Shown one piece after another: positions 1-60,371 of a DNA stretch of 60,371 bases. The notes beneath the pieces were generated by a model. That model was not told the DNA's origin and did no database searches. It saw only the letters and a program-made list of their open reading frames with translations. The position numbers and the translations under genes were made by a program. The stretch spans positions 1 to 60,371 of the forward strand of contig JBNKBE010000030.1 in the NCBI GenBank assembly GCA_050287085.1, in the 5' to 3' direction. This DNA comes from Polyangiaceae bacterium (GTDB taxonomy: Bacteria > Myxococcota_A > Polyangia > Polyangiales > Polyangiaceae). The first letter of the stretch is position 1, and every line of letters starts with the position of its first letter.

Positions 1-810
1 ACGCAGATCGTCGTCCACGCCGAGGCGCACGGCTCAGGGTACGAAGGTCATCTCCTGCCGCCGATCATCGAGGCGACGCGGAGTGAGTTCGAGCAGGTCG
101 ATGGGGGAGACGTCTTCGCCAGCGCCAAGGTCACCGCTGACAGCGGCTTCCACAGCAAGACCGTGCTCGCCGACGTCGAAAAGACCGGCGCGGACGCCTA
201 CATCGCCGATCGCGACTACCGTCGCCGTGAACCTGCGTTTGCTTCCGCCGAGCGTCACAAGCAGCGCAACCGTAAAGATCGCGCGCTGAAGCGCCGACGC
301 GAGCGCGAAGCCCGAGAGCCCGCCGGGAAGCGCATCTTCACCCTGCAAGACTTCTCTTACGACGAGAGCCGCGCGCTGCTCGTCTGCCCTGCGGGTCACC
401 GCTGCTACAAGAGCGGTAGCCATATGCTCTTCATGGGTTACCGCGTGGCGCACTTCAAGGCGCCCAAGACCGCGTGCGGCTCATGCAAACTGCGAGCGCA
501 GTGCCTCCGCAACCCGGACAAGACACCGCAGCGCCAGATCACCATCATCAAGAGACGCGAGGGGCCGAAGCCGAGTCCGCGCGCCGCGCGGAACGGTCCG
601 AGCGAGCGGATGCGCTTCAAGTTCGACACGCCCTTTGGGCGCGAGCTGTACAGCAAGCGGATGGGCACCGTCGAACCTGTCTTCGCCAACCTCCAGAACA
701 AGGGCATGCGCCGGTTCACGCTGCGCGGGCAGCGCAAGGTGAACGCGCAGTGGCAGCTCTTCACCCTCGTGCACAACATCGAGAAGATCGCCGGAGGCTG
801 CCGCGCTTGA
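1..810 (+). CDS. IS1182-family DDE transposase, C-terminal part (5' end outside the window)
   Basis: Frame +1 is open from base 1 (TQIVVHAEAHG...VTADSGFHS). It contains CPAG, CxxCxLRAQC, YSKRMGTVEPVFANL and MRRFTLRGQRKVNAQW..LVHNI, the typical IS1182 C-terminal signature. Confidence 0.9.
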   Translation, partial: TQIVVHAEAHGSGYEGHLLPPIIEATRSEFEQVDGGDVFASAKVTADSGFHSKTVLADVEKTGADAYIADRDYRRREPAFASAERHKQRNRKDRALKRRREREAREPAGKRIFTLQDFSYDESRALLVCPAGHRCYKSGSHMLFMGYRVAHFKAPKTACGSCKLRAQCLRNPDKTPQRQITIIKRREGPKPSPRAARNGPSERMRFKFDTPFGRELYSKRMGTVEPVFANLQNKGMRRFTLRGQRKVNAQWQLFTLVHNIEKIAGGCRA

Positions 811-968
811 ACGATCTTGCCGGGTGAGAGCCTGAGGAGCCCAACAGGGGCGAGCTGACGGGAGATGGGGCTTTCACGCTCCTAGAGTGCAGCCAAGGTG
901 GAAAGTGGACAGCAACCACGCCGACAGGGGTTGCGCTGGTATCGGCGGTGGGTTTTTCTACATGCTCG
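1..968 (+). mobile_element. Right part of an IS1182-family insertion sequence; right terminus about 951-968
   Basis: Transposase followed by GGTTTTTCTACATGCTCG, resembling IS1182-type terminal IRs. Histidine-kinase coding sequence resumes abruptly after it. The exact end is uncertain by a few bases. Confidence 0.7.
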
Positions 969-1930
969 TTCTCTCGCTCGGTGCTGACTCAGCAACGCAG
1001 AAGCTGATAGCGGAATGCAATTCCGTGTTGGAACAAGGTGCGGGGCTTACAAATCAGCTGCTCGACATGAGCTCCTTTCGCAATCGCCGCCCCACGACCC
1101 TTAGTTTGGAAGAGGCCTTGGAGCGCACTGCGAACGTTGCCAAGCGTCTGATGGCGCCGCGCATTCGGGTGGTGCTGACACTTGGTGAGGGATTGCAGCC
1201 CGTGCACCAGGTTCGCGGTGAACTGGAGCAGGTGCTACTGAATCTTGTTCTCAATGCGAAGCAGGCGATGCCGGACGGCGGTACCTTGGACATTCGGGCC
1301 CAGCTTCATCCTGAGCTCAGCGAGCATGCTCTTGTCGAGGTGGTTGATTCTGGGTACGGCATGCCGCCCGAAATATTGGAACGCGCTTTCGAGCCGTTCT
1401 TCACGACGCGCAGCGGCGGAGATGGCTCCGGATTGGGCTTGGCAACGGTGCGGCGACTCGTAGAAGCCTGGGGCGGCGGAGTGGAGCTCATCAGTGCCAC
1501 AGGCGAGGGCACGAGGTGCTTGCTCAGCGTACCGTTTTCCAACGCCATGGGGGAGGAACCCTCCCGCCCATTGCCCCACCCCTCGGGCTCAGAGTCCGTT
1601 CTACTGCTCGAGCCTGCGCTTCACGTGCGCACAGCACTCGACCGCTCTTTGTCGGCTCATGGCTATTCGGTTATCGCTTGCGCGGACGTAGCGGAGGCAA
1701 CGCGCGCGTTGAGCGCCGGCAAACGCGTAGACGTATTCGTTTGCACCGCGTCGGCGCTGAGCGAGAGTCAGCCATCGGTACTGGGACGTGTTCCGCGGGT
1801 TGAACTGTGCGGGACCTCTGTTGCGGCGCACGACTCGTCAGCGACGCGCCTGACGAAGCCATTTTCAGTGGCAGAGCTGCTGCGAGCGGTGCGCCGCACG
1901 CTGGACGACACGACTGTGCTTGCGGATTGA
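962..1930 (+). pseudogene. C-terminal part of a hybrid sensor histidine kinase (HATPase plus degenerate receiver), interrupted by the IS
   Basis: N-box LEQVLLNLVLNAKQAM, G1 DSGYGM, F-box FEPFFTT, G2 GSGLGLA. No H-box or sensor domain. The first ~25 aa of ORF 887 lie inside the IS. Confidence 0.75.
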
Positions 1931-1961
1931 GTACGCCTCTGGGCGCTAGCCGCCCGCGTGT

Positions 1962-2621
1962 TCACCCACGAATCAGCTTCAGCATCAGATCGGCATGTGA
2001 GCTGACGGAGAGCTTCTTGAAGATCGCCCGAAGGTGGTTGCGCACCGTGAATGGCGAGATGAAGAGCTGATTGGCAACCTCTTCGGTCTTCAGTCCGTCG
2101 ACCAATAGGGAAGCCACTTCGCGTTCCCGCGACGAAAGCTTGTCGAGGTGATGAAGCGCTTGGGTTCGGGCGTCGGAAGCCGGCGTGTCATCGAGCGCGC
2201 TGAGCGATTGCGCAACGCTTGCTAGCTGCGATGTGAGCAGCACACTTTGTCGATCCCTGGCCGCCGCGTCGATTCGCGTCAGAAGCGTCGGCACGTCGAA
2301 GGGCTTTGACAGATAGTCCGCTACCTTGGCGCGTAGGGCCTTGACCGCCGTGTCGAGGCTCGCGTGGCCCGTAATCAAGATAACAGCGACCTGTCGGTCC
2401 AAGACCAGCGGCGAGTTCAGCAACTGCAGCTCTTCGTTGCCGGGCATGTTGATGTCGCTGACGAGAACGTCGACAGGCCGTCTGCGCAGCACCTCGAGCG
2501 CTTCTGCCGCCGTGTCCGCTGTAAGTACCGGCAGACCCGAAGCCCGCAATGCTGAGGCCAAAGGCTCTCGCGCAAGCGGATCGTCGTCGGCTAATAGCAC
2601 GGTAGGTCTAGCAAGCAGCAT
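1962..2621 (-). CDS. Response regulator (receiver plus LuxR HTH)
   Basis: VLLADDD, VDVLVSDINMPG, LITGH and YLSKPF in the receiver; LSSREREV..GLKTEEVANQLFISPFTVRNH in the HTH. GGGGAG RBS precedes ATG 2621. Confidence 0.92.
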   Translation of the reverse strand: MLLARPTVLLADDDPLAREPLASALRASGLPVLTADTAAEALEVLRRRPVDVLVSDINMPGNEELQLLNSPLVLDRQVAVILITGHASLDTAVKALRAKVADYLSKPFDVPTLLTRIDAAARDRQSVLLTSQLASVAQSLSALDDTPASDARTQALHHLDKLSSREREVASLLVDGLKTEEVANQLFISPFTVRNHLRAIFKKLSVSSHADLMLKLIRG

Positions 2622-2726
2622 ATGTTCTCCCCATGTGCAGGTGACGCGAACTATCCCGAGGAACGTCCTTGGGTGCAAGGGCTTGGTACCTGGGCGCAAG
2701 TCGATGTGCCTGGTAGCCTGTTCTTA

Positions 2727-3416
2727 CTAGCCGCGAGTGTTCCCGTTGGGGCCGGTGTCTTCCGGAAAGGGCGGAGGAGAATTCAGGGCGTCCAATGACG
2801 GTCGCAGCTCAAAACGTTCCCGCGTCCGACAGTACGACAGGCCTCCCATGCGGCCGATGGTACCTAGTTGCTCTGGATCTAAATGGAATCGGTCGTTGAT
2901 CACATGATCGTCCACCCAGACACACACGACTTCACCTATTACTACATTGGGGCCGCGGGGGGCGGTGGGGTTCAGTCGCAAGACTTGCCGTGTCTTGCAC
3001 TCAAACGCGACGGGCGATTCAGCAAGCCGTGGAGGGCGAACGATGCGACACGCAGCGACGGTGAATCCGCAGGCGTCGATCTCGCTTTCATCTGGCGGCA
3101 GCGGCTCGCCGCTCGCCGCCATGGCACGCGCATACTTTTCGATCGAGAGGTTGACGACAAACTCCCCGGTGCCACCTTCGTCTTCGGGCAGGCAGTTGCG
3201 CAGCGTGTCCTTGTCGCCCGCGTCTAGTGAGGCTGGGCAGAACAGTAGACTCATCGGATCGCTTCCGACCCCGGTGAAGAAGCTGTAGGGAGCCAGATTG
3301 CTCACACCCTCTCGTGAACAGGTGGACACCAGCGCGATGGGGCGGGGTGTGATGGCGCCAATCAGCAGCTTGTAGCGGTCGGTGCGGGTCAGATCTGCGG
3401 GGTCGAAGGTTTTCAT
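2727..3416 (-). CDS. Flavin reductase family protein (DIM6/NTAB-like)
   Basis: YKLLIGAITPRPIALVST..NLAPYSFF, KDTLRN, ESPVAFEC, IGRMGG..Y. Confidence 0.88.
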   Translation of the reverse strand: MKTFDPADLTRTDRYKLLIGAITPRPIALVSTCSREGVSNLAPYSFFTGVGSDPMSLLFCPASLDAGDKDTLRNCLPEDEGGTGEFVVNLSIEKYARAMAASGEPLPPDESEIDACGFTVAACRIVRPPRLAESPVAFECKTRQVLRLNPTAPRGPNVVIGEVVCVWVDDHVINDRFHLDPEQLGTIGRMGGLSYCRTRERFELRPSLDALNSPPPFPEDTGPNGNTRG

Positions 3417-3692
3417 AGAAGAAGCCTTTGGCATGGACTCCAACAGCGCGTTCGGCGGGCGACGGGGAAGCAAGCTGCCCGCGGCCCGGCGCTGGGCGTG
3501 TCGTTGTCTAACGCGCGAAGCGGGCGCTGCACAGGGCCCATTTCGCGTCGTCGGGGCAGCGCCCTGAAGCGGCGGGATTCCGGGCAAATCGCCCCCCAAA
3601 CTGCGCCCGATTCGCAATAGGTATCCCCTGGCGCGTGGGCGGGAATCACCCTCAGGCTAGCGGCGGGCTAGCGCCTCGTCGTCCGCTCTCAG

Positions 3693-4286
3693 CTAGGGTC
3701 GCTTGCGACTCTGACTTTTTCGCAATTCATCACGCACCATCTCGAGCAGCGCGGCCACGCCAGCGTCAACAGTCTCGGTAAAGAGCTCGGCCGTGCGATG
3801 GTTCGTGCGCTCCGGTGCTGGGCGCAGCGGTCGTGGCGGCAGTGCTCGTCGCTCTAGCTCCCTCAGCTGGCGCCGCAGACGTCGCTCAGAGACGCGCGAC
3901 GACCACGCGAACCACACGTGCAAGAAGAGCGCGAGCCCCCACGCACCCATCGGAAACCTAAACCAAAGATACTGTGGTGTGGTGATCCAGTTTAGGTAGG
4001 CCAGTAGTAGATTAACTGCGCAGAAGACGGCCAAATGAGTGCGTATTCCCCGTCGTCGTTGGGCGATGATGGCGGCCTTCGCTTCTCCTTCACGCCGCTC
4101 GTGGTCGAGCTGGAGAATCGCACGCTCCAGCGCTTCTTCGCCGATGCCCACTTCTTTTGCGGCCGCAACCAGCTCCTCGTGACGGAGCGCGTCACCACTT
4201 GCCCGTTGTTCCAGGCGCAGAGCCCGCTCGAAGACACGTTTGGCCTCATCGTCGGTGTACAGGCGTGGCTCCGCTGGGCTGCTCAT
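3693..4286 (-). CDS. 2TM domain-containing membrane protein
   Basis: N-terminal ELVAAAKEVGI helix, then HLAVFCAVNLLL...WFRFPMGAWGLALFLH (2TM pattern). Confidence 0.75.
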   Translation of the reverse strand: MSSPAEPRLYTDDEAKRVFERALRLEQRASGDALRHEELVAAAKEVGIGEEALERAILQLDHERREGEAKAAIIAQRRRGIRTHLAVFCAVNLLLAYLNWITTPQYLWFRFPMGAWGLALFLHVWFAWSSRVSERRLRRQLRELERRALPPRPLRPAPERTNHRTAELFTETVDAGVAALLEMVRDELRKSQSRKRP

Positions 4287-4657
4287 GCGGCTATTCTAGC
4301 CGATCTAGCTGAGCTGATATTTCAACCGGGCTGCTATTCGAGTCGATCTGCGGTACTTGGCCGGATGGGGGCGTCCGAGAGACAATCCACCGCACAGGTG
4401 CATGCCCGGGACGGGGAGTCTGGATCTCCTTTTCCGACGTGCGTCGCGCGGCCCGCGGTTCAGCACCAGCTGGCGGGTTGGGTCGCCCCTCACGAGTTGC
4501 CGTTTGGTTCACAATCAGCGAGTCGACCGGAAGGTTGCCGAGGGCGCGGGCGGGGCACAGGAGGACTAGTGCTTGCGTGGATGCTCTGTTCCGGGTCGCT
4601 GGGGTACGGATACCTTGCCCCCGGCGCTTTCCCCGGGGCACTCTTCCGCGCCCCGTG

Positions 4658-5080
4658 ATGGAATCGTCTCCGCCGTCCAGGTTCGCTGAGATATCGCTCC
4701 GCTACTATCGAATCGAGCGGCGGGAGGACGGGATCGTTGTGGTTCGACGACTCACCGCTCCCTTTGACAGCGCCGAAGAATTGGAGCGGGAACGAGAGGG
4801 GATTCGTGTGGTATTGGACCGACAGGGACGCAAGCACACTCCGCTGCTCATCGATTCCAGGTGTGCTCCAACGCGAACAGACTTTGAGCTGAAAGAGCCG
4901 TTTCGGCGACTGCGCCGCGAAATCCAGCGCGGCTTTTCGCGCGTTGCGGTGCTGGTGGACTCCAAGCTGGGAGTGCTGCAAGCCACTCGAATCGCTCGTG
5001 AAGATGCCTTTCCTGAGCCGCTCCGGGTCTACGACAACGAGGAGCAGGCGCTCACTGCGTTGCTCGACGGTTTCCTGTAG
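4658..5080 (+). CDS. Small hypothetical protein, STAS/SpoIIAA-like fold possible
   Basis: LLIDSRCAP...FSRVAVLVDSKLGVLQATR..YDNEEQAL pattern; start reassigned to ATG 4658. Confidence 0.55.
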   Translation: MESSPPSRFAEISLRYYRIERREDGIVVVRRLTAPFDSAEELEREREGIRVVLDRQGRKHTPLLIDSRCAPTRTDFELKEPFRRLRREIQRGFSRVAVLVDSKLGVLQATRIAREDAFPEPLRVYDNEEQALTALLDGFL

Positions 5081-5148
5081 CTCGCTAAGAGCTGAAGCTT
5101 CCGTCGGCCTCATCGGCTAGAAATGCTGTGGCCGCGAGAGCTTGGAGC

Positions 5149-6453
5149 TCACGGGAGCTTGGAGATCGGAGTCTGCGGGACCGGCGTGAGCTCGGCTTGT
5201 GTGGCGACGGCACCTTCAGGCAGGGGCGGGAGCAGCGAGCTGGGGGTCGATGGGCCAACCCAGAGAACTTCGGGGACCGGGTAGTAGGTGCTCCGGTAGC
5301 GCCGGATCTCCTTTCGCTCGCCGCTGCGATAGCTGACGGTACTGAGGGTCTCGTAGCCGGGGCGGCCTTCCTGGTGGCGTTCGTAAGTGCCGGGCGGCAA
5401 CTCGTCTTTCTCCACCACGCGTCGCGTGAAGGCGTGTTTCTTGACCACGGCATAGCGATGGGAAGCCTCCTCCGGCGGGGAAGCACCCAGCAGCTCAACC
5501 CGGATCACGTGGGGCGACGGCAGGAACGCGCGCACGTAGAGCGCCTCCTGGAGGCTGTTCTTCACACGCAGGTCAACCTTGCCGTCGATCACCGTCGCGT
5601 CCAGGCCGAGGGGCGCGTATCCGCTGGGGCGACTGTGACTGCGTCGCTCCACGATTTTGAGTCCCCCTAGGACGGCTGCTGCGTGCAGCGTGGTGGCCAC
5701 CTGACACACGCCACCGCCGACGCCGCTTTCCATTTCGTCGTTGATGATGACGGGCGCGTCGATGAAACCGCGCTGGTGGGTCCTGCGCCCCACCGTGTGG
5801 TTGAAGCTCAATACTTCACCGGGGGACAAGACGCTGCCGTCGAGGTAGGCGGCGGCGCGACGAATGTTGTGAATACGCGGTCCACGCTTGTGCGAGAAGT
5901 CCGTTTCGTAGCTGGCTAGGACCTGGCTGACTTCGACCGGCGGAAAGAGGGCGTCGGACCGTTGTGGCGCGAGCGTCAGCTCGCTGAGCCGGACGATCAT
6001 GTCATCTTCAGGGGTCTTGGACGCCAACGTGGTGAGGCTTGCCTCGATGTTCAGCGCTCGCCCGGCCCTTGCTGCCTGACGCGTATGATGTCGAGGCGCG
6101 AACTCGGCGTCGCGAGGGGCTTCGTAAAATAGGGGCGCCAGTTGCTCGAGCGCGCGTCGCGCTCGGACTTCGTTGTAACGCCAGTACGGGCGCGCCGGGG
6201 TCGTCGAGGTTTGGGTGCCGGGCAGCACCAAGTCGAACCCCAACTCGTGGAGCGACACGGCCACATGCCGGTCGTTTGTGCTGAGCAGGGCCTGGCTGCG
6301 TTCAAATTGTCGTACGACCGTGCGTACCCCTAGCTGTCCTTCGCCTACCGGCGCGCTCTTCGCGGTGAGCTCGCCGAGCGCAAGGGCCCCCGCGCCGAGC
6401 GCGCCCGCAAGGGCGAGGGCAGCGCACCAGGGCAGCCAGCGGCGTGTGGTCAC
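5149..6453 (-). CDS. VanW family protein
   Basis: N-terminal signal/TM; HNIRRAA, PGEVLSFNHTVG, GGGVCQVATTLHAA, RRSHS..YAPLGLDAT. Confidence 0.9.
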   Translation of the reverse strand: MTTRRWLPWCAALALAGALGAGALALGELTAKSAPVGEGQLGVRTVVRQFERSQALLSTNDRHVAVSLHELGFDLVLPGTQTSTTPARPYWRYNEVRARRALEQLAPLFYEAPRDAEFAPRHHTRQAARAGRALNIEASLTTLASKTPEDDMIVRLSELTLAPQRSDALFPPVEVSQVLASYETDFSHKRGPRIHNIRRAAAYLDGSVLSPGEVLSFNHTVGRRTHQRGFIDAPVIINDEMESGVGGGVCQVATTLHAAAVLGGLKIVERRSHSRPSGYAPLGLDATVIDGKVDLRVKNSLQEALYVRAFLPSPHVIRVELLGASPPEEASHRYAVVKKHAFTRRVVEKDELPPGTYERHQEGRPGYETLSTVSYRSGERKEIRRYRSTYYPVPEVLWVGPSTPSSLLPPLPEGAVATQAELTPVPQTPISKLP

Positions 6454-6461
6454 GGTCAGCC

Positions 6462-6875
6462 CTAATGCTTGCGCGGCGGAGGTATTGGGACCAGCGCCTC
6501 GCTCAAGAGCTGTACTGCGTCGTTGCTCGACGCGCTCACGATGGCGTTGAAGGCTCCTTCTTCGAGCCCAAGCTTTTCACCCAGCTCGCGGAGAAGTGCA
6601 ACCTCGCTCGGGCTCTCTTCACCGTCTGCGCGACAGAGTATAGCGGCGTTGGTAACAAGTACCTCGCGCTGTTCCGAGGTTAACGACTGGGCTTCAATGT
6701 CGTCCAGTGTGCGCGGCGTCTCGGCATAGCTCTTGAGCTGTGCCTTTTCCTCCGGGGTTGCTTCCAAGGCGGTCAACATCGTGTCGACGACGTCTTCTTC
6801 CTCGGGGGTCACACGGCCGTCGGCCCACGCGAAAGCAATCAGCGCTTTGACGATCGTTGTTTTCTCGGGCGTCAT
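6462..6875 (-). CDS. TerB-like tellurite resistance family protein
   Basis: AFAWADGRVTPEE and CRADGEESPSE, the duplicated TerB motif. Confidence 0.8.
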   Translation of the reverse strand: MTPEKTTIVKALIAFAWADGRVTPEEEDVVDTMLTALEATPEEKAQLKSYAETPRTLDDIEAQSLTSEQREVLVTNAAILCRADGEESPSEVALLRELGEKLGLEEGAFNAIVSASSNDAVQLLSEALVPIPPPRKH

Positions 6876-6954
6876 GGCCGGAGCATAATGTAAAGCGCAA
6901 CGCGAAACAATGGCGACTCCACGACGCGCATCGCGGCGCCGCCGCATGCGTGCT

Positions 6955-8241
6955 TCAAGGGGGGGAGCAGGTGGCGAGGGAGCGGTAGAGCTTGTGCGTT
7001 CCGGACCTATCCGAGGCGAAGAAGAGCTCGGCCCCATCCTGAGATAGATGCGGGTCCGTATCGTTGCTGGCGGAGTTGACCTTCAACAGGGCGACGGGCA
7101 AACCAAAGTCAGCGTCTTGACTCGGGCGGGTAGCCACCCACAGGTCGGCTTCGCCACTGTTGGGTGTGCGCGTGCTGCTGAAGTAGAGAGCCAGCCGATT
7201 CTCACTCGCCGCCGGTGCGCTGTCTGCATCCTGGCTGTTGACGGCCGCAACTTTGGTGGGGGGCGAGTAGGTGTCGCCATCGCGTTCGGACTCCCACAGG
7301 TCCGCATTGCCGCCCCGGTTGGAGGTGAAGACGAGCCAGCTGTTATCCGAGGCAACCCAGGGTGCGGAGTCTTCGCCCATGCCGTTGAGCGCGTCCAGCT
7401 CGAGCGCATCGACGAACTCGCCCGCCTCGTCGTCCCAAGTAGCGACGTAGAGATCGCCCCAGCGAAATGGGAGCGTCGCGGTGTAGAACAAGGCGCTCCC
7501 ATCAGGCATCAGGTAGGGTGATCTCACGTCGCCTTCGTTCAGTTCCCAGACCGGCTCGGCGTCGTGAAATGCAGCGTCGCGCGTTTCGCGTTGCGCGCGC
7601 CAGATGGAGTTGTTTGCGATGTCTTCGCGGGCAAAGTACAGCACCTTGAAGTCGTCGCTGAGTGAAGGGCTCCGCAACGCGCCCGTGACTCCATCCACGC
7701 TAACGAGCGACGGCGTTCCGAACTCAGCCGGGCGACAGTGGGTGGGGCCCGGAGCGGGGAGTAAAGCTGGCGGCGTCGAAGCGTCTGGCGGCCCCTCGCT
7801 GCCGCCGGCACCACTCATGCCGTCTTCGCTGCCGCCGGCGCCGCCCATGCCGTCCTTGCTGCCGCCGCCCATGCCGTCTTCGCTGCCGCCGTTTCCACCC
7901 ACCCCCGCGTTTTCCTCACCTGCGTCACGACCCCCCAGATCGGGCTCGGAGTGGGAGTCGCCCGCGCTCGGGTTGTCGTCGGTAGGGCTGCCTGTATGCT
8001 CGGCCGCGCGAAGCCGCGCCAGTTCGTCGGCGGTCACGCACACGTCTTCTGGCTCGTAGCAAACAAAGCCCTCCGCGCACGCTTGGTCGCTGGGGCGGCA
8101 ATGCTTGCCTGCGAGCAGGGTTTCTCGGGAAGTGCAGGCTGGCGCAAGGGCGAGCGCCACGGCAAAGGAGCACCCAATGGGCAGCGTGTGACGGTAGCTG
8201 GACACTAGCAAGCAGGCTAGCACCTGCGATGTGCGGAGCAC
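6955..8241 (-). CDS. Lipoprotein with Cys-rich N-terminus, Gly-rich linker and TolB/PD40-like beta-propeller
   Basis: Lipobox LAPAC; repeated PSLSDD..LYF, PWVASD..LVFTSNR and PHLSQDG..LFFASDR. Start uncertain. Confidence 0.78.
   Translation of the reverse strand: MLRTSQVLACLLVSSYRHTLPIGCSFAVALALAPACTSRETLLAGKHCRPSDQACAEGFVCYEPEDVCVTADELARLRAAEHTGSPTDDNPSAGDSHSEPDLGGRDAGEENAGVGGNGGSEDGMGGGSKDGMGGAGGSEDGMSGAGGSEGPPDASTPPALLPAPGPTHCRPAEFGTPSLVSVDGVTGALRSPSLSDDFKVLYFAREDIANNSIWRAQRETRDAAFHDAEPVWELNEGDVRSPYLMPDGSALFYTATLPFRWGDLYVATWDDEAGEFVDALELDALNGMGEDSAPWVASDNSWLVFTSNRGGNADLWESERDGDTYSPPTKVAAVNSQDADSAPAASENRLALYFSSTRTPNSGEADLWVATRPSQDADFGLPVALLKVNSASNDTDPHLSQDGAELFFASDRSGTHKLYRSLATCSPP
7796..7892 (-). 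repeat. Coding imperfect tandem repeat encoding GGS(E/K)DGM(G/S)G three times
   Basis: Repeated CATGCCGTC(T/C)T.GCTGCCGCC units. Confidence 0.75.
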
Positions 8242-8540
8242 GCGGGCTCTCCCGCTGCGGAGGGCGATGTGTTCCGTTCCTGGGCAAGTGCAGGGAGATT
8301 TTGCGGGCTGGCTGCTCTAGTCCGCGTTGGCGCTCTGTCGACTGACGCCACTGGGCCACGGACCGGGTGTGGCGCTGGTGGCATTGTGGGCATCGCGCGG
8401 CCCTCCGCACACAATCACCGAGCTTTGCTTGACGTTCATGTCCTACTACTCAAGGACGCTGGAGAGCGTCTTAGGCCGGCTGCGAGAAAGTGTGCCGCGT
8501 GTGAGCGAGTGCGCACTGTTGCCCAGGAAAGGTCCATTCT

Positions 8541-9026
8541 ATGAGTCTGTACGAATTCGAAGTGACGTCATTGCTCGGCGAGGAGCCCTACTCGCTCGAC
8601 CGCTACCGCGGCAAGGTCTTGCTGATCGTCAACACGGCGTCCAAGTGTGGCTTCACGCCTCAGTTCGAGGGGCTCGAGCGCTTGTACGCAGACTTCAAGG
8701 AGCGCGGCCTGGTGGTCTTGGGGTTTCCCTGCAATCAGTTCATGAATCAGGAGCCGGGGGCTTCGGATGAAATCGCCTCATTTTGCCAGAAGAACTATGG
8801 TGTGAGCTTTCCGATGCACACCAAGATCGAGGTCAACGGCGCCCAGGCGCATCCGCTCTATGAGCACCTGAAGAAGGCGGCACCCGGGTTGCTTGGCAGC
8901 GAAGCCATCAAGTGGAACTTCACGAAGTTTCTTGTCGGCAAGGACGGCAAGGTTGTCACGCGTTATGCGCCCAAGACCGAGCCGGCTGCGCTCGCCGCAG
9001 ATATCGAAGCCGAGCTGGCCCGCTAG
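8541..9026 (+). CDS. gpx: Glutathione peroxidase (Cys type)
   Basis: VNTASKCGFTPQ, GFPCNQF, IKWNFTKFL; AGGA RBS. Confidence 0.96.
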   Translation: MSLYEFEVTSLLGEEPYSLDRYRGKVLLIVNTASKCGFTPQFEGLERLYADFKERGLVVLGFPCNQFMNQEPGASDEIASFCQKNYGVSFPMHTKIEVNGAQAHPLYEHLKKAAPGLLGSEAIKWNFTKFLVGKDGKVVTRYAPKTEPAALAADIEAELAR

Positions 9027-9053
9027 CGCTCGCGTGGGGTCAGCTGAGTGTTC

Positions 9054-11426
9054 CTAGTTATGGGCAGGCGCCAGAACTGTGAACTTGGCTTCTGCCGTAG
9101 CACCTGTTCGGGTTTGCACTTGTAGGTGATGACGTCCCGGTCGCAGTGTCCATGGAAGGGTGCGCTGCGGGGGGAATAGGGTCGCCAGGGGCGTGTGGTC
9201 TAGGGTGATGTCCAGGGGGCCATCAGCGCCCGCGATCTCGATGACGAGCTGTTGACGTGTCGCTGCCACCCACGGATGAAACTCGTAGACGGCTCCGTCG
9301 TGCGGTCGCACGATGGCAACCCTCGAAGCCACTTCGATGTCTTGGGGAGGGCAATCAGGACTTGTATCTTCGGGCCACGTCGAGATCTCACCCCAACGTG
9401 ACCAGGCTTTGAATGTCGCAGGCAGCTGCACGCGGACTTCCTCTTTGACATGGGGGCAGTCGGCGCGCGCTCTGCGGCCCGCCGCGTCCACCCAAGTGGG
9501 GGCGTGCCAGGAGTCTTCTGCTTGGGGGGAGGTGCCCAGGGCAAACCATTCGAGTCGCGTTTGCGGACAATGCCTCGTAGCTCTCAGCCCTGAGAGCGCG
9601 CAGACTTCGACCGCCTCGTAGTGGCTGCTCTCCGCTTCGTCTAGACGCAAGGGCAGACCGCGCTTCTGCTGCATCGCGGCTAGCATCAAGTCGTGGAATA
9701 GAGGGCCTGCGCCGGTGATGCCGCTGGCACCGACCATAGGGGTGCCGTCGAAATTGCCGACCCAGACAGCGATGGTCACCTCCGAAGAGAATCCCACTGT
9801 CCAATTGTCCCGATGTCCCTTGGAGGTGCCGGTCTTGGCGGCCACGTCGAAGTCGAAGTGCAGTGGTGAGTGAAGACCAAACGCCGCAGCTCGCGCGTTG
9901 TTGTCGGCAAGAATGTCGGTGAGGAGACGAGCCGTGCTTTCTTCGAGCACTCGACTCGGCGAGCGTTCCACTGGCTGCGCGACGTATTGCAGCGGCAGTA
10001 GGAGTCCGCCGTGCGCGAGCGCTAAGTAGGCGGTCGCCAGTTGCTCCAGGGTTACTTCGCCATCGCCCAACGCGAGCGCCGGACCGTAGTGTTCCGGGGA
10101 GTGCTTCAGCGAAGCAAAACCGGCAGTGCGCAAGCGCTCCAGCACGCGAGGTAGCCCGACGCGTACCGCGGTGAGCACCGCCGGCACATTGTAGGAATTG
10201 CCGAGCGCTTCCCGCAGACGCACAGGGCCGTGAAACTGATGGTCGTAGTTCTGTGGGACGTAGCGTCCAGTCGAGGCCGCGAAGTGCTGCTCGATATCGG
10301 GTAGAACGGTTGCGGCCGTGTACCCGAGCTCTTCCATGGCGGCGGCGTACACGAAAGGCTTGAGGGTTGAACCGGGTTGACGGAGTGCGGTGATCGCGTC
10401 GACCTGGCCTTGCGGGTGTCGAATATAGCTCGGGGAGCCCACGTAGGCGAGCACGCGCCGCGTCGCGTTGTCGACGATGATTGCGGCCGCGCCGTCGCCG
10501 CCGACGTGCTCGAGCCGGCGCGCGTGACGGGCAACCAGCTCCTCTGCGCGCTGCTGCAAGCGTGCATCGAGGGTGGTGTGGACTATGCCCGAATGATGCG
10601 CCGCCGTGCGCCGGACAAGGTGGTGAGCCCCGGGCCATACGGCTATGGCGTGCAGCTTGACGGGCGTGGCGAGCGCGCGTTCGTACGCGTCGCGAGCGAT
10701 CCTGCCGCGGCGCAAGAGGCGCGACAGAATTCGGCCCTTGCGGGCCTCGACGCGCGCAAGATGGTGCCTGGGGTCGTAGTAGCCGGGGCCGCGGGCGATC
10801 CCCACCAGGCTTGCGCTCTGGCTGAGGCTGAGAGCTGCCACCGGCGCGCCGAAGTAGTGCCTAGCGGCCGCCTGGATGCCGACGATGTTCGGACCGAACT
10901 CGACGCGGTTGAGATAGGCGAGCAAGATGTCTTGCTTGGACCAGCGGAGGGAGAGCTTCACGGCCAGGGTGAGCTCTTGTAGTTTACCCCAAAGTGTTCT
11001 TTCTCGTTGAAAGAGGGTACGAGCCACTTGTTGCGTGATGGTGCTCGCCCCGGAAAGCACCCTGCCATGGCTCAGCGCTTGCCAGGCGGCGCGCGCAATG
11101 GCTACCGGATCAATGCCAGGATGCGCGTAGAACCTCTTGTCTTCAGCGGCGATGACAACGGCGGCCACGTACGGTCCCAAGTCCCCTGCCACCAGGGATT
11201 CGTGCAAGCGGAAGTCGTGTGTGCGGACCGTGGCAAGCAGGGCGCCATGGCGATCCACTAAGGTGGCGTGTTCGTCGTGGGGGCTATTCAGCGCTTCTGC
11301 GTTGGGCGTCGATAGCACCAGGGCGATAACCGACGCGCAGAGGATGAGCGAAACGCCCCACGCGACGGCTTTGAGTCTTCGCAACATGGGGCGCACGATG
11401 CGTTGCGCTTGGCGTGCCCTATTCAT
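9054..11426 (-). CDS. pbpC: Penicillin-binding protein 1C
   Basis: Transglycosylase motifs EDKRFY.HPG and GASTITQQ; transpeptidase motifs GSTLKPF (SxxK), SYN and KTGTS; C-terminal BiPBP domain. Overlaps the A2M stop. Confidence 0.93.
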   Translation of the reverse strand: MNRARQAQRIVRPMLRRLKAVAWGVSLILCASVIALVLSTPNAEALNSPHDEHATLVDRHGALLATVRTHDFRLHESLVAGDLGPYVAAVVIAAEDKRFYAHPGIDPVAIARAAWQALSHGRVLSGASTITQQVARTLFQRERTLWGKLQELTLAVKLSLRWSKQDILLAYLNRVEFGPNIVGIQAAARHYFGAPVAALSLSQSASLVGIARGPGYYDPRHHLARVEARKGRILSRLLRRGRIARDAYERALATPVKLHAIAVWPGAHHLVRRTAAHHSGIVHTTLDARLQQRAEELVARHARRLEHVGGDGAAAIIVDNATRRVLAYVGSPSYIRHPQGQVDAITALRQPGSTLKPFVYAAAMEELGYTAATVLPDIEQHFAASTGRYVPQNYDHQFHGPVRLREALGNSYNVPAVLTAVRVGLPRVLERLRTAGFASLKHSPEHYGPALALGDGEVTLEQLATAYLALAHGGLLLPLQYVAQPVERSPSRVLEESTARLLTDILADNNARAAAFGLHSPLHFDFDVAAKTGTSKGHRDNWTVGFSSEVTIAVWVGNFDGTPMVGASGITGAGPLFHDLMLAAMQQKRGLPLRLDEAESSHYEAVEVCALSGLRATRHCPQTRLEWFALGTSPQAEDSWHAPTWVDAAGRRARADCPHVKEEVRVQLPATFKAWSRWGEISTWPEDTSPDCPPQDIEVASRVAIVRPHDGAVYEFHPWVAATRQQLVIEIAGADGPLDITLDHTPLATLFPPQRTLPWTLRPGRHHLQVQTRTGATAEAKFTVLAPAHN

Positions 11427-14400
11427 CTCCGGCCGGGGCGGCGACGCGCAGCACGCTGGCGGCGGTGCGTCCGGCAACTTCGGGCTGGTACATCTCGAAA
11501 GCGCGTGTTGGGGGGGTCACGAATTCGCCGATAGTCGTTGCGCGCGCCAGGTAGCGAAACGAGTGGTAGCCGGCGGACAGCTCGTCGACGAAGAAAAGTG
11601 CGCGATCGTCTCGTAGCTCCTTGTGGTCGGCGCGCGTGGAGGGAAGCTGTGCCGTGCGCATCGACTCGCTGCTGGTGGTCAGGAGGCTGGAGTCAATGGC
11701 CTCGAAGCCTGCCGGAAAAGGACTATCGATGGCCACGTTGCGGCGAGTGATGGGATTGAGGGCCACGACATCGACGGCGACGACGTCGCCCGCAACAATC
11801 GTGTCGCGATCATCTGAGAGAGATGGCGTGGTGTGGATTACTGCGTCTACTCCGTTCATCTTGCGGTAGTAGGTGGCAACGAAGAATCCCGTATCGAGCG
11901 GCGTTGTTGGGGGCGTTTGCCGCGCGTATTGCACTCGCGCCTGGTAGTAGAGGTGACCCTGGCCGATGCTTTGGAAGGCAAGCATCGGAGGCGTTTCGGT
12001 TGCGGCCTCGAGCAACTTGGCCATGGGGATGCTGTGGGTTTCCGCCTCTGTGCTGCGACCTCGTAGTGTGCTGCTGACCAACGCTTGACGATCCAGATAG
12101 ACGTGCGCGTCGAGATTCGGAGTCTGCTTCTCGCGAGCGTGGTAATACGCCTGCAAGGCCAGCAGTGCGAACGCGCTCTCCTGTGTTGAACCAAAAGCCT
12201 CGCCGCGCCTCTGGGCAAGGAGCCCTCGCGCTAGCGGGGTGAGGAGGGCGTGTCCCGAATTGCTCTTGGCCAGGGCGAGCAGCGCCAGCGCGTGGGCTCG
12301 GGTGTCCGAGTGATATATCGCATATCCTCTGTCATAGGCTCGCGGCGCGAGCTCCGCGCGAAGCCCACTCAGCGAAATATTGTCGACCAAACGCCGTTCC
12401 AAGTCCGATTTCGCCTCCGGGCTCGGCGCGACGAGCAGCAAGAGCGCCAGCGCAGAAGGGGGCATTCGCTCCCGCAGTTCATAGAGGCGCTCGAATAGGT
12501 CCGCATCGGCGGCGTTGAGGCGTGTCAGCACGTAGAGGTGGAAGGCATCTTGAATCAAGACTTCCGGCGGCGATGGTTCGAGCGTACCGGTCGTTGAGTA
12601 AGCGGCGGCCAGCGACTGAGTGATATGCCGCCGCACGTACTGCCCCGCCGATGTCAGTGTCTGTTCTTCAACGGGATAGCCTTGCTCGTGCGCATGCGAG
12701 AGCATGAGCGCGGCGTATGCGCTGGTCCAGGGCTGACTTGCTCCTGCTTCCCACGTGCTGAACCCGCCGTCGCTGTTTTGTCTGCGCAGCAGCTGTCCTA
12801 GCCACCGGGCCGCCAAGGTTTTGCTGTTCTTGGGAGGCTTGAAGCCGTAGGCGGTAGCTAGGTCGGCGAGCGGAATGAGTGGGAACAGGCGGCTCGTCAG
12901 CTGCTCGGAGCAGAGGTAGGGATAGTCCACCAAGGCGGTCATGGCCCCGTCGAGTCCGACCAAGGCGGAACTCGATAGACTGACTTCTAGACGTCCGGCG
13001 TCCGGGCGCACCTTGCTCAGCAACGCAAGGGCCTGGACATCCACGGTTTCCGTTTCGCCGTAGACGGCCACCGTCTCCAGCTGCATTGGGCTCGAAACGG
13101 GGCGACTAACGGTAACTCGGTCGTGTTCACTTCCGGCGGTGGCATCGAATGTGAATCGAGCCGTGCCCACTTCTTTGGCCACGAACTCGAAACGAACTTC
13201 CCGAGAGCCGTGAGCAGGGAGTGAAACCGTCGCCTGCTGTTTTCCGATCTGGTGGACTCCGGTGCTCGTTCCTTTGACGAGAACCGTCGCGTCCCGCGTC
13301 GAGTGATTGTCGATGATGACCCCGGCCGAGAAATGGTCGCCCGCGCGTAGCAAGCGAGGTAGTGCCGGCCGGGCCATCAACGGTGCGTTGACTACGATGC
13401 GTGTCGATTGGGTCCCGTAGCGATCGCTCTGAGCCACGCCGACGGCCATGATGCGAAAGCTTGTCAGATTGTCGGGCAGTTGGAATTGCACCTGGGCATG
13501 ACCGCGGGCGTCCGTAACCACGCTTGGCGCAAAAAAGGCCGTCTGTTTGAAGTTGCTTCGCGCGTCGCCCCCACCGCCACCCCCTTCATCGCCCTTGCTT
13601 GCGCCACTTGCGGGGTCTGGTTCATAGAGTCGCCCCGGGTTTGCGCGAGATTCCAGCGTGTCGACCCGGAGGGGACGCTGAGCTGTGAAGACTGGCAGCG
13701 GGTCGGGAGCGCTGTAGCCCGTGAGGGCCAAGGCGCCTTCGTCGACCACGTATACGGTGAGTTCTGCTGGGGTGGCACGTCCCGCGACGTCCCGCACGTC
13801 GAACTCGACCGTTGCGTGCTCTCCGGGGCGATAGGTCTGCTTGTTGGGCGAGATCGCGATGTTCAGTCGGCGCTGCTCGGCATCGACTCGCACGTTCGTA
13901 TAGCCGATGCGGTATTGCTGAGGCAGCGCGTCTTGATGTTCATCAAGGCTCAGCAAGTGTACCGAGACGTAGGCGTTGGGACGCACGGCGCTGGTGATGG
14001 GAACCTGGACGGTCGGGGCTCCCCCCTGCAGCTCGACCACCTGATGCCAGAGCACAGATTCGCGCTCGAGGGTTACCAGCGCGCGCGCGCGCTTGAACGG
14101 CGACTTGACGAGGATGGTGGCCGTTTCACCCTGCTGATAGGTCGCTTTGTCCGCAACGAGCTCCACGACGCTGTGCGTATCGTCGTCTGCGAAGCTTTGA
14201 GGCCCCTGGCCGACTGCGTAGAATAGTCGGGACGCCGCGACTGTATGACCGTGTGAATCCCGACTGGTGGCTCGCAGAACGTAGCTTCCGCTTTGGGCAA
14301 TCGGAAGTGGGCAAGTGCGCGTGGCGCCGGCGAGCGCCACTGTGCAACGGCCCACGACGTCGTCGACGGCAATTCGTTCCGTACTCGTTTGACCGCCGTC

Positions 14401-17019
14401 GTTGCGCTTGGCCCACGTGTAGCGGCGGCGCGTCAGGGTCAGCTCGGCCTGTCCGCTCTGAACTGGAACGCCGCGAGGCGTAACGGCAATGACGTCAGGT
14501 GTCAGTGTCGTGGGTGCGACCACGAAGCCATCGGCACTGGCCCGCACGCCCAAGTAGAAGTCGGCGGGATGCACGACGGCGGCGGCGCTTGCGAATAGCG
14601 TCTGTCGCGACACATCGCTGACGCCGACCTCTGCGGTCAGGTATTCCGGGCCGCGCATATCCTCGAGCTGCGCCGTATGCGTCAATTCGAGCTGTCCGTG
14701 GGCGTCGAGTGGGGCTTTGCCCGCCGCGACGATATCGCCATGGTGGTCATGGTAGTAGTCGAAGCTTGCGTGATCGGTCGTCTCGAAGCTCGCGTCGATG
14801 GGCGGCCGGAAGTGCGCCGTATCGCGTCGTAGTGTAAAGCTGGCAGTGGCTCCATTCATCGGTCCGCCGAAGAGGTAGCGTCCGCCCGCTTGTGCTGCCC
14901 ATTGGCTTCCATTGGTCAGCTCTGGCGTGCGCGCCTTCACGCTGACCTCGAATTCGGAAGGACGGTACTCGGCGACTTGGAACTGGGCCGCTCCATGGCC
15001 GGGGCGGACTTCGGCGAGCTCTACGCGGTAGTGGCCGAGCCGTGCGCCGGATCCGAGAGGCACCTGGATCGCGAATGTGCCGAACTCGGTGCTGCTAACC
15101 CGACGTTCGATCACCCGCTTTCCGCTGCTGTCTAGGACGCGCACGGTGAGCAGCTTCTGCGAGACGGCCACACTGCCTTCGCTCGCGGGAGTTCTGACGA
15201 TACCCTTGATCCAGACCTTGTCGCCGGGGCGATAGATGCCGCGTTCCGTAAACACGAGCGCCGTTAGGTCATTGGTGGGGGGGGCTAGGGCCGAGCTATT
15301 GTAGTCGCGTTCGACGTCGAAGTACCAAGTGGGCACTGCCTCGTCGAGCGCGATGAAGGTCCAATCCGAGCCCTGTTGGACGACGAGCCGCGCCTTCTCG
15401 CGTTCTTCGAGGGTGTCACCGAGGCCCGAGAGCGGGATGCGCGCGGCGCCCGCTCGGTCGGTGTGTGTGTCGTACGTCTGGCGTGTGCCCGTCCACGCCG
15501 ACACTCGAGCATCGCTCAGGGCTTTGTTGTCCTCGAGAGACGAAAGCCAGAGCCACACGCCTTCGTTCGTGACTTTGGCTGTGATCCCGAGCCGTGTGCT
15601 GCGGAGCAACGCGTGTTGACTTTCGACGTTGGCTTCCCGGCCTGAGCCGAGGACGTCGCGGCGCTTGTCAAACTCGGCGGCGACGAGCAGCGGACCGGTG
15701 CCATCTTCCAGGAGCGACGCCGGCTCCCAATGATGGCCGATGGATGTATTGAGCTGAGACTGCGTGAATTGTACCCGGTTAACTTCCGGCAACGCGAGCA
15801 GCTTAGCGATTCCGTCGGGGGCGTAGAGCCCGGCGAGCTGTTCGGGTTTCAAAGCCAGCGCCGCGACGTCGAAGCGGCGAATATTGAGGCTGGAGAGCGC
15901 GATGGCACGCAGTTCTCCCGGGCGCAAGACGCCGCTGTCGGCGCCCAAGAATAGCCGCGGGCTGAAGTCGTCGACGGAGATGGTTGCTACGTGTCCTGCC
16001 GGTACGACTTCGCCGTCCGCGTCTCGCAGTCCGGGAGCGAGTGCAATGGAATACTGCGTACGCGGTTGGAAGTTGCCGTAGAGGTAGAGATCCTGGGTTG
16101 GGTATCCGTCGTCTGTGGGTAGATCGAGGTGAACAGGAGGGGTTATGCGAAGATGCCGGCTCCACTGCACAGAATTGATGCGCTCCGTCGACAATAAGCT
16201 CAAGACGCCTGTTGGGTAATCGCCGTCCAACGTGGCCGAAACCCGTGCACGATCGCGCACCTGCCACCGCACTTCATAGCGCTCTTGACTGGCGTTGGGT
16301 CCGTCCGGATTTCGTACCCCTGGGCTGAGCGACAAGACCACGCTGGCACCGAGCGGCAGGGGGCCACCGAGCTGGAGGTCGAAGCTTGCGTCTGTATTGG
16401 GCCGTGGCCTGAGTTCGCGGCGAGGCCAGCTCGCGCCGTTGACCTGCAGGTCGAGTGCGTCGCGCAGCGTGTCTACGTCGATCTTTTGATCGAAGTTCAG
16501 GTACAGCGTTGGGTAGCGGGTGAGCGTGCGGCCATGGTCAGGATAGCTGCGCTCGAGGCGCGGAGGCGGAGTTTCGAACGAGAAGTGCAGGTCCTGACCC
16601 AGCGTGCTTCCGTCCGCTGCGGCGAGCGTCCCCGATAGCGTAACCTCGAAGTGCTGAGCTGGAGGAAAATGACCCGCCGTTGGGACGTATTGGACCGCAT
16701 GACGGCCGAGCCATTGAAGGCGTCCACCTGGATCCGGCGTAAGCGTGATCGGCAATGACGGTGGCTCGTCCGCAACGTCAAGTGGGGCGAGCGAGCGGTT
16801 GAACACGATCGTGAGCGGCAGAGTGCCGCGTGTTTCGCCCTCCGGGGTGACGCTGACGACGCCAAACGGCGCCTCAGCGGCCTTGGGTTCGCTGGGGAGC
16901 GCGAAGGAATGGGTCGCCCAGGGACCGTCGGGCAGGGTCGTTTCTTTGGGTTGGCTATTGGGCGCGCACGCCGCCAGTAGTACCGTGAGCACACACCAGA
17001 AGAGCCCTGCTCGCATCAT
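11419..17019 (-). CDS. Bacterial alpha-2-macroglobulin lipoprotein
   Basis: Lipobox LAAC; FTERGIYRPGD, EYRPSEFEV, LPDNLTSFR, thioester motif YPYLCSEQ, STQES and FEMYQPE. Confidence 0.95.
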   Translation of the reverse strand: MMRAGLFWCVLTVLLAACAPNSQPKETTLPDGPWATHSFALPSEPKAAEAPFGVVSVTPEGETRGTLPLTIVFNRSLAPLDVADEPPSLPITLTPDPGGRLQWLGRHAVQYVPTAGHFPPAQHFEVTLSGTLAAADGSTLGQDLHFSFETPPPRLERSYPDHGRTLTRYPTLYLNFDQKIDVDTLRDALDLQVNGASWPRRELRPRPNTDASFDLQLGGPLPLGASVVLSLSPGVRNPDGPNASQERYEVRWQVRDRARVSATLDGDYPTGVLSLLSTERINSVQWSRHLRITPPVHLDLPTDDGYPTQDLYLYGNFQPRTQYSIALAPGLRDADGEVVPAGHVATISVDDFSPRLFLGADSGVLRPGELRAIALSSLNIRRFDVAALALKPEQLAGLYAPDGIAKLLALPEVNRVQFTQSQLNTSIGHHWEPASLLEDGTGPLLVAAEFDKRRDVLGSGREANVESQHALLRSTRLGITAKVTNEGVWLWLSSLEDNKALSDARVSAWTGTRQTYDTHTDRAGAARIPLSGLGDTLEEREKARLVVQQGSDWTFIALDEAVPTWYFDVERDYNSSALAPPTNDLTALVFTERGIYRPGDKVWIKGIVRTPASEGSVAVSQKLLTVRVLDSSGKRVIERRVSSTEFGTFAIQVPLGSGARLGHYRVELAEVRPGHGAAQFQVAEYRPSEFEVSVKARTPELTNGSQWAAQAGGRYLFGGPMNGATASFTLRRDTAHFRPPIDASFETTDHASFDYYHDHHGDIVAAGKAPLDAHGQLELTHTAQLEDMRGPEYLTAEVGVSDVSRQTLFASAAAVVHPADFYLGVRASADGFVVAPTTLTPDVIAVTPRGVPVQSGQAELTLTRRRYTWAKRNDGGQTSTERIAVDDVVGRCTVALAGATRTCPLPIAQSGSYVLRATSRDSHGHTVAASRLFYAVGQGPQSFADDDTHSVVELVADKATYQQGETATILVKSPFKRARALVTLERESVLWHQVVELQGGAPTVQVPITSAVRPNAYVSVHLLSLDEHQDALPQQYRIGYTNVRVDAEQRRLNIAISPNKQTYRPGEHATVEFDVRDVAGRATPAELTVYVVDEGALALTGYSAPDPLPVFTAQRPLRVDTLESRANPGRLYEPDPASGASKGDEGGGGGGDARSNFKQTAFFAPSVVTDARGHAQVQFQLPDNLTSFRIMAVGVAQSDRYGTQSTRIVVNAPLMARPALPRLLRAGDHFSAGVIIDNHSTRDATVLVKGTSTGVHQIGKQQATVSLPAHGSREVRFEFVAKEVGTARFTFDATAGSEHDRVTVSRPVSSPMQLETVAVYGETETVDVQALALLSKVRPDAGRLEVSLSSSALVGLDGAMTALVDYPYLCSEQLTSRLFPLIPLADLATAYGFKPPKNSKTLAARWLGQLLRRQNSDGGFSTWEAGASQPWTSAYAALMLSHAHEQGYPVEEQTLTSAGQYVRRHITQSLAAAYSTTGTLEPSPPEVLIQDAFHLYVLTRLNAADADLFERLYELRERMPPSALALLLLVAPSPEAKSDLERRLVDNISLSGLRAELAPRAYDRGYAIYHSDTRAHALALLALAKSNSGHALLTPLARGLLAQRRGEAFGSTQESAFALLALQAYYHAREKQTPNLDAHVYLDRQALVSSTLRGRSTEAETHSIPMAKLLEAATETPPMLAFQSIGQGHLYYQARVQYARQTPPTTPLDTGFFVATYYRKMNGVDAVIHTTPSLSDDRDTIVAGDVVAVDVVALNPITRRNVAIDSPFPAGFEAIDSSLLTTSSESMRTAQLPSTRADHKELRDDRALFFVDELSAGYHSFRYLARATTIGEFVTPPTRAFEMYQPEVAGRTAASVLRVAAPAGDE

Positions 17020-17328
17020 GGCGGCGAAAGTACCAGCGACGCTCGTGCCGCTTCATGAGAAATCGTCCGAACGGAGGTGGATTGGCGGCCCCCCGTGCAT
17101 TGTCGATGTCCCTGGCGGGCACGCTGACGCAAATGTGAACGACGCCATCCGAGTGTCTTCCGCCCTCTGCTGGGGTGTGCGATGGTGGACGGCGACGGTC
17201 TGACGCCCTTTTTCTTTGATGTGTAGGAAGCCAGAACGAAGCCTCGAACCAAGCATAGAGTGTCGCCGGATGGACCAATTCATCTCAAATGCTGCGGGTA
17301 GCCGCGGGTCGTTCCAGGAGGGGCGAAC

Positions 17329-18609
17329 GTGAGCGTTACATTGCAGCTGGTGCTGCTGGTGGTCTTCGCCTTCTTCGCGGGGCACGTGGTCCATCGCTAC
17401 GCCTCGCGTTATGCGAAGCTTTCGGGGGTCGAGTATTTGCTGATCGGCGCCCTGGTTGGCCCCCAGTTGCCACCGCGCTTGTTGACCAGCGCGTCTTTGG
17501 GGCAGCTGGCTCCTTTGATCTCGCTTCTCCTCGGCTTGGCTGGCTTTCTGGTGGGTCTGGAGACGCGGGTGCGCGCGAGAGTTGGCTCATACAGTATCGC
17601 GGCCTTCTTGATTGGAGCGCTCTCCCTTTCGGCGCTGACGGTGTGTTTTAGCGCGATGGCGCAGATGCTGCTGGGGGGGACGAGTCAAGCGCTGTACAGC
17701 ACACCCGCTTTCGAGTGGGCGGGGTATCGGTATTGGCTTCACATCGAAGAGCGGCCCCTCGAGGTTGGGGTCGTGCTGGCGGCCGCAGCCATCGTGACGT
17801 TCTCCAGCACCTTGGCGGAAGTCCCCAGCCACGGCTTCGCTCGGCGTGCCCCGGTGTTTTCGTTCCTTTGCGCGGTGGCATGGTGGGGACAGGTTTGGGC
17901 CGTCGTCAGCGTGGGTTGTGTCTTGGCGTTGACGCATGAGGTGCTCGTCACGCCCTGGTGGGTGGTCGAGCCGCTATCGTGGCTCGGAGGCTCATTGGCG
18001 CTCGGTGTGGTGTTTGGCGTTCTGTTCACGCTCTTCGTCAGTGGGGAAAGGTCGACCAACCGCATCTTTCTTGCGACCGTGGGCACGGTTACCATCGGCG
18101 CGGGTATCGGTGCGGCCTTGGGGGTGAGCGCGATGTTTGTCAATCTCATCTGCGGAGCCACGGTGGCGCTAATATCCAAGCGGCGCTTGCGCCTACAAGA
18201 AGAGTTAAGGCGACTGCGGCAGCCCATCTATGTGATGCTTCTCATCTTGGTAGGTGCGCTGTGGTCCCCTCCTGAAGACAGTTGGATTTGGCTCTTGCCA
18301 TTCGGGTATGTCGCCTGTCGTTGGTTGGTACGGCGCAGCGTTCCTAGTCTTGTGATGCGAGTGCTTACGCCGCTACGGGTTGATCGGGTGGGGCAAGGGT
18401 TGATCGCCCAGGGCACGCTCGCCGTGGCCGTTGCTGCAGACTATTCCATCCTGGCGCCGCAAGATGGGTCGCTCGTATTGACGACGGTGTTGGTGGGTAC
18501 CTTGGTATTCGACATGTTTTCTGCGCGCTCGCTCAGTCGTCTGTTGATCGACGAGGCGGCCGAGCACAGCGAGGTGTCGCAATTCCAAGGGGTGGAGGTG
18601 GGGTCGTGA
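17329..18609 (+). CDS. Polytopic membrane protein, cation:proton antiporter-like
   Basis: About 12 hydrophobic segments; YLLIGALVGP, GFLVGLE and GLIAQGTLAVA resemble CPA motifs; GGAGGG RBS. Confidence 0.65.
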   Translation: MSVTLQLVLLVVFAFFAGHVVHRYASRYAKLSGVEYLLIGALVGPQLPPRLLTSASLGQLAPLISLLLGLAGFLVGLETRVRARVGSYSIAAFLIGALSLSALTVCFSAMAQMLLGGTSQALYSTPAFEWAGYRYWLHIEERPLEVGVVLAAAAIVTFSSTLAEVPSHGFARRAPVFSFLCAVAWWGQVWAVVSVGCVLALTHEVLVTPWWVVEPLSWLGGSLALGVVFGVLFTLFVSGERSTNRIFLATVGTVTIGAGIGAALGVSAMFVNLICGATVALISKRRLRLQEELRRLRQPIYVMLLILVGALWSPPEDSWIWLLPFGYVACRWLVRRSVPSLVMRVLTPLRVDRVGQGLIAQGTLAVAVAADYSILAPQDGSLVLTTVLVGTLVFDMFSARSLSRLLIDEAAEHSEVSQFQGVEVGS

Positions 18610-21600
18610 GCGGCGAGGAGACCGTTCCAACGCTGACCACGGCGGAACACCTTCGCCGCAACCTCAGCCGGATCGTCGTGATTGGGACTTTGCTCGGCGT
18701 CATGCTCTTCGTGCGAACGCTCGACCACGTAGACGAAAGCGCAGCGACTCTCGCCACGATCGGATTTGTGGTGTTGGCCGCGTTCGCCGCGGCGGAATTG
18801 GGGCAGCGCTTCGCATTGCCCCAAGTGACGGGTTACATCGTTGCGGGTATCGCACTCGGACCGTCTCTCAGCGGCATTATCAGCGGTGGGGTGGTGCGCG
18901 ACATGCGCATGTTCAACACCTTGGCTCTGGGACTGATTGCGACCAGCGCCGGGCTGGAGCTGGACCTGCGGCAGATTGGGCGGCTGAAGAAGACGCTCTC
19001 TGCCACCATTCTGGTCAAAGGCACCGTCGGCGTGGCGCTCGTTGGCGCTACATTTCTAGCGGTTCAGGCGTTTTTTCATCCGCTCCAGCTTGCGCCAGGC
19101 GCTTCCACCCAAGCGGTTGCCCTGGTGCTAGGCGTTCTCTCGATCGGAACCTCGCCGGCGATAGTGCTGGCGGTGCTCAACGAAACGCGCAGCAAGGGAC
19201 GTCTATCGGATCTGGTCTTGGGGGCCGCCATTTTCAAGGACCTGGTGGTGGTGGTCGCGCTGGCGGTGGCCATTGCTGTTTGCCGCGTGTTGCTGGCGCC
19301 AGCACAGGATTTGGACGCGGGGGTATTGGTTCACGTTGGGCAGGAGCTCTTCGGATCCTTGATGGCCGGCGCTGCAGTTGGGGGCGTACTGATCTTGTAC
19401 ATCCGCTTCGTGCATGCGGAGATGCTGCTTTTTGTCTCGGCCATGGTGCTGGTGGTTGCGGAGCTCTGCCGCGTCATGCACCTCGAGCTGCTTCTGGTGT
19501 TCATTACCTCCGGCTTTGTGGTGCGCAATTTTTCGCGCTACGAACACGACCTGCTGCGCCCCCTCGAACTGGTCGCTTTGCCCGTCTTCGTCGTCTTCTT
19601 CACCAATGCCGGGGCCAGCATTGACCTGCGCACCACTGTCGCCATCTTGCCGCTTGCGCTGGCCATCTGCGGTGCGAGGGCGCTTGGCTATTGGGTCGCC
19701 GCCCGAGTTGGCGGCGCGGTAGGACGCGAGAATGCGCTCGTGCGGGGACAAGCGTGGCAAGCCTACTTGCCTCAGGCGGGCGTCACCTTGGGGCTTGTGG
19801 GTTTGGCCGCGCAGCAGCTGCCGGAGCTCGCTCAACCCATCTCGAGTACCGGCATGGCGGTGGTGGCGATCAATCTGCTTGCGGGGCCCATTGCTTTGCG
19901 CCGTAGTCTGGCTAAAGCTGGCGAAATCGAGGGCGGCAAGGCTGCTGCCAGTCCCGCGCTGGTGGCGACCACGACGTTGCCCGTGCACACAGACGAAACG
20001 CCCGCCGCTCGCGCGACGCCGCTGCCGAAAGCCCTCGAAGAGCAGGTTGCGGCCGTCCGTGCTGCAGTGGCTGACGTTGTTCTCGCCTTCGACCGTGACC
20101 TTGCGCCTCGGCTGCCGTCCCTGCCGGAGCGCGACGCCGCGGTGGAGGACGACGATTTCGCGCATATGGTGACCGGGCATCGCACCGCGTGTCAGCATCT
20201 CTTTGAGCAACTGGCTGCGGTTCTCGGGCAGCTTCCGCGCGCAATGGCGGTGCGCGTGGGGGACGGGCGGAGCTCGACACAACGCAATATTCCGATTCGT
20301 CGCATTGCCCGCATCACTCTCGAGCCCGCGTTTGCGGCCACGGTTGCGGAGCGCTTCCAACGTGGACTTCGTTCTCGGGTAACGACGTCGCCGAGCCAGC
20401 CCGCAGAGAGCTCGCTTGTTGACCACGGTATCGAGGCAGCGTTTGTCCGATTTGCGGCGCTGCTCGATGCGACCACTCAGGGCAAGCGCTCCACGCGTAC
20501 GCTTCGCTATTCCGAGGTGCATGGGCTCGTCGAGAGTACGCTCGCCGGATTGATGGGCACGACCGAAGAACGGCTCATTCGCTTCACCGCAGCGGCGTGG
20601 GGCAGCACGGTGGTGGAGGCCCGCGTTCAGGCGACCGTGGGGGAGGCAGAAGCTATCTACGCGGAGCTGGTAGAGGGGCCCGCGAACGCCGCACTTGCAG
20701 CGCTAGGGCCCGCGATGGGCAACGTCGCGCGGGCGTTGAGCAGCACTCCGCTCGGGGACGGCTTCCGAAATGGACTGGACCAGGAGCCCGGGCAGCCGCC
20801 GTCTGCCCGCTTGCGCGGCTGGCGCGGCGCTTTCGAGCGTGTCGTCAAACGGGAGCTCGGGGAGCTAGCGCGCCAGTATCGGGCCACAACGACGCTCAGG
20901 CAAGCCGGCGCGCGCCTCCGCAAGTGTATTGCGGCGCTCGAAACGTCCCTCGAGCGACTGGAATTAGGTGAACATCAGGGCCTGCAAGACGCTCGCGTGC
21001 GCGAGGTGCCGATCCGGCACCTGGGTGAGGCCTACGCCAAGCGTATCCTTCCGGCTCTGGATGAAGCCGTCCGAACCATATCAAACGCCCTGGCACGGGT
21101 GCCTGGACGCGTTCAAGAGGCGCTCGAACCCGAGTGGTTCGTCCTGGAGGCGCATGCCGATCAGGTGGACGTTCTACCCTTCGAGACCCTGGCCAAAGAG
21201 CATCTCGATCGCGCCCAGAACCGGATAGCGCTGGCTCATCGCGCTACGGAGCGAACGATCAAAGGGGCCCTCGAGGCGCTTTCCAAGGTCTTGCAGCAGG
21301 CCCAAGAACAGTTTCAGGACGGCAGCCGGCTGTCGAGCGATGTTTCGGTTGGGGCGCCAGACGGCTTGGGTCAAGCCTTGCGGCGAGCTGTACAGGGGGG
21401 CGCGCGGCTGATTGAGCGCTTGCGCAGGGAGCTGGTGGAGCGTGCGGCTCCGGATGATGCGGCGGCCATCCGGGCACGGGTTACGCCGGCGCAGGCTCTT
21501 TCGCAGGTGCTCAAGCGGTGGTTCAGCGAGGCGCCTGTGCACGACGAGCGCATATTCGCGGGACGTACTCGTGAGCTCGAACAGGTATTGGATGCCGAGG

Positions 21601-22535
21601 CAGCTTGGGCGGCGGGGGCCCCCGTGAGCGTTCTGCTTACGGGGCCTTGGGGTGTGGGCAAGTCGTCGCTGCTCAATATGTGCGAGCTCGAGGCGCGCAA
21701 CGCCAATCTAATTCGGATCAACGCGACCGAGTTCACGCTGGGCACGCGCCTGACGACCGCGCTCTGCGGGCAGCTGGAATGTCCGGTGGGCGATGCACCT
21801 CTGCGACGACACCTAGCGGCTCAACGTCCTACCGTCTTTGTCGATGATCTCGGTGCCTGGCTCAGTCACTGTTTCGAGCGTCATGAGGAGCTTCGCAGTC
21901 TGCTCCAACTGATCGCAGAGTCCCGCCGCGACGCCCTGTGGATCGTGTCGATCGACGCCTCATTCTTGCGTTTGCTCAATGAGCTGGAGCCGGTTGAAGA
22001 AGCGTTTTCTCACGTCATCCGCCTCGGCGCCATGACGGCCTCAGAGGTGCGCGGCTTGGTGGAAGCTCGGGTGCGCCGCGCGGGGCTCGTGCTGCACCAC
22101 GAAGCCGACGGGTGGAGTGGCTTCTTGGACACGATCGGCCTACGTGCTTCAGGTGATCGTTTCTATCGGATCTTGACTCAGAGGGCCGAAGGGCTGCCGG
22201 GGCTTGCACTTCACTGGTTCTCGCATACGGTCGAAGTCGCGGAAAAGGGGGTACACGCAAGCCCAAAGACCTTGGCTCAGCTACCGTCGCTCACGATCGA
22301 AGGACTGAGCGAGAGTCATCTCGCGTTGCTTGTAACCCTGGTGCGCTATGGGGCGAGCTCCCTTTCGGGCTTGGCTGACGAGCTCTTGCTCACCCCCGAT
22401 CGGGTTCGCCGTCACCTGGCCTTCCTGCTCGCCGCCGGACTGGTTGAACTCGACACCAGCGGCGGACGCTACGGTATTCCTGCGGCGGCTCAGTGGAGTG
22501 TATTTCAAACCTTGCGCAGCAGTCGGCTCCTGTAG
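18606..22535 (+). CDS. Cation:proton antiporter fused to a helical region, a P-loop AAA-type ATPase and a winged HTH
   Basis: LPQVTGYIVAGIALGP, AGLEL, GTSPA, FFTNAGASI and PQAGVTLG (Na+/H+ exchanger); FAGRTREL, Walker A GPWGVGKS, Walker B VFVDD; C-terminal LADELLL..VRRHLAFL..AGLV. Confidence 0.8.
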   Translation: MSGEETVPTLTTAEHLRRNLSRIVVIGTLLGVMLFVRTLDHVDESAATLATIGFVVLAAFAAAELGQRFALPQVTGYIVAGIALGPSLSGIISGGVVRDMRMFNTLALGLIATSAGLELDLRQIGRLKKTLSATILVKGTVGVALVGATFLAVQAFFHPLQLAPGASTQAVALVLGVLSIGTSPAIVLAVLNETRSKGRLSDLVLGAAIFKDLVVVVALAVAIAVCRVLLAPAQDLDAGVLVHVGQELFGSLMAGAAVGGVLILYIRFVHAEMLLFVSAMVLVVAELCRVMHLELLLVFITSGFVVRNFSRYEHDLLRPLELVALPVFVVFFTNAGASIDLRTTVAILPLALAICGARALGYWVAARVGGAVGRENALVRGQAWQAYLPQAGVTLGLVGLAAQQLPELAQPISSTGMAVVAINLLAGPIALRRSLAKAGEIEGGKAAASPALVATTTLPVHTDETPAARATPLPKALEEQVAAVRAAVADVVLAFDRDLAPRLPSLPERDAAVEDDDFAHMVTGHRTACQHLFEQLAAVLGQLPRAMAVRVGDGRSSTQRNIPIRRIARITLEPAFAATVAERFQRGLRSRVTTSPSQPAESSLVDHGIEAAFVRFAALLDATTQGKRSTRTLRYSEVHGLVESTLAGLMGTTEERLIRFTAAAWGSTVVEARVQATVGEAEAIYAELVEGPANAALAALGPAMGNVARALSSTPLGDGFRNGLDQEPGQPPSARLRGWRGAFERVVKRELGELARQYRATTTLRQAGARLRKCIAALETSLERLELGEHQGLQDARVREVPIRHLGEAYAKRILPALDEAVRTISNALARVPGRVQEALEPEWFVLEAHADQVDVLPFETLAKEHLDRAQNRIALAHRATERTIKGALEALSKVLQQAQEQFQDGSRLSSDVSVGAPDGLGQALRRAVQGGARLIERLRRELVERAAPDDAAAIRARVTPAQALSQVLKRWFSEAPVHDERIFAGRTRELEQVLDAEAAWAAGAPVSVLLTGPWGVGKSSLLNMCELEARNANLIRINATEFTLGTRLTTALCGQLECPVGDAPLRRHLAAQRPTVFVDDLGAWLSHCFERHEELRSLLQLIAESRRDALWIVSIDASFLRLLNELEPVEEAFSHVIRLGAMTASEVRGLVEARVRRAGLVLHHEADGWSGFLDTIGLRASGDRFYRILTQRAEGLPGLALHWFSHTVEVAEKGVHASPKTLAQLPSLTIEGLSESHLALLVTLVRYGASSLSGLADELLLTPDRVRRHLAFLLAAGLVELDTSGGRYGIPAAAQWSVFQTLRSSRLL

Positions 22536-22546
22536 GGAATTCTCAG

Positions 22547-23101
22547 ATGCCTTGGGGACACCTTGAAAGCAGTGTGATAGCGGCGGTGACGGCGCTGGCG
22601 GTTTGGGCCGTCGGATCGCTGGCGAGTGCCGCGTTATTGTGGCTCAGGTTGCGCACGCTGCGTGCCGCAGATCAGGTGACAATTAGCAGATTTACAGGGC
22701 GCCTCGTCAGAATTGGCCCATTTCGCGTTGAGCTAGAGCAGTCGGGCGGCGGGCGCGTCTTGTTGCCCAATGTCGTCGCGCTCTTTTTTCCAATTGTGAT
22801 GCAGCGGCAGAATGAAGCGGCCCAGGTTGCGCTGCGCCTGGACCTGCCACCCTCGCTGAAGCTTGCCCCGGAGCGGATGCGCACACTACGCAAGGCCGTA
22901 CATGCGGCGGCGGTTCTGGCGCCCTATCGCGACGGGCGCTCGCCGGTGGAAACGATAGCGCATCGCGACCACTTTGAGGTGCAGCTCGCCCTGACGAGGC
23001 TCAGCAGTCAGGATGAGATGCAGCACTACCTGCGTGGACACCTGGAGGCTGCGTTGGAACGACGCGGAAGTTCCCCGAGCTCCTCTTCGCACGCGCCTTG
23101 A
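22547..23101 (+). CDS. Short MscS-like (mechanosensitive channel beta-domain) protein
   Basis: One TM, then DQVTISRFTGRLVRIGPFRVELEQSGGGRVLLPN, similar to the MscS middle domain. Confidence 0.55.
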   Translation: MPWGHLESSVIAAVTALAVWAVGSLASAALLWLRLRTLRAADQVTISRFTGRLVRIGPFRVELEQSGGGRVLLPNVVALFFPIVMQRQNEAAQVALRLDLPPSLKLAPERMRTLRKAVHAAAVLAPYRDGRSPVETIAHRDHFEVQLALTRLSSQDEMQHYLRGHLEAALERRGSSPSSSSHAP

Positions 23102-23547
23102 GACGACGTCTCGGCTTCAGTCGCGCGCGCGCGGCTGGGCGGTGCAAGCGCACCTTCTCGGGGCCACGCGAGGGCATGGGGTTGGCTGTTCGGCGGGTCT
23201 AGTGCTTTCTGGTGAGGGCAGAAAGCGTGGTCTCAGCCGCATCTAGCGGCCTTTGGGTGGGGTTTGCTCGTCAGCTGGAAAGCAACTGCGCAAGATCTAC
23301 GCATTTGGGGCGGACTGGGGCGGAGGCTGAGCACGGGGCTGATCAGAGTTGATACGTCCGTTGTTCTGGTGGGTTTAGCGTTTTCGCTCTCAGAGCAACC
23401 TTTGAGCAGGTGGGAGGGCGTGAGAGGTGGTCGCTTGCAGCGGATAGTGTCCGACCCTTCTACGCGACCTTCCTGTTGGACGTGAGCGCTGCGTGATACT
23501 TCTTCTACCCCTTGCGGGGAGTCCAACAGAGGAAGGATACGAGGAAA

Positions 23548-23952
23548 ATGTCACTAGACGCAGCATTAGCCAGAGCCCAGAGTTCCGTACCCGAATGTGT
23601 AGCGGTGGGTCACGTAGATATGAGCACGGGTATGCTCCTCGGAGTAAAGACCGTAGACTCCCATCCCCAGGAAGTGCTCGACCTTGTTGCCGCGGCAACG
23701 GCGGACCTATTCCAAGGTCAGAACGTCGTGGCTATTGAGAAGCTGTTTCGCCGCTCACGCGGTCAGCAGGAAGATGGTCGTCACTACTTTCAGGAGATCG
23801 TTGTGTTCAGTGACAACCTGCTGCACGTCTTTGTCCGGTCCAAGAAGTATAGTAGTCAGGCTTCGGTGTTTATCTGCCGCCGTACGGCAAACATCGGCAT
23901 GGTCTTGACGAAGAGCCGGAGCTCCATGCCAGACATCGAGGGCGCCCTCTAA
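23548..23952 (+). CDS. Conserved hypothetical protein, Roadblock/LC7-like
   Basis: VPECVAVGHVDMSTGMLL..LVAAATADLF..FQEIVVFSDNLLHVF..ANIGMVL; GAGGAA RBS. Confidence 0.65.
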   Translation: MSLDAALARAQSSVPECVAVGHVDMSTGMLLGVKTVDSHPQEVLDLVAAATADLFQGQNVVAIEKLFRRSRGQQEDGRHYFQEIVVFSDNLLHVFVRSKKYSSQASVFICRRTANIGMVLTKSRSSMPDIEGAL

Positions 23953-24078
23953 AGCCGCCACAGGGAAGCGTAGCGCAGCGTTGGGCTCCGGTATGCTTCT
24001 CTCAACTTGGGCGGCGGCGTTTCATGCCCATTTGGAGCCCGCCGGGCTCCTGCCCCGAAGCACCGCGACGCGGGGCGG

Positions 24079-25482
24079 CTATTGCACTTTTAGGTGTGCG
24101 GCAGCCAGCGCCAAGAACTTTTGGCGTGCTGCCGCATGATCAACTACCGGACGGGGGTAGATGTCGTCCCTAGGCCGTTCACCAGGGGGTGCAAGCCAAG
24201 GTGTGTGCACGTGTTGGCTGGACATGCCAGCCAGTTCCGGCAAGTAGCGTTTGATGTAGGTGCCCTTCGGATCGAACTTGCGGCTGTTCGTTACCGGATT
24301 GAAGATACGAAAATAGGGCTGTGGGTCACTGCCGCAGCCCGCGGACCATTGCCAGCCAAAGTTGTTCTGAGCGAGATCTGCATCGACGAGCCAGGTCATG
24401 AAGTGCTCTTCGCCGAGCTTGTAGGGCTGTAGCAGATGCTTCGTCAGAAAGCTCGCACTGAGCATTCGCGCTCGATTGTGCATGTAGCCCTCTGTCATCA
24501 GCTGCCGTGCAGCCGCATCGATAATGGGATAGCCAGTTTTTCCGTATTTCCAGGCATCTAACCATACCGGATGGCTCTGGTATGGAAAGCCCTCGAAGCG
24601 GGGTTGAAACGGCGAGTGAAGCAGCTCTGGGTAGTGCCACAGCAAGTGGTGAGTGAAGTCTCGCCAAACGAGCTGACGCAGGAAAGCTCTTCCGCCCGGG
24701 GCATCTCCGGCGATACCAGCGGCCTGTGTGTACACGTCGTGGACCGCCAGGGTGCCGAAGTTCAAGTCGACTGAGAGATGGCTGGTCAGGGCTTGGTCCA
24801 GGCGGTCGCGGCTCGAGTGATAGTCGAAGATGGGGCCATCCAGAAATGTCCAGAGCCGCGCCTGGGCTTCGGATTCGCCGGCGGTGGGTAGGCGTGAGTT
24901 TCTGCTGATGCCCAACTGCTGCAGCGTGGGTATCGGCACTGATGGAAGTGGAGCGCCCAGCGCTTGCAGCGCCCGGGGAAGTGGGGGCGCTGCGTTTGCC
25001 GCTTCAGGGACTGCGCTCGTGATGGCCCGGTGAAATGGCGTGAAGACTCGATAGGGCGTGCCTTGCTGCGTCAGGACGGAGCCAGCGGGCGCTAGCGTCA
25101 TGTCGTCGAAGAGTCGGAGACGTTCGGCTAGCCGCGCCGCCAGTTTGTCTTGCAGTGTTCGTTCGCTTGGCTCGACGTAGCGCTGACAGAAAATGTGGTC
25201 AGCCCCGCTTGCTTCGATAAGACGGAGCAAGCGCTCCAGCGGATCGCCGCGCACGACCAGCATGGGGACACCGAGCTGGGCTAGGTGGTCTGCGAGCGCC
25301 GAGAGTGCACCGAGCAGATATTGGGTTCGATGGGGAGCTGCGGAGGCGACTTCTGGACTGAGGGTATTGTTGTCCAGCACGAAGAGGGGGAGCACTTGGC
25401 CGGCCGCGGCCGCGGCCGCCAGGGGAGCGTGGCAACGGACGCGAAGGTCCTTGCTGCGGTACCAAACGATTGTTCGTTTCAT
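24079..25482 (-). CDS. phrB: Deoxyribodipyrimidine (class I CPD) photolyase
   Basis: WYRSKDLR, TSHLS, WRDF, GKTGYPIIDAA, MHNRARM, DADLAQNNFGWQW, PYFRIFNP. Confidence 0.94.
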   Translation of the reverse strand: MKRTIVWYRSKDLRVRCHAPLAAAAAAGQVLPLFVLDNNTLSPEVASAAPHRTQYLLGALSALADHLAQLGVPMLVVRGDPLERLLRLIEASGADHIFCQRYVEPSERTLQDKLAARLAERLRLFDDMTLAPAGSVLTQQGTPYRVFTPFHRAITSAVPEAANAAPPLPRALQALGAPLPSVPIPTLQQLGISRNSRLPTAGESEAQARLWTFLDGPIFDYHSSRDRLDQALTSHLSVDLNFGTLAVHDVYTQAAGIAGDAPGGRAFLRQLVWRDFTHHLLWHYPELLHSPFQPRFEGFPYQSHPVWLDAWKYGKTGYPIIDAAARQLMTEGYMHNRARMLSASFLTKHLLQPYKLGEEHFMTWLVDADLAQNNFGWQWSAGCGSDPQPYFRIFNPVTNSRKFDPKGTYIKRYLPELAGMSSQHVHTPWLAPPGERPRDDIYPRPVVDHAAARQKFLALAAAHLKVQ

Positions 25483-25680
25483 GGGCCAAGTGGGAATTCG
25501 ACTTCGAAAGCACTCGAAGAGGACAGAAGCAGGTATTGTGGTGCACTCTGGTAGGGTGTCTAGAGCTGAAGTTATGCCGCTGGGTTCGGTCGTGAGATTG
25601 GATTCATGTCTTGAGGTTCCGGCGGTATGCGGTGCGTGTGCATGCCGTGGCGCTGGTGCATCATCCGAGGAGAGCGGCCC

Positions 25681-26358
25681 ATGAAGCCCTGGCTGGTGAT
25701 TGGAACGGAGCCAACACCCGACGGCGCGGCGCTCGTGCTGCGGCAGCGCGGAACGGACTTCATGCTGACGGTTGACGATCGCGTGCTGATGACGTCGGCA
25801 CAGGTGGGTTCGGAGCAAGCCCTTGCACGCTGGACCATCGAGCGGATGGGCGTTCGCCCCGAACCAGACGTTTTGATCGGCGGTCTTGGCTGTGGGTTCA
25901 CGCTGGCTGAGGCGCTACGGTGTTTGGAGACGGGCGCGCGGGTTGTTGTGTGCGAGCTGATCGGCGGCGTTGTGCAGTGGAATCGAGAGGCCTTGGGAAG
26001 TGTTGCTGGATATCCCCTGCGCGATCGGCGCGTGACGGTGCACGTGGGAGACGTTCGGGAGGTGCTGAGCCGAGGTCGCGGCTCATTTGACGCTGTGTTG
26101 CTCGACGTGGACAACGGTCCGGCGGCGTTTTCGCGGGCTGCCAACGCTTGGCTCTATGGGGCCGCGGGGCTCGAGGTGCTTTGGGCTGCTCTGCGGCAAG
26201 GGGGCGTGGCCTCCGTGTGGTCGCGTACGCGCGATGAGGCTTTCACGCGACGTCTGCGCCGAATGGGTTTTCACGTTGAGGTGAAACAAGCACGGGCCGG
26301 CGTGAACGGTCGCGCTGAGCGGCATTGGATCTGGCTAGCTCAGCGCCCGCATCGATAA
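25681..26358 (+). CDS. Spermidine synthase-like SAM-dependent methyltransferase-fold protein
   Basis: VLIGGLGCGFTL, FDAVLLDVDNGP, GGVASVWS. Confidence 0.85.
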   Translation: MKPWLVIGTEPTPDGAALVLRQRGTDFMLTVDDRVLMTSAQVGSEQALARWTIERMGVRPEPDVLIGGLGCGFTLAEALRCLETGARVVVCELIGGVVQWNREALGSVAGYPLRDRRVTVHVGDVREVLSRGRGSFDAVLLDVDNGPAAFSRAANAWLYGAAGLEVLWAALRQGGVASVWSRTRDEAFTRRLRRMGFHVEVKQARAGVNGRAERHWIWLAQRPHR

Positions 26359-26554
26359 CCGGAAGGCCGTGCCTCGGCCTCCGCGGAGCGCGGCTGTGTG
26401 CGCTGGGTGGATTTTAGCAGTGAGGTGCGGAGCCTCATGGGCGGCATGTGGCATGGGTACCTGCTGGCCTTGGGGATGCGGCGCGCGCCGTGTTATGGCC
26501 GGAAGGGAGCGGTTGAGGGCCTACGAAATGCCCGCCTTCGATCGCGAGTCGGCG

Positions 26555-27874
26555 ATGCGCTTCTTCTCTCAAGATCGAGCCCTGCAGGGCAATCCTATCC
26601 TCCGACCCGCGAAGGCTGGGCCATCGCGGTGCGGGCTGGTCTTTCGGTATGTTCTGGGCGGCGCGGCGGCGATGGTCGCCCTGAGCGCCTGTGGTACGGG
26701 ACGGAGCGAGGCGGGCTTGTCCGATGCGGGCGGAGCAACCGGGAGCGCGATGCCAACCGGAAGCGCGATGCCAACCGATGGCATGATGCCAACCGGCGAG
26801 GATGGGGGGCGCGACGCCATGGCGGGGGGCGACGCGCTCGTGGTCGACTCGGGGACAACACCACCAGAGCCATCGGGAGCTTCCGCTGACGCCGGTGCGG
26901 TAGTGCCGGCGCTTCCGGTGGCTGTCGTAGGCAACGAATTGCTGGTCGACGGAGAGCCCTTTCGCATCCGCGGCGTCAATTGGAATCCGGTGCCGCCGGG
27001 GGGCAATCATCCTTTCGATCTGGACTTTCCGGGCTACGCCGATCGGGACATTGCTTTGATGCGGGCGGCGGGTATCAACTGCGTGCGGACCTACGAGCCC
27101 CTGACTGATATCGGAGTTCTCGATAAGCTGCATGCAGCCGGTATCTATGTTTTCACCACCGTCTACGGCTGGTGGGAAGATCCGCCAAGCGTGGTGAGCG
27201 AGAGGGTGAGAGCTATCAACGGGCATCCGGCGGTGCTGGCGTACGTTGTTGGCAACGAGTGGAACTACAACTTCATTTACAGCCAGGGCGTTCGCGAGCC
27301 GCCTCTCACTTGGGAGCAGTCCGTCGCGCAGCTCAACGAGGCGGTGGCGTTGATAAAGCTCGCCGATCCGACCCGGCTCGTCACCACCATCTACGGTGAG
27401 GTATCCCCAGAGGGGCCCGACATTGCCGCTGCGGTCGCGGCCATGCCCGCTATCGATATTTGGGGGATCAACGCCTACCGCGGTGACGACCACACTTCGC
27501 TATTCGAGCAATATGCGGCTCTGAGCCACAAGCCCATGTACCTGGGTGAGTACGGCGCTGACGCTTGGGATGCTCGGGCGCCGCAGCAGCTCAATCCAGA
27601 GGCTCAGGCGGCGGCGACGACGGCCCTTACGCAGCAGCTCATGGCGGCCTATGTGCACAGCGGCACGGGGGTAGCCGTTGGTGGCTTCGTCTTTGAATGG
27701 GCTGATGAGTGGTGGAAAGCCGGCGATCCAGCCAGCCAGGACATCGGGGGGATCGCCCCTGGGCAGGGTCCGTATCCGGATGGCGCCTTCAATGAAGAGT
27801 ATTGGGGTCTAGTTGATATTGAACGCAATCCACGACCCGCGTACCAGGCACTGAAGGCTCTCTATGCGCCCTAG
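26555..27874 (+). CDS. Clan GH-A glycoside hydrolase lipoprotein (GH2/GH5-like TIM barrel)
   Basis: Lipobox ALSAC; VDGEPFRIRGVNW, GINCVRTY, acid/base GNEWN, nucleophile LGEYG, FEWADEWWK, NEEYWG. Start uncertain. Confidence 0.8.
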   Translation: MRFFSQDRALQGNPILRPAKAGPSRCGLVFRYVLGGAAAMVALSACGTGRSEAGLSDAGGATGSAMPTGSAMPTDGMMPTGEDGGRDAMAGGDALVVDSGTTPPEPSGASADAGAVVPALPVAVVGNELLVDGEPFRIRGVNWNPVPPGGNHPFDLDFPGYADRDIALMRAAGINCVRTYEPLTDIGVLDKLHAAGIYVFTTVYGWWEDPPSVVSERVRAINGHPAVLAYVVGNEWNYNFIYSQGVREPPLTWEQSVAQLNEAVALIKLADPTRLVTTIYGEVSPEGPDIAAAVAAMPAIDIWGINAYRGDDHTSLFEQYAALSHKPMYLGEYGADAWDARAPQQLNPEAQAAATTALTQQLMAAYVHSGTGVAVGGFVFEWADEWWKAGDPASQDIGGIAPGQGPYPDGAFNEEYWGLVDIERNPRPAYQALKALYAP

Positions 27875-27962
27875 GGCCCGCGGAGGGAAAGTCACGGTCG
27901 GCTAGAGGCGCCGTTTCTAGGGCCCGCGGAGGGAAAGTCACGGTCGGCTGGAGGCGCCGTTT
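27871..27962. repeat. 46-bp tandem duplication (2 copies, 1 mismatch)
   Basis: CTAGGGCCCGCGGAGGGAAAGTCACGGTCGGCT(A/G)GAGGCGCCGTTT at 27871-27916 and 27917-27962. Confidence 0.95.
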
Positions 27963-28305
27963 GGGTGCGCGATGAAGCGCAGAAGCTGACGCGCGTGCGG
28001 AGTGCTCCGTTGGAGTTTGGGGCGCCCGACTCTGTGTTGCAAGAGCTCGAGCGCGCCGAACCGCTGGATGTCTTGTGGAGGGGCTTACCCCCCGCCCGCA
28101 TCGACTTCATGAAGGGGGCGACCGCCTCCCGCGGCCCAACGCAGGTCAGCCAGTCAGCGCGTGTCCCACCGCTACTGCGCGAAGCGGGTCGGCGCTCGCT
28201 TGGGCCGGTCCTTGCTGTGCTTCACCCGGGCTGCTAGACGCCCCCTTGGCGTCCGAGAAGGCCACCCGCCGTACCTCGGTGGGATTCGACCGGCGCAAAC
28301 ACCCA

Positions 28306-28944
28306 ATGAAACTCGACTTGCTCCAAACAGTGTTCCGCGGCGGACTCTCCGAAGTGCGGGAGCTCTCCGCGCTGGGCAAGCGGCGGCTCTTCGCTCGGGT
28401 AGGCAGGACCCCGGCCCTAGTCCGGTGGCTAGCCTTGGTGGCGATCCTCGCCGGGGTCGGGGCGCGACTGGTCAGTGAGCGCCCGTCGTCGTCCAACATG
28501 GCGCTCGATGCCTTGGTTACGGCAAGCGGCAATTGCCATTGGCCTCCCGAGTACGAACACGAGCCAGTTGAGCCGCGACGGTTGACGGATGGCCGCAAGC
28601 AGCGCGCCTATGACGCGTGTACGACCGTGTCCGTGAAGCCGTGGTTTCGGTTTGACCTGCGGCGGACTGTGGTCGCGGAGAGAGTGGTGGTCTCCGGACG
28701 TCACGATTGCTGCTGGCTCCACAATACACTGCCGCTTGTTGCACTGGCTTCGGAAGACGGCAAGGACTTCAGACAAATCGCAGTGCGCACGGTGCCGTTT
28801 ACTCGCGACGAGCCTTGGGTGATCGAGCTATCGCCAAGCGAGACCTTCCGTTACTTGCGCCTGACGGTCGAAAGCGCGGCTGCCTCGGAGATCGTGCTCA
28901 GCGAGGTGGAGGTGTTTGGGCGCCCGCAGAGCGTCGCGCCTTGA
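28306..28944 (+). CDS. Membrane-anchored discoidin / F5-8 type C (galactose-binding-like) domain protein
   Basis: One TM, then LTDG, PWFRFDLRR, VSGRHDCC, SEDGKDF, RYLRL, LSEVEVFG. Confidence 0.75.
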   Translation: MKLDLLQTVFRGGLSEVRELSALGKRRLFARVGRTPALVRWLALVAILAGVGARLVSERPSSSNMALDALVTASGNCHWPPEYEHEPVEPRRLTDGRKQRAYDACTTVSVKPWFRFDLRRTVVAERVVVSGRHDCCWLHNTLPLVALASEDGKDFRQIAVRTVPFTRDEPWVIELSPSETFRYLRLTVESAAASEIVLSEVEVFGRPQSVAP

Positions 28945-30283
28945 GCGCCAGGGCGGCGAGCACGGTCCCCAAGGCGACGAGCATCACCGCCCACGCGAGC
29001 CACTGGCTCGTCACGTAATACGCGGACTTTCGGAGTAGCCAGGTGCGTTGTTCACTATCGCCTTGAAAACCGCACGCCTGCGAGTAGGCGAGGGCATTCC
29101 AAAGGAACGGGATCTGATACCAACGCGCCAGTAGGGCTACCGGCAGGAGCCCGAGTACGAACAAGGACAGGGACCGCCACGCGCCGACGTCGAGCCGCTC
29201 CAGGCGGGACCAGGCTTTCCCACCCGCATCGAGTGCGAGGCGAACCAACACCATACACGGCAAGATCAGGATGAAGGCGTAGTGCTGCCAAATCCAGGGA
29301 TTGATAAACGGTGCCAAGACACAGCACGCGGCGTAGCCGATGTCGAATGTGCGCCGGCCCGGTGCGGCCTTGAGGGCCGATTGCGCGAGCCACAGCGTGC
29401 CCACGAGCAGCACCAGGCAAGCTGCGACCGTAATGGTCGAGAGCGCGGCGTCCGAAAGCGTAGTGCGTCCGCAGGTAGGCCCCAGCGCCCTTCGCAATAC
29501 GCCGTGCAGGCTTGCATTGCGCACGCTCCAAATCCAACGCGCGGCGATGTCCTTCTGCTGCGCGAAGAATAGTGGCCAAGCCTCGAGCCCGAATCGCGCG
29601 GTCATGACCACAGAGGTCACGCTGAAAGTTGCCACCGCGCCGAGCACTACTCGAAAGCGCCCGCGCAGCAGCAACCACAACACGATGACGCCGGGGAACG
29701 GTTTGAGCGTGCAGGCGGCGCCGAGCAAGAGCCCTCCGATGCCGTCGCGATTGCGTCGCAATTGGTGCCAGGCGCTCACCAGCAGAAACGCGATCCAGAT
29801 CGAGAGCTGGATGACGCGGGCGTGCTCGAACGCTGGTGGGGAGTCCTGAACGAAGCCGAACACGAACAGCGTTGTCGCGTAGGGGTAGGGCAGGCGCAGC
29901 TGAAAGACCGCTGTCGCGACGAGCGCAAGTGTCAGGGCGACGCTCAGGATGCCGACGATCTGCGCCATCGTGGCATGGTCGAAGCGCGCGAGCGGAAGAA
30001 ACCAAAATGATGTGGTCGGTGGATGGCCGAAGCCGCGGACGCCGATCGCGCGCAGGCCCTCAGGCGAGTACGGGGACTTGCCCTGCCAGAACAGACGGGC
30101 CGCGCCCCAGTCCACGGCGGCATCGCCGCGACCTGTCTTGCTCCAGTCCGTATGGGCAAAGTGATCCAAGCCGTCCAGCAACCACGTGCCGCCGTACCAA
30201 CAGAGCACGGCTGCCAGCAGTAGGCCTAACGCCCTCGGAGTAGGTGCCCAGAGCTCGCGGTCTTGCCATCGCACGGAGGCCAT
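28898..30283 (-). CDS. GT87-family (DUF2029) membrane glycosyltransferase
   Basis: DW.AARLFWQGKSPY, FGHPPT, Q motif, LKPFP, NASLHG, PWIWQHY; multiple TMs. Confidence 0.8.
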   Translation of the reverse strand: MASVRWQDRELWAPTPRALGLLLAAVLCWYGGTWLLDGLDHFAHTDWSKTGRGDAAVDWGAARLFWQGKSPYSPEGLRAIGVRGFGHPPTTSFWFLPLARFDHATMAQIVGILSVALTLALVATAVFQLRLPYPYATTLFVFGFVQDSPPAFEHARVIQLSIWIAFLLVSAWHQLRRNRDGIGGLLLGAACTLKPFPGVIVLWLLLRGRFRVVLGAVATFSVTSVVMTARFGLEAWPLFFAQQKDIAARWIWSVRNASLHGVLRRALGPTCGRTTLSDAALSTITVAACLVLLVGTLWLAQSALKAAPGRRTFDIGYAACCVLAPFINPWIWQHYAFILILPCMVLVRLALDAGGKAWSRLERLDVGAWRSLSLFVLGLLPVALLARWYQIPFLWNALAYSQACGFQGDSEQRTWLLRKSAYYVTSQWLAWAVMLVALGTVLAALALKARRSAGAQTPPPR

Positions 30284-30472
30284 GACGCGCGTGTATACGC
30301 GCGCGCGCGTTTTGGCTATGCCTTTTACCCGGTGCTATGGGGGCAGACAGGGCGGCTGTCTGCTCGGCGGCGTTTGTGGCCCCGCCGAGCGAAAGTGTTG
30401 GCGCGCTCGTTGCTGAGCCAAGTGGCAGGGGCATGCCGCCATGCACCTCCGATCAAAGTTTCCGCGCGCCCT

Positions 30473-32467
30473 TCAGCTAACCCCAGCCAGCGCGGGGAGT
30501 GCTATCCCTTGTCGGACACGTTCCAGGCGGGACTTGACTGCGGGGCGTTGCAAATACCTGGGCAGGAAGGGCGCCGGGACGATCACTCCGCGGCTCTGCA
30601 GTTCGTGTATGATGGGAAGATGTGCAAGGGCCACCTTGCCTAGGAATAAGGGGGCCAGTTCACCGCCCTCACGCAGGTATCCGAGCAGGCTGATCAAACC
30701 GCGGAGATAGATCATGTCCTTGGTGAGGCCTCCGCCACGGAAGACGCGCAGCACGACGCTGAACGCCGTACGTCGCGAAAAGCCGTAGCGGCATAGCAGA
30801 CGAAATACTTCCACGAAGCTGCCCCCTCGCAGCAAGGCATCCACCGCGAGAACGCGTGCGGCGAGCACGCGCAGTCGCGGTGGGGTCATGCCACCGGCGA
30901 GAAATTCCGCCAGTACCGCTAGACCCTCTTGCAGTTCATCGTAGCCGGCTAGGCCGGTCGAGAGCTGTTGCAGGCGTTGGGCCTTGCCGTTGTAGTAGGT
31001 GACCAGGTGCGTGCCCACTTCGTGCTGCAGCAAGGCGTCCACGCGAGAGGCAGTGCAGCGGTGGTGGCGTGACACCAATAGTTTGCCCTGAGATGCCATC
31101 ATGCCAGCCGGGAAGTCATCGAGCAGAACCACCGTGCCGGCGAAGCCTGACGCTTGATCGCGATAGGCGCCGAGCTCCGCTTCGGCGAAGCGACAGAACT
31201 GGACTGCGTCCACCGTTCCCCCTCCGCTGCCAGTCCGGGCGTTGTTGGGCACCCGTTCGAGGATGTCTTCGGCGGCCCGTACGAGCTCCGGAGTGCACGG
31301 ACCGTACAGCTGCTGACTCATGAGTACGAAGCGGTGGGTGCCGCGATCCGTTAGCATCGTCAGCTGTCGCTCGAGTTCTGCTTGCCGTTCGAGAAATAGG
31401 TTTGCCACAACCGGATCCTCGATCCGTTCGAGTGGCACCTTGTACAACTCGCGCTTGAGCAAGACAGGATCGATCGGAAGCGGACGGTAGCGCAGCTCCG
31501 GCGCTCGCTCGTAGCGGCTCTTGCGGAACGCGTTCCATGCGCCCTGGGAGTTGAAAGGGTTGATGGCCAGCAAAAAGTCGAAGCTACCCGTGAGCTCTGC
31601 GAGCTTTGCGTCCGCCTGCCAAACGCTGCGGACAAGCGCTCGCGGTCCGAGGGATAAGACGCTCCGTGCGGGATGGGTCGTTTGCGCCTTGATGAAAGCA
31701 AAGGCCGCATGTCGAAGCGAGCGCGCAAAGCGGGTGCGCAGCTGTCGCAGCAAGGCCGGGAAGATCTGCTCGCCGTCTTCCGTTCGGTAGATCGGCGACA
31801 CTTCCACGCCCAGCCAACTGCCGCCGCGCGCCGCCACCTCTCTTGGCAACATGAGGGGGCGGTGGGTCGCGCTGAGCAGGCTCAGGCGCGGCAGAGCCTG
31901 CACCTGTACCTTTCTTCCGCTCAGGCGCACGGTCGCGAGGGCCGACTCGAAGGCGTCAGCCGTGAGTCGGGCCTTGGGAGTGCCACCTTCGACCAACCTG
32001 AAGCGCAACGGAGATGTCTCGTTTGCGGGGCCGCTGGCCCACACTTCGACGAGCAGGCAGCCTCCGAAGTGGGTTTGCATCAGCGTGAGCAGTTCCGAGA
32101 CGAGCTCGCGTGCGAGCTTGCGGTTTGTGCGGCCAGCTTTCACGACGAGATGCACCGCTTCGCCGAAGATCAGCTGTTCCGTCCCGAGGTCGTCCGCGTC
32201 GTCTGGCTGAGCATAGACGCAGACGAAAGGCAAAGGACGATCGACGTGCAAGCGCGACCCTTCACCGAATTTTGCGGCTAGGGGCTTGGCTTCTTTGAAC
32301 TGGGCTTCGACCGCGGCCCGCAGCGTCGCGCGCGTCAGCGAATCACTGAAATGCGGGTGCGCTGGATGTGTAGCTTCAGACGGCGCCGCGTGGGCCTGTG
32401 CTGGTTCGGACTGCGCTGCAGGCGAGCGTGATGACCTTGACTGTGGGTCGGCGGACTCAGCAGTCAT
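30473..32467 (-). CDS. QEGLA-motif protein (DUF1704 / MATCAP-like gluzincin metallocarboxypeptidase)
   Basis: HEVGTH, ELQEGLAV, RVFRGGGLTKD.IYLRG. Confidence 0.9.
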   Translation of the reverse strand: MTAESADPQSRSSRSPAAQSEPAQAHAAPSEATHPAHPHFSDSLTRATLRAAVEAQFKEAKPLAAKFGEGSRLHVDRPLPFVCVYAQPDDADDLGTEQLIFGEAVHLVVKAGRTNRKLARELVSELLTLMQTHFGGCLLVEVWASGPANETSPLRFRLVEGGTPKARLTADAFESALATVRLSGRKVQVQALPRLSLLSATHRPLMLPREVAARGGSWLGVEVSPIYRTEDGEQIFPALLRQLRTRFARSLRHAAFAFIKAQTTHPARSVLSLGPRALVRSVWQADAKLAELTGSFDFLLAINPFNSQGAWNAFRKSRYERAPELRYRPLPIDPVLLKRELYKVPLERIEDPVVANLFLERQAELERQLTMLTDRGTHRFVLMSQQLYGPCTPELVRAAEDILERVPNNARTGSGGGTVDAVQFCRFAEAELGAYRDQASGFAGTVVLLDDFPAGMMASQGKLLVSRHHRCTASRVDALLQHEVGTHLVTYYNGKAQRLQQLSTGLAGYDELQEGLAVLAEFLAGGMTPPRLRVLAARVLAVDALLRGGSFVEVFRLLCRYGFSRRTAFSVVLRVFRGGGLTKDMIYLRGLISLLGYLREGGELAPLFLGKVALAHLPIIHELQSRGVIVPAPFLPRYLQRPAVKSRLERVRQGIALPALAGVS

Positions 32468-32564
32468 CGCTCACGCGGCTCGAAGCGGTTGAGTTTTCGC
32501 CTGTTCGCGCCGCGCCAGGCATGACGACATCGAGATGGGAACCTGCCAGAAACATGAGCTCAAT

Positions 32565-33611
32565 CTAAAGGGTGCACATATCGACGTTGTCGAAGTTTCG
32601 CCCGTAGAAGCCCATATAGCGCACCTTGCGTTCGAGGGCGTCGATTACCGTGCGTGAGAAGTTGATGTTGGTGAAGCGTTGAGCGCTGCCGAGCCCACCC
32701 GGAGAAAAGACGTTGATCTCCATCAGCTTGCTCCCAACGATATCCAATCCTACCAAGAACATGCCATCCTGCACCAACTTGGGGCGTACGATCTCGGCGA
32801 TGTGGAGCATCTCAGGGGTGATCTCCGCTTCGGCAATGGTGCCGCCGGCGTGCACATTGCTGCGCATGTCGCCGCCGGCGCGCTGCCGTCGAAAGGCGGC
32901 GTATTTGCCCTTTACCTGAAGCGGGCGACCGTTCATCATAAACAGACGCGTGTCCCCGCTTTGCGCGGCCGGCAGGTACTCCTGAGCGATGACAAATCCG
33001 TCACGGCTCACCGCGTCGATCATCTGATTGAGATTGGGCACGTCGTCTGGGCGCACCAGAAATACGTTGGCGCCGCCTGAGCCTTGCAGTGGCTTGAGCA
33101 CGATGGTGCCCCCCTGATCGCGGACGAAGTGCTTGATCTCCGATGCGTCCCGGGTGATCAGCGTCTTGGGGCGCACCTCTTCCGGGAAGAGCTGAAAGTA
33201 GATCTTGCTGACAGCCTTCGACAATCCGTTGGGGTCGTTGACGACAATCACACCTTCTCGCATCGCGGCGCGTCCAAATTCACTGGCAACCGTCGCGGCC
33301 CAGGGGCGTGAGTTAACGTCGTCCGAAGGGACATTTCTCAGCATCAGCACGTCTAGGGTGTTGATTGAAACGCGCTCGCGAACGGCATTCTTGCCTTGCA
33401 GGTCCGCCAGGAACGAAGCCCCGTCCTTGTATCGCCTACGGGGGACCGCAACACCTCGGGCGCGCACTCGATCGTCAGGGTCGAAAGCCAGGTCGCCTAC
33501 GCCGAAGTGCCACGCTTGGTGTCCGGCGTTGACCGCGGCCATCGCTAGTCGGGTCGTGGTGTAGCTCGCCTGTTCGGTCTTGACGTCGTTGACTACGAAT
33601 CCGATCTTCAT
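32565..33611 (-). CDS. gshB: Glutathione synthetase-like ATP-grasp ligase
   Basis: VVNDPNGL, KPLQGSGG.NVF, AQEYLPA...GDTR, RSNVHAGG, VGLDIVG..LMEINVFSPGG. The true substrate may not be glutathione. Confidence 0.85.
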   Translation of the reverse strand: MKIGFVVNDVKTEQASYTTTRLAMAAVNAGHQAWHFGVGDLAFDPDDRVRARGVAVPRRRYKDGASFLADLQGKNAVRERVSINTLDVLMLRNVPSDDVNSRPWAATVASEFGRAAMREGVIVVNDPNGLSKAVSKIYFQLFPEEVRPKTLITRDASEIKHFVRDQGGTIVLKPLQGSGGANVFLVRPDDVPNLNQMIDAVSRDGFVIAQEYLPAAQSGDTRLFMMNGRPLQVKGKYAAFRRQRAGGDMRSNVHAGGTIAEAEITPEMLHIAEIVRPKLVQDGMFLVGLDIVGSKLMEINVFSPGGLGSAQRFTNINFSRTVIDALERKVRYMGFYGRNFDNVDMCTL

Positions 33612-33646
33612 GTGCTCACTCCTCTCGCTCGTTTTGGCGAAGGGGT

Positions 33647-34561
33647 CTAGGTCTCGTTGTGTACATCCTCGATGGCGGCTTTGCCATCGTTTGCGGGGAC
33701 TCCGGGCGCACAGATCTCCTGCAGCGCCCTCAAGGTGGGTTCAACGGTGGCGCGAAGCGCGTCACCCAGGGCTGTTAGGTGCGCCCTATCCACCTCGCCG
33801 CTCCACTCGTCCATGAAGGTCTTCTTACATTCGACCGCCAGGGCGACGCCCTGCTTCGGGTAGTGGGTTCTGACCCACTGGGGCAGGTAGCCACCTCGAA
33901 ATTTCACGTTCTCACGGACATCGACGTTGGGGCCCGAAATGGGTTGGCGCCGCAAGGCTGCCATGAAGGTGCTGGCCACTGTTCCAAACCTATCACCGTC
34001 GAGCCAGGCGGTTCCAAGGTTGACTTCAGGATTGAGCTCGACGGGGTCGCAGCCCGCTAGCGGACCCCCTCGTCGATGGTTGTACGAGTGCAAGTCGTAC
34101 AACAAGAAGTAGCCATGGCGAGCCACCACCTTGTCCAGAACCTGTCGCAGCGCTGCGTAGAAGGCGTCGTGTTCGGCACGCGAGCGTTCAACCACGTCGG
34201 CGGGTGGCGGGGTGTCGTAGAGGCGGAGTCCCCAGCAATCGTCTGGGGATAGGTACACAGCCCGTTCCGGTGGGCGATTCATGTCCACCTCAAAACGAGA
34301 GCGGTGGACGATGACGCGCGTTTCTGCGAGATTCGTCAAGTGGTCGGTGTAGGGGTCTTCTTCGCGCAGGCGATCGGCTGCGGGCAGCACCATGTGGCGG
34401 ACTACTTCTGAACGGACCTCGTGCCCACAGTGAATGGCTGTTGCCACCACCGCTGAATCACCGCAGTGCATGCTGAAACCGCAGTGCATGCTAGAAACAG
34501 CACCGTCACTTTGGGGCTCCTTGACCCCCAGCCCATTTGGCTCCGCTGCCACGTTTGACAC
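33647..34561 (-). CDS. N-formylglutamate amidohydrolase family protein
   Basis: TAIHCGH, REEDPYTD, SRFEVDMNR, YDLHSYN, NVKFRGGY, LAVECKK. Confidence 0.9.
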   Translation of the reverse strand: MSNVAAEPNGLGVKEPQSDGAVSSMHCGFSMHCGDSAVVATAIHCGHEVRSEVVRHMVLPAADRLREEDPYTDHLTNLAETRVIVHRSRFEVDMNRPPERAVYLSPDDCWGLRLYDTPPPADVVERSRAEHDAFYAALRQVLDKVVARHGYFLLYDLHSYNHRRGGPLAGCDPVELNPEVNLGTAWLDGDRFGTVASTFMAALRRQPISGPNVDVRENVKFRGGYLPQWVRTHYPKQGVALAVECKKTFMDEWSGEVDRAHLTALGDALRATVEPTLRALQEICAPGVPANDGKAAIEDVHNET

Positions 34562-34927
34562 AAGCTTCTGCTCCCGTCTGCGCGATCTGGACGCTTGGCG
34601 GAGGCGGCCTTGGGCTGGCCTCTGGCTTTTGCGGCTCCCGCCAGGTCTGCACCTGCGGGGCGCGGGTGTCTAGCTCTGCCGCATCGCCTGAGCAAGGCAA
34701 ATTCAAATGGGGTCATGCGTTTTTCGGCAACTTGCTCCTCGTGCCGACTCAGCTCCGGCAATGGCCACGGCTTTTCCGCTTCGGGCAAGAGTGAGAGCCA
34801 CGCCCACCTGGGTACTGCGAGCCTGAGTCGGGCGCACTCTGGCTCCGGTTTTGACTTCGGTGCGTTGACAGCCGGCGCGCGAGGCGGCTACGCCCGCGCG
34901 GCGTCTTCTGCTACGTCGGATCGACTG

Positions 34928-36151
34928 ATGATTCCGCCTTCATCACAGGTGCTCCTGGGGGTCTTATGCCTGCTCGTCATAGCGGGCGCGGTCGAGTATT
35001 ACGTGCTGGCGCGTGCGCGTGCGCAGATCCCTATCCGGATCCACGTCAACGGTACCCGTGGCAAGTCGAGCGTTACGCGCTTGATCGCCGCGGCGCTCCG
35101 CGAAGCCGGCGTGTCGACCTTTGCCAAGACCACCGGGACGTTGCCTCGGATGATCTACCCAAGTGGGAAAGAAGTGCCCGTGTTTCGGGCGGCCAAGGCA
35201 AACATCATCGAGCAGCAGCGCATCATGCGCATTGCGGCTGAGCAAGGAGTCCAAGCCATAGTGCTGGAGTGCATGGCACTTCAGCCATTGCTTCAGTCGC
35301 TCAGCGAGCTTCGAATCGTACGTTCAACCCATACGGTGATCACCAATACACGTCCGGATCATCTCGATGTCATGGGCCCCTCGGAAAGCGATGTGGCGCG
35401 CGCCCTGGCCGGCATGATAGGTGTGCGAGGAACCCTGTTCACCGCAGAACAGCAGCACTTGCCGATTCTGCGCGCGGCGGCTGAGGATCGCAGGTCCAAA
35501 GTGGTGGCGGTGGGCGACGAAGAATTCGAGAGTATCTCGAGCGATGTGCTCGGCGCGTTTTCCTACACCGAGCATGCCGAAAATGTCGCCTTGGTGCTCA
35601 GCGTTACCCGTGCCTTGGACATTCCGGATGAGGTTGCCATTGCTGGCATGCACAAGGCCAAGCCCGATCCGGGAGCCATGACTCGGCACGAGCTGGCTTT
35701 TTTTGGTCGTCGGATGGTGTTCTACAACGGCTTTGCCGCCAACGACCCGGTTTCTACCGGGCGCCTATGGCACCTCGTTTTGGAGCGCAACGAGGAATTC
35801 GAGTGCAGCGTGGCCATCTTCAATTGCCGAGCAGACCGAGCAGACCGCAGCGCGCAGCTCGCCGAAGCGTTGGTTTCCTGGCGGAGGCCGACGTGGGTGG
35901 TGGTGATGGGTACTGGGACGCACGTCTTTGCGCGTTTCGCAGGCAAAGCTGGCTTCGATACGGAACGTATCGTATTTGCCGAGGGGCTTCGCGTTGAGGA
36001 AATCTTCGAACGCCTAGTCGAGATTGCGGGTAGGCGCGCTGTGCTGATGGGCATGGGCAATATTGGAGGTCAGGGGTTGGACCTCGCTCGCTACTTCAAA
36101 AATCGGGAAATTGTGGAAGTGGTGGACGAACCTGGCGCAAGCGCGTCGTGA
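34928..36151 (+). CDS. pgsB: Poly-gamma-glutamate synthase PgsB/CapB
   Basis: IPIRIHVNGTRGKSSVTRL, AKTTGT, ECMALQP, ITNTRPDHLDVMGP, FAANDP, RADRADRS, GMGNIGG. Confidence 0.95.
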   Translation: MIPPSSQVLLGVLCLLVIAGAVEYYVLARARAQIPIRIHVNGTRGKSSVTRLIAAALREAGVSTFAKTTGTLPRMIYPSGKEVPVFRAAKANIIEQQRIMRIAAEQGVQAIVLECMALQPLLQSLSELRIVRSTHTVITNTRPDHLDVMGPSESDVARALAGMIGVRGTLFTAEQQHLPILRAAAEDRRSKVVAVGDEEFESISSDVLGAFSYTEHAENVALVLSVTRALDIPDEVAIAGMHKAKPDPGAMTRHELAFFGRRMVFYNGFAANDPVSTGRLWHLVLERNEEFECSVAIFNCRADRADRSAQLAEALVSWRRPTWVVVMGTGTHVFARFAGKAGFDTERIVFAEGLRVEEIFERLVEIAGRRAVLMGMGNIGGQGLDLARYFKNREIVEVVDEPGASAS

Positions 36152-36161
36152 AAGCTTTCAG

Positions 36162-36614
36162 ATGTTAGATCAACTCTCACTGTCGGTCGGTCTTGGCCTT
36201 GCTGTCAGCGTACTCTTCAGCGAAACGTTCGGCATTGCGGCGGGCGGAATGATTGTGCCCGGGTATTTGGCCCTGCATTTGGATCGCCCAATGACTTTGA
36301 TTCTGACGGCGGTGGCTTCATTGGTTACGTTTGGCATCGTCCGAGGAATATCGCTATTTACGATCATCTACGGGCGGCGGCGTACCGTATTGATGATCCT
36401 CACCGGATTCATCGTGGGCGGGGTCGTCACGCAGCTATCGCCGGACGTCGTTGGCGGCGAGTCCGCGGAGGTCATCGGCTACATCATTCCCGGCTTGATC
36501 GCCATCTGGCTCGAACGTCAGGGTGTGCTCGAGACCTTGGCTTCCGCCACCACGGCGGCCATCTTGGTGCGCCTCGTGCTAATTCTATTGGGCGGCGCAG
36601 GGGTGATAGCGTGA
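36162..36614 (+). CDS. pgsC: Poly-gamma-glutamate biosynthesis protein PgsC/CapC
   Basis: AGGMIVPGYLAL, IYGRRR, IGYIIPGLIA..RQG. Confidence 0.95.
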   Translation: MLDQLSLSVGLGLAVSVLFSETFGIAAGGMIVPGYLALHLDRPMTLILTAVASLVTFGIVRGISLFTIIYGRRRTVLMILTGFIVGGVVTQLSPDVVGGESAEVIGYIIPGLIAIWLERQGVLETLASATTAAILVRLVLILLGGAGVIA

Positions 36615-37723
36615 AGAAGCTCTACTGGCGGCCATCCGGCGTTTCCCGGGTGGAGCTGGCGCTGATCGCCGTCGTGGCGATCGTGGCGCTGGTCAGTGTG
36701 GAAAACCTGCCTCGCGTTCGGCGGCAATCACACTTCTCCGATAAGCTGGCAGCGGCCAGGCTGGCGGAGAGCTGCATGCTCACCATCAAGGAGGAAAAGA
36801 TCCGGCGGGGGATCGTTATCGATCCCGAAACGGATCCGAATCATACCGGCATGGTCGGCAATGTCGTCACGCCCATCACCTCCAACACCGGGCATCTTCC
36901 TGCCAAGCTGCTTTCCACCAACCCGAATTTCGCCGCGGTATTGGTGGCGATGCTCAAGCGCGCAGGCGTGGAGAAGGGCAGCGTGGTGGCGGTTGGGTTA
37001 TCGGGAAGCTTCCCGGCGCTCAACGTGGCCACGTATAGCGCACTGCAAACGCTGCGGGCACGCCCGGTCATCATTGCAAGCGTCGCTTCTTCGGAATGGG
37101 GCGCGACCGATCCGACCTACACCTGGCTCGACATGGAAGAGACGTTGTTCAATCGACGATTGATCTCGTTTCGGGCCGTCGCAGCCTCGCGTGGCGGGAT
37201 CGACGATCGCGGGCTTGGCATTTCTCGTCAAGGGCGGGCATTGTTGGATGCCGCAGTGGAACGCGCTGGGATCCGGAAGCTCGAGCCGCACTCTTTGGAG
37301 GAGGCGATCTCAACGCGTATGAATCTGTACTACGAGTACGCGAAAGACGACAGAGTTGCCGCCTACATCAACGTTGGAGGCGGAAGCGCTTCTGTCGGGA
37401 CCTTCGTTGGTAAGAAGCTCTACGAACCCGGGCTCAACACATCAGCGCCTCGCGGTGCTACGGATTCGGTGATGACACGCTTCGTTCAGGAGGGTGTTCC
37501 CATTATCCACATGTCCAGCATTCTGCGCATTGCCCAGCGCTACGGACTTGCCACCGAACCCGGAGGCGCCACGGCACCGGGGCAAGGTGGCGTTTACGCG
37601 CGGGTGGAGTACAATCCTTGGTACGCGGGCGTGGCCATTGTGGTCATTCTGGGCACGATGGTGCTTTTCCTACGTCTGGATGTTGGCCGCAATCTATTGG
37701 GCAGCACACGCGGCAAGAGCTGA
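36611..37723 (+). CDS. pgsw: Poly-gamma-glutamate system protein (PgsW-type)
   Basis: DPNHTGMVG..ITSNTG.L.AK..TNPNFAA, SGSFPALN, SSEWGA, YINVGG; GTGA-type overlap with pgsC. Confidence 0.85.
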   Translation: MKKLYWRPSGVSRVELALIAVVAIVALVSVENLPRVRRQSHFSDKLAAARLAESCMLTIKEEKIRRGIVIDPETDPNHTGMVGNVVTPITSNTGHLPAKLLSTNPNFAAVLVAMLKRAGVEKGSVVAVGLSGSFPALNVATYSALQTLRARPVIIASVASSEWGATDPTYTWLDMEETLFNRRLISFRAVAASRGGIDDRGLGISRQGRALLDAAVERAGIRKLEPHSLEEAISTRMNLYYEYAKDDRVAAYINVGGGSASVGTFVGKKLYEPGLNTSAPRGATDSVMTRFVQEGVPIIHMSSILRIAQRYGLATEPGGATAPGQGGVYARVEYNPWYAGVAIVVILGTMVLFLRLDVGRNLLGSTRGKS

Positions 37724-37732
37724 TGAGCTGCC

Positions 37733-38386
37733 TCAGTCCATGAGCTGCGAGAGCAGCGAACCAACACCGCTTCGCAAGCTGCTCGCCGCCTCCAATAGAC
37801 TTTCGGGCTCGACGCATACTCCAGCAACGAAGGAGCCCACCCCGACGCGCGCGCAATACTCCGGGTGGTTGTCTTGGTCCGCGTCCCGGGTACCGAGGCT
37901 GAACTCACCCCCCACGGACGCAGACAACCCGGCGGTCACGCTATTCCCGGATGCGCTCAAGGTACTTTCCACGGTGAGCGCGCGAAAGCTTGCGCCCACG
38001 TTGATTCCTTTGCTGCCGTCAGCGTTCCGGGTCCCGACATGAACACCCGCTTCCAGCGCCCGCACTTCCACGTCCAGCGTGGCACTAATTTCTGCGCGGG
38101 CGACGGCGGCTCGGAGTTCGCTTTGGGCACCCAGTTGGGCAGAGGTCGAAGGCCTTTCGATATGCCCACCGGTGAGCGCACGAGGGGCGTCTGCGGCGCT
38201 ATGCCGGGTAACCAAGGTGCGTGTGCCGCGAGACGCAGCCGTGTGATTCTTGGGGCCGGAGCTGGAGCCGGACTTCGGCCGAATGCCTTTGCGCTTTGAA
38301 GCTGCGGAGGGCTCATGCCCTTCGTGAACTGGACGGCCAAAAGAGGAGGCTCGGTGGGCGGTGGTTTGCCTGATGGGATGAGTCAT
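37733..38386 (-). CDS. Hypothetical protein with a Gly/Ala/Ser-rich beta-strand C-terminal region
   Basis: Open ORF with a GAAGGCAGG purine tract before ATG 38386; no family recognised. Confidence 0.5.
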   Translation of the reverse strand: MTHPIRQTTAHRASSFGRPVHEGHEPSAASKRKGIRPKSGSSSGPKNHTAASRGTRTLVTRHSAADAPRALTGGHIERPSTSAQLGAQSELRAAVARAEISATLDVEVRALEAGVHVGTRNADGSKGINVGASFRALTVESTLSASGNSVTAGLSASVGGEFSLGTRDADQDNHPEYCARVGVGSFVAGVCVEPESLLEAASSLRSGVGSLLSQLMD

Positions 38387-38457
38387 ACCTGCCTTCTCGG
38401 ACGCGGCCGTCGTCAGTTGCGGACATAGTGTGCTTCGGGCCCACCTCGCGGCGGCTT

Positions 38458-38515
38458 GACCCGGCTCGCGATCGACCCGGCTTGCGATCGACCCGGCTTG
38501 CGATCGACCCTGGCT
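38458..38515. repeat. 16-bp tandem repeat, about 3.5 copies, in a divergent intergenic region
   Basis: GACCCGGCT(C/T)GCGATC at 38458, 38474 and 38490, plus partial GACCCTGGCT. Confidence 0.9.
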
Positions 38516-38549
38516 GGCCATGCCGGAACCAGGGGTCTATCATGTCGCG

Positions 38550-39185
38550 ATGTTTTACGGCCTCAGCCACGTTGATGTTCCCGTGCGCGATCTAGAGCGC
38601 GCATTGTCTGTTTATCGGGACGGGTTGGGCTTTCCTGTCGCGCGTCAGGGTGAAGGTTGGGTGGAGCTGAGCGCTGCTACCGCGGGGATTCGATTGGTGC
38701 AGAGCGCGTCGCCGGAGCGGCGAGCGTCGCTACGAATCGAGGCTCCCGATGTCGAGCAGGGGGCCAAGCTTCTGGAGCAATCAGGGGCCAAGCTAGTGTA
38801 TCCGCCTACGCGGACGTCCATGATGACTTTAGAGGTGGTCCTGCACGATCCGGACGGCAATGTGCTGACCGTGTGGCGTGCCCTGAGTGAAGACGAATAC
38901 GGCTTCGATCCAGAGCTGCCAACGGAAGCCGGGTGGGAGCCAGACGCGGAGGCGCTACTGAAGTCGCTGCTTCACGCGGTACCTGCGTTGTTTCGCGGTT
39001 TAGCGCGTCGCAAGGTCGTCAAAGAGGCGGAAGCGCGCGCCGGTGCGAGCGGGCGCATAACGCGTGACTTGATGATTCGTTCTTTCATCAGCGCCCAGTC
39101 GCCGCCCAACCGCGGTCGCCTGCTTGCCCCCTTGCGCGCGCACGGCATCGATCCTGGAAAGTACGAAGATGAGTTTCAAAGCTAA
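38550..39185 (+). CDS. VOC/glyoxalase domain fused to a DUF2621/PCP_red-like helical domain
   Basis: LSHVDVPVRDLERA..YRDGLGF and DPDGNVL; C-terminal WEPDAEALL..VPALFRGLAR. Confidence 0.75.
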   Translation: MFYGLSHVDVPVRDLERALSVYRDGLGFPVARQGEGWVELSAATAGIRLVQSASPERRASLRIEAPDVEQGAKLLEQSGAKLVYPPTRTSMMTLEVVLHDPDGNVLTVWRALSEDEYGFDPELPTEAGWEPDAEALLKSLLHAVPALFRGLARRKVVKEAEARAGASGRITRDLMIRSFISAQSPPNRGRLLAPLRAHGIDPGKYEDEFQS

Positions 39186-39338
39186 GGGTCGTTCCTATAG
39201 ACATCCAAGACCTCCGGCCTGGTGCAGCTCAGGCGGCCCGCTGGAGACAGCGCCGCGGACGGACATCGATACGAGTGCTGTCGGGGGAGCGTGGAAAGGC
39301 CTTGTGAGTTCATCCTTGCGCAGTGGCGCTTCGACAGC

Positions 39339-40796
39339 CTATGAGAGCGCCATGAGCCGCAGACGAACGTCGGCGATGAGGTTCTCCAGTAGATCCCCGG
39401 AGCTCGCTTCGCCCAACTCATTCAAAACGGCCTGAACCAGGGGCTGGCTTAGGAACGTGTCGGTGTCCGACCAGAGCGCGGCCTTCTGCATACGGCTGCG
39501 CGCGTGGTTCATGAGGTCGGGCGTGGGCTCGTTGTGGGCAATGTCGTTACGAAGCTCGCGGATGCGGCCCCCGAGCGCGACATCGAACTTCTTCAACGCG
39601 TCACTCTGGAGGAAGTACTGGGCGATGCGCGCACCGGGACCGCCGTCGCCGTCGTAAACCCAGTACCAATCGATGCCGTCGATCGTCTCTTTCAACTCGA
39701 ACGGCCGCTTCCGATCGTCGTCGGAGCCATCACCTTTTCTGAGGAGCTTGTCGCCCGTCGGCGCTTCGCCGCTCTTGACCTTGAAGCACCGGCGCTTGTT
39801 CGGGTCGGAGGAGCGCTCGATGCGCTTGCCGAGCCTGTCCCAGAGCGCGGCTTCGAAGAACGCCACGCTGCCGTGAACCGCTCTCGGAATGTCGCCCGCG
39901 CGAAGCGCCAGCTCAACGCGCAGCCCGGCCCGCACCGCCATGCGGCGGTGGTTCAAAACCGCAAGATCGCAGGCCGTCGGCAGGGGCAGCGATGAGGCAA
40001 AGCACGCCAGCCATTCGATGACCTGCGTCCACTCCTGGCCAGGCGCGCCTTCGAGATGGCTGACGGCACCCCACGCGCCGAGGAGGTTGCCCTTCTCGAC
40101 GAGCGAGAGGGCATGCCAGCGTGCGCGGTACGCAGCGGCTGGGTGGAACTTCTCTTCGACAGCTCGATCGTCTTGATTGGCGCGATTGCCATCGGGCACC
40201 TCGAGCGCCGTGACCCTCGGCCCGCCGACGCAGTGCAGCCGCACCAGCTCGTTGATCAGCTCATTGGCTGCCGCCAGGCCGCCCGTCGTTGCCACGAACA
40301 CGCGGTCATTTGGTTTCAGGCCATATGTGGCGCGGCCAACAGCTTTTGAGAGCATGGAGACCACCGAGCGCCGAACGACCGCGTCGACCTCGTTCGACGG
40401 ATCTTCGAGCTGCTCGTCTCCTGTCAGAAACGCTACACGCGTCACGTTCTCTACGCCGCGATCGCGAAGTCGGCACTCCATCACCTCGCCCGCGAAGCGC
40501 GGATCCCGAGCATCCTGCCGCCTAGTCTCGAGAATGAGTACCGACGTTGGCAGTGAGAGGGCGAAGTGCGCGAGTAGGGCATCGAGCTTCGGCGTGCAGA
40601 GAGGCAGGTCGCCCTCGGGAAACACCTTGATGAGGTCTCGACTCCTGCCCTTCGGAGCGTCGACCACCGACCACGAGCGCTCCTTGATCGCGTCGTGCAG
40701 CGTGCCGCAGGTGTTGCCGTCCAGCTTGTGCCGCCGTTCGTTCACAACGAGCTGCACGTCGGTTTGGCCCACCGTCACCACGAGCAGCTTGGTCAT
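39339..40796 (-). CDS. CARF-HEPN ancillary ribonuclease (Csm6/Csx1-like, divergent)
   Basis: CARF-like motif I LVVTVGQTD and motif II VFVATTGG; HEPN RxxxxH motif LRNDIAHN; ATGA overlap with the upstream cas7 gene. Confidence 0.75.
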   Translation of the reverse strand: MTKLLVVTVGQTDVQLVVNERRHKLDGNTCGTLHDAIKERSWSVVDAPKGRSRDLIKVFPEGDLPLCTPKLDALLAHFALSLPTSVLILETRRQDARDPRFAGEVMECRLRDRGVENVTRVAFLTGDEQLEDPSNEVDAVVRRSVVSMLSKAVGRATYGLKPNDRVFVATTGGLAAANELINELVRLHCVGGPRVTALEVPDGNRANQDDRAVEEKFHPAAAYRARWHALSLVEKGNLLGAWGAVSHLEGAPGQEWTQVIEWLACFASSLPLPTACDLAVLNHRRMAVRAGLRVELALRAGDIPRAVHGSVAFFEAALWDRLGKRIERSSDPNKRRCFKVKSGEAPTGDKLLRKGDGSDDDRKRPFELKETIDGIDWYWVYDGDGGPGARIAQYFLQSDALKKFDVALGGRIRELRNDIAHNEPTPDLMNHARSRMQKAALWSDTDTFLSQPLVQAVLNELGEASSGDLLENLIADVRLRLMALS

Positions 40797-43126
40797 GATG
40801 ACCTGCCGTTCTTGTAACGGCGGTTGCGCGAGTGCTCGGCGCGCAGCGTGGTGTGGAAGGTGTAGATGTGCCTCTCGCCGTTTCTGTCGGCCTGTTGCGG
40901 ACGCGGGTAGTCCGCCGCCTTCGGGTGGTTGCGACGATGGATGGCGAGCCATTCGTCCTGCGTCGCGGTCGTCTGGTGGTGCGTTGTCGCCCAGCCCACG
41001 AGGTCAGTCTCGGACTTGAGCATCGGCGCGTCACCAGCCTCATCGAGCAGTAGGAGCGCCTTCGCCTCGATGCGCACGCTGCCCCAGCCGAGTGGGCGTG
41101 CGTAACCGAGCTTCGAGCAGTAGCCATCGGTGTGCGTGCCACCGAGCGCACTCTTGAACTGGTCTGGGCAGAACGCGACAACGATCGCCGCCAGCTCGGC
41201 GGCGTCGAGATCGCGGAAGCGCACGGTGAATCGGAACTTGCGCCCAGGCTTCGACGCCTCGAGCGCGAGCGTGCTCCGGTCGTTTTGCCTGTTCGCATCG
41301 GAGGCGTCCTCGGCCTGCGCGCCCTCGCGATCGAGGTAGAACTTTCGCCCCGCCAGCTCGCCGGGCGCGTCGTAACCAGTGGCGTCGCCGTAGGTCACGA
41401 GCGTGGCCTTGTCCGAGGGCCGCGACCGCGGATGGTGCGGCTGCTTCAGGTAGTGTTCGACCGCGCTAGGTCGGGGCATGCCGAGTTCTTTGAGGAAGGT
41501 CGGCTTCAGGAAGCGGTGGTCATCACTGTCGCTCTCTTCGACGACCTCGAGGCCAGCATTGACGAATACGCGGCCCATGAGCTGCGCGTGGTCGTTCTCG
41601 CCGATGCCCGCGCTGCCCTCGTTGTCGCCGGTGTAGCCGAGGAGTCGCCGTACCGGTGACAGCTCCTTCGGTGCGCCATTTCCGCCCTTCTCGCGCTCAT
41701 TGTCGAGCTCATTGTCGAGCTCATTGTCGAGCTCATTGTCGAGCGGGAAGAGTCCGTGCCGTTCGTAGCCGCCCCCGCGTCGACGGACCGAGTCCGTGTA
41801 CGCCCAGCGGTAGTAGTAGTGCCAACCGAGCGATACGATGCACTTCTTCTCGATGTCCCACTCGACCCAGATCAGATCGCCGGGCTGGAAGACCTCGTCC
41901 TTCGCGGCCTTGAGGATTCGGTTTCGCGCGGCATCACCCTTCACGGTGTTGGGCACATCGGGATGCCGCTCGGAGAAGTGGCCGTGGTCGAGATCCGTGA
42001 GGTGCAGAACCGTTGCAAGGTAGCCGTCCTGAACCGCCTGCGAGAGAGTCGCCGTATCCGTCGGTTGACTCGGGTTTGCAGTGAGCCGCGTGTGGAGGTT
42101 GCGCTTGGAGTTGAGTCTCTCGCCCGCGCCTTGACCGCCTCGATATGCGGCACCGTTGCCGTCGTCGAAGCGGTAATAGTTCGCGTTCTGCTCCCGCCTC
42201 CTGTCGTAGCGAAGGTTCGTGGGCAGCAGCTCAAGCTTCGTCGGTACACGAATCTGGTTCGTGCCATCGATCGCCTTCAGCTCGACGCCGTCGTTCGGCA
42301 CGCGAGCGATGCGCGCGACGAGCTTCGGGTTCGGCTGGTTCGGAAAGAGCGCGTTCGGGCGGTACGAGTACGAACGCTCGGCGACGCGCTCCATCGGCGC
42401 GCCAAGCAGCGCGCCCAGCTCGTGGCGAAGCAGCCCCTTCAGCGAACCGCCGGGGATGATGACCGGCCGCTTCCTCCACGGCGCACGCAGTGGGCAGAGC
42501 ACCGACTTCTTGTTGGCGATTTGCCCAACGCCCGCGACGTTGGCGGGGACGGGCCAGTCGCTCTCGTTCTCTCCGACCTGTCCACGTTCCCAGCCGACGA
42601 GGAGCGGCGTGAGCGCCTCGAGCTCGAAGCGGATCTCGCCAGAGAGGCGGCCCGCGCTGCTCGTTCCGTCGTGCCAGATGGGAGCTGAGGTCGTCAGGTG
42701 CGTCGGGAGCGCGACGAAGCCGTAGGGCTTGCCGGGGAGCGGCTGCGCGTTGTTTTCCGGGGCTGCCTGTCGCCCCTGTTGCGGGCGGTGTCCACGACCG
42801 CGCGGAGCCTGGCCACTTCGTTGTTGCTGGAATCCCCCCTGTCGAGGTTGCTGCGCGGGTTTCGGCGCGGCGGTGGCTGCGATGCTCGTATCGCCGCCGT
42901 CGATCACTTCGAGCCCAGCGCCGTGCAGCTTCTCCCGCACCTGCTCAATGTGCGTGGGCTTGGCCGCGCAGATGACAAACTCGCTGGCCACGCTGGCTGC
43001 GACGATGTCAAGGTGTGGCATCCCGAGTTGGTTACTCTTCAGCCTGTTGATCGCGCCCCGGTCGCGCGGCTTGTCGTCGAGCGTACGGACGCGGATGCGG
43101 TGTTGCTTGTCGGGCTTGCCAGGCAT
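40793..43126 (-). CDS. Type III-D Cas7 with large insertion (TIGR03986-like RAMP) and an extra N-terminal domain
   Basis: PYGFV, SGEIRFELEALTPLLVG, IIPGGSLKG.LR, RLLGY, GRV, LGMPRP, GRKFY, FRFTVRF, G-loop KLGYARPLGWGSV. Confidence 0.85.
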   Translation of the reverse strand: MPGKPDKQHRIRVRTLDDKPRDRGAINRLKSNQLGMPHLDIVAASVASEFVICAAKPTHIEQVREKLHGAGLEVIDGGDTSIAATAAPKPAQQPRQGGFQQQRSGQAPRGRGHRPQQGRQAAPENNAQPLPGKPYGFVALPTHLTTSAPIWHDGTSSAGRLSGEIRFELEALTPLLVGWERGQVGENESDWPVPANVAGVGQIANKKSVLCPLRAPWRKRPVIIPGGSLKGLLRHELGALLGAPMERVAERSYSYRPNALFPNQPNPKLVARIARVPNDGVELKAIDGTNQIRVPTKLELLPTNLRYDRRREQNANYYRFDDGNGAAYRGGQGAGERLNSKRNLHTRLTANPSQPTDTATLSQAVQDGYLATVLHLTDLDHGHFSERHPDVPNTVKGDAARNRILKAAKDEVFQPGDLIWVEWDIEKKCIVSLGWHYYYRWAYTDSVRRRGGGYERHGLFPLDNELDNELDNELDNEREKGGNGAPKELSPVRRLLGYTGDNEGSAGIGENDHAQLMGRVFVNAGLEVVEESDSDDHRFLKPTFLKELGMPRPSAVEHYLKQPHHPRSRPSDKATLVTYGDATGYDAPGELAGRKFYLDREGAQAEDASDANRQNDRSTLALEASKPGRKFRFTVRFRDLDAAELAAIVVAFCPDQFKSALGGTHTDGYCSKLGYARPLGWGSVRIEAKALLLLDEAGDAPMLKSETDLVGWATTHHQTTATQDEWLAIHRRNHPKAADYPRPQQADRNGERHIYTFHTTLRAEHSRNRRYKNGRSS
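41695..41742. repeat. Perfect 12-bp tandem repeat x4 (encodes LDNE x4)
   Basis: GCTCATTGTCGA four times, in frame inside the Cas7-insertion gene. Confidence 0.95.
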
Positions 43127-45039
43127 CAGCGCTGCTCCTGGGTGAGGGTGAAGCCGAGGATTTCGCCGCCGACGTACCACTCGCGCAGAACCACGTTGCC
43201 CTGGCCGGTGCTAGCCGAGGAGAAGCGGGAAGAGCCGTGCAAGCGCGCGGGCGTGTGGACAACGCGAGTCTGTTTGGCGTCGTCCACCTTCGCGTCGACC
43301 TCTTTGATGACGATGAAGCGCCCACTACTCACAGTGCGGACGGCGCGCCAGACAGCGCGTTCGGCGTAGAACGCGATCTCGTCGACCTGGAGCTTGTCGT
43401 CTTCAGTCGGCCACTCACGCCCGAACGTCGCGGGCGGCGTATGCAAGTTGAGGTCGATGCTCGGATCGCACCACCACGCGACGAGCTTCTCACCAAGTGC
43501 CCACTTCGCCAGCTTCGCGGCCGCTCCGAGCGTGAGGGGCTCCGCGATCGTTCCGGTCGTCGTCTGAACCCAGGCGTCGGCGGCGGCGGGGCGGTCAAGG
43601 AAGGTGCGCTTCGCCTTCGAGGCGTTCGCAGCCTCTGACTGGGACTCCTTCGGCTGCACCCACGTCCGCGAGGACTTCGTCACGTCATCGTTGACCCACG
43701 GCTGCGCCCGCCAGTGGCCCGCGCCCGCACCGCGCGTCTTGTGACCGCCGATGGGCAAATGCCCAAGTGCACCAAGCGCGACCTGTCGATCAATGAGTTT
43801 GACGAGCTGCTCGACTTCCTCTGGCTTGCTGCCGTCGCCCTCGACGACAATGCGCACCGGGAACGTGCCCCGAAGCATGCGTACCGCGTCGCGCTTGGCG
43901 CTGCCGTAGGAGCCCGCCGAAAACTCGTCCTCGGCGTGCATGTGCAGCTTCGCGGCCACCCATTCGCCCACGGCGCGCGCGTCGCGAATCAGGATGCGGC
44001 TGCTCTTGCTGACGGTGCCGAAGGCTTGGCCTGCGACATCGTCCGCTCCGACATCGCCCTGCATGAGGTGGGGGTCCTTCACGTCGTGGCCTGCCGCGCG
44101 CTCCCTACGCGAGAAGGCATGACGGATCGGCCCGCGCACGCTCGCGCCGGGGAGCAGCGGGCGCTCCTTGCCTTTGGCGCCTTCCATCACCAACGCTCGA
44201 TCGGTGCTCAGTTCATCGGGCGTCGGCGATTCGGTTGCCCATACGGGCTTGGCCCAGTTACCATCACCCGTCGGCTGCACCGTGCGCTCGCTGGCATGCG
44301 CACCCACGGCGAACATGTCGAGCCCCCACGCCGCTTCGCCGGGGTCGGGCTTGTACTCACCGAATGAGACGTTCACGTCGAGCGTGCGGAAGCACCACGA
44401 GCGCGTCGGCGAGACGACCGGCGCGGCATCCAGCGCAGTCGAAAGCGTTCCTCGCCGAGACTTCACCCACGCCTCGTAGGCCGCCTCGTCGAAGCGGTAC
44501 GCTCTTAAATTCTCGATATGGCACCAGCCGAGTCCACGCGCGGCACCCCCGCCGAGCCAGCAGCGCCCCTTGGTCCAGTGCTCGGCGAGCACGTAGCCGA
44601 GGATGCCTTCGGCCTCGGAGAACTCGGCGTCATCGAGAGTGTAAGAGCGGTCCACACGGAAGCTCAGTTGCCAATTCGTGCCGGCGGGGATGACCTCGCG
44701 GTCGTAGAGCACGCCGCCTGCGCGCGCGCCGGTCTTGTGGCGAATACCGACGCCCGCGCGGATGAACGGGAAGCCTTTCGTCGTCGCGTCGGCGAATTCC
44801 CAGGCCGAGCGCCGCAGCGCCCCGTGCTTGATGTCGTCGGAGACTGCGCGCGGCAGCGGGTCGAACAAGCGGGTGGCCATCGCGACGGCCGCGCCCTTGA
44901 GGCCGCGCCCGACGAGCGTCGGTACGCCATCGACGAGCGCGAAGGGTTGGTCAGCGCTGGTCTCGCGATCGAGCCCGGACACCGAGAGCGCCGAGTCCTG
45001 CACGAGGGTGGCGGTGAAGAGCGTGAGCCTTGTGGTCAT
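43126..45039 (-). CDS. Cas7-Cas7 tandem RAMP with a fused C-terminal Csx19-like domain
   Basis: Two RAMP units (LVGRGLKG...G-loop LGGGAARGLG; LLPGASVRG...G-loop IGGHKTRGAG), then about 150 aa of beta-rich tail (VDEIAFYAERAVWRAVR...VVLREWY..ILGF) reminiscent of Csx19. The Csx19 call is less certain than the Cas7 calls. Confidence 0.75.
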   Translation of the reverse strand: MTTRLTLFTATLVQDSALSVSGLDRETSADQPFALVDGVPTLVGRGLKGAAVAMATRLFDPLPRAVSDDIKHGALRRSAWEFADATTKGFPFIRAGVGIRHKTGARAGGVLYDREVIPAGTNWQLSFRVDRSYTLDDAEFSEAEGILGYVLAEHWTKGRCWLGGGAARGLGWCHIENLRAYRFDEAAYEAWVKSRRGTLSTALDAAPVVSPTRSWCFRTLDVNVSFGEYKPDPGEAAWGLDMFAVGAHASERTVQPTGDGNWAKPVWATESPTPDELSTDRALVMEGAKGKERPLLPGASVRGPIRHAFSRRERAAGHDVKDPHLMQGDVGADDVAGQAFGTVSKSSRILIRDARAVGEWVAAKLHMHAEDEFSAGSYGSAKRDAVRMLRGTFPVRIVVEGDGSKPEEVEQLVKLIDRQVALGALGHLPIGGHKTRGAGAGHWRAQPWVNDDVTKSSRTWVQPKESQSEAANASKAKRTFLDRPAAADAWVQTTTGTIAEPLTLGAAAKLAKWALGEKLVAWWCDPSIDLNLHTPPATFGREWPTEDDKLQVDEIAFYAERAVWRAVRTVSSGRFIVIKEVDAKVDDAKQTRVVHTPARLHGSSRFSSASTGQGNVVLREWYVGGEILGFTLTQEQR

Positions 45040-47045
45040 CGTGCCCCCTTGCGCAGGTCTGCGCGCAGCCAGCGCACGAACACACGCGCGCAGAGTTCTT
45101 GTTGAGGCGCCTGGATCTTGTTCAGCTCGTTCAAGATCGCCTTCGCGTCCTTGTGCTTCCAGCTTTTTCCGCCCGCCGTCGTCGGGCTGAGGCGGCTCGT
45201 GAGCGCACCCTGGTTGTTGGCTTCCAGCTCGCCGACGAGATCGAGCCACTGCGAGAGGCTCGGTGGCTTCTGCCCGTTCCCATCCTTCTTGTCGGGCTTT
45301 GCCAGCGCGTCGTGTTGCCCGAACCATTTCCGGGTCGTCTTTGCGATGGCTTCCTCCGCGACGTCAGCGACAGGCATAGGTGGGCTGCTCGTGCCGACCT
45401 CCCTCGTCACACCGGGCAACACCGCGTCGAGGCGGAAACGCCCAAAACCCTCGTGCGTGCGCTCGCCGAGCCACTCATGCTTGGCCGCGCGCGCCGCCAG
45501 CCTAGCGACTCCCGCGCCTGATATCTCGAAGACCGAGCCTCGACGGATGGCTGCCGCAGGCATCCGCCACAGGCGGGAGGTGCCGTTGAAGCCGTGGACC
45601 ATAACATTGTCTTGCAGAGACTTGCCCAGCTGAACACTCTCGCCGAGTAGTGCCGTCAGTGCCTCCACATCGAGCGCGGTGCGCCAGCGCAGGTAGTCAT
45701 CCCGCACGAGTAGGTCGGAAGTGAGCGTGAGCAGCGCGGTGCTGTTTGTCGTCGTTGCTGCTGGGGCGCTAGCCCACGCAAGCTGCGCGACCTCGACCGG
45801 CGCCCCGGCGCGCCCAACACGTAGCCAGCGGCGACCTCCGAGCACGGGGCCAAGCTTCTCCGCGAGCTTCTTCAGGTCGTCAGGAGAGCCAGCTAGCTCG
45901 GCGAGGAAATGCGTTTCTTCAACAATCTGCTCGATGGCGAAGAGTGAGGCGTCAGCCTGCTTTGGATCGGGCCTGCCGTTGCGCAGGCGCACCCGGCGTG
46001 CAGGGCGGAACGACAACCACTCCGGGTTTGCGGCCTCGCGGAATACGAAGAGGTCGTCCTCGGGGCGCTTGAGCTTCTCTTGCACGCTCCATGCATCCAC
46101 TCGTTTCGTGGGTTTGGTCGCCAGCGCCCACCAGGGCACGTCACCGGCCGCGCCCTTCGGCTTCTCGCTCTGCAGCGAGAGCGGTGCAGGCAACACCTCA
46201 ACGCCTTCGAGCTTCGAAGGCGCATGCGGCAGTGGCAGTGCATCGCTCACGGAGACCTTCCCCGACGTGAGCAGCGAGGCTGTTGCCCGATCGCCCTCGG
46301 AGATGAGCCAGCCGGCGACGGCACCGAGTAGCGTGCGGCCCGGCACGAAAGCAAGGCTCGGGACCAGGTTGTCAGGTGTCGCCGTTGCGGTGATGCAGAG
46401 CGGATCCCGGTTCTTGAGCAGCAGCAGCAGGTGGCCCGTTGGGGCACCGATCTTCTTGGGTGTGCTCGCGACGTCCGATAGGGCGAGCGTCACCCGGCCC
46501 GCGCCGGCGGCGCGACCGCCGCCGAGGGCATCGACCTCCAGCACGAGCCGCTTCAGCGTGTCGAGCTGGCTCGCGGGCAGCTCAATCTCGCCGACTAGCT
46601 TCGTCCCCTTCGGCACGTACTCGATGACCCGCAGCGTGTCGTCCTTCGGCGCGCGGTTATCGAAAGCCTCGCGCGCGGTGGAGCGCCAGATGTGGGTTTC
46701 GGGGCTGTCGTTCGCGTAGAGCGACGTGAAGACGGCGCGTTGCTGCTCGCTCCCTGCGCGACCGAAGAACGCGCCGTCATCACGGCCCAGCCTGCGAGCA
46801 GCGTCACGCAGCACGCCCTCGAGGTGCGAGGCCCAGATGACGGGGCGATCTCGTCGATCACGCGCGATGAGCGCGTCGATGCCACCACCACCCGAGCCCG
46901 ACCCGAGGTGTGCATCCGAGGTGAACTGGGCGGTCAGCGTGCGACGTACCCAGCCGGTCCCGCTCTGCGCTGTACCGACGTCAGAACCGGTGGGCTCAGG
47001 AGCAGGGGGCCGCTTCGGGAAGTGCGCCTTGCTCTTCCTAGACAT
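45036..47045 (-). CDS. Cas7-Cas5(Csx10)-Cas11 fusion
   Basis: SDAHLGSG..IDALIARD..PVIWASHLEGVLR and G-loop LGGGRAAGAG (Cas7); FVPGRTLLGA, LTSDLLVRD, RGSVF and LGERTHEGFGRF (Cas5/Csx10); helical tail PSLSQW..L..W (Cas11-like). Confidence 0.8.
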   Translation of the reverse strand: MSRKSKAHFPKRPPAPEPTGSDVGTAQSGTGWVRRTLTAQFTSDAHLGSGSGGGGIDALIARDRRDRPVIWASHLEGVLRDAARRLGRDDGAFFGRAGSEQQRAVFTSLYANDSPETHIWRSTAREAFDNRAPKDDTLRVIEYVPKGTKLVGEIELPASQLDTLKRLVLEVDALGGGRAAGAGRVTLALSDVASTPKKIGAPTGHLLLLLKNRDPLCITATATPDNLVPSLAFVPGRTLLGAVAGWLISEGDRATASLLTSGKVSVSDALPLPHAPSKLEGVEVLPAPLSLQSEKPKGAAGDVPWWALATKPTKRVDAWSVQEKLKRPEDDLFVFREAANPEWLSFRPARRVRLRNGRPDPKQADASLFAIEQIVEETHFLAELAGSPDDLKKLAEKLGPVLGGRRWLRVGRAGAPVEVAQLAWASAPAATTTNSTALLTLTSDLLVRDDYLRWRTALDVEALTALLGESVQLGKSLQDNVMVHGFNGTSRLWRMPAAAIRRGSVFEISGAGVARLAARAAKHEWLGERTHEGFGRFRLDAVLPGVTREVGTSSPPMPVADVAEEAIAKTTRKWFGQHDALAKPDKKDGNGQKPPSLSQWLDLVGELEANNQGALTSRLSPTTAGGKSWKHKDAKAILNELNKIQAPQQELCARVFVRWLRADLRKGAR

Positions 47046-48543
47046 GGGCGGCCTCCTCGGCGCTGTCGGTCCGAGCGGTGTTGCGACCGAGGCGCGTGAT
47101 CTCGGCGATCTCCACGAGGTCGAGGAGCGCAGTGATCGATGCGTTGCCCGCGGGTTGCCACGGCTCCCTCACGCCCGCTTTGGCGAGCGGCCCCTTCGCC
47201 TCTTGCGGCAGCTCAGCGAACGCCAGCTCCGAGAGCGCGCGACCACGCGATAGCTGCTCGACCAGGTACCGAAGCTGCGAGCGCGGCGCGTGCGTGAGTT
47301 GTTGAGCGCCGCGCACCAGCCCTTGCAGCGAGTCGACCCGATGCTCGCCGAGCACATCGACCGGCCGCTGCGAGAGCACGCGCAGCTCGCTCTCGCTGCC
47401 GCGCAGCCAGTCGCGCCGACGCACCTTCACGGGGTCATCGACCCACGCCGTGCTGAAGACGGCCCAGTCGACGACGGAGCGCTTCGGTTCGCCCTCCGAG
47501 AGCCCACGGAAGCGGCGCTTCGCGGAAGCTGCGAGCTGCTCGGCGACCTCGTGCAGCCGATGGATGGGGATGGTGTGCTTGGCGAAGACCACGCCAACGC
47601 CGAGGGTCAGCTTGAAGCGATTGCTGTCCGTCTGGAGCGTCTCGAGCTCTGCGCAGAGGGTGACGACGAAGGGCAGCGCGATCTCTGCGCGGGCCACGAG
47701 CAAGAGGTCATCGCCGCCGAGCATCAGCGGGATGAGCGGCGCTCGGCCGGTGTCGGGGCAGTGCGTGTTGATGGCCTTCTGTACGGCGCACCGGAGGAGC
47801 ACGCGGTTCCTATGAAAGAACGCGGCACGCTCGCTGTCGCTCCCATCCTTCCCGACGCCGCTGCCGACGCCGTTGCCGTCGGCGTGGATAAGCGCGAGGT
47901 AGCCGTCGCCCACCAGCTCCTTCAGTTCTCGGGGGCGTTCGAGTGTCCGGAGCTTCGTTTCCGCGCTCAGTAGACTCGCGAGGTCTTTGGCCTCACCTCC
48001 TTTGGCGCGCCGCTCGGCATTGTGCCGATGCGCCACGTCGAGAGAGACGGAAGGGGAGTCATCGCCCTGTTCGACAATGGCCGACGCGAGCCCGCGCCCG
48101 GTCCACTCGCAGGGTGCGAGCACCGGCAGCTCGGTCGAGACATGCGCCTGGCTCTTTGCGCACGGTTTGCCGCCGATGGAGACGCGGAAGCGTAGGCCCG
48201 GGAGGGTCTCTCGCAGGAGCTGCCCGGCCTCCCTTACGAAAGTGTCGGCACCTGTTCCAAACTGCGCCTCGAAGTGCCCGCCGTCGCGCGAGAGAATGCC
48301 GTCCCTCGCGTCAGCGGCGGGATCGTCGTGGTCTTTCAGAGGATCGCTGTCGCAGGTACGCGGGAACGTCTCGTCGCTCGGGCTGAGCGTCCAACCGCGC
48401 CCGGTCTCGCGTGCAAGCTTCGGCAGTGCAACGCGCAGTGTTTCGCCGAGGAGCGCGTTCGCTCCGACCATCGCTCGCAGGCGCGGCACCGCGAAGAGCC
48501 ATGTCTGGACGCGCTGGAACTCGATATGAACACGCGGTGTCAT
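47038..48543 (-). CDS. cas10: Minimal Cas10 (no HD domain, intact Palm2 GGDD)
   Basis: RVQTWLF..PRLRAMVGAN, GGHF, PCEWTG, LIHADGNGVG, PLMLGGDDLLLV, LGVGVVF..HTIP...AEQL..SAK, VDW; GGAGG RBS. Confidence 0.9.
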   Translation of the reverse strand: MTPRVHIEFQRVQTWLFAVPRLRAMVGANALLGETLRVALPKLARETGRGWTLSPSDETFPRTCDSDPLKDHDDPAADARDGILSRDGGHFEAQFGTGADTFVREAGQLLRETLPGLRFRVSIGGKPCAKSQAHVSTELPVLAPCEWTGRGLASAIVEQGDDSPSVSLDVAHRHNAERRAKGGEAKDLASLLSAETKLRTLERPRELKELVGDGYLALIHADGNGVGSGVGKDGSDSERAAFFHRNRVLLRCAVQKAINTHCPDTGRAPLIPLMLGGDDLLLVARAEIALPFVVTLCAELETLQTDSNRFKLTLGVGVVFAKHTIPIHRLHEVAEQLAASAKRRFRGLSEGEPKRSVVDWAVFSTAWVDDPVKVRRRDWLRGSESELRVLSQRPVDVLGEHRVDSLQGLVRGAQQLTHAPRSQLRYLVEQLSRGRALSELAFAELPQEAKGPLAKAGVREPWQPAGNASITALLDLVEIAEITRLGRNTARTDSAEEAAHV

Positions 48544-48582
48544 CTTCCTCCGTGAGGGAAAACGCTGGCATGGCGACGACCT

Positions 48583-48596
48583 GACAGCGAGCTGTC
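48583..48596. promoter_or_regulatory. Palindrome GACAGC-GA-GCTGTC 40 bp upstream of cas10; putative operator
   Basis: Perfect 6-bp inverted repeat in the cas10 upstream region; function inferred. Confidence 0.35.
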
Positions 48597-48988
48597 TGGA
48601 AACGGAACCAGACTTGGTCGTTGCATGGTTCGTTGATGCTTCGGATGTGCCAAGGAGGCGGATCCCAATGAATACGACATTCTGGCTCCCCCGGGGTGGC
48701 GCGTAGGAATCGTTCACCCTGGTGCCGACTACCCCCTTGTCGACAGCTGTGACGCGACCGTCAGAGGGAGACTACGCGGTGCGAGCTTGATGAACAATGA
48801 TGAGCAATCATCAATTCGGAAGCGGAAGCTGCTCCAGGCGGACTAGTTTCCTTCCGCGTTTCCAGGTCGACCGCAGAGCAGCGCCGGCACGACATCCCTC
48901 GGCAGGTAAGTCGCTCTGTCAGCCGCTCGCGGAGGTGGCAGCGTTCAGCCAGGGCGGGGGTTCCAAAATCGGGAGCGTCGAGTCTGGC

Positions 48989-50638
48989 TCATTCATCCGG
49001 AACGAACATGCCTAGTCCGAAGTGGGCGCCGTAACCCAGCGCGAGCGGGCCCCTCACAGGTTGTTCGAACACCACGCGGAAGCCGTAGCCTAGGTTGCTA
49101 CTCCGCGCCCCTCCGCCCTGTCGCGAGCGCAGGGTTTCAAACTCTAACCAACGCAGCGGTTGGTCTCGTACGTAGGTTTCGGCGATGGGATCGACGCGCA
49201 ATACGGCGGGATAACCTCCTTCGCGCAGCAGACGTCGCAGATCGTGCTCTGGGGAGCCGATCTGCAGACCACTTTCGTCCAGCTTCGGCGCTCCCGACCG
49301 AGTTGCCTTGGGATAACGCGTTGGAACAAAAGGCGTGCGAGAGCACCATGTGTCAGCTTCTACGAGTATCGAGCATTGCCCGGCGTCGGCGTTGAGGCCG
49401 GCAAAGTCTTCTCGATGCCCTAGTCCCAGCAGAATCAACTGAAGCTCGCGTGGAGCCTTCAGCTCACGCCCCTTCAGCTTCCTGAGCCGGGTGAGTGCTT
49501 GCCGCGCTCGCGGATCGAATCCCATTGGGGCAAAGAGTGTGATGTGGCTGATGGAGCGGCGAGTGCCGTTAACTTCAGGCAATACGTAGGCGTGTTGGTT
49601 GCCACGCAGGGGCCCGCCTGTAGCGTCTTTTCCGGCGAAGACTGGAGCTGCGTCAGAGAGACTCATCAGGCATCGGCGGGTCAATTCCGCAATCGGTAGA
49701 GCTTGTGTCAAGCGGGGCGGGACCTGACTTGCTACGGCAAAGCGCGCAACGGTGGGAAACGGGGGGCTCCCTGTAGTTGACGTTCGCAGCGGCGCTGGCG
49801 AGAGGGCGTCTGAGGGGCGAGTGTAGTCGAGCCAATGGGTGCCAGGGGCCGAGCTCCAACGTTGCTTGTACAGAGCTGTGGTATCCGCCTCGAGCGCATC
49901 GAGCAGCGTGCCGGGCAGGGCGTTGGCGACATCGTCCCTATCCTTTCTGCTCAGCTTTGCTGATTCCGGCGCCTTGCCCTTGGCTTCGAGTGCTCGACGT
50001 AGGTCTTCCAATTTGCGCGAGAGCAATTCCTCCATAGTGCTAGACTTCCAGGCGGCGACGGCTTGCGTCGAGAGGGGAGCTTGAAGCCGGATCAGTTCTT
50101 CGCCGGCGGCTGGTGTTTGCTTGGCGGCCAGCGGTCTGCAATTGGCAACGAAGGTCGGGGCGAGTTCAGCCTCGGGATTCTGTACTAGAGAGGCATGAGC
50201 CCAGGATTCCGCTCGTCCAAGGTAGGACAAGCGGTCTAGAAGCCTTGACAATGCCGCTTCCTGTTTCGGTAGCAGCGTCACTTTGGGCCATACAATAGCG
50301 AGGCACTCTTGTCGGGCCACGTGTACGAAGGCATCAAGGATCTTGGTTGTTGCTTCTCTGCCCTTGTCCAACTTGCCTAGGGGCATGTAGTGGCGGGAAT
50401 GGGAGGCTACCGCGGGAGGCAGCGAGTAGTGGGGCGTCTCCGAGTTCATAGACTCGAGCAGTTCCGCTAGCTGTTCGCGGTCGATTATGTCTTTGCCCTT
50501 GAGGTGCCAGGTTGCCACGAGTGCTCGCAGGAGTCGCCATGGACTTGGCGGCCATTCAACGGCTCCTTCGTTGACGTGCTGGCCCCAGGGGGTCGCGTGA
50601 TATCGCCCTGCTAGGAAGGTAAGCTCAATGGCCAGCAT
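48989..50638 (-). CDS. csb2: Type I-G Csb2 (Cas5-Cas6 fusion)
   Basis: GRYHATPW..EWPPSPWRL.RAL, YLGRAESW, HAYVLP, W.SRTPF, C-terminal Cas6 G-loop GPLALGYGAHFGLGMF. Confidence 0.93.
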   Translation of the reverse strand: MLAIELTFLAGRYHATPWGQHVNEGAVEWPPSPWRLLRALVATWHLKGKDIIDREQLAELLESMNSETPHYSLPPAVASHSRHYMPLGKLDKGREATTKILDAFVHVARQECLAIVWPKVTLLPKQEAALSRLLDRLSYLGRAESWAHASLVQNPEAELAPTFVANCRPLAAKQTPAAGEELIRLQAPLSTQAVAAWKSSTMEELLSRKLEDLRRALEAKGKAPESAKLSRKDRDDVANALPGTLLDALEADTTALYKQRWSSAPGTHWLDYTRPSDALSPAPLRTSTTGSPPFPTVARFAVASQVPPRLTQALPIAELTRRCLMSLSDAAPVFAGKDATGGPLRGNQHAYVLPEVNGTRRSISHITLFAPMGFDPRARQALTRLRKLKGRELKAPRELQLILLGLGHREDFAGLNADAGQCSILVEADTWCSRTPFVPTRYPKATRSGAPKLDESGLQIGSPEHDLRRLLREGGYPAVLRVDPIAETYVRDQPLRWLEFETLRSRQGGGARSSNLGYGFRVVFEQPVRGPLALGYGAHFGLGMFVPDE

Positions 50639-50641
50639 GGC

Positions 50642-53776
<3,135 letters not shown>

Positions 53777-53784
<8 letters not shown>

Positions 53785-56242
53785 CGTAGCCACCCGCTTG
53801 TTCCGTACGACTTGCTCGCCAGTCCGCGACTCGCACCAGCATTTCCAGCAAGGCGAGCCGGAAGGGACCGAGATCGGGTGCGTCCCGCAGAGAAAGCGTG
53901 CGTTCGAGCCAGCTACCAGAGCCGAGACGCATGACCGATAGGTCGAGAGCTACGTTTTCCAACGAACGCTCATCAGCCAATTCCAGCGCCAACAAGGTAT
54001 CACCGTCCCACACGCCGCGCGCAAACAGGCGGTCCTGCTCTGCCGGTGCGGCCTCGCCCGGGAGCGCCCGAATTGACAGGCGAACTTTCCCATGATGAGC
54101 GGCGACCAAATAGGCAACCAGGTTTCGAAATCGCTCGCTGGGGGCTGAGCCCTGAGTGAGCCAAGCGAGTGCAGACGCCAGTTCATGGCGGAAATAGGGG
54201 CGTGTAGCTGTCGAGCGAAATTGATGATTGGACTTTGCCCACGGTCCAGGGCCCACGGGCTGGGCCGAGGGAAGCTCAGCCACGGGTGAAAGCAGCTTAT
54301 CCTGAAACGCCGGGTGAGCCTTGCCTACGTCGTGCCAGAGCCCGGCGGTGCGTAGAGCATCGGTGAAGTCGTCAAGATGAAGTGCGCGGCCTACGCGCTC
54401 CGCTTCATCACGCACGTGCCCCAGATGATCGCTTAGCCGCACCCACCTCCCACCGAGGAATTGGCTCGCCGGATCGTCGTCGTAGGTGCTTTCGCCGGGT
54501 CGGGTCGGGTCGTCGGGGGCGGTCGGTGGGGTAGGTTGTTTGAGGCCAACTTCTCCGGTCCAGCCCAAGTCAGGATCATAACCACCCGCAGTCGGGTGGA
54601 GCAGTAGTACTTGCCCAGCACGAAGCGCGCTTTCGCGTTGCCACACCTTCTCCAAAGGGTTCCAGCGCCACGCTCCAAGGGGTGTATTGCGAGCTTTGTC
54701 TTTCCGGTATCTTTGATCTAGTTTGGTTGCGAATTGTCGCGCCGAGTGAACGGATACTCGGCACAGTTCGTCGCGCTGGGGAGGCGGAAGGGTTCCATCG
54801 GGCTCGCTTTCAAAATGGCGCCAGTAGAACTGCACATCGGTATCGTTTGCATCCCTTACGTAGCGCGATACGTCGATGTCGTCTCCCGATAGATCAGCCG
54901 TGGTATCGAATAGTTCGAGCAGATCTCGACGTCGCAGTACCGGGCGTACAACTTCCGCGGGATGATATTGGAGCCCTTGAAGAGCCTGAGGACCAGCGTC
55001 GCGCGCGGTCTCGTCCAGCTCGCTCAGAAGACGTCGTGACTGGGTGAGCTCCGCTGCGTCGTACGGAAGTGTGGTGTCTGCTTTGGGGTCATCCGACTGG
55101 ATATCGATCCAGAATACCGCAGCCTCCTCTTCGCCGTATCGATTGCAGCGACCGAAGCGCTGGACCAGTGACGACCAGGGAGCCAGCTCCGTAAATAGTG
55201 TTCGACTGGATACGTCAACGCCAGCCTCCAAAGCCTGTGTTGCGACCACGATACGTGGCCGGCTTCGTTCAAGCAGTAGCTGCTCGTGTCGACTGCGATC
55301 GAGCCTGCGGAAGCGGGAGTGAACTAGCGCCACGTCGTCGGAAGTGACGCCATCGAGCTCTTGCAATGCCTGATAGAGGGCTTGGGCGCGTTGCACGCGA
55401 TTGACGATGACGAGTGTGAGGCCTCCGCGGGTGTCGTGTTCCACCGCGACGCGTGCTGCGAGCTTTCGGGCGTAGCTGTGCACTTCTGTGGACGAGTTCA
55501 ATACTACGTCGTCCAGCTCTTGAATGGGCTTCTTTGCCCCAACACGCGCTTGTACGAGCGAGCTAGATAGATCTTCGCTTTCGAGCCTACTCTTGAGCCA
55601 ACCGTTCGTCGGTCTCGGATGGTCAACGGTGCGCAGCTGGGCATCCCCAAGGGTGGCGCTCATCCACAACGAATGAACACCTCCAAGCACTCCGAGCTTC
55701 GTTCGTAGGCCTTGAAGCTGAGCGCTGGTCTCGATTGCAACCCCCATCAACTGTGTTTCGTCGAAGATCCAGAAGCTGTTGTTGTTGAGCAATGCGAAGT
55801 GAACTGGCCACATATAGCGACTCATGGCAAAGCCACGATTCAATGCGCGAGACAGCAACATATCTTGCGTTCCGACGATAATTGCGGAGTGCTCAGGGTT
55901 GTGTTGCCATTCCTCGTCCACATCGCCGCCCATTAGGACGTGCACTGTTGGAGCCGGCAGGTCGCGTTGCTCGAAGAGCGGGGCTGCCGCCTCGCACCAG
56001 TTGGTGGCTACCTGCGCTGTCTGATGAACCAGCACGCGCATGGGGAGGCAGTAGATCAGACGTAGTCCGGTGGTTGGATCTCCGCCAAGTCGCTTGTAGA
56101 GCCACGCGACGATGGCGGCTGCCGTCTTGCCTAGGCCGGTTGGAATGTCGAGCAATGTGGGCCACGGCTCTGTGCCCAGGCGGGCCTGATACGGAAAAGG
56201 GGCTCGACCCGTCACCGTCTCAAAAAACTTGTCGTAGTTCAT
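53777..56242 (-). CDS. cas3: Type I-G Cas3 (SF2 helicase with C-terminal HD nuclease)
   Basis: PTGLGKT, DETQ, MSAT, HSRFR, ATQALEAGVD, QRFGRCNR; C-terminal LSDHL, WHDVGK, RHELAS, HHGK, ADWRAS. Confidence 0.95.
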
Positions 56243-56321
56243 GTAGTCCCGGGCTTGTATCTATTGAGAGCTCGATTCCGAACGCGGGTTGGGGAGCCAG
56301 GAGGTGTCATAGTGCGAACCA

Positions 56322-56338
56322 TTGACATCCGAGGTCAT
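56322..56338. promoter_or_regulatory. Putative operator TTGACATCCGAGGTCAT (TGAC-N7-GTCA) upstream of cas3
   Basis: Palindromic half-sites; 14/17 identical copy upstream of cas4-cas1. Confidence 0.55.
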
Positions 56339-56385
56339 GGGCAGCAGCGCGAGTGATTGAGCTCATGGAGCGCCTGTGTTGGAGG

Positions 56386-57477
56386 TCAACGACGAGCATC
56401 GTCGGGCGTCGACGCGTACTGCTGAAGCCCTGCTTGGTGCAGCGCGCGCACGCACTCTACCAAGCTCGGGGGCGCGACGGCGCGGGCCTTGCCACCGAAG
56501 CCCGCAAGCCAGGCCGCAACCTCAGGCATACCACCCACGTGCATGGTGAGGCGCGCACCTCCTCCCGCAAGGGCAGTGACGTCGGCGGTGGGGTGCCACT
56601 CTCGCTCATTGGCAATGTGAGCGACCTCCGCGTCGAAGTCGATGACCACTGTTTGAGCCGCACCGTGCAGGACTCCGAAGCCGGCCCCGGTATATTGCTC
56701 CGGGTGGAACTCAGCGCGTCGTTCGAAGGACTCATCCAGAAGCTGCACTTTCTGAATTCTCTGGACCGCAAAGGTGCGAAACGCTTGGGCCAGGCGGCAA
56801 TAGGCCACCAGGTATGCGCGTCCGGCATGAAACCACAATAGATGTGGCTCTACCTGGCGTGTTGTTGCGTCCTGCAGGGGCGCCGCGTAGACGACTTGCA
56901 GTACCTGCTCTACCGCGCAAGCCTCCTCTAGTAGATCGATCGTGGCTGAGTGAGTGCGCAGCTTTGCCGGGGCGGGCAGCGTGGCGCGGATAGCGCTGCG
57001 CATGTCACGGATCCAAGCACGCCCCGCGTCGGTCAGCTGCGCCGTCAGTCTGGTGCGTAGTTGACGATGCTCGCGAACGAAACCTGTCTCACCCAGGCCC
57101 GGCAGCAGATCTTCCGTGACCAGCAGCGTCAGGACCTCGGAGGGGCGTAGCGCGGCCAGCGCTCCGCTGGGGCTTGCGTCGCGCCGCCAGTAGAAGCGAC
57201 CGCCTTCTGAGTAGATGGGAAATCCAGCGGCGGGAAGCTGCTCAAGATCTCGATAGAGGGTACGGAGCGTGCACTCGCCTTCCAGGAGGTCTAGAAGTTG
57301 CTGAACCGTGAGGCCAAAACGCGATGACTCCAAGGCGCGTAGCAGCGCAATCTGTCGTCGCAGCTGTCGGCCTCGCCCAGAATCGCCGTGACGCAACGAC
57401 TTGGGGCGTGAGGAACGTGGCTGCGAGCTGTCAGCAACACGCAAGACGCGACCTGAGTTGTTGTTCTCTCTTCCCAC
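56386..57477 (-). CDS. WYL-domain transcriptional regulator (wHTH-WYL-WCX)
   Basis: RTLYRDLEQL (HTH), RQVEPHLL..YLVAYC..FRTFAVQRI (WYL), WLAGFG..VAPPSL (WCX). Start uncertain. Confidence 0.9.
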   Translation of the reverse strand: MGRENNNSGRVLRVADSSQPRSSRPKSLRHGDSGRGRQLRRQIALLRALESSRFGLTVQQLLDLLEGECTLRTLYRDLEQLPAAGFPIYSEGGRFYWRRDASPSGALAALRPSEVLTLLVTEDLLPGLGETGFVREHRQLRTRLTAQLTDAGRAWIRDMRSAIRATLPAPAKLRTHSATIDLLEEACAVEQVLQVVYAAPLQDATTRQVEPHLLWFHAGRAYLVAYCRLAQAFRTFAVQRIQKVQLLDESFERRAEFHPEQYTGAGFGVLHGAAQTVVIDFDAEVAHIANEREWHPTADVTALAGGGARLTMHVGGMPEVAAWLAGFGGKARAVAPPSLVECVRALHQAGLQQYASTPDDARR

Positions 57478-57832
57478 TGGTAGTTGAACCGTGGCGCATG
57501 CGCCGGTCTCAAGTCAACAGCGCCGTTGCACTGGAGGCCAGAGCGGATGTTGCCACAACGTTTGTTCCCAAGTGAGGCATCGACCTAGTGCTGTCGGATT
57601 ACAGAGCACCTCGTGAAGTAGTGGCTCAGTGCCAGAGGTTGCGTTCGCGGCACTTCTTAATGAAGTGACTGTTTGACGTCGGGGCACATTTTCACGTGTT
57701 GCTGGAGCCAGCAGAAGGCTCTGATGAATTCATCGGATCCGAATTCATACCCTGGAGAACGACCATAGGAATTAGAACGCCCTGCGAATGTTCAGTAGCG
57801 GGGGACGACGGACCAGAGCGTATCCTAGGTTG

Positions 57833-57849
57833 TTGTCATCGGAGGTCAC
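57833..57849. promoter_or_regulatory. Putative operator TTGTCATCGGAGGTCAC upstream of cas4-cas1
   Basis: 14/17 identity to the cas3-upstream site, at a similar distance (about 80 bp) from the start codon. Confidence 0.55.
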
Positions 57850-57927
57850 GAGATTGGGCGATTGTGCTTCTTGTCGTGACTGGCGGGCGGCTGTTGATAT
57901 TGCTGCGATGCCCGTCACACTGACGGC

Positions 57928-59652
57928 ATGGAGCAAGCCAAGCGCAGTCCGACACTTCGAGATGACAGCTCTCTGAAGCGGGCAAAATCGCTACCGCTTG
58001 GCGAAGCCCCTATGGTCCCGGCTCGCATGGTCAACGAAGTACTGTATTGCGAGCGCTTGATGGTACTGGAGTGGATTCAGGGGGAGTGGGCCAGCAATGC
58101 CTTCACAAGTGACGGCGTTCGCGTGCACAAGCGGGTGGACGCAGGCGGGGGCAAGCTTGCTAGCGTCGACGAAGAATACCAGGCACGCTCCGTAGAGCTT
58201 TCTTCTGAGACCCTTGGGGTAACGGCAAAGCTTGACTACGTAGAGGTGAGAGCCGGGGAGGTCATAGCCGTCGAGTACAAGCGCGGAAAGCACCCCAACG
58301 TTCCTGAAGGGGCATATCTTCCGGAGCGCGCGCAGCTGTGTGCGCAAGTATTGCTGCTGCGTGAGCACGGATATGTCTGCGACCAAGCTGCGATCTACTT
58401 CGCAGCGGAGCGCAAGCGCGTGCCCATCACCATTGACGACGAGCTGATTGCAACCACAAGAGGAGCCATTGATCGGGCGAAGGAACTCGCACGCGTCCGG
58501 ACGTTGCCACCTCCGTTGGTGGATAGCCCGAAGTGTGGCGGATGTTCCCTGAACGGCATTTGCCTGCCTGACGAGATCAATCATCTTGTCTCGACACCAG
58601 CTGCTCCAGGTCGGCATGGGTCGCCGGTACGGCGACTACAGTCGGCGGTAGACCATCGAGTTCCGATCTACGTGACGGCGCAGGGCGCGCGAGTTGGAGT
58701 GAGTGGGAAGGTACTCACGGTCAATACTCGTGAGGAAACGATAGAAAAAGGGCTGCCGCACATCGCTCATTTGGCGCTGTTTGGTAACGTCCAGATGAGC
58801 GCGCAGGTGACGCGTGCTCTGTTGCAGAGCAACGTGCCCATTCATCACTTCACATATGGAGGTTGGTGGGTCGGCGCAACTTTGGGCGCGGATAGTCGGA
58901 ACGTGCAGCTGCGTGCAGCGCAATACGCGGCACATCAGGATAGAAGGACTTGCTCACGGTTGGCTGCGACGTGGGTGCGTACGAAGATTCTGAATAGTCG
59001 GACCTTGTTGCGGCGCAATCTGCGACAGCCGCAGCCTCAGGTATTAAAGGAGCTAAAGCACCTGGCTGCGAAGTGCGAACCGGACCTTCCTCCAGAGAGT
59101 CTCCTCGGGATTGAAGGAACGGCGGCCCGTCTTTACTTCGGCGCTCTTCCAAAGATGTTCACAAAGGAGAAAGCGGGTCAGGGCTTTACTTTGGAAGGCC
59201 GCAATCGGCGTCCGCCACGTGACCGCGTCAACGCTCTGTTGTCTCTTTCCTACTCGTTGCTGACGAAAGACGTGCTGATAGCGGTGAGGGCGGCGGGGTT
59301 AGATCCGCTCATTGGCTTCTATCACACTGCGCAGTTTGGGCGTCCGTCGCTAGCGTTGGATCTGATGGAGGAGTTTCGCCCGATCATAGGAGATTCGGTG
59401 GTCATTTCCGCAATCAACAACGGGGAAGTACAAGAGGACGACTTTGTGTGTGCGGCTGGTGCGGTTGCGCTTAGCAGTGCGGGACGCCGGGCGTTCATCA
59501 AGTGCTATGAGCGACGGCTGCAGCAGGAAGTGGCGCATCCGATCTTTGGCTACACGATGTCGTACAGAAGGGTACTAGAAGTACAAGCGCGACTACTCAG
59601 CCGCGTACTGCTTGGTGAGCTGCCTGAGTATCCAGGCTTTCGGACGCGTTAG
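57928..59652 (+). CDS. cas1: Cas4-Cas1 fusion
   Basis: Cas4: YCERL, LDYVE, VEYKRG, QLCAQ, KCGGCSLNGIC. Cas1: FGNVQ, GIEGTAARLYF, RNRRPPRD.VNALLS, GFYH, LALDLMEEFRP. Confidence 0.96.
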   Translation: MEQAKRSPTLRDDSSLKRAKSLPLGEAPMVPARMVNEVLYCERLMVLEWIQGEWASNAFTSDGVRVHKRVDAGGGKLASVDEEYQARSVELSSETLGVTAKLDYVEVRAGEVIAVEYKRGKHPNVPEGAYLPERAQLCAQVLLLREHGYVCDQAAIYFAAERKRVPITIDDELIATTRGAIDRAKELARVRTLPPPLVDSPKCGGCSLNGICLPDEINHLVSTPAAPGRHGSPVRRLQSAVDHRVPIYVTAQGARVGVSGKVLTVNTREETIEKGLPHIAHLALFGNVQMSAQVTRALLQSNVPIHHFTYGGWWVGATLGADSRNVQLRAAQYAAHQDRRTCSRLAATWVRTKILNSRTLLRRNLRQPQPQVLKELKHLAAKCEPDLPPESLLGIEGTAARLYFGALPKMFTKEKAGQGFTLEGRNRRPPRDRVNALLSLSYSLLTKDVLIAVRAAGLDPLIGFYHTAQFGRPSLALDLMEEFRPIIGDSVVISAINNGEVQEDDFVCAAGAVALSSAGRRAFIKCYERRLQQEVAHPIFGYTMSYRRVLEVQARLLSRVLLGELPEYPGFRTR

Positions 59653-59654
59653 GC

Positions 59655-59951
59655 ATGGCACAACAACACTGCTATATTGTTACCTACGACATCTGCGAGT
59701 CCAAGAGGCTGCGGCGTGTATTCAAAGAAATGAAGAGTTGGGGCGTGCACGTGCAGTACTCTGTATTTCAGTGTGTGCTGACGGAGCAGCAGCGCATCGA
59801 GATGGAGTCCTGTCTCGAGGACATCATCAGCAACGGGGTCGATCAGGTATTGGTCATCAACATTGGCCCTGCTGAAGGTCGAGGCAATGTCGCCATATCT
59901 GCTCTCGGTCGCGTATTTGCGCCTAAGGTCCTCGACCGAACCGTGATATAA
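59655..59951 (+). CDS. cas2: CRISPR-associated endonuclease Cas2
   Basis: YIVTYDI..KRLRRVFK..WGVHVQYSVFQC..DQVLVI. Confidence 0.96.
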   Translation: MAQQHCYIVTYDICESKRLRRVFKEMKSWGVHVQYSVFQCVLTEQQRIEMESCLEDIISNGVDQVLVINIGPAEGRGNVAISALGRVFAPKVLDRTVI

Positions 59952-60162
59952 GAGACCGCACGTCGTCCGCCCGCGCGAGCACCTCGGTGCCTGCAAAACC
60001 CCTGGCAGCCCTCGTGTCGGCGTAGCTCTTTGAAAATTCTATGGTATTCTCCGTTTCCTGCAGCCACCTGTTAGGCGATATGATGCAGCCCCCGCACCGA
60101 CACCACAACCGCTCGCAAGTCCCTCGACAAGTGTCGAACAATATTGAGATTCTGCCAGACGG
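59952..60162 (+). promoter_or_regulatory. CRISPR leader
   Basis: Non-coding, relatively AT-enriched region between cas2 and the first repeat. Confidence 0.75.
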
Positions 60163-60371
60163 GCCTTCCGCGGTCATCGACCGCGGCCCCATTGAAGCAA
60201 GATCTCCTGCGGGTCATTGCCACAGCCCAGCACATGCCTTCCGCGGTCATCGACCGCGGCCCCATTGAAGCGTGATCGTGGACCACCCAGTGATCTGCTG
60301 AGCTATCTGCCTTCCGCGGTCATCGACCGCGGCCCCATTGAAGCAAGACTGGGACCGCCAAGCGTGGATGC
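60163..60371 (+). CRISPR. CRISPR array, truncated by the window end: 3 identical 36-bp repeats GCCTTCCGCGGTCATCGACCGCGGCCCCATTGAAGC
   Basis: Repeats at 60163-60198, 60236-60271 and 60309-60344; two 37-bp spacers plus a partial third. Stem CCGCGGTC-ATC-GACCGCGG and 3' end ATTGAAGC are typical of I-G repeats. Confidence 0.97.

Follow-up and report, generated by a model that had tools for sequence, protein, structure and literature searches.

Guide sharing between type I-G and type III CRISPR systems is already known, the 'I-G' of Pyrococcus (Cst) being older nomenclature. In Marinomonas, a III-B complex uses I-F crRNA processed by Cas6f, and chimeric III-B/cas6f loci exist (PMC5576922). Arrays common to types I-A, I-B, I-C or I-E and type III have been described as well; I-G is not among the categories in the accessible part of that source (PMC8482600). 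For I-G, the accessible text of PMC9638904 reports that Csb2 binds the 3' hairpin, not the 5' tag. Csb2 together with Cmr1-6 and a mini-array yielded target-dependent cA3 signalling and interference in E. coli, according to the available text of 10.1101/2023.06.23.546230. Among the seven myxobacterial hybrids in Data Set S2 of PMC11237760, as far as this source was available, six pair I-G with type III, three of them with III-D; both Hybrid(I-G,III-D) and Hybrid(I-G,III-B) loci are listed.

The window analysed here (60,371 nucleotides of a Polyangiaceae contig) contains a five-gene type III-Dv-like block after csb2 on the minus strand (Table 1). The gene calls agree with an earlier note on this DNA, according to which the III-D genes begin 445 bp after csb2 on the same strand, with no cas6, cas1, cas2 or array in the block. 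We consider it probable that the block is a mobile, Cas6-less interference cassette plugged into the I-G system, whereby Csb2, after cleaving the repeat, remains attached to the 3' hairpin, and the free 8-nt tag loads the III-D complex.

Table 1. Features of the I-G/III-D locus, numbered by position in the window.
Feature	Coordinates	Strand	Evidence
CARF-HEPN ribonuclease, 485 aa (Csm6-like, PADLOC CARF_m10)	39339..40796	-	PDLC01163, E 1e-229
Cas7-insertion, 777 aa	40793..43126	-	TIGR03986 above cut-off, E 8e-53
Cas7-2x + C-terminal Csx19-like domain, 637 aa	43126..45039	-	structural match to 8S9T Cas7-2x
Cas7-Cas5(Csx10)-Cas11 fusion, 669 aa	45036..47045	-	best PDB match 8S9T chain A, E 3.5e-9
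Cas10, 501 aa	47038..48543	-	PDLC00919, E 1e-67; best PDB match 8S9T chain C
csb2-cas10 gap	48544..48988	.	445 bp, up to cas10 ATG at 48543
Csb2 (Cas5-Cas6 fusion)	48989..50638	-	TIGR02165, E 3e-64
Cas7g (Csb1)	50642..51583	-	TIGR02570, PF09617
Cas8g1 (Csx17)	51580..53784	-	TIGR04113, E 2e-225
Cas3g helicase-nuclease	53777..56242	-	TIGR02621, E 2e-229
HTH-WYL-WCX regulator	56386..57477	-	Pfam
Cas4-Cas1 fusion	57928..59652	+	NF049935, E 3e-213; genome's only cas1
Cas2	59655..59951	+	PF09827
CRISPR array, leader end	60163..60371	+	36-nt repeat ending ATTGAAGC; 3 repeats in window

All five genes of the block, three of which encode RAMP fusions, are joined by stop/start codon overlaps. The GGDD cyclase motif of Cas10 is intact and was invariant in 33 of 33 sequences. 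Profile searches gave no match for an HD domain in Cas10; such a domain occurs in 3% of III-D systems (PMC11229360). In the 669-residue fusion, D57 aligns with the catalytic D26 and was invariant (28/28). The best matches of its Cas5 part were Cas5_IIId and, with a score under the cut-off, TIGR02674, in line with a Csx10-type protein; the C-terminal part was labelled Cas11 by synteny and position, without a family match. Residues 1-454 of Cas7-2x aligned with the Cas7-2x of 8S9T over 330 residues (Z 15.7, rmsd 4.6), and its aspartates D30 and D280 were kept in 27/28 and 28/28 homologues, respectively. The CARF-HEPN gene, the start of which was placed at 40796 instead of 40952, follows cas7-insertion in all 66 loci with room for it. 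Its product had no significant PDB relative. R415 and H420 of the HEPN R-x4-H motif were invariant in 24/24 aligned homologues, and the protein is predicted to be a cOA-activated effector. The GC3 values of the III-D block (0.78-0.83) differ from those of the I-G genes (0.61-0.67), which indicates a separate origin.

The C-terminal domain of Cas7-2x (about residues 480-637) is beta-rich and sits at the csx19 position. The Csx19 model TIGR03984 gave no match. Against a 7-sequence Csx19 profile, the domain gave a weak match of 25.9 (E 0.0017), while 20 shuffles reached 18.3 at most. In a model, it docks between Cas10 and Cas5 (0.83; best control 0.62). The single-sequence fold for this assignment had a pLDDT of 35, and the Atlas structure matches were all <0.8. 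Whole-chain fold searches were dominated by the Cas7 domains and were therefore uninformative on this part of the protein. The fusion with Cas7-2x is a single ORF in 67 of 71 loci.

The I-G gene set is intact, with cas3g, cas8g, cas7g (csb1), csb2 and cas4-cas1 all above the NCBIfam cut-offs. Csb2 contains the G-rich loop and two histidines. The cas4-cas1 and cas2 genes and the array are on the plus strand, divergent from the minus-strand I-G/III-D genes. The array reaches the contig end, and its repeat family, the only one in the genome, lies at the C30 end, spans C77 (11 whole repeats) and recurs at the C38 start (nine). The repeat hairpin (-14.5 kcal/mol, z -2.4) has its base 4 nt before the predicted cut. 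This geometry equals that of the characterised Csb2 substrate and fits a predicted 8-nt 5' tag. As to self-targeting, spacer matches elsewhere in the genome did not exceed 18 nt. The 445-bp gap counted against a sharing of guides between I-G and III-D, since co-transcription is not implied by it. A search of the gap for a sigma-70-like promoter, an intrinsic terminator or an ORF remnant gave none, and the region upstream of cas10 showed no similarity to other loci. GGAGG precedes the cas10 ATG. In relatives, a gene recurs between csb2 and cas10; considered as a dedicated Cas6, it turned out to be a Schlafen/AlbA-RecG-C cargo gene.

A search of the genome (96.8% complete, 160 contigs) with PF10040, TIGR01877, PDLC01477, TIGR02807, PF08798 and PF09618 found no canonical cas6, TIGR02807 giving no match in any control either at E 0.001. 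One cas1 was present, and RAMP matches were confined to the III-D block. The genome-wide check proposed earlier thus revealed neither a canonical cas6 nor a second repeat family. The earlier statement that the only Cas6-type domain is in Csb2 holds at genome level for intact genes; G000:C27:1433-2771 contains another csb2, which an internal deletion and a frameshift have disrupted, with its C-terminal Cas6 half still open. Another nuclease might supply the crRNA, either a cas6 that fell into a gap of the assembly, or the Cas6 half of the C27 gene made from its own ATG. With 160 contigs, an array split over three of them and relatives that are mostly MAGs, a cas6 may be missed. The open half-gene shares 68-82% DNA identity with csb2 of operons hosting the block elsewhere, and half-csb2 genes adjoin III-D genes in two loci (L049 and L014). 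According to the accessible text of PMC9638904, the C-terminal domain of Csb2 is active in cleavage when isolated, and its binding is tighter than that of the full-length protein. Given the completeness of the assembly, the six negative Cas6 models and the recurrence of this pattern in 14 other genomes, we regard such a supply as very unlikely. The C27 gene, an orphan left by a deletion and without I-G neighbours, would still be a Csb2-type nuclease acting on the same repeat.

Supply by Csb2 is favored by the lack of a canonical cas6, the single cas1, the single repeat family, the repeat geometry, the conserved catalytic motifs, the interlocked operons, the Cas10 cluster and genome counts given below, and the E. 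coli result with Csb2 and Cmr. With the sole cas1 as a basis, the single array would be filled by Cas4-1 and Cas2. By analogy with another Csb2, the enzyme would cut each repeat 8 nt before the 3' end of the repeat and remain bound to the 3' hairpin. The AUUGAAGC 5' tag, left free, could be taken by either the I-G Cascade or the III-D complex, in the latter by its Cas5 and Csx19-like domains. Because this tag is free, no protein-to-protein hand-over would be needed. The hand-over, raised earlier as a new question, is less open now, considering the hairpin binding of Csb2 (PMC9638904) and the signalling by Csb2 with Cmr1-6 in E. coli (10.1101/2023.06.23.546230), both from partly accessible sources. 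The 3' end with the hairpin would later be trimmed away, III-Dv having a fixed 37-nt crRNA. On meeting a complementary transcript, the three Cas7 aspartates would cut the RNA and Cas10 would make cyclic oligoadenylate, which may turn on the CARF-HEPN RNase, as judged from conserved motifs. The cassette would accept any compatible 8-nt-tagged crRNA, coming mostly from Csb2 and elsewhere from an ordinary Cas6.

Co-localization of I-G and III-D, suggested earlier as a count, was recurrent. Among 96 Cas10 clusters, 31 flank csb2/I-G genes, 16 lie beside Hma genes, two carry a cas6 within the examined flanks and 47 are markerless, 11 of which have long flanks. With the 16 clusters by Hma genes and these 11, proximity alone is not proof of function. 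Csb2 is encoded in 26/36 related genomes, as compared to 83/401 in the phylum sample. Fourteen of the 26 matched no other Cas6 model, and ten of those 14 have TTGAAGC-type arrays only. Canonical Cas6 was found in 7/10 Csb2-negative and 8/26 Csb2-positive genomes (Fisher p 0.058). The block might need no Cas6 at all, maturing pre-crRNA by itself, as type III-E does, or through a host RNase. RNase E reportedly matures crRNA in a cyanobacterial III-B variant. The scarcity of own cas6 genes, the frequent hosting by Hma operons and the three of 36 genomes with neither nuclease point in this direction. However, these three exceptions are all MAGs, the other 33 encode Csb2 or Cas6, the block retains Cas5, and the solved relatives III-Dv and III-D2 both use Cas6 and an 8-nt tag. 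Maturation without Cas6 is therefore highly improbable, and we retain Csb2 as the probable source.

Nesting was observed both ways: III-D blocks lie inside I-G operons and I-G operons lie inside the block, with overlapping stop/start codons. The same overlaps join the block to Hma operons, and type I RM, Lamassu and further systems are also found next to it. The block switches I-G partners between loci. A co-evolution of Cas10 with I-G was not supported by Mantel tests over 18 loci (rho 0.10, p 0.10 for Cas7g; 0.12, p 0.06 for Csb2; controls 0.85 and 0.71). This history, out of step with that of the I-G partner, indicates a repeatedly captured plug-in. Selection on the array by a type III complex should leave a strand bias among the spacers. 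With a classifier 63-71% accurate on 36-mers, the bias was weak: 291/538 spacers (54.1%) were antisense in block-bearing loci vs 304/601 (50.6%) in I-G-only controls (p 0.24), and 11/20 in the own array. This weak bias, the GC3 values, the identical overlaps in Hma operons and the unrelated neighbours would suit a block that travels as cargo of defence islands, settles in whichever defence operon and receives no functional supply from the I-G array. We judge this very unlikely: none of the five genes is broken and their catalytic residues are conserved, csb2 systems prevail among the CRISPR neighbours (31 clusters vs 2 with cas6), and no crRNA source besides the I-G array was found in the genome. 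The I-G/III-D hybrid proposed earlier is thus supported in its guide sharing, but not as a dedicated partnership, given the Hma operons, the unrelated defence neighbours and the partner switching.

A more far-reaching view, which we hold only tentatively and rather doubt, is that of a specialised plug-in clade with a four-polypeptide III-Dv complex, in which Csx19 was fused to Cas7-2x and Cas6 was given up. It would enter I-G and Hma operons exactly at stop/start junctions, be expressed with its host, and take crRNA from Csb2, stand-alone Csb2 Cas6 domains or an ordinary Cas6. In the strongest form, interlocked operons would have both complexes co-assemble, in a fixed proportion, on a single pool of crRNA, and the Hma nesting would mark a second functional partnership.

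A compact III-Dv-like module spliced into many different defence operons is what this analysis adds. In a literature search that left subscription papers largely outside, we found neither the Cas7-2x-Csx19 fusion nor the nesting in both directions or in Hma operons described. Should the proposed supply by Csb2 be right, a single array and a single nuclease would serve two arms, the destruction of DNA by Cas3 and a PAM-independent sensing of RNA with abortive signalling, so that escape mutants and anti-CRISPRs face a layered defence. The four-chain RNA-targeting complex, needing only Csb2, would then be an easy reconstitution target. In the natural interlocked operons, it can be measured under one promoter how crRNA is divided between Cascade and a type III complex. 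With its additional fusion, this widespread clade also marks a step on the way from III-D, with its many subunits, to the single-chain III-E.

The closest relative is III-Dv of Synechocystis sp. PCC 6803 (PMC11026444; 8S9T). It shares the order cas10, cas7-5-11, cas7-2x, (csx19), cas7-insertion, gave the best PDB match for three subunits, and has the same three catalytic aspartates and an 8-nt tag ending GAA-purine-C. Its cas6, adaptation genes and array adjoin, whereas the block here has none of its own. The Csx19-like fusion results in four polypeptides instead of five, Cas7-2x is only about 18% identical, and a CARF_m10 effector follows the block. III-D2 consists of Cas7x3 and Cas7-5 without Csx19 or Cas11, often with CorA; here Cas7-2x and Cas7-insertion are separate and the block has no CorA. 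III-E is a single Cas7-11 with neither Cas10 nor Cas5, both of which are present here. The I-G genes resemble those of Thioalkalivibrio sulfidiphilus (cas3g, cas8g, cas7g, csb2, cas4-1, cas2), including a 36-nt hairpin repeat with a predicted cut 4 nt beyond the stem; the accessible text of PMC9638904 deals with the I-G effector alone, whereas a III-D block follows csb2 here. In the Haliangium ochraceum work (10.1101/2023.06.23.546230), Csb2 likewise processes for a type III complex, which is III-B instead of III-D; in its available part, Csb2 served as a tool, without a csb2-minus control. The hybrids of PMC11237760 have TTGAAGC-type repeats where given, and are only tabulated in the accessible part, without analysis of processing, nesting or fusions. 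As in the Marinomonas III-B system (PMC5576922, accessible part), the crRNA would be cut by a type I nuclease that remains on the 3' hairpin, the donor here being a Cas5-Cas6 fusion instead of Cas6f.

HMM scans of the window, the entire contig C30 of a 6.2-Mb genome (160 contigs, 96.8% complete), identified an intact type I-G operon on the minus strand (WYL, cas3g, cas8g1, cas7g, csb2), with a block of five type III genes lying downstream of csb2. The plus strand carries cas4-1 and cas2, together with the leader end of a CRISPR array. As the earlier note had read it, the III-D genes begin 445 bp past the csb2 stop, with the cas10 ATG at 48543. Stop/start codon overlaps join all five block genes, and neither a sigma-70-like promoter nor an intrinsic terminator was present in the csb2–cas10 gap. 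The genome has one cas1 gene, and its type III RAMP matches are confined to the block. We carried out the genome-wide search for other cas6 genes and arrays that had been suggested: six Cas6 models gave zero matches in the 160 contigs (96.8% complete), and a de novo scan found one repeat family, on contigs C30, C77, and C38, most simply a single array split by assembly. The claim that Csb2 (the Cas5–Cas6 fusion of type I-G) has the only Cas6-type domain held for intact genes, but not for a broken second csb2 on contig C27, which keeps an open Cas6 half. All Cas6-type domains found are thus Csb2-derived.

The nearest solved relative of the block is the Synechocystis III-Dv complex (fold comparison: Z 15.7, rmsd 4.6, 330 aligned). 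The block's Cas10 is without an HD domain and retains GGDD in 33/33 aligned homologues. Three Cas7 aspartates cut RNA in III-Dv, according to the accessible part of PMC11026444; their counterparts are D57 and D30 by alignment and D280 by position, kept in 28/28, 27/28, and 28/28 homologues, respectively. The HEPN motif of the CARF-HEPN protein is unchanged in 24/24.

The block contains no separate csx19 gene. Cas7-2x bears a 160-residue C-terminal domain (one ORF in 67/71 loci) with a beta-rich fold and no NCBIfam match. The Csx19 profile matched this domain weakly (E 0.0017, score 25.9; 20 shuffles gave ≤18.3). A three-chain model put the domain between Cas10 and Cas5, which is the position of Csx19 in III-Dv, with a score of 0.83 (best of three controls, 0.62), a contact agreement between runs of at least 93%, and partner pLDDT values of at least 82. 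The score mark was reached by 116/157 solved complexes and 2/215 mismatched pairs; because the modeling job differs from this calibration and a similar complex has already been solved, the model indicates likeness, not binding. The domain is probably Csx19. Given a locus of a different III-D system (L171), Cas7–Csx19 fusion may have had more than one origin.

The Cas10 search covered 37 loci in 36 genomes and the best 80 of 137 metagenome loci; the 118 Cas10 sequences, including that of the window, formed 96 clusters at 95%. Flanks were labeled using phmmer with window and locus proteins, plus PADLOC on 204/277 unassigned ORFs in genome loci and 117/138 in metagenome representatives, the others being mostly array-overlapping, previously labeled, distant from the block, or oversized. 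Counted across relatives, I-G/III-D co-localization was borne out: csb2/I-G genes flank 31/96 clusters, Hma genes (another defence operon) 16, and cas6 2, while 47 have no marker (long flanks on both sides in 11, on one side in 13, short in 23). Among the 31, locus L020 has a csb2/cas3 remnant only, and L092 has csb2 with an I-C-like Cascade. The block sits between cas3g and cas8g in L009, L011, L012, L013, L043, L094, and L137, and between csb2 and cas3g in L022 and L080. The reverse nesting, a cas3–csb3–cas7–csb2 operon between cas7-5-11 and cas7-2x, was found in L083 and L088/L097; L014 has the same start, interrupted by the contig end. Many junctions are 4-nt overlaps, and csb2–cas10 gaps of −14, −4, and 0 occur. 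The same kind of overlaps links hmaB and hmaC to the block. In L017, L023, L037, L112, L143, and others, the block lies within the Hma operon, between these two genes, with frequent stop/start overlaps.

Coordinates of the block and of further features in the window, the genome, and related loci
Sequence	Position	Feature
Window	39339-48543 (−)	Type III block: cas10, cas7-5-11, cas7-2x, cas7-insertion, CARF-HEPN
Window	41688-41747	Four in-frame 12-nt tandem repeats (ELDN repeats) within cas7-insertion
Window	27871-27962	Two near-identical 46-nt repeats, head-to-tail, intergenic
Window	30473-37723	MATCAP-family protein, glutathione-synthetase-like ligase, N-formylglutamate amidohydrolase; divergent from poly-gamma-glutamate genes pgsB, pgsC, TIGR04332
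G000:C27 (L145), own genome	1433-2771	Second, orphan csb2 near a tRNA-Arg gene, frame shifted by internal deletion; Cas6 half has own ATG; resembles csb2 of operons hosting the III-D block elsewhere
L083	12980-20905	Reverse-nested I-G operon
L088/L097	13400-20440	Reverse-nested I-G operon
L014	13469-17733	Reverse-nested I-G operon, interrupted
L092; L093	1858-6198; 3-8737	csb2 leads otherwise I-C-like operon (cas5c, cas8c, cas7c, cas3, cas4, cas1); two arrays (ends GAAGC, GAAAC) separate it from III-D block
L049	253-15458	I-G genes, followed by a second III-D gene set (no cas10 seen), CARF gene, stand-alone Cas6 half of csb2, 85-repeat array
L041; L045; L083	7817-9991; 6991-8562; 18692-20905	Long Csb2 variants (about 725-745 aa), which appear to have two tandem Cas6-like domains
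L135	8166-9686	CorA-like gene immediately upstream of divergent cas10, same clade; may use a different messenger
L171 (G289:C42)	64117-66399	TIGR03984 Csx19 match sharing a 780-aa open frame with RAMP domains
L006	734-2666, 7486-9422	Genes past trailer end of array, presumably a small two-repeat protein, HerA-like ATPase, TfuA/YcaO-like pair

In a quick Cas10 tree (89 rows, shorter fragments omitted), the sequences nearest to that of the window, L069 and L082 (SH-aLRT 99), both adjoin other I-G variants. Over 18 loci, Cas10 identity tracked Cas7-5-11 (rho 0.71) and Cas7g tracked Csb2 (0.85), with no clear tracking of Cas10 with Cas7g (0.10, p 0.10) or Csb2 (0.12, p 0.06). GC3 was 0.78–0.83 for the block versus 0.61–0.67 for the I-G genes, and csb2 3′-end scraps lie upstream of cas10 in L010, L022, and L039. 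The tree, the correlations, the GC3 contrast, and the scraps argue that the block is a repeatedly captured cassette, not a single inherited hybrid. One genome (G010) carries a complete block within an Hma operon (L017) as well as, behind an I-G operon, a truncated cas10 (L039), possibly a snapshot of a move.

Csb2 was found in 26/36 block-bearing genomes versus 83/401 genomes sampled from the window's phylum, a comparison in which kin are not independent, the 36 genomes come from many phyla, and some genomes may be in both sets. Canonical Cas6 occurred in 8/26 genomes with Csb2 versus 7/10 without it (p 0.058; three models run on all 36 genomes, three further models only on the 21 negatives). 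In 14 genomes, Csb2 was the only one of the two nucleases found, and 10 of these 14 have TTGAAGC-type arrays but lack TGAAAC-type ones; 3/36 genomes had neither nuclease. Type III RAMPs were present in 39/77 csb2-bearing phylum genomes, and at least 8 of the 39, among the matches listed, have them within 35 kb of csb2 on the same contig.

The stem base of the window's repeat lies 4 nt ahead of the predicted cut, the same geometry as in the characterised Csb2 substrate. That Csb2 holds the 3′ hairpin, not the 8-nt 5′ handle, and its isolated C-terminal domain is functional (accessible part of PMC9638904 for all three points). In the accessible parts of the reports on III-Dv and III-D2, the 8-nt 5′ tag is gripped through Cas5, Cas7, and Csx19, and the III-Dv RNA has a fixed 37-nt length. 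Csb2 and the III-D complex would therefore use opposite ends of one RNA, and 3′ trimming of the crRNA would release Csb2. Antisense spacers made up 54.1% of 538 in block loci versus 50.6% of 601 in I-G-only controls, a strand bias in the predicted direction but not significant (p 0.24; control arrays from 12/20 fetched I-G loci, in genomes without RAMP matches); the Cas6-served array of L042 gave 41/64. The mechanism proposed in the earlier note, Csb2-cut I-G crRNA feeding III-D, is probably right.

We found no published account of the fusion or nesting of this clade in the literature, where supplements or subscription papers might contain one. The block observation is real, and the principle of type I/III guide sharing is already known. 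In the accessible parts of the sources, most type III systems are said to rely on Cas6 acting in trans (PMC12669027), Cas6f-cut I-F crRNA is used by III-B (PMC5576922), and shared I/III arrays are common, I-G being absent from the listing in that part (PMC8482600). Seven tabulated hybrids include three I-G/III-D and three I-G/III-B cases (PMC11237760, accessible part). In E. coli, Cmr1-6 with Csb2 and a mini-array led to cA3-dependent abortive infection, according to the accessible part of 10.1101/2023.06.23.546230.

Follow-up and report, generated by a model that had tools for sequence, protein, structure and literature searches.

The window, that is, the whole stretch of 60,371 nucleotides that was analysed, carries an operon of an RNA-targeting CRISPR system that is of type III-Dv apart from one feature: the counterpart of csx19, usually a separate gene for a small scaffold subunit, is fused in frame to the upstream cas7-2x gene (Table 1). 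The join between the Cas7 part and this tail is genuine and common to many bacteria, and structural modelling supports the identification of the tail as a divergent Csx19-fold domain outside the curated TIGR03984 family. The fused Csx19 is most probably tethered at its usual place on the crRNA 5' handle in a III-Dv complex of four chains.

Table 1. Features of the III-Dv operon and its surroundings, in window coordinates.
Feature	Coordinates	Strand	Evidence or remark
CARF-HEPN (Csm6-like) ancillary nuclease, 484 aa	39339..40793	-	RNDIAH motif; PADLOC CARF Csm6-like E 7e-229
cas7-insertion, 777 aa	40793..43126	-	TIGR03986 family, 180.9 bits vs cut-off 161.35
cas7-cas7-csx19-like fusion gene	43126-45039	-	Single 637-aa frame, no internal stop (translation)
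Predicted divergent Csx19-fold domain, aa 484-637	43126..43590	-	AlphaFold model, Foldseek and VIA; stop codon included
Linker, aa 448-483	43591..43698	-	Both ends conserved, middle variable and charged
Second Cas7 domain, ~aa 213-447, candidate catalytic D280	43699..44403	-	PF03787 at aa 289-440
Second Cas7 G-loop	43723-43752	-	Motif IGGHKTRGAG
First Cas7 domain, ~aa 1-185, catalytic-position D30	44485..45039	-	PDB sequence match to Cas7-2x
cas7-cas5(csx10)-cas11-like fusion, 669 aa	45036..47045	-	RAMP and Csx10/Cas5_IIId matches below or without a cut-off
Short cas10, GGDD	47038..48543	-	PADLOC Cas10 E 9e-68; PF22335 the sole Pfam match
Type I-G module (csb2, cas7g (csb1), cas8g, cas3g)	48989..56242	-	All four over NCBIfam cut-offs
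CRISPR array, first three 36-nt repeats, at contig end	60163..60344	+	Hairpin plus 3' ATTGAAGC

The fusion protein, of ~70 kDa, comprises two Cas7 domains, a linker of ~36 aa and a β-rich tail of 154 aa. The first-pass annotation held that the frame runs on past the second Cas7 G-loop, and this is the case: the G-loop lies at aa 430-439, the 637 aa contain no stop, and the motifs AWWCDP, VDEIAFYAERAVWRAVR and VVLREWYVGGEILGF are all located in the last 154 aa. Two RAMP stretches precede the tail (PF03787; genome scan). The absence of a stand-alone csx19 before cas7-insertion, also claimed there, was borne out. The stop codon of the fusion overlaps the ATG of cas7-insertion (TGATG at 43128-43124), hence there is no room for a gene between the two, and TIGR03984 gave 0 matches across the host genome (96.8% complete).

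The first Cas7 domain finds Cas7-2x (8s9t_D) as its best PDB sequence match, and its D30 aligns with the catalytic residue D33 of Synechocystis and is kept in 113/113 aligned homologues. D280 of the second domain is kept in 112 of 113; judged from motif position only, it would be the counterpart of Synechocystis D246. Mean column conservation along the linker is 0.77, 0.54 and 0.69, as compared with 0.84 in the tail, and the spacing between the G-loop and the WW motif is 86-122 aa (median 90, 209 distinct segments). An AlphaFold model of the full-length fusion was of too low confidence to be of use (pLDDT 37.5).

The tail alone gave a model with a pLDDT of 90.5. Searches of 350,542 chains with Foldseek and of 48,161 chains with VIA yielded one clear match in both, Csx19 of Synechocystis, and the structural comparison suggested by the first-pass annotation was thus positive. 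Foldseek placed 8s9t_B and 8s9u_B at the top (E 5e-4 and 7e-4; prob 1.00), the only chains at E<=0.001. VIA aligned 133 of the 154 residues with 8s9t_B, a member of TIGR03984, at an rmsd of 3.3 Å and a Z of 9.7, little above the 7-8 that the tool gives as usual when a model has no clear counterpart; the next-best match had a Z of 5.2. Structural identity to Synechocystis Csx19 is 11% with a TM-score of 0.50, and the tail is ~40 aa shorter than that 193-aa protein.

The proposed check against the family HMM was negative. TIGR03984 (cut-off 35 bits) gave no match at E<=1 with the tail or the whole protein and matched 0/35 aligned members of the tail family, and no Csx19 match was obtained for the tail in Pfam, NCBIfam and PADLOC HMM scans. 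PDB sequence searches with the tail returned nothing meaningful, and an ESM Atlas search with it gave no usable match; the full protein fell into a 64-member RAMP cluster (643 aa) named hypothetical. Alignment of the tail with the canonical Csx19 profile (hhalign) produced a weak match (P 0.0018, probability 14.7%) whose 37 columns lie on the central E-x-x-F strand. The assignment to Csx19 therefore rests on structure, on location within a III-D operon, with cas7-2x on one side and cas7-insertion on the other, and on this weak profile match. The tail and the TIGR03984 family share fold, gene position and, so far as the weak match goes, the central E-x-x-F strand motif, whereas the tail has no HMM score, carries its own WWC(D/E)P motif and is fused; in 22/23 genomes among the matches listed, TIGR03984 matches lie in a frame of <300 aa. 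The earlier identification of the tail as Csx19 is supported by the fold, the gene position and the in-frame fusion in nearly all relatives, with one correction, namely that the tail lies outside the curated sequence family.

Among 88 related loci, 80 contain the full fusion, three are fused and cut by the contig end, and three are fused but interrupted farther upstream, within the Cas7 part; one is uninformative and one (L039) loses the frame in the linker. In 86 of the 87 informative loci, which span seven phyla, a single frame covers both the second Cas7 domain and the tail, and the concern that the fusion might be an assembly frameshift was settled by these homologues. A locus flagged as split (L087) has its stop inside the first Cas7 domain, and its junction is still fused. 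Seventy tails differ by >10%, and full-length fusions were found down to ~30% tail identity. In total, aa 440-637 have matches in 338 proteins of 350-1115 aa, and the 120 among the matches listed cover 98-100% of this region. Stand-alone tails (74-300 aa) were also sought, and 34 proteins came up; the 17 examined have scattered start points and look like fragments or frameshifts, and a few free forms may exist. Relatives of the fusion are annotated merely as RAMP or hypothetical proteins.

The remaining operon genes agree with type III-Dv, in which the order cas10, cas7-cas5-cas11, cas7-2x and cas7-insertion is the same; the separate csx19 gene of the five-subunit systems is what is missing. 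The cas7-5-11 family profile matches the Cas7-Cas5-Cas11 chain 8s9t_A (E 3e-13), and D57 is found at the profile position of Synechocystis D26; the Cas11 part of the 669-aa protein is assigned from its position only. GGDD of Cas10 was present in 61/61 loci scored and RNxxAH of the CARF-HEPN protein in 56/61, and no HD family (NCBIfam, Pfam) matched the ~500-aa Cas10.

In the III-Dv system of Synechocystis sp. PCC 6803, csx19 lies between cas7-2x and cas7-insertion (PMC11026444). This system (PDB 8S9T/U/V/X; PMC11026444; bioRxiv 10.1101/2022.06.13.496011) and the present one share the order cas10, cas7-cas5-cas11, cas7-2x, csx19, cas7-insertion, and also a Cas10 that has GGDD but lacks a functional HD, aspartates at the predicted catalytic positions, the Csx19 fold and a Csm6-type accessory gene. 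They differ in that Synechocystis has five chains as against a predicted four here, where Cas7-2x carries the Csx19 counterpart, which is 11% identical and escapes TIGR03984.

The nearest unfused Cas7-2x found is encoded by a III-D locus on plasmid pTs485 of Candidatus Thiodictyon syntrophicum (WP_100923248-WP_100923252). The gene order is the same as here, and a 515-aa Cas7-2x (31.7% identical) is followed at the csx19 position by a separate gene for a 182-aa hypothetical protein with tail-like motifs, which matches the tail over 87 columns (hhalign E 4e-4). The canonical Csx19 profile gave no significant match to this protein (E 0.17), and no NCBIfam model matched it. The locus adjoins the fused clade in a quick tree with long branches, from which 11 of 20 canonical loci without an upstream frame were left out, one re-entering via a longer locus. 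pTs485 likely represents the unfused sister layout. The fusion of this clade probably had a single origin, through loss of the stop and start between neighbouring genes. One other genome (G254) has a fusion that carries an HMM-detectable Csx19; among 7,999 candidates scored, its only relative was G254 itself, and it probably arose independently.

Most probably, csx19 merged with the upstream cas7-2x gene of a III-Dv effector such that one chain would supply two RNA-cutting Cas7 backbone units and the Csx19 cap. By analogy with the Synechocystis structure, the ~36-aa tether would run back along the filament and bring Csx19 to the crRNA 5' handle, next to Cas5 and Cas10; the handle would be the 8-nt AUUGAAGC. 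The complex would consist of four proteins rather than five (Cas10, Cas7-5-11, Cas7-Cas7-Csx19 and Cas7-insertion). It would cleave target RNA at three Cas7 sites and supply the CARF-HEPN nuclease with a cyclic oligoadenylate. Two reports on Synechocystis state that Csx19 is needed for complex assembly and dissociates in native MS, and that its F71 and R145 touch the crRNA 5' handle between Cas5 and Cas10 (PMC11026444; bioRxiv 10.1101/2022.06.13.496011). The fusion would likely serve to provide Csx19, which assembly requires, at a fixed 1:1 ratio.

Explanations that question the single product were weighed against the tethered arrangement. One might suspect that the join was produced during assembly, or that an isolated read-through mutation linked two genes, given that the comparison over 43126-45039 rests on contigs, of which an identical one may be the source of the window itself, that L039 and the fused L043 differ by a 31-nt linker indel, and that one short diverged contig (run X5) has single-base gaps in the linker. 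However, the wide conservation of the frame and a contig from another study (X4) leave practically no place for this; X4 spans 43000-45295, differs by 190 substitutions, and its only gaps are a compensating pair at 44503 and 44512. It is also very unlikely that free Csx19 is additionally or mainly produced from the one frame, by an internal start or linker cleavage. A cluster of in-frame GTG/TTG/ATG codons does lie 31-33 codons before the WW motif (45 matches), but it coincides with the codon for the domain's first Val, a GTT in the window. In 23/83 loci a start-like codon is accompanied by a Shine-Dalgarno-like word, whereas ATG is found in the linker of only 15/83, none with such a word. Some short database proteins (P0167, P0174-P0176) start near the start of the domain, but the short proteins begin at scattered points and come mostly from contigs of 0.5-4 kb, and a free product would leave the open frame unexplained.

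As to the nature of the tail, the lack of a family HMM match, the 11% identity and the rmsd of 3.3 Å would be compatible with an unrelated domain that shares a common β-sheet arrangement; yet the sole clear match in both structure programs is the very subunit whose gene holds this position in III-Dv, and such a coincidence seems extremely improbable. Less easily dismissed, though still unlikely, is a real fusion in which the Csx19-fold tail has a new job or docking site, for example at the 3' side near Cas7-insertion or in trans on a neighbouring complex. In favour of this are the strong divergence from canonical Csx19, the location of the second Cas7, which the order of cleavage sites (PMC11026444) puts at a distance of two Cas7 units from the Cas5/Cas10 base, and the persistence of the fusion gene in 4/66 loci without upstream cas10 or cas7-5-11. 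On the other hand, the fold is kept over 133/154 residues, the spacing from G-loop to WW motif is never <86 aa, as expected of a tether, long linkers crossing the complex are already used in III-Dv, and 62/66 loci keep cas7-5-11. The four exceptions, from three lineages with DNA ~77-79% identical, have a fusion gene that is intact and immediately follows I-G genes, and neither cas10 nor cas7-5-11 is present in the 4.4-6.5 kb of upstream sequence covered. Cas7-Cas7-Csx19, Cas7-insertion and CARF-HEPN might accordingly form a portable module for RNA cutting that couples to type I-G loci and uses Csb2-made crRNA, functioning in some lineages without Cas10 and Cas7-5-11, with the tethered Csx19 capping the 5' handle, which is almost unbound in I-G complexes. 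We consider this quite unlikely, and a simple deletion, or a cas10 elsewhere in the genome, is the more likely explanation of these four loci.

Gene fusion is a known theme in type III-D, and Cas7-Cas7-Csx19, read as a tethered Csx19 in a four-chain complex, is therefore a new form within that theme; it extends the series of III-D fusions by one branch and is no new mechanism of immunity. Such a fusion is not known to have been described, and a full-text literature search found no published account within the library searched. Type III-D2 (Cas7x3, Cas7-5, Cas10; PDB 9WXH-9WXJ; PMC13294483) and the III-E Cas7-11 also have fewer chains through fusion of neighbouring genes and an insertion-bearing last Cas7. 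However, III-D2 has its Cas7 genes joined without csx19 and cas11, makes SAM-AMP and goes with CorA (PMC13294483), whereas here Csx19 is kept by fusion, Cas7-insertion is separate and the accessory protein is CARF-HEPN. Assignment to III-D2 was ruled out by the separate Cas7-insertion gene and the Csx19-fold domain, and a single Cas7-11 of type III-E or III-I by the scores for NF041225 (35 bits vs cut-off 700) and NF049957 (13 bits vs 800).

The published path to III-D2 and III-E loses csx19, whereas this clade retains it by fusion and G254 seemingly does likewise, independently; retention by fusion, seemingly twice, fits a need for Csx19 while Cas5 and Cas10 are present. The tail would represent a Csx19 subfamily missed by current HMMs, and such loci are therefore read as csx19-less. 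An in-silico single-chain III-Dv design omits two subunits, one of them Csx19 (bioRxiv 10.1101/2022.06.13.496011). The fusion would offer a natural, conserved tether for Csx19, and a four-gene III-Dv in which to probe its role.

Unlike in Synechocystis, no cas6 was found in the host genome (96.8% complete) with PF10040 or TIGR01877. The III-Dv operon adjoins the type I-G module, whose csb2 is a candidate crRNA maturase. The 36-nt repeat of the array is also present on C38, in 9 copies, and on C77, in 11.

Translation of the 637-aa frame gave no internal stop. It contains two RAMP/Cas7 stretches, the second closed by the G-loop IGGHKTRGAG at aa 430–439, followed by a linker and a 154-aa tail that carries the motifs quoted in the first-pass annotation, with the frame open throughout. 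The stop codon of the fusion shares bases with the start codon of the cas7-insertion gene (TIGR03986), and hence there is no room for a csx19 gene after it. A TIGR03984 profile search of the window's genome also found no csx19. Thus, a stand-alone csx19 is indeed missing from the position where III-D loci carry it.

Coordinates of the features discussed
Feature	Location	Strand	Remarks
cas7-cas7-tail fusion	window 43126–45039	-	637 aa
III-D operon			order cas10, cas7-5-11, cas7-cas7-tail, cas7-insertion, CARF-HEPN; preceded by complete type I-G module
Tandem repeat in cas7-insertion	window 41688–41747		12 nt, four copies, in frame, encoding DNEL repeats
Type I-G system, neighbouring genes and array	window 48989–60344		adjoins III-D module; WYL-like, cas4-cas1-like and cas2-like genes (these three by eye)
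CRISPR array	window, begins at 60163
Glutathione-synthetase-like gene and neighbours	window 30473–34561	-	by eye
pgsB/pgsC-like poly-gamma-glutamate genes	window, from 34595, region to 36614	+	by eye
G254 fusion	L095:8076–10415 (contig C42)	+	canonical III-Dv Cas7-2x, 779 aa, C-terminal Csx19 at 80 bits
182-aa hypothetical gene	L118:9521–10069		NZ_CP020372.1, WP_100923251.1; csx19 position of plasmid III-D locus
Loci with no cas10 or cas7-5-11 in the flanks examined	L022, L028, L048: fusion gene at about 6570–8470; L044: 4473–6371		I-G genes, then fusion, cas7-insertion, CARF
Long csb2 genes	L028:4360–6576; L048:4333–6570		products of 738–745 aa
Short cas7-insertion	L002:10465–11991		508 aa

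The proposed identity of the tail as Csx19 was not borne out by HMM searches, in which the tail matched nothing in TIGR03984, Pfam or PADLOC. When compared by profile with 21 canonical Csx19 sequences, it aligned over no more than 37 columns (P 0.0018), which fall on the central E-x-x-F strand. A model of the tail (pLDDT 90.5, pTM 0.87) was obtained from 110 aligned sequences, and its sole Foldseek matches at E≤0.001 were 8s9t_B and 8s9u_B, the Csx19 chains of the Synechocystis III-Dv structures. An independent aligner run against 48,161 chains returned 8s9t_B, a 193-aa TIGR03984 protein, at Z 9.7 (rmsd 3.3 Å, 133 residues) and the runner-up at Z 5.2; the alignment extends over residues 6–154 of the model and 9–193 of 8s9t_B, with a moderate Z and 11% identity. 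The single clear structural match is to the subunit whose gene occupies the same position in III-Dv. The modelled fold supports assigning the tail to a divergent domain of Csx19 fold that lies beyond the curated TIGR03984 family, and with it the Cas7-Cas7-Csx19 reading.

A fusion of this kind could arise from an assembly frameshift, and homologues and contigs bear on this. A search among proteins of 350–1115 aa, a range in which split forms are invisible, found 338 proteins matching aa 440–637; the 120 listed cover 98–100% of this segment at 63–90% identity (query aside) and are mostly 620–660 aa. The tail alone was matched by 39 clusters among 1.84 billion representatives, and full-length fusions extend down to about 30% tail identity. 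The 88 loci compared (8 from GTDB genomes and 80 from metagenomes, the latter being the best of 84) include duplicates, with 70 tails left at under 90% identity. The whole fusion is present in 80 loci; three are fused and cut by a contig end, two are fused with an upstream break, one is uninformative, and two were flagged. Of the latter, L087 has a stop within the first Cas7 yet is fused at the junction, and L039 has the linker out of frame through a 31-nt indel relative to the otherwise identical L043; thus, 86 of the 87 informative loci are fused. The eight named GTDB genomes represent seven phyla, five assigned from database taxonomy and two, presumably Pseudomonadota and Myxococcota, from genome names. 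Of the contigs aligned to the window, X1, which may be the window's own source, is identical, and X4 spans 43000–45295 with two gaps that compensate each other far from the junction. Among the indel-bearing alignments listed, one short diverged contig in X5 has gaps in the linker. With one frame in nearly all informative loci and X1 and X4 in agreement, the frameshift explanation fails, and the fusion is conserved.

Counted against the Csx19-fusion reading, besides the lack of an HMM match, are the length of the tail, about 40 aa shorter than the Synechocystis Csx19, internal start-like codons, and four loci with no cas10 in the flanks examined. The first Val of the tail domain is where start-like codons cluster. 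A start-like codon accompanied by a Shine-Dalgarno-like word occurs in 23 of 83 loci; an ATG with such a word occurs in none. Of the 66 loci whose upstream flank exceeds 2.5 kb, 4 have neither cas7-5-11 nor cas10 in the DNA examined, and there I-G genes lie directly upstream. These four form three lineages at about 77–79% DNA identity (L044 is 97% identical to L048), and frames were read directly for L028, L048 and L022.

Passages of PMC11026444 describe the Synechocystis III-Dv Csx19 as a core subunit, present once, that sits between Cas5 and Cas10 and touches the crRNA, and its loss as preventing pull-down of the complex. In parts of 10.1101/2022.06.13.496011, the 5' handle is capped by F71 of Csx19, and complexes without Csx19 were observed as sub-complexes. 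Judged by Synechocystis III-Dv cleavage positions, the second Cas7 of the double-Cas7 protein Cas7-2x lies two units from the base, so that a fused Csx19 would need a tether running back; the linker may let it reach the Cas5/Cas10 base. The distance from the G-loop to the WWC(D/E)P-type motif of the tail is 86–122 aa (median 90; 209 distinct segments), and the linker is conserved at both ends and variable in the middle, a length and pattern compatible with a tether but no proof of one. In the alignment, D30 falls on catalytic D33, and 113 of 113 homologues retain it. For D280, present in 112 of 113, the match to D246 comes from the motif alone; that of D57 in Cas7-5-11 to D26 comes from its place in the profile. 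Cas10 has GGDD in 61/61 loci and the CARF protein RNxxAH in 56/61. As these residues are kept, the complex may cut RNA at the Cas7 aspartates and signal through cOA to the CARF-HEPN protein.

The first-pass annotation took such a fusion as not known to be described, and no description of one was found in full-text searches on csx19, III-D and III-Dv; mention in a figure or table is possible. In the portions available of PMC11026444, 10.1101/2022.06.13.496011, PMC13294483, PMC12669027 and PMC6546367, systems either have csx19 as a gene of its own or lack it, and 'csx19' does not occur in three supplements of PMC12669027. Relatives among the matches listed are named RAMP, Csm3 or hypothetical. 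The system is a conserved, apparently undescribed type III-Dv variant, predicted to be built from four chains, in which Cas7-2x and a divergent Csx19 form one protein.

TIGR03984 matches were found in 6 of 301 genomes in the window's phylum and, for another phylum, in 17 of 251, all in frames under 300 aa except for a second fusion in genome G254. As it sorts with canonical systems in the Cas7-2x tree and has no relative but itself among the matches listed, it is probably independent of the window's clade, and was seen in this genome only. The G254 locus has its cas7-insertion gene upstream of cas10.

Among plasmid records, only one, from Candidatus Thiodictyon syntrophicum, matches the full fusion protein. 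Its genes stand in the same order, with Cas7-2x (515 aa, 31.7% identity over aa 6–447) and a hypothetical protein encoded separately. The hypothetical protein resembles the tail profile at E 4e-4 over 87 columns (probability 35%) and is likely a divergent Csx19 that was left unannotated. In a tree built quickly from 46 Cas7-2x sequences, a branch with SH-aLRT 90 sets the 34 fused rows apart, and Thiodictyon adjoins them (99). Given the long branches, midpoint root and omission of 11 of 20 canonical loci with no extracted frame, the tree at most suggests one origin of the fusion in the clade. Of 401 genomes from the window's phylum, 3 have strong matches to this clade, the window's genome included.

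No Cas6 was found in the window's genome with two models. Type I-G Csb2 cuts a 36-nt repeat and leaves an 8-nt handle, according to parts of bioRxiv 10.1101/2022.08.08.503147, and the local repeat has a hairpin; it is therefore plausible that crRNA made by Csb2 is shared by the I-G and III-D modules here. This would not be general, as no I-G genes were found in the flanks examined of many relatives. One repeat family has 23 copies over three contigs (the window, C38 and C77). Csb2 of L028 and L048 exceeds the usual length by about 200 aa and has an apparent second Cas6-like C-terminal part and, in L028, two TIGR02165 stretches. In L004 and L006, DUF1156-like and DUF499-like anti-phage genes (matches below cut-off) flank the III-D operon, which forms an insertion between them. 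The cas7-insertion protein of L002, compared with about 770 aa in other loci, suggests that part of the insertion was lost.
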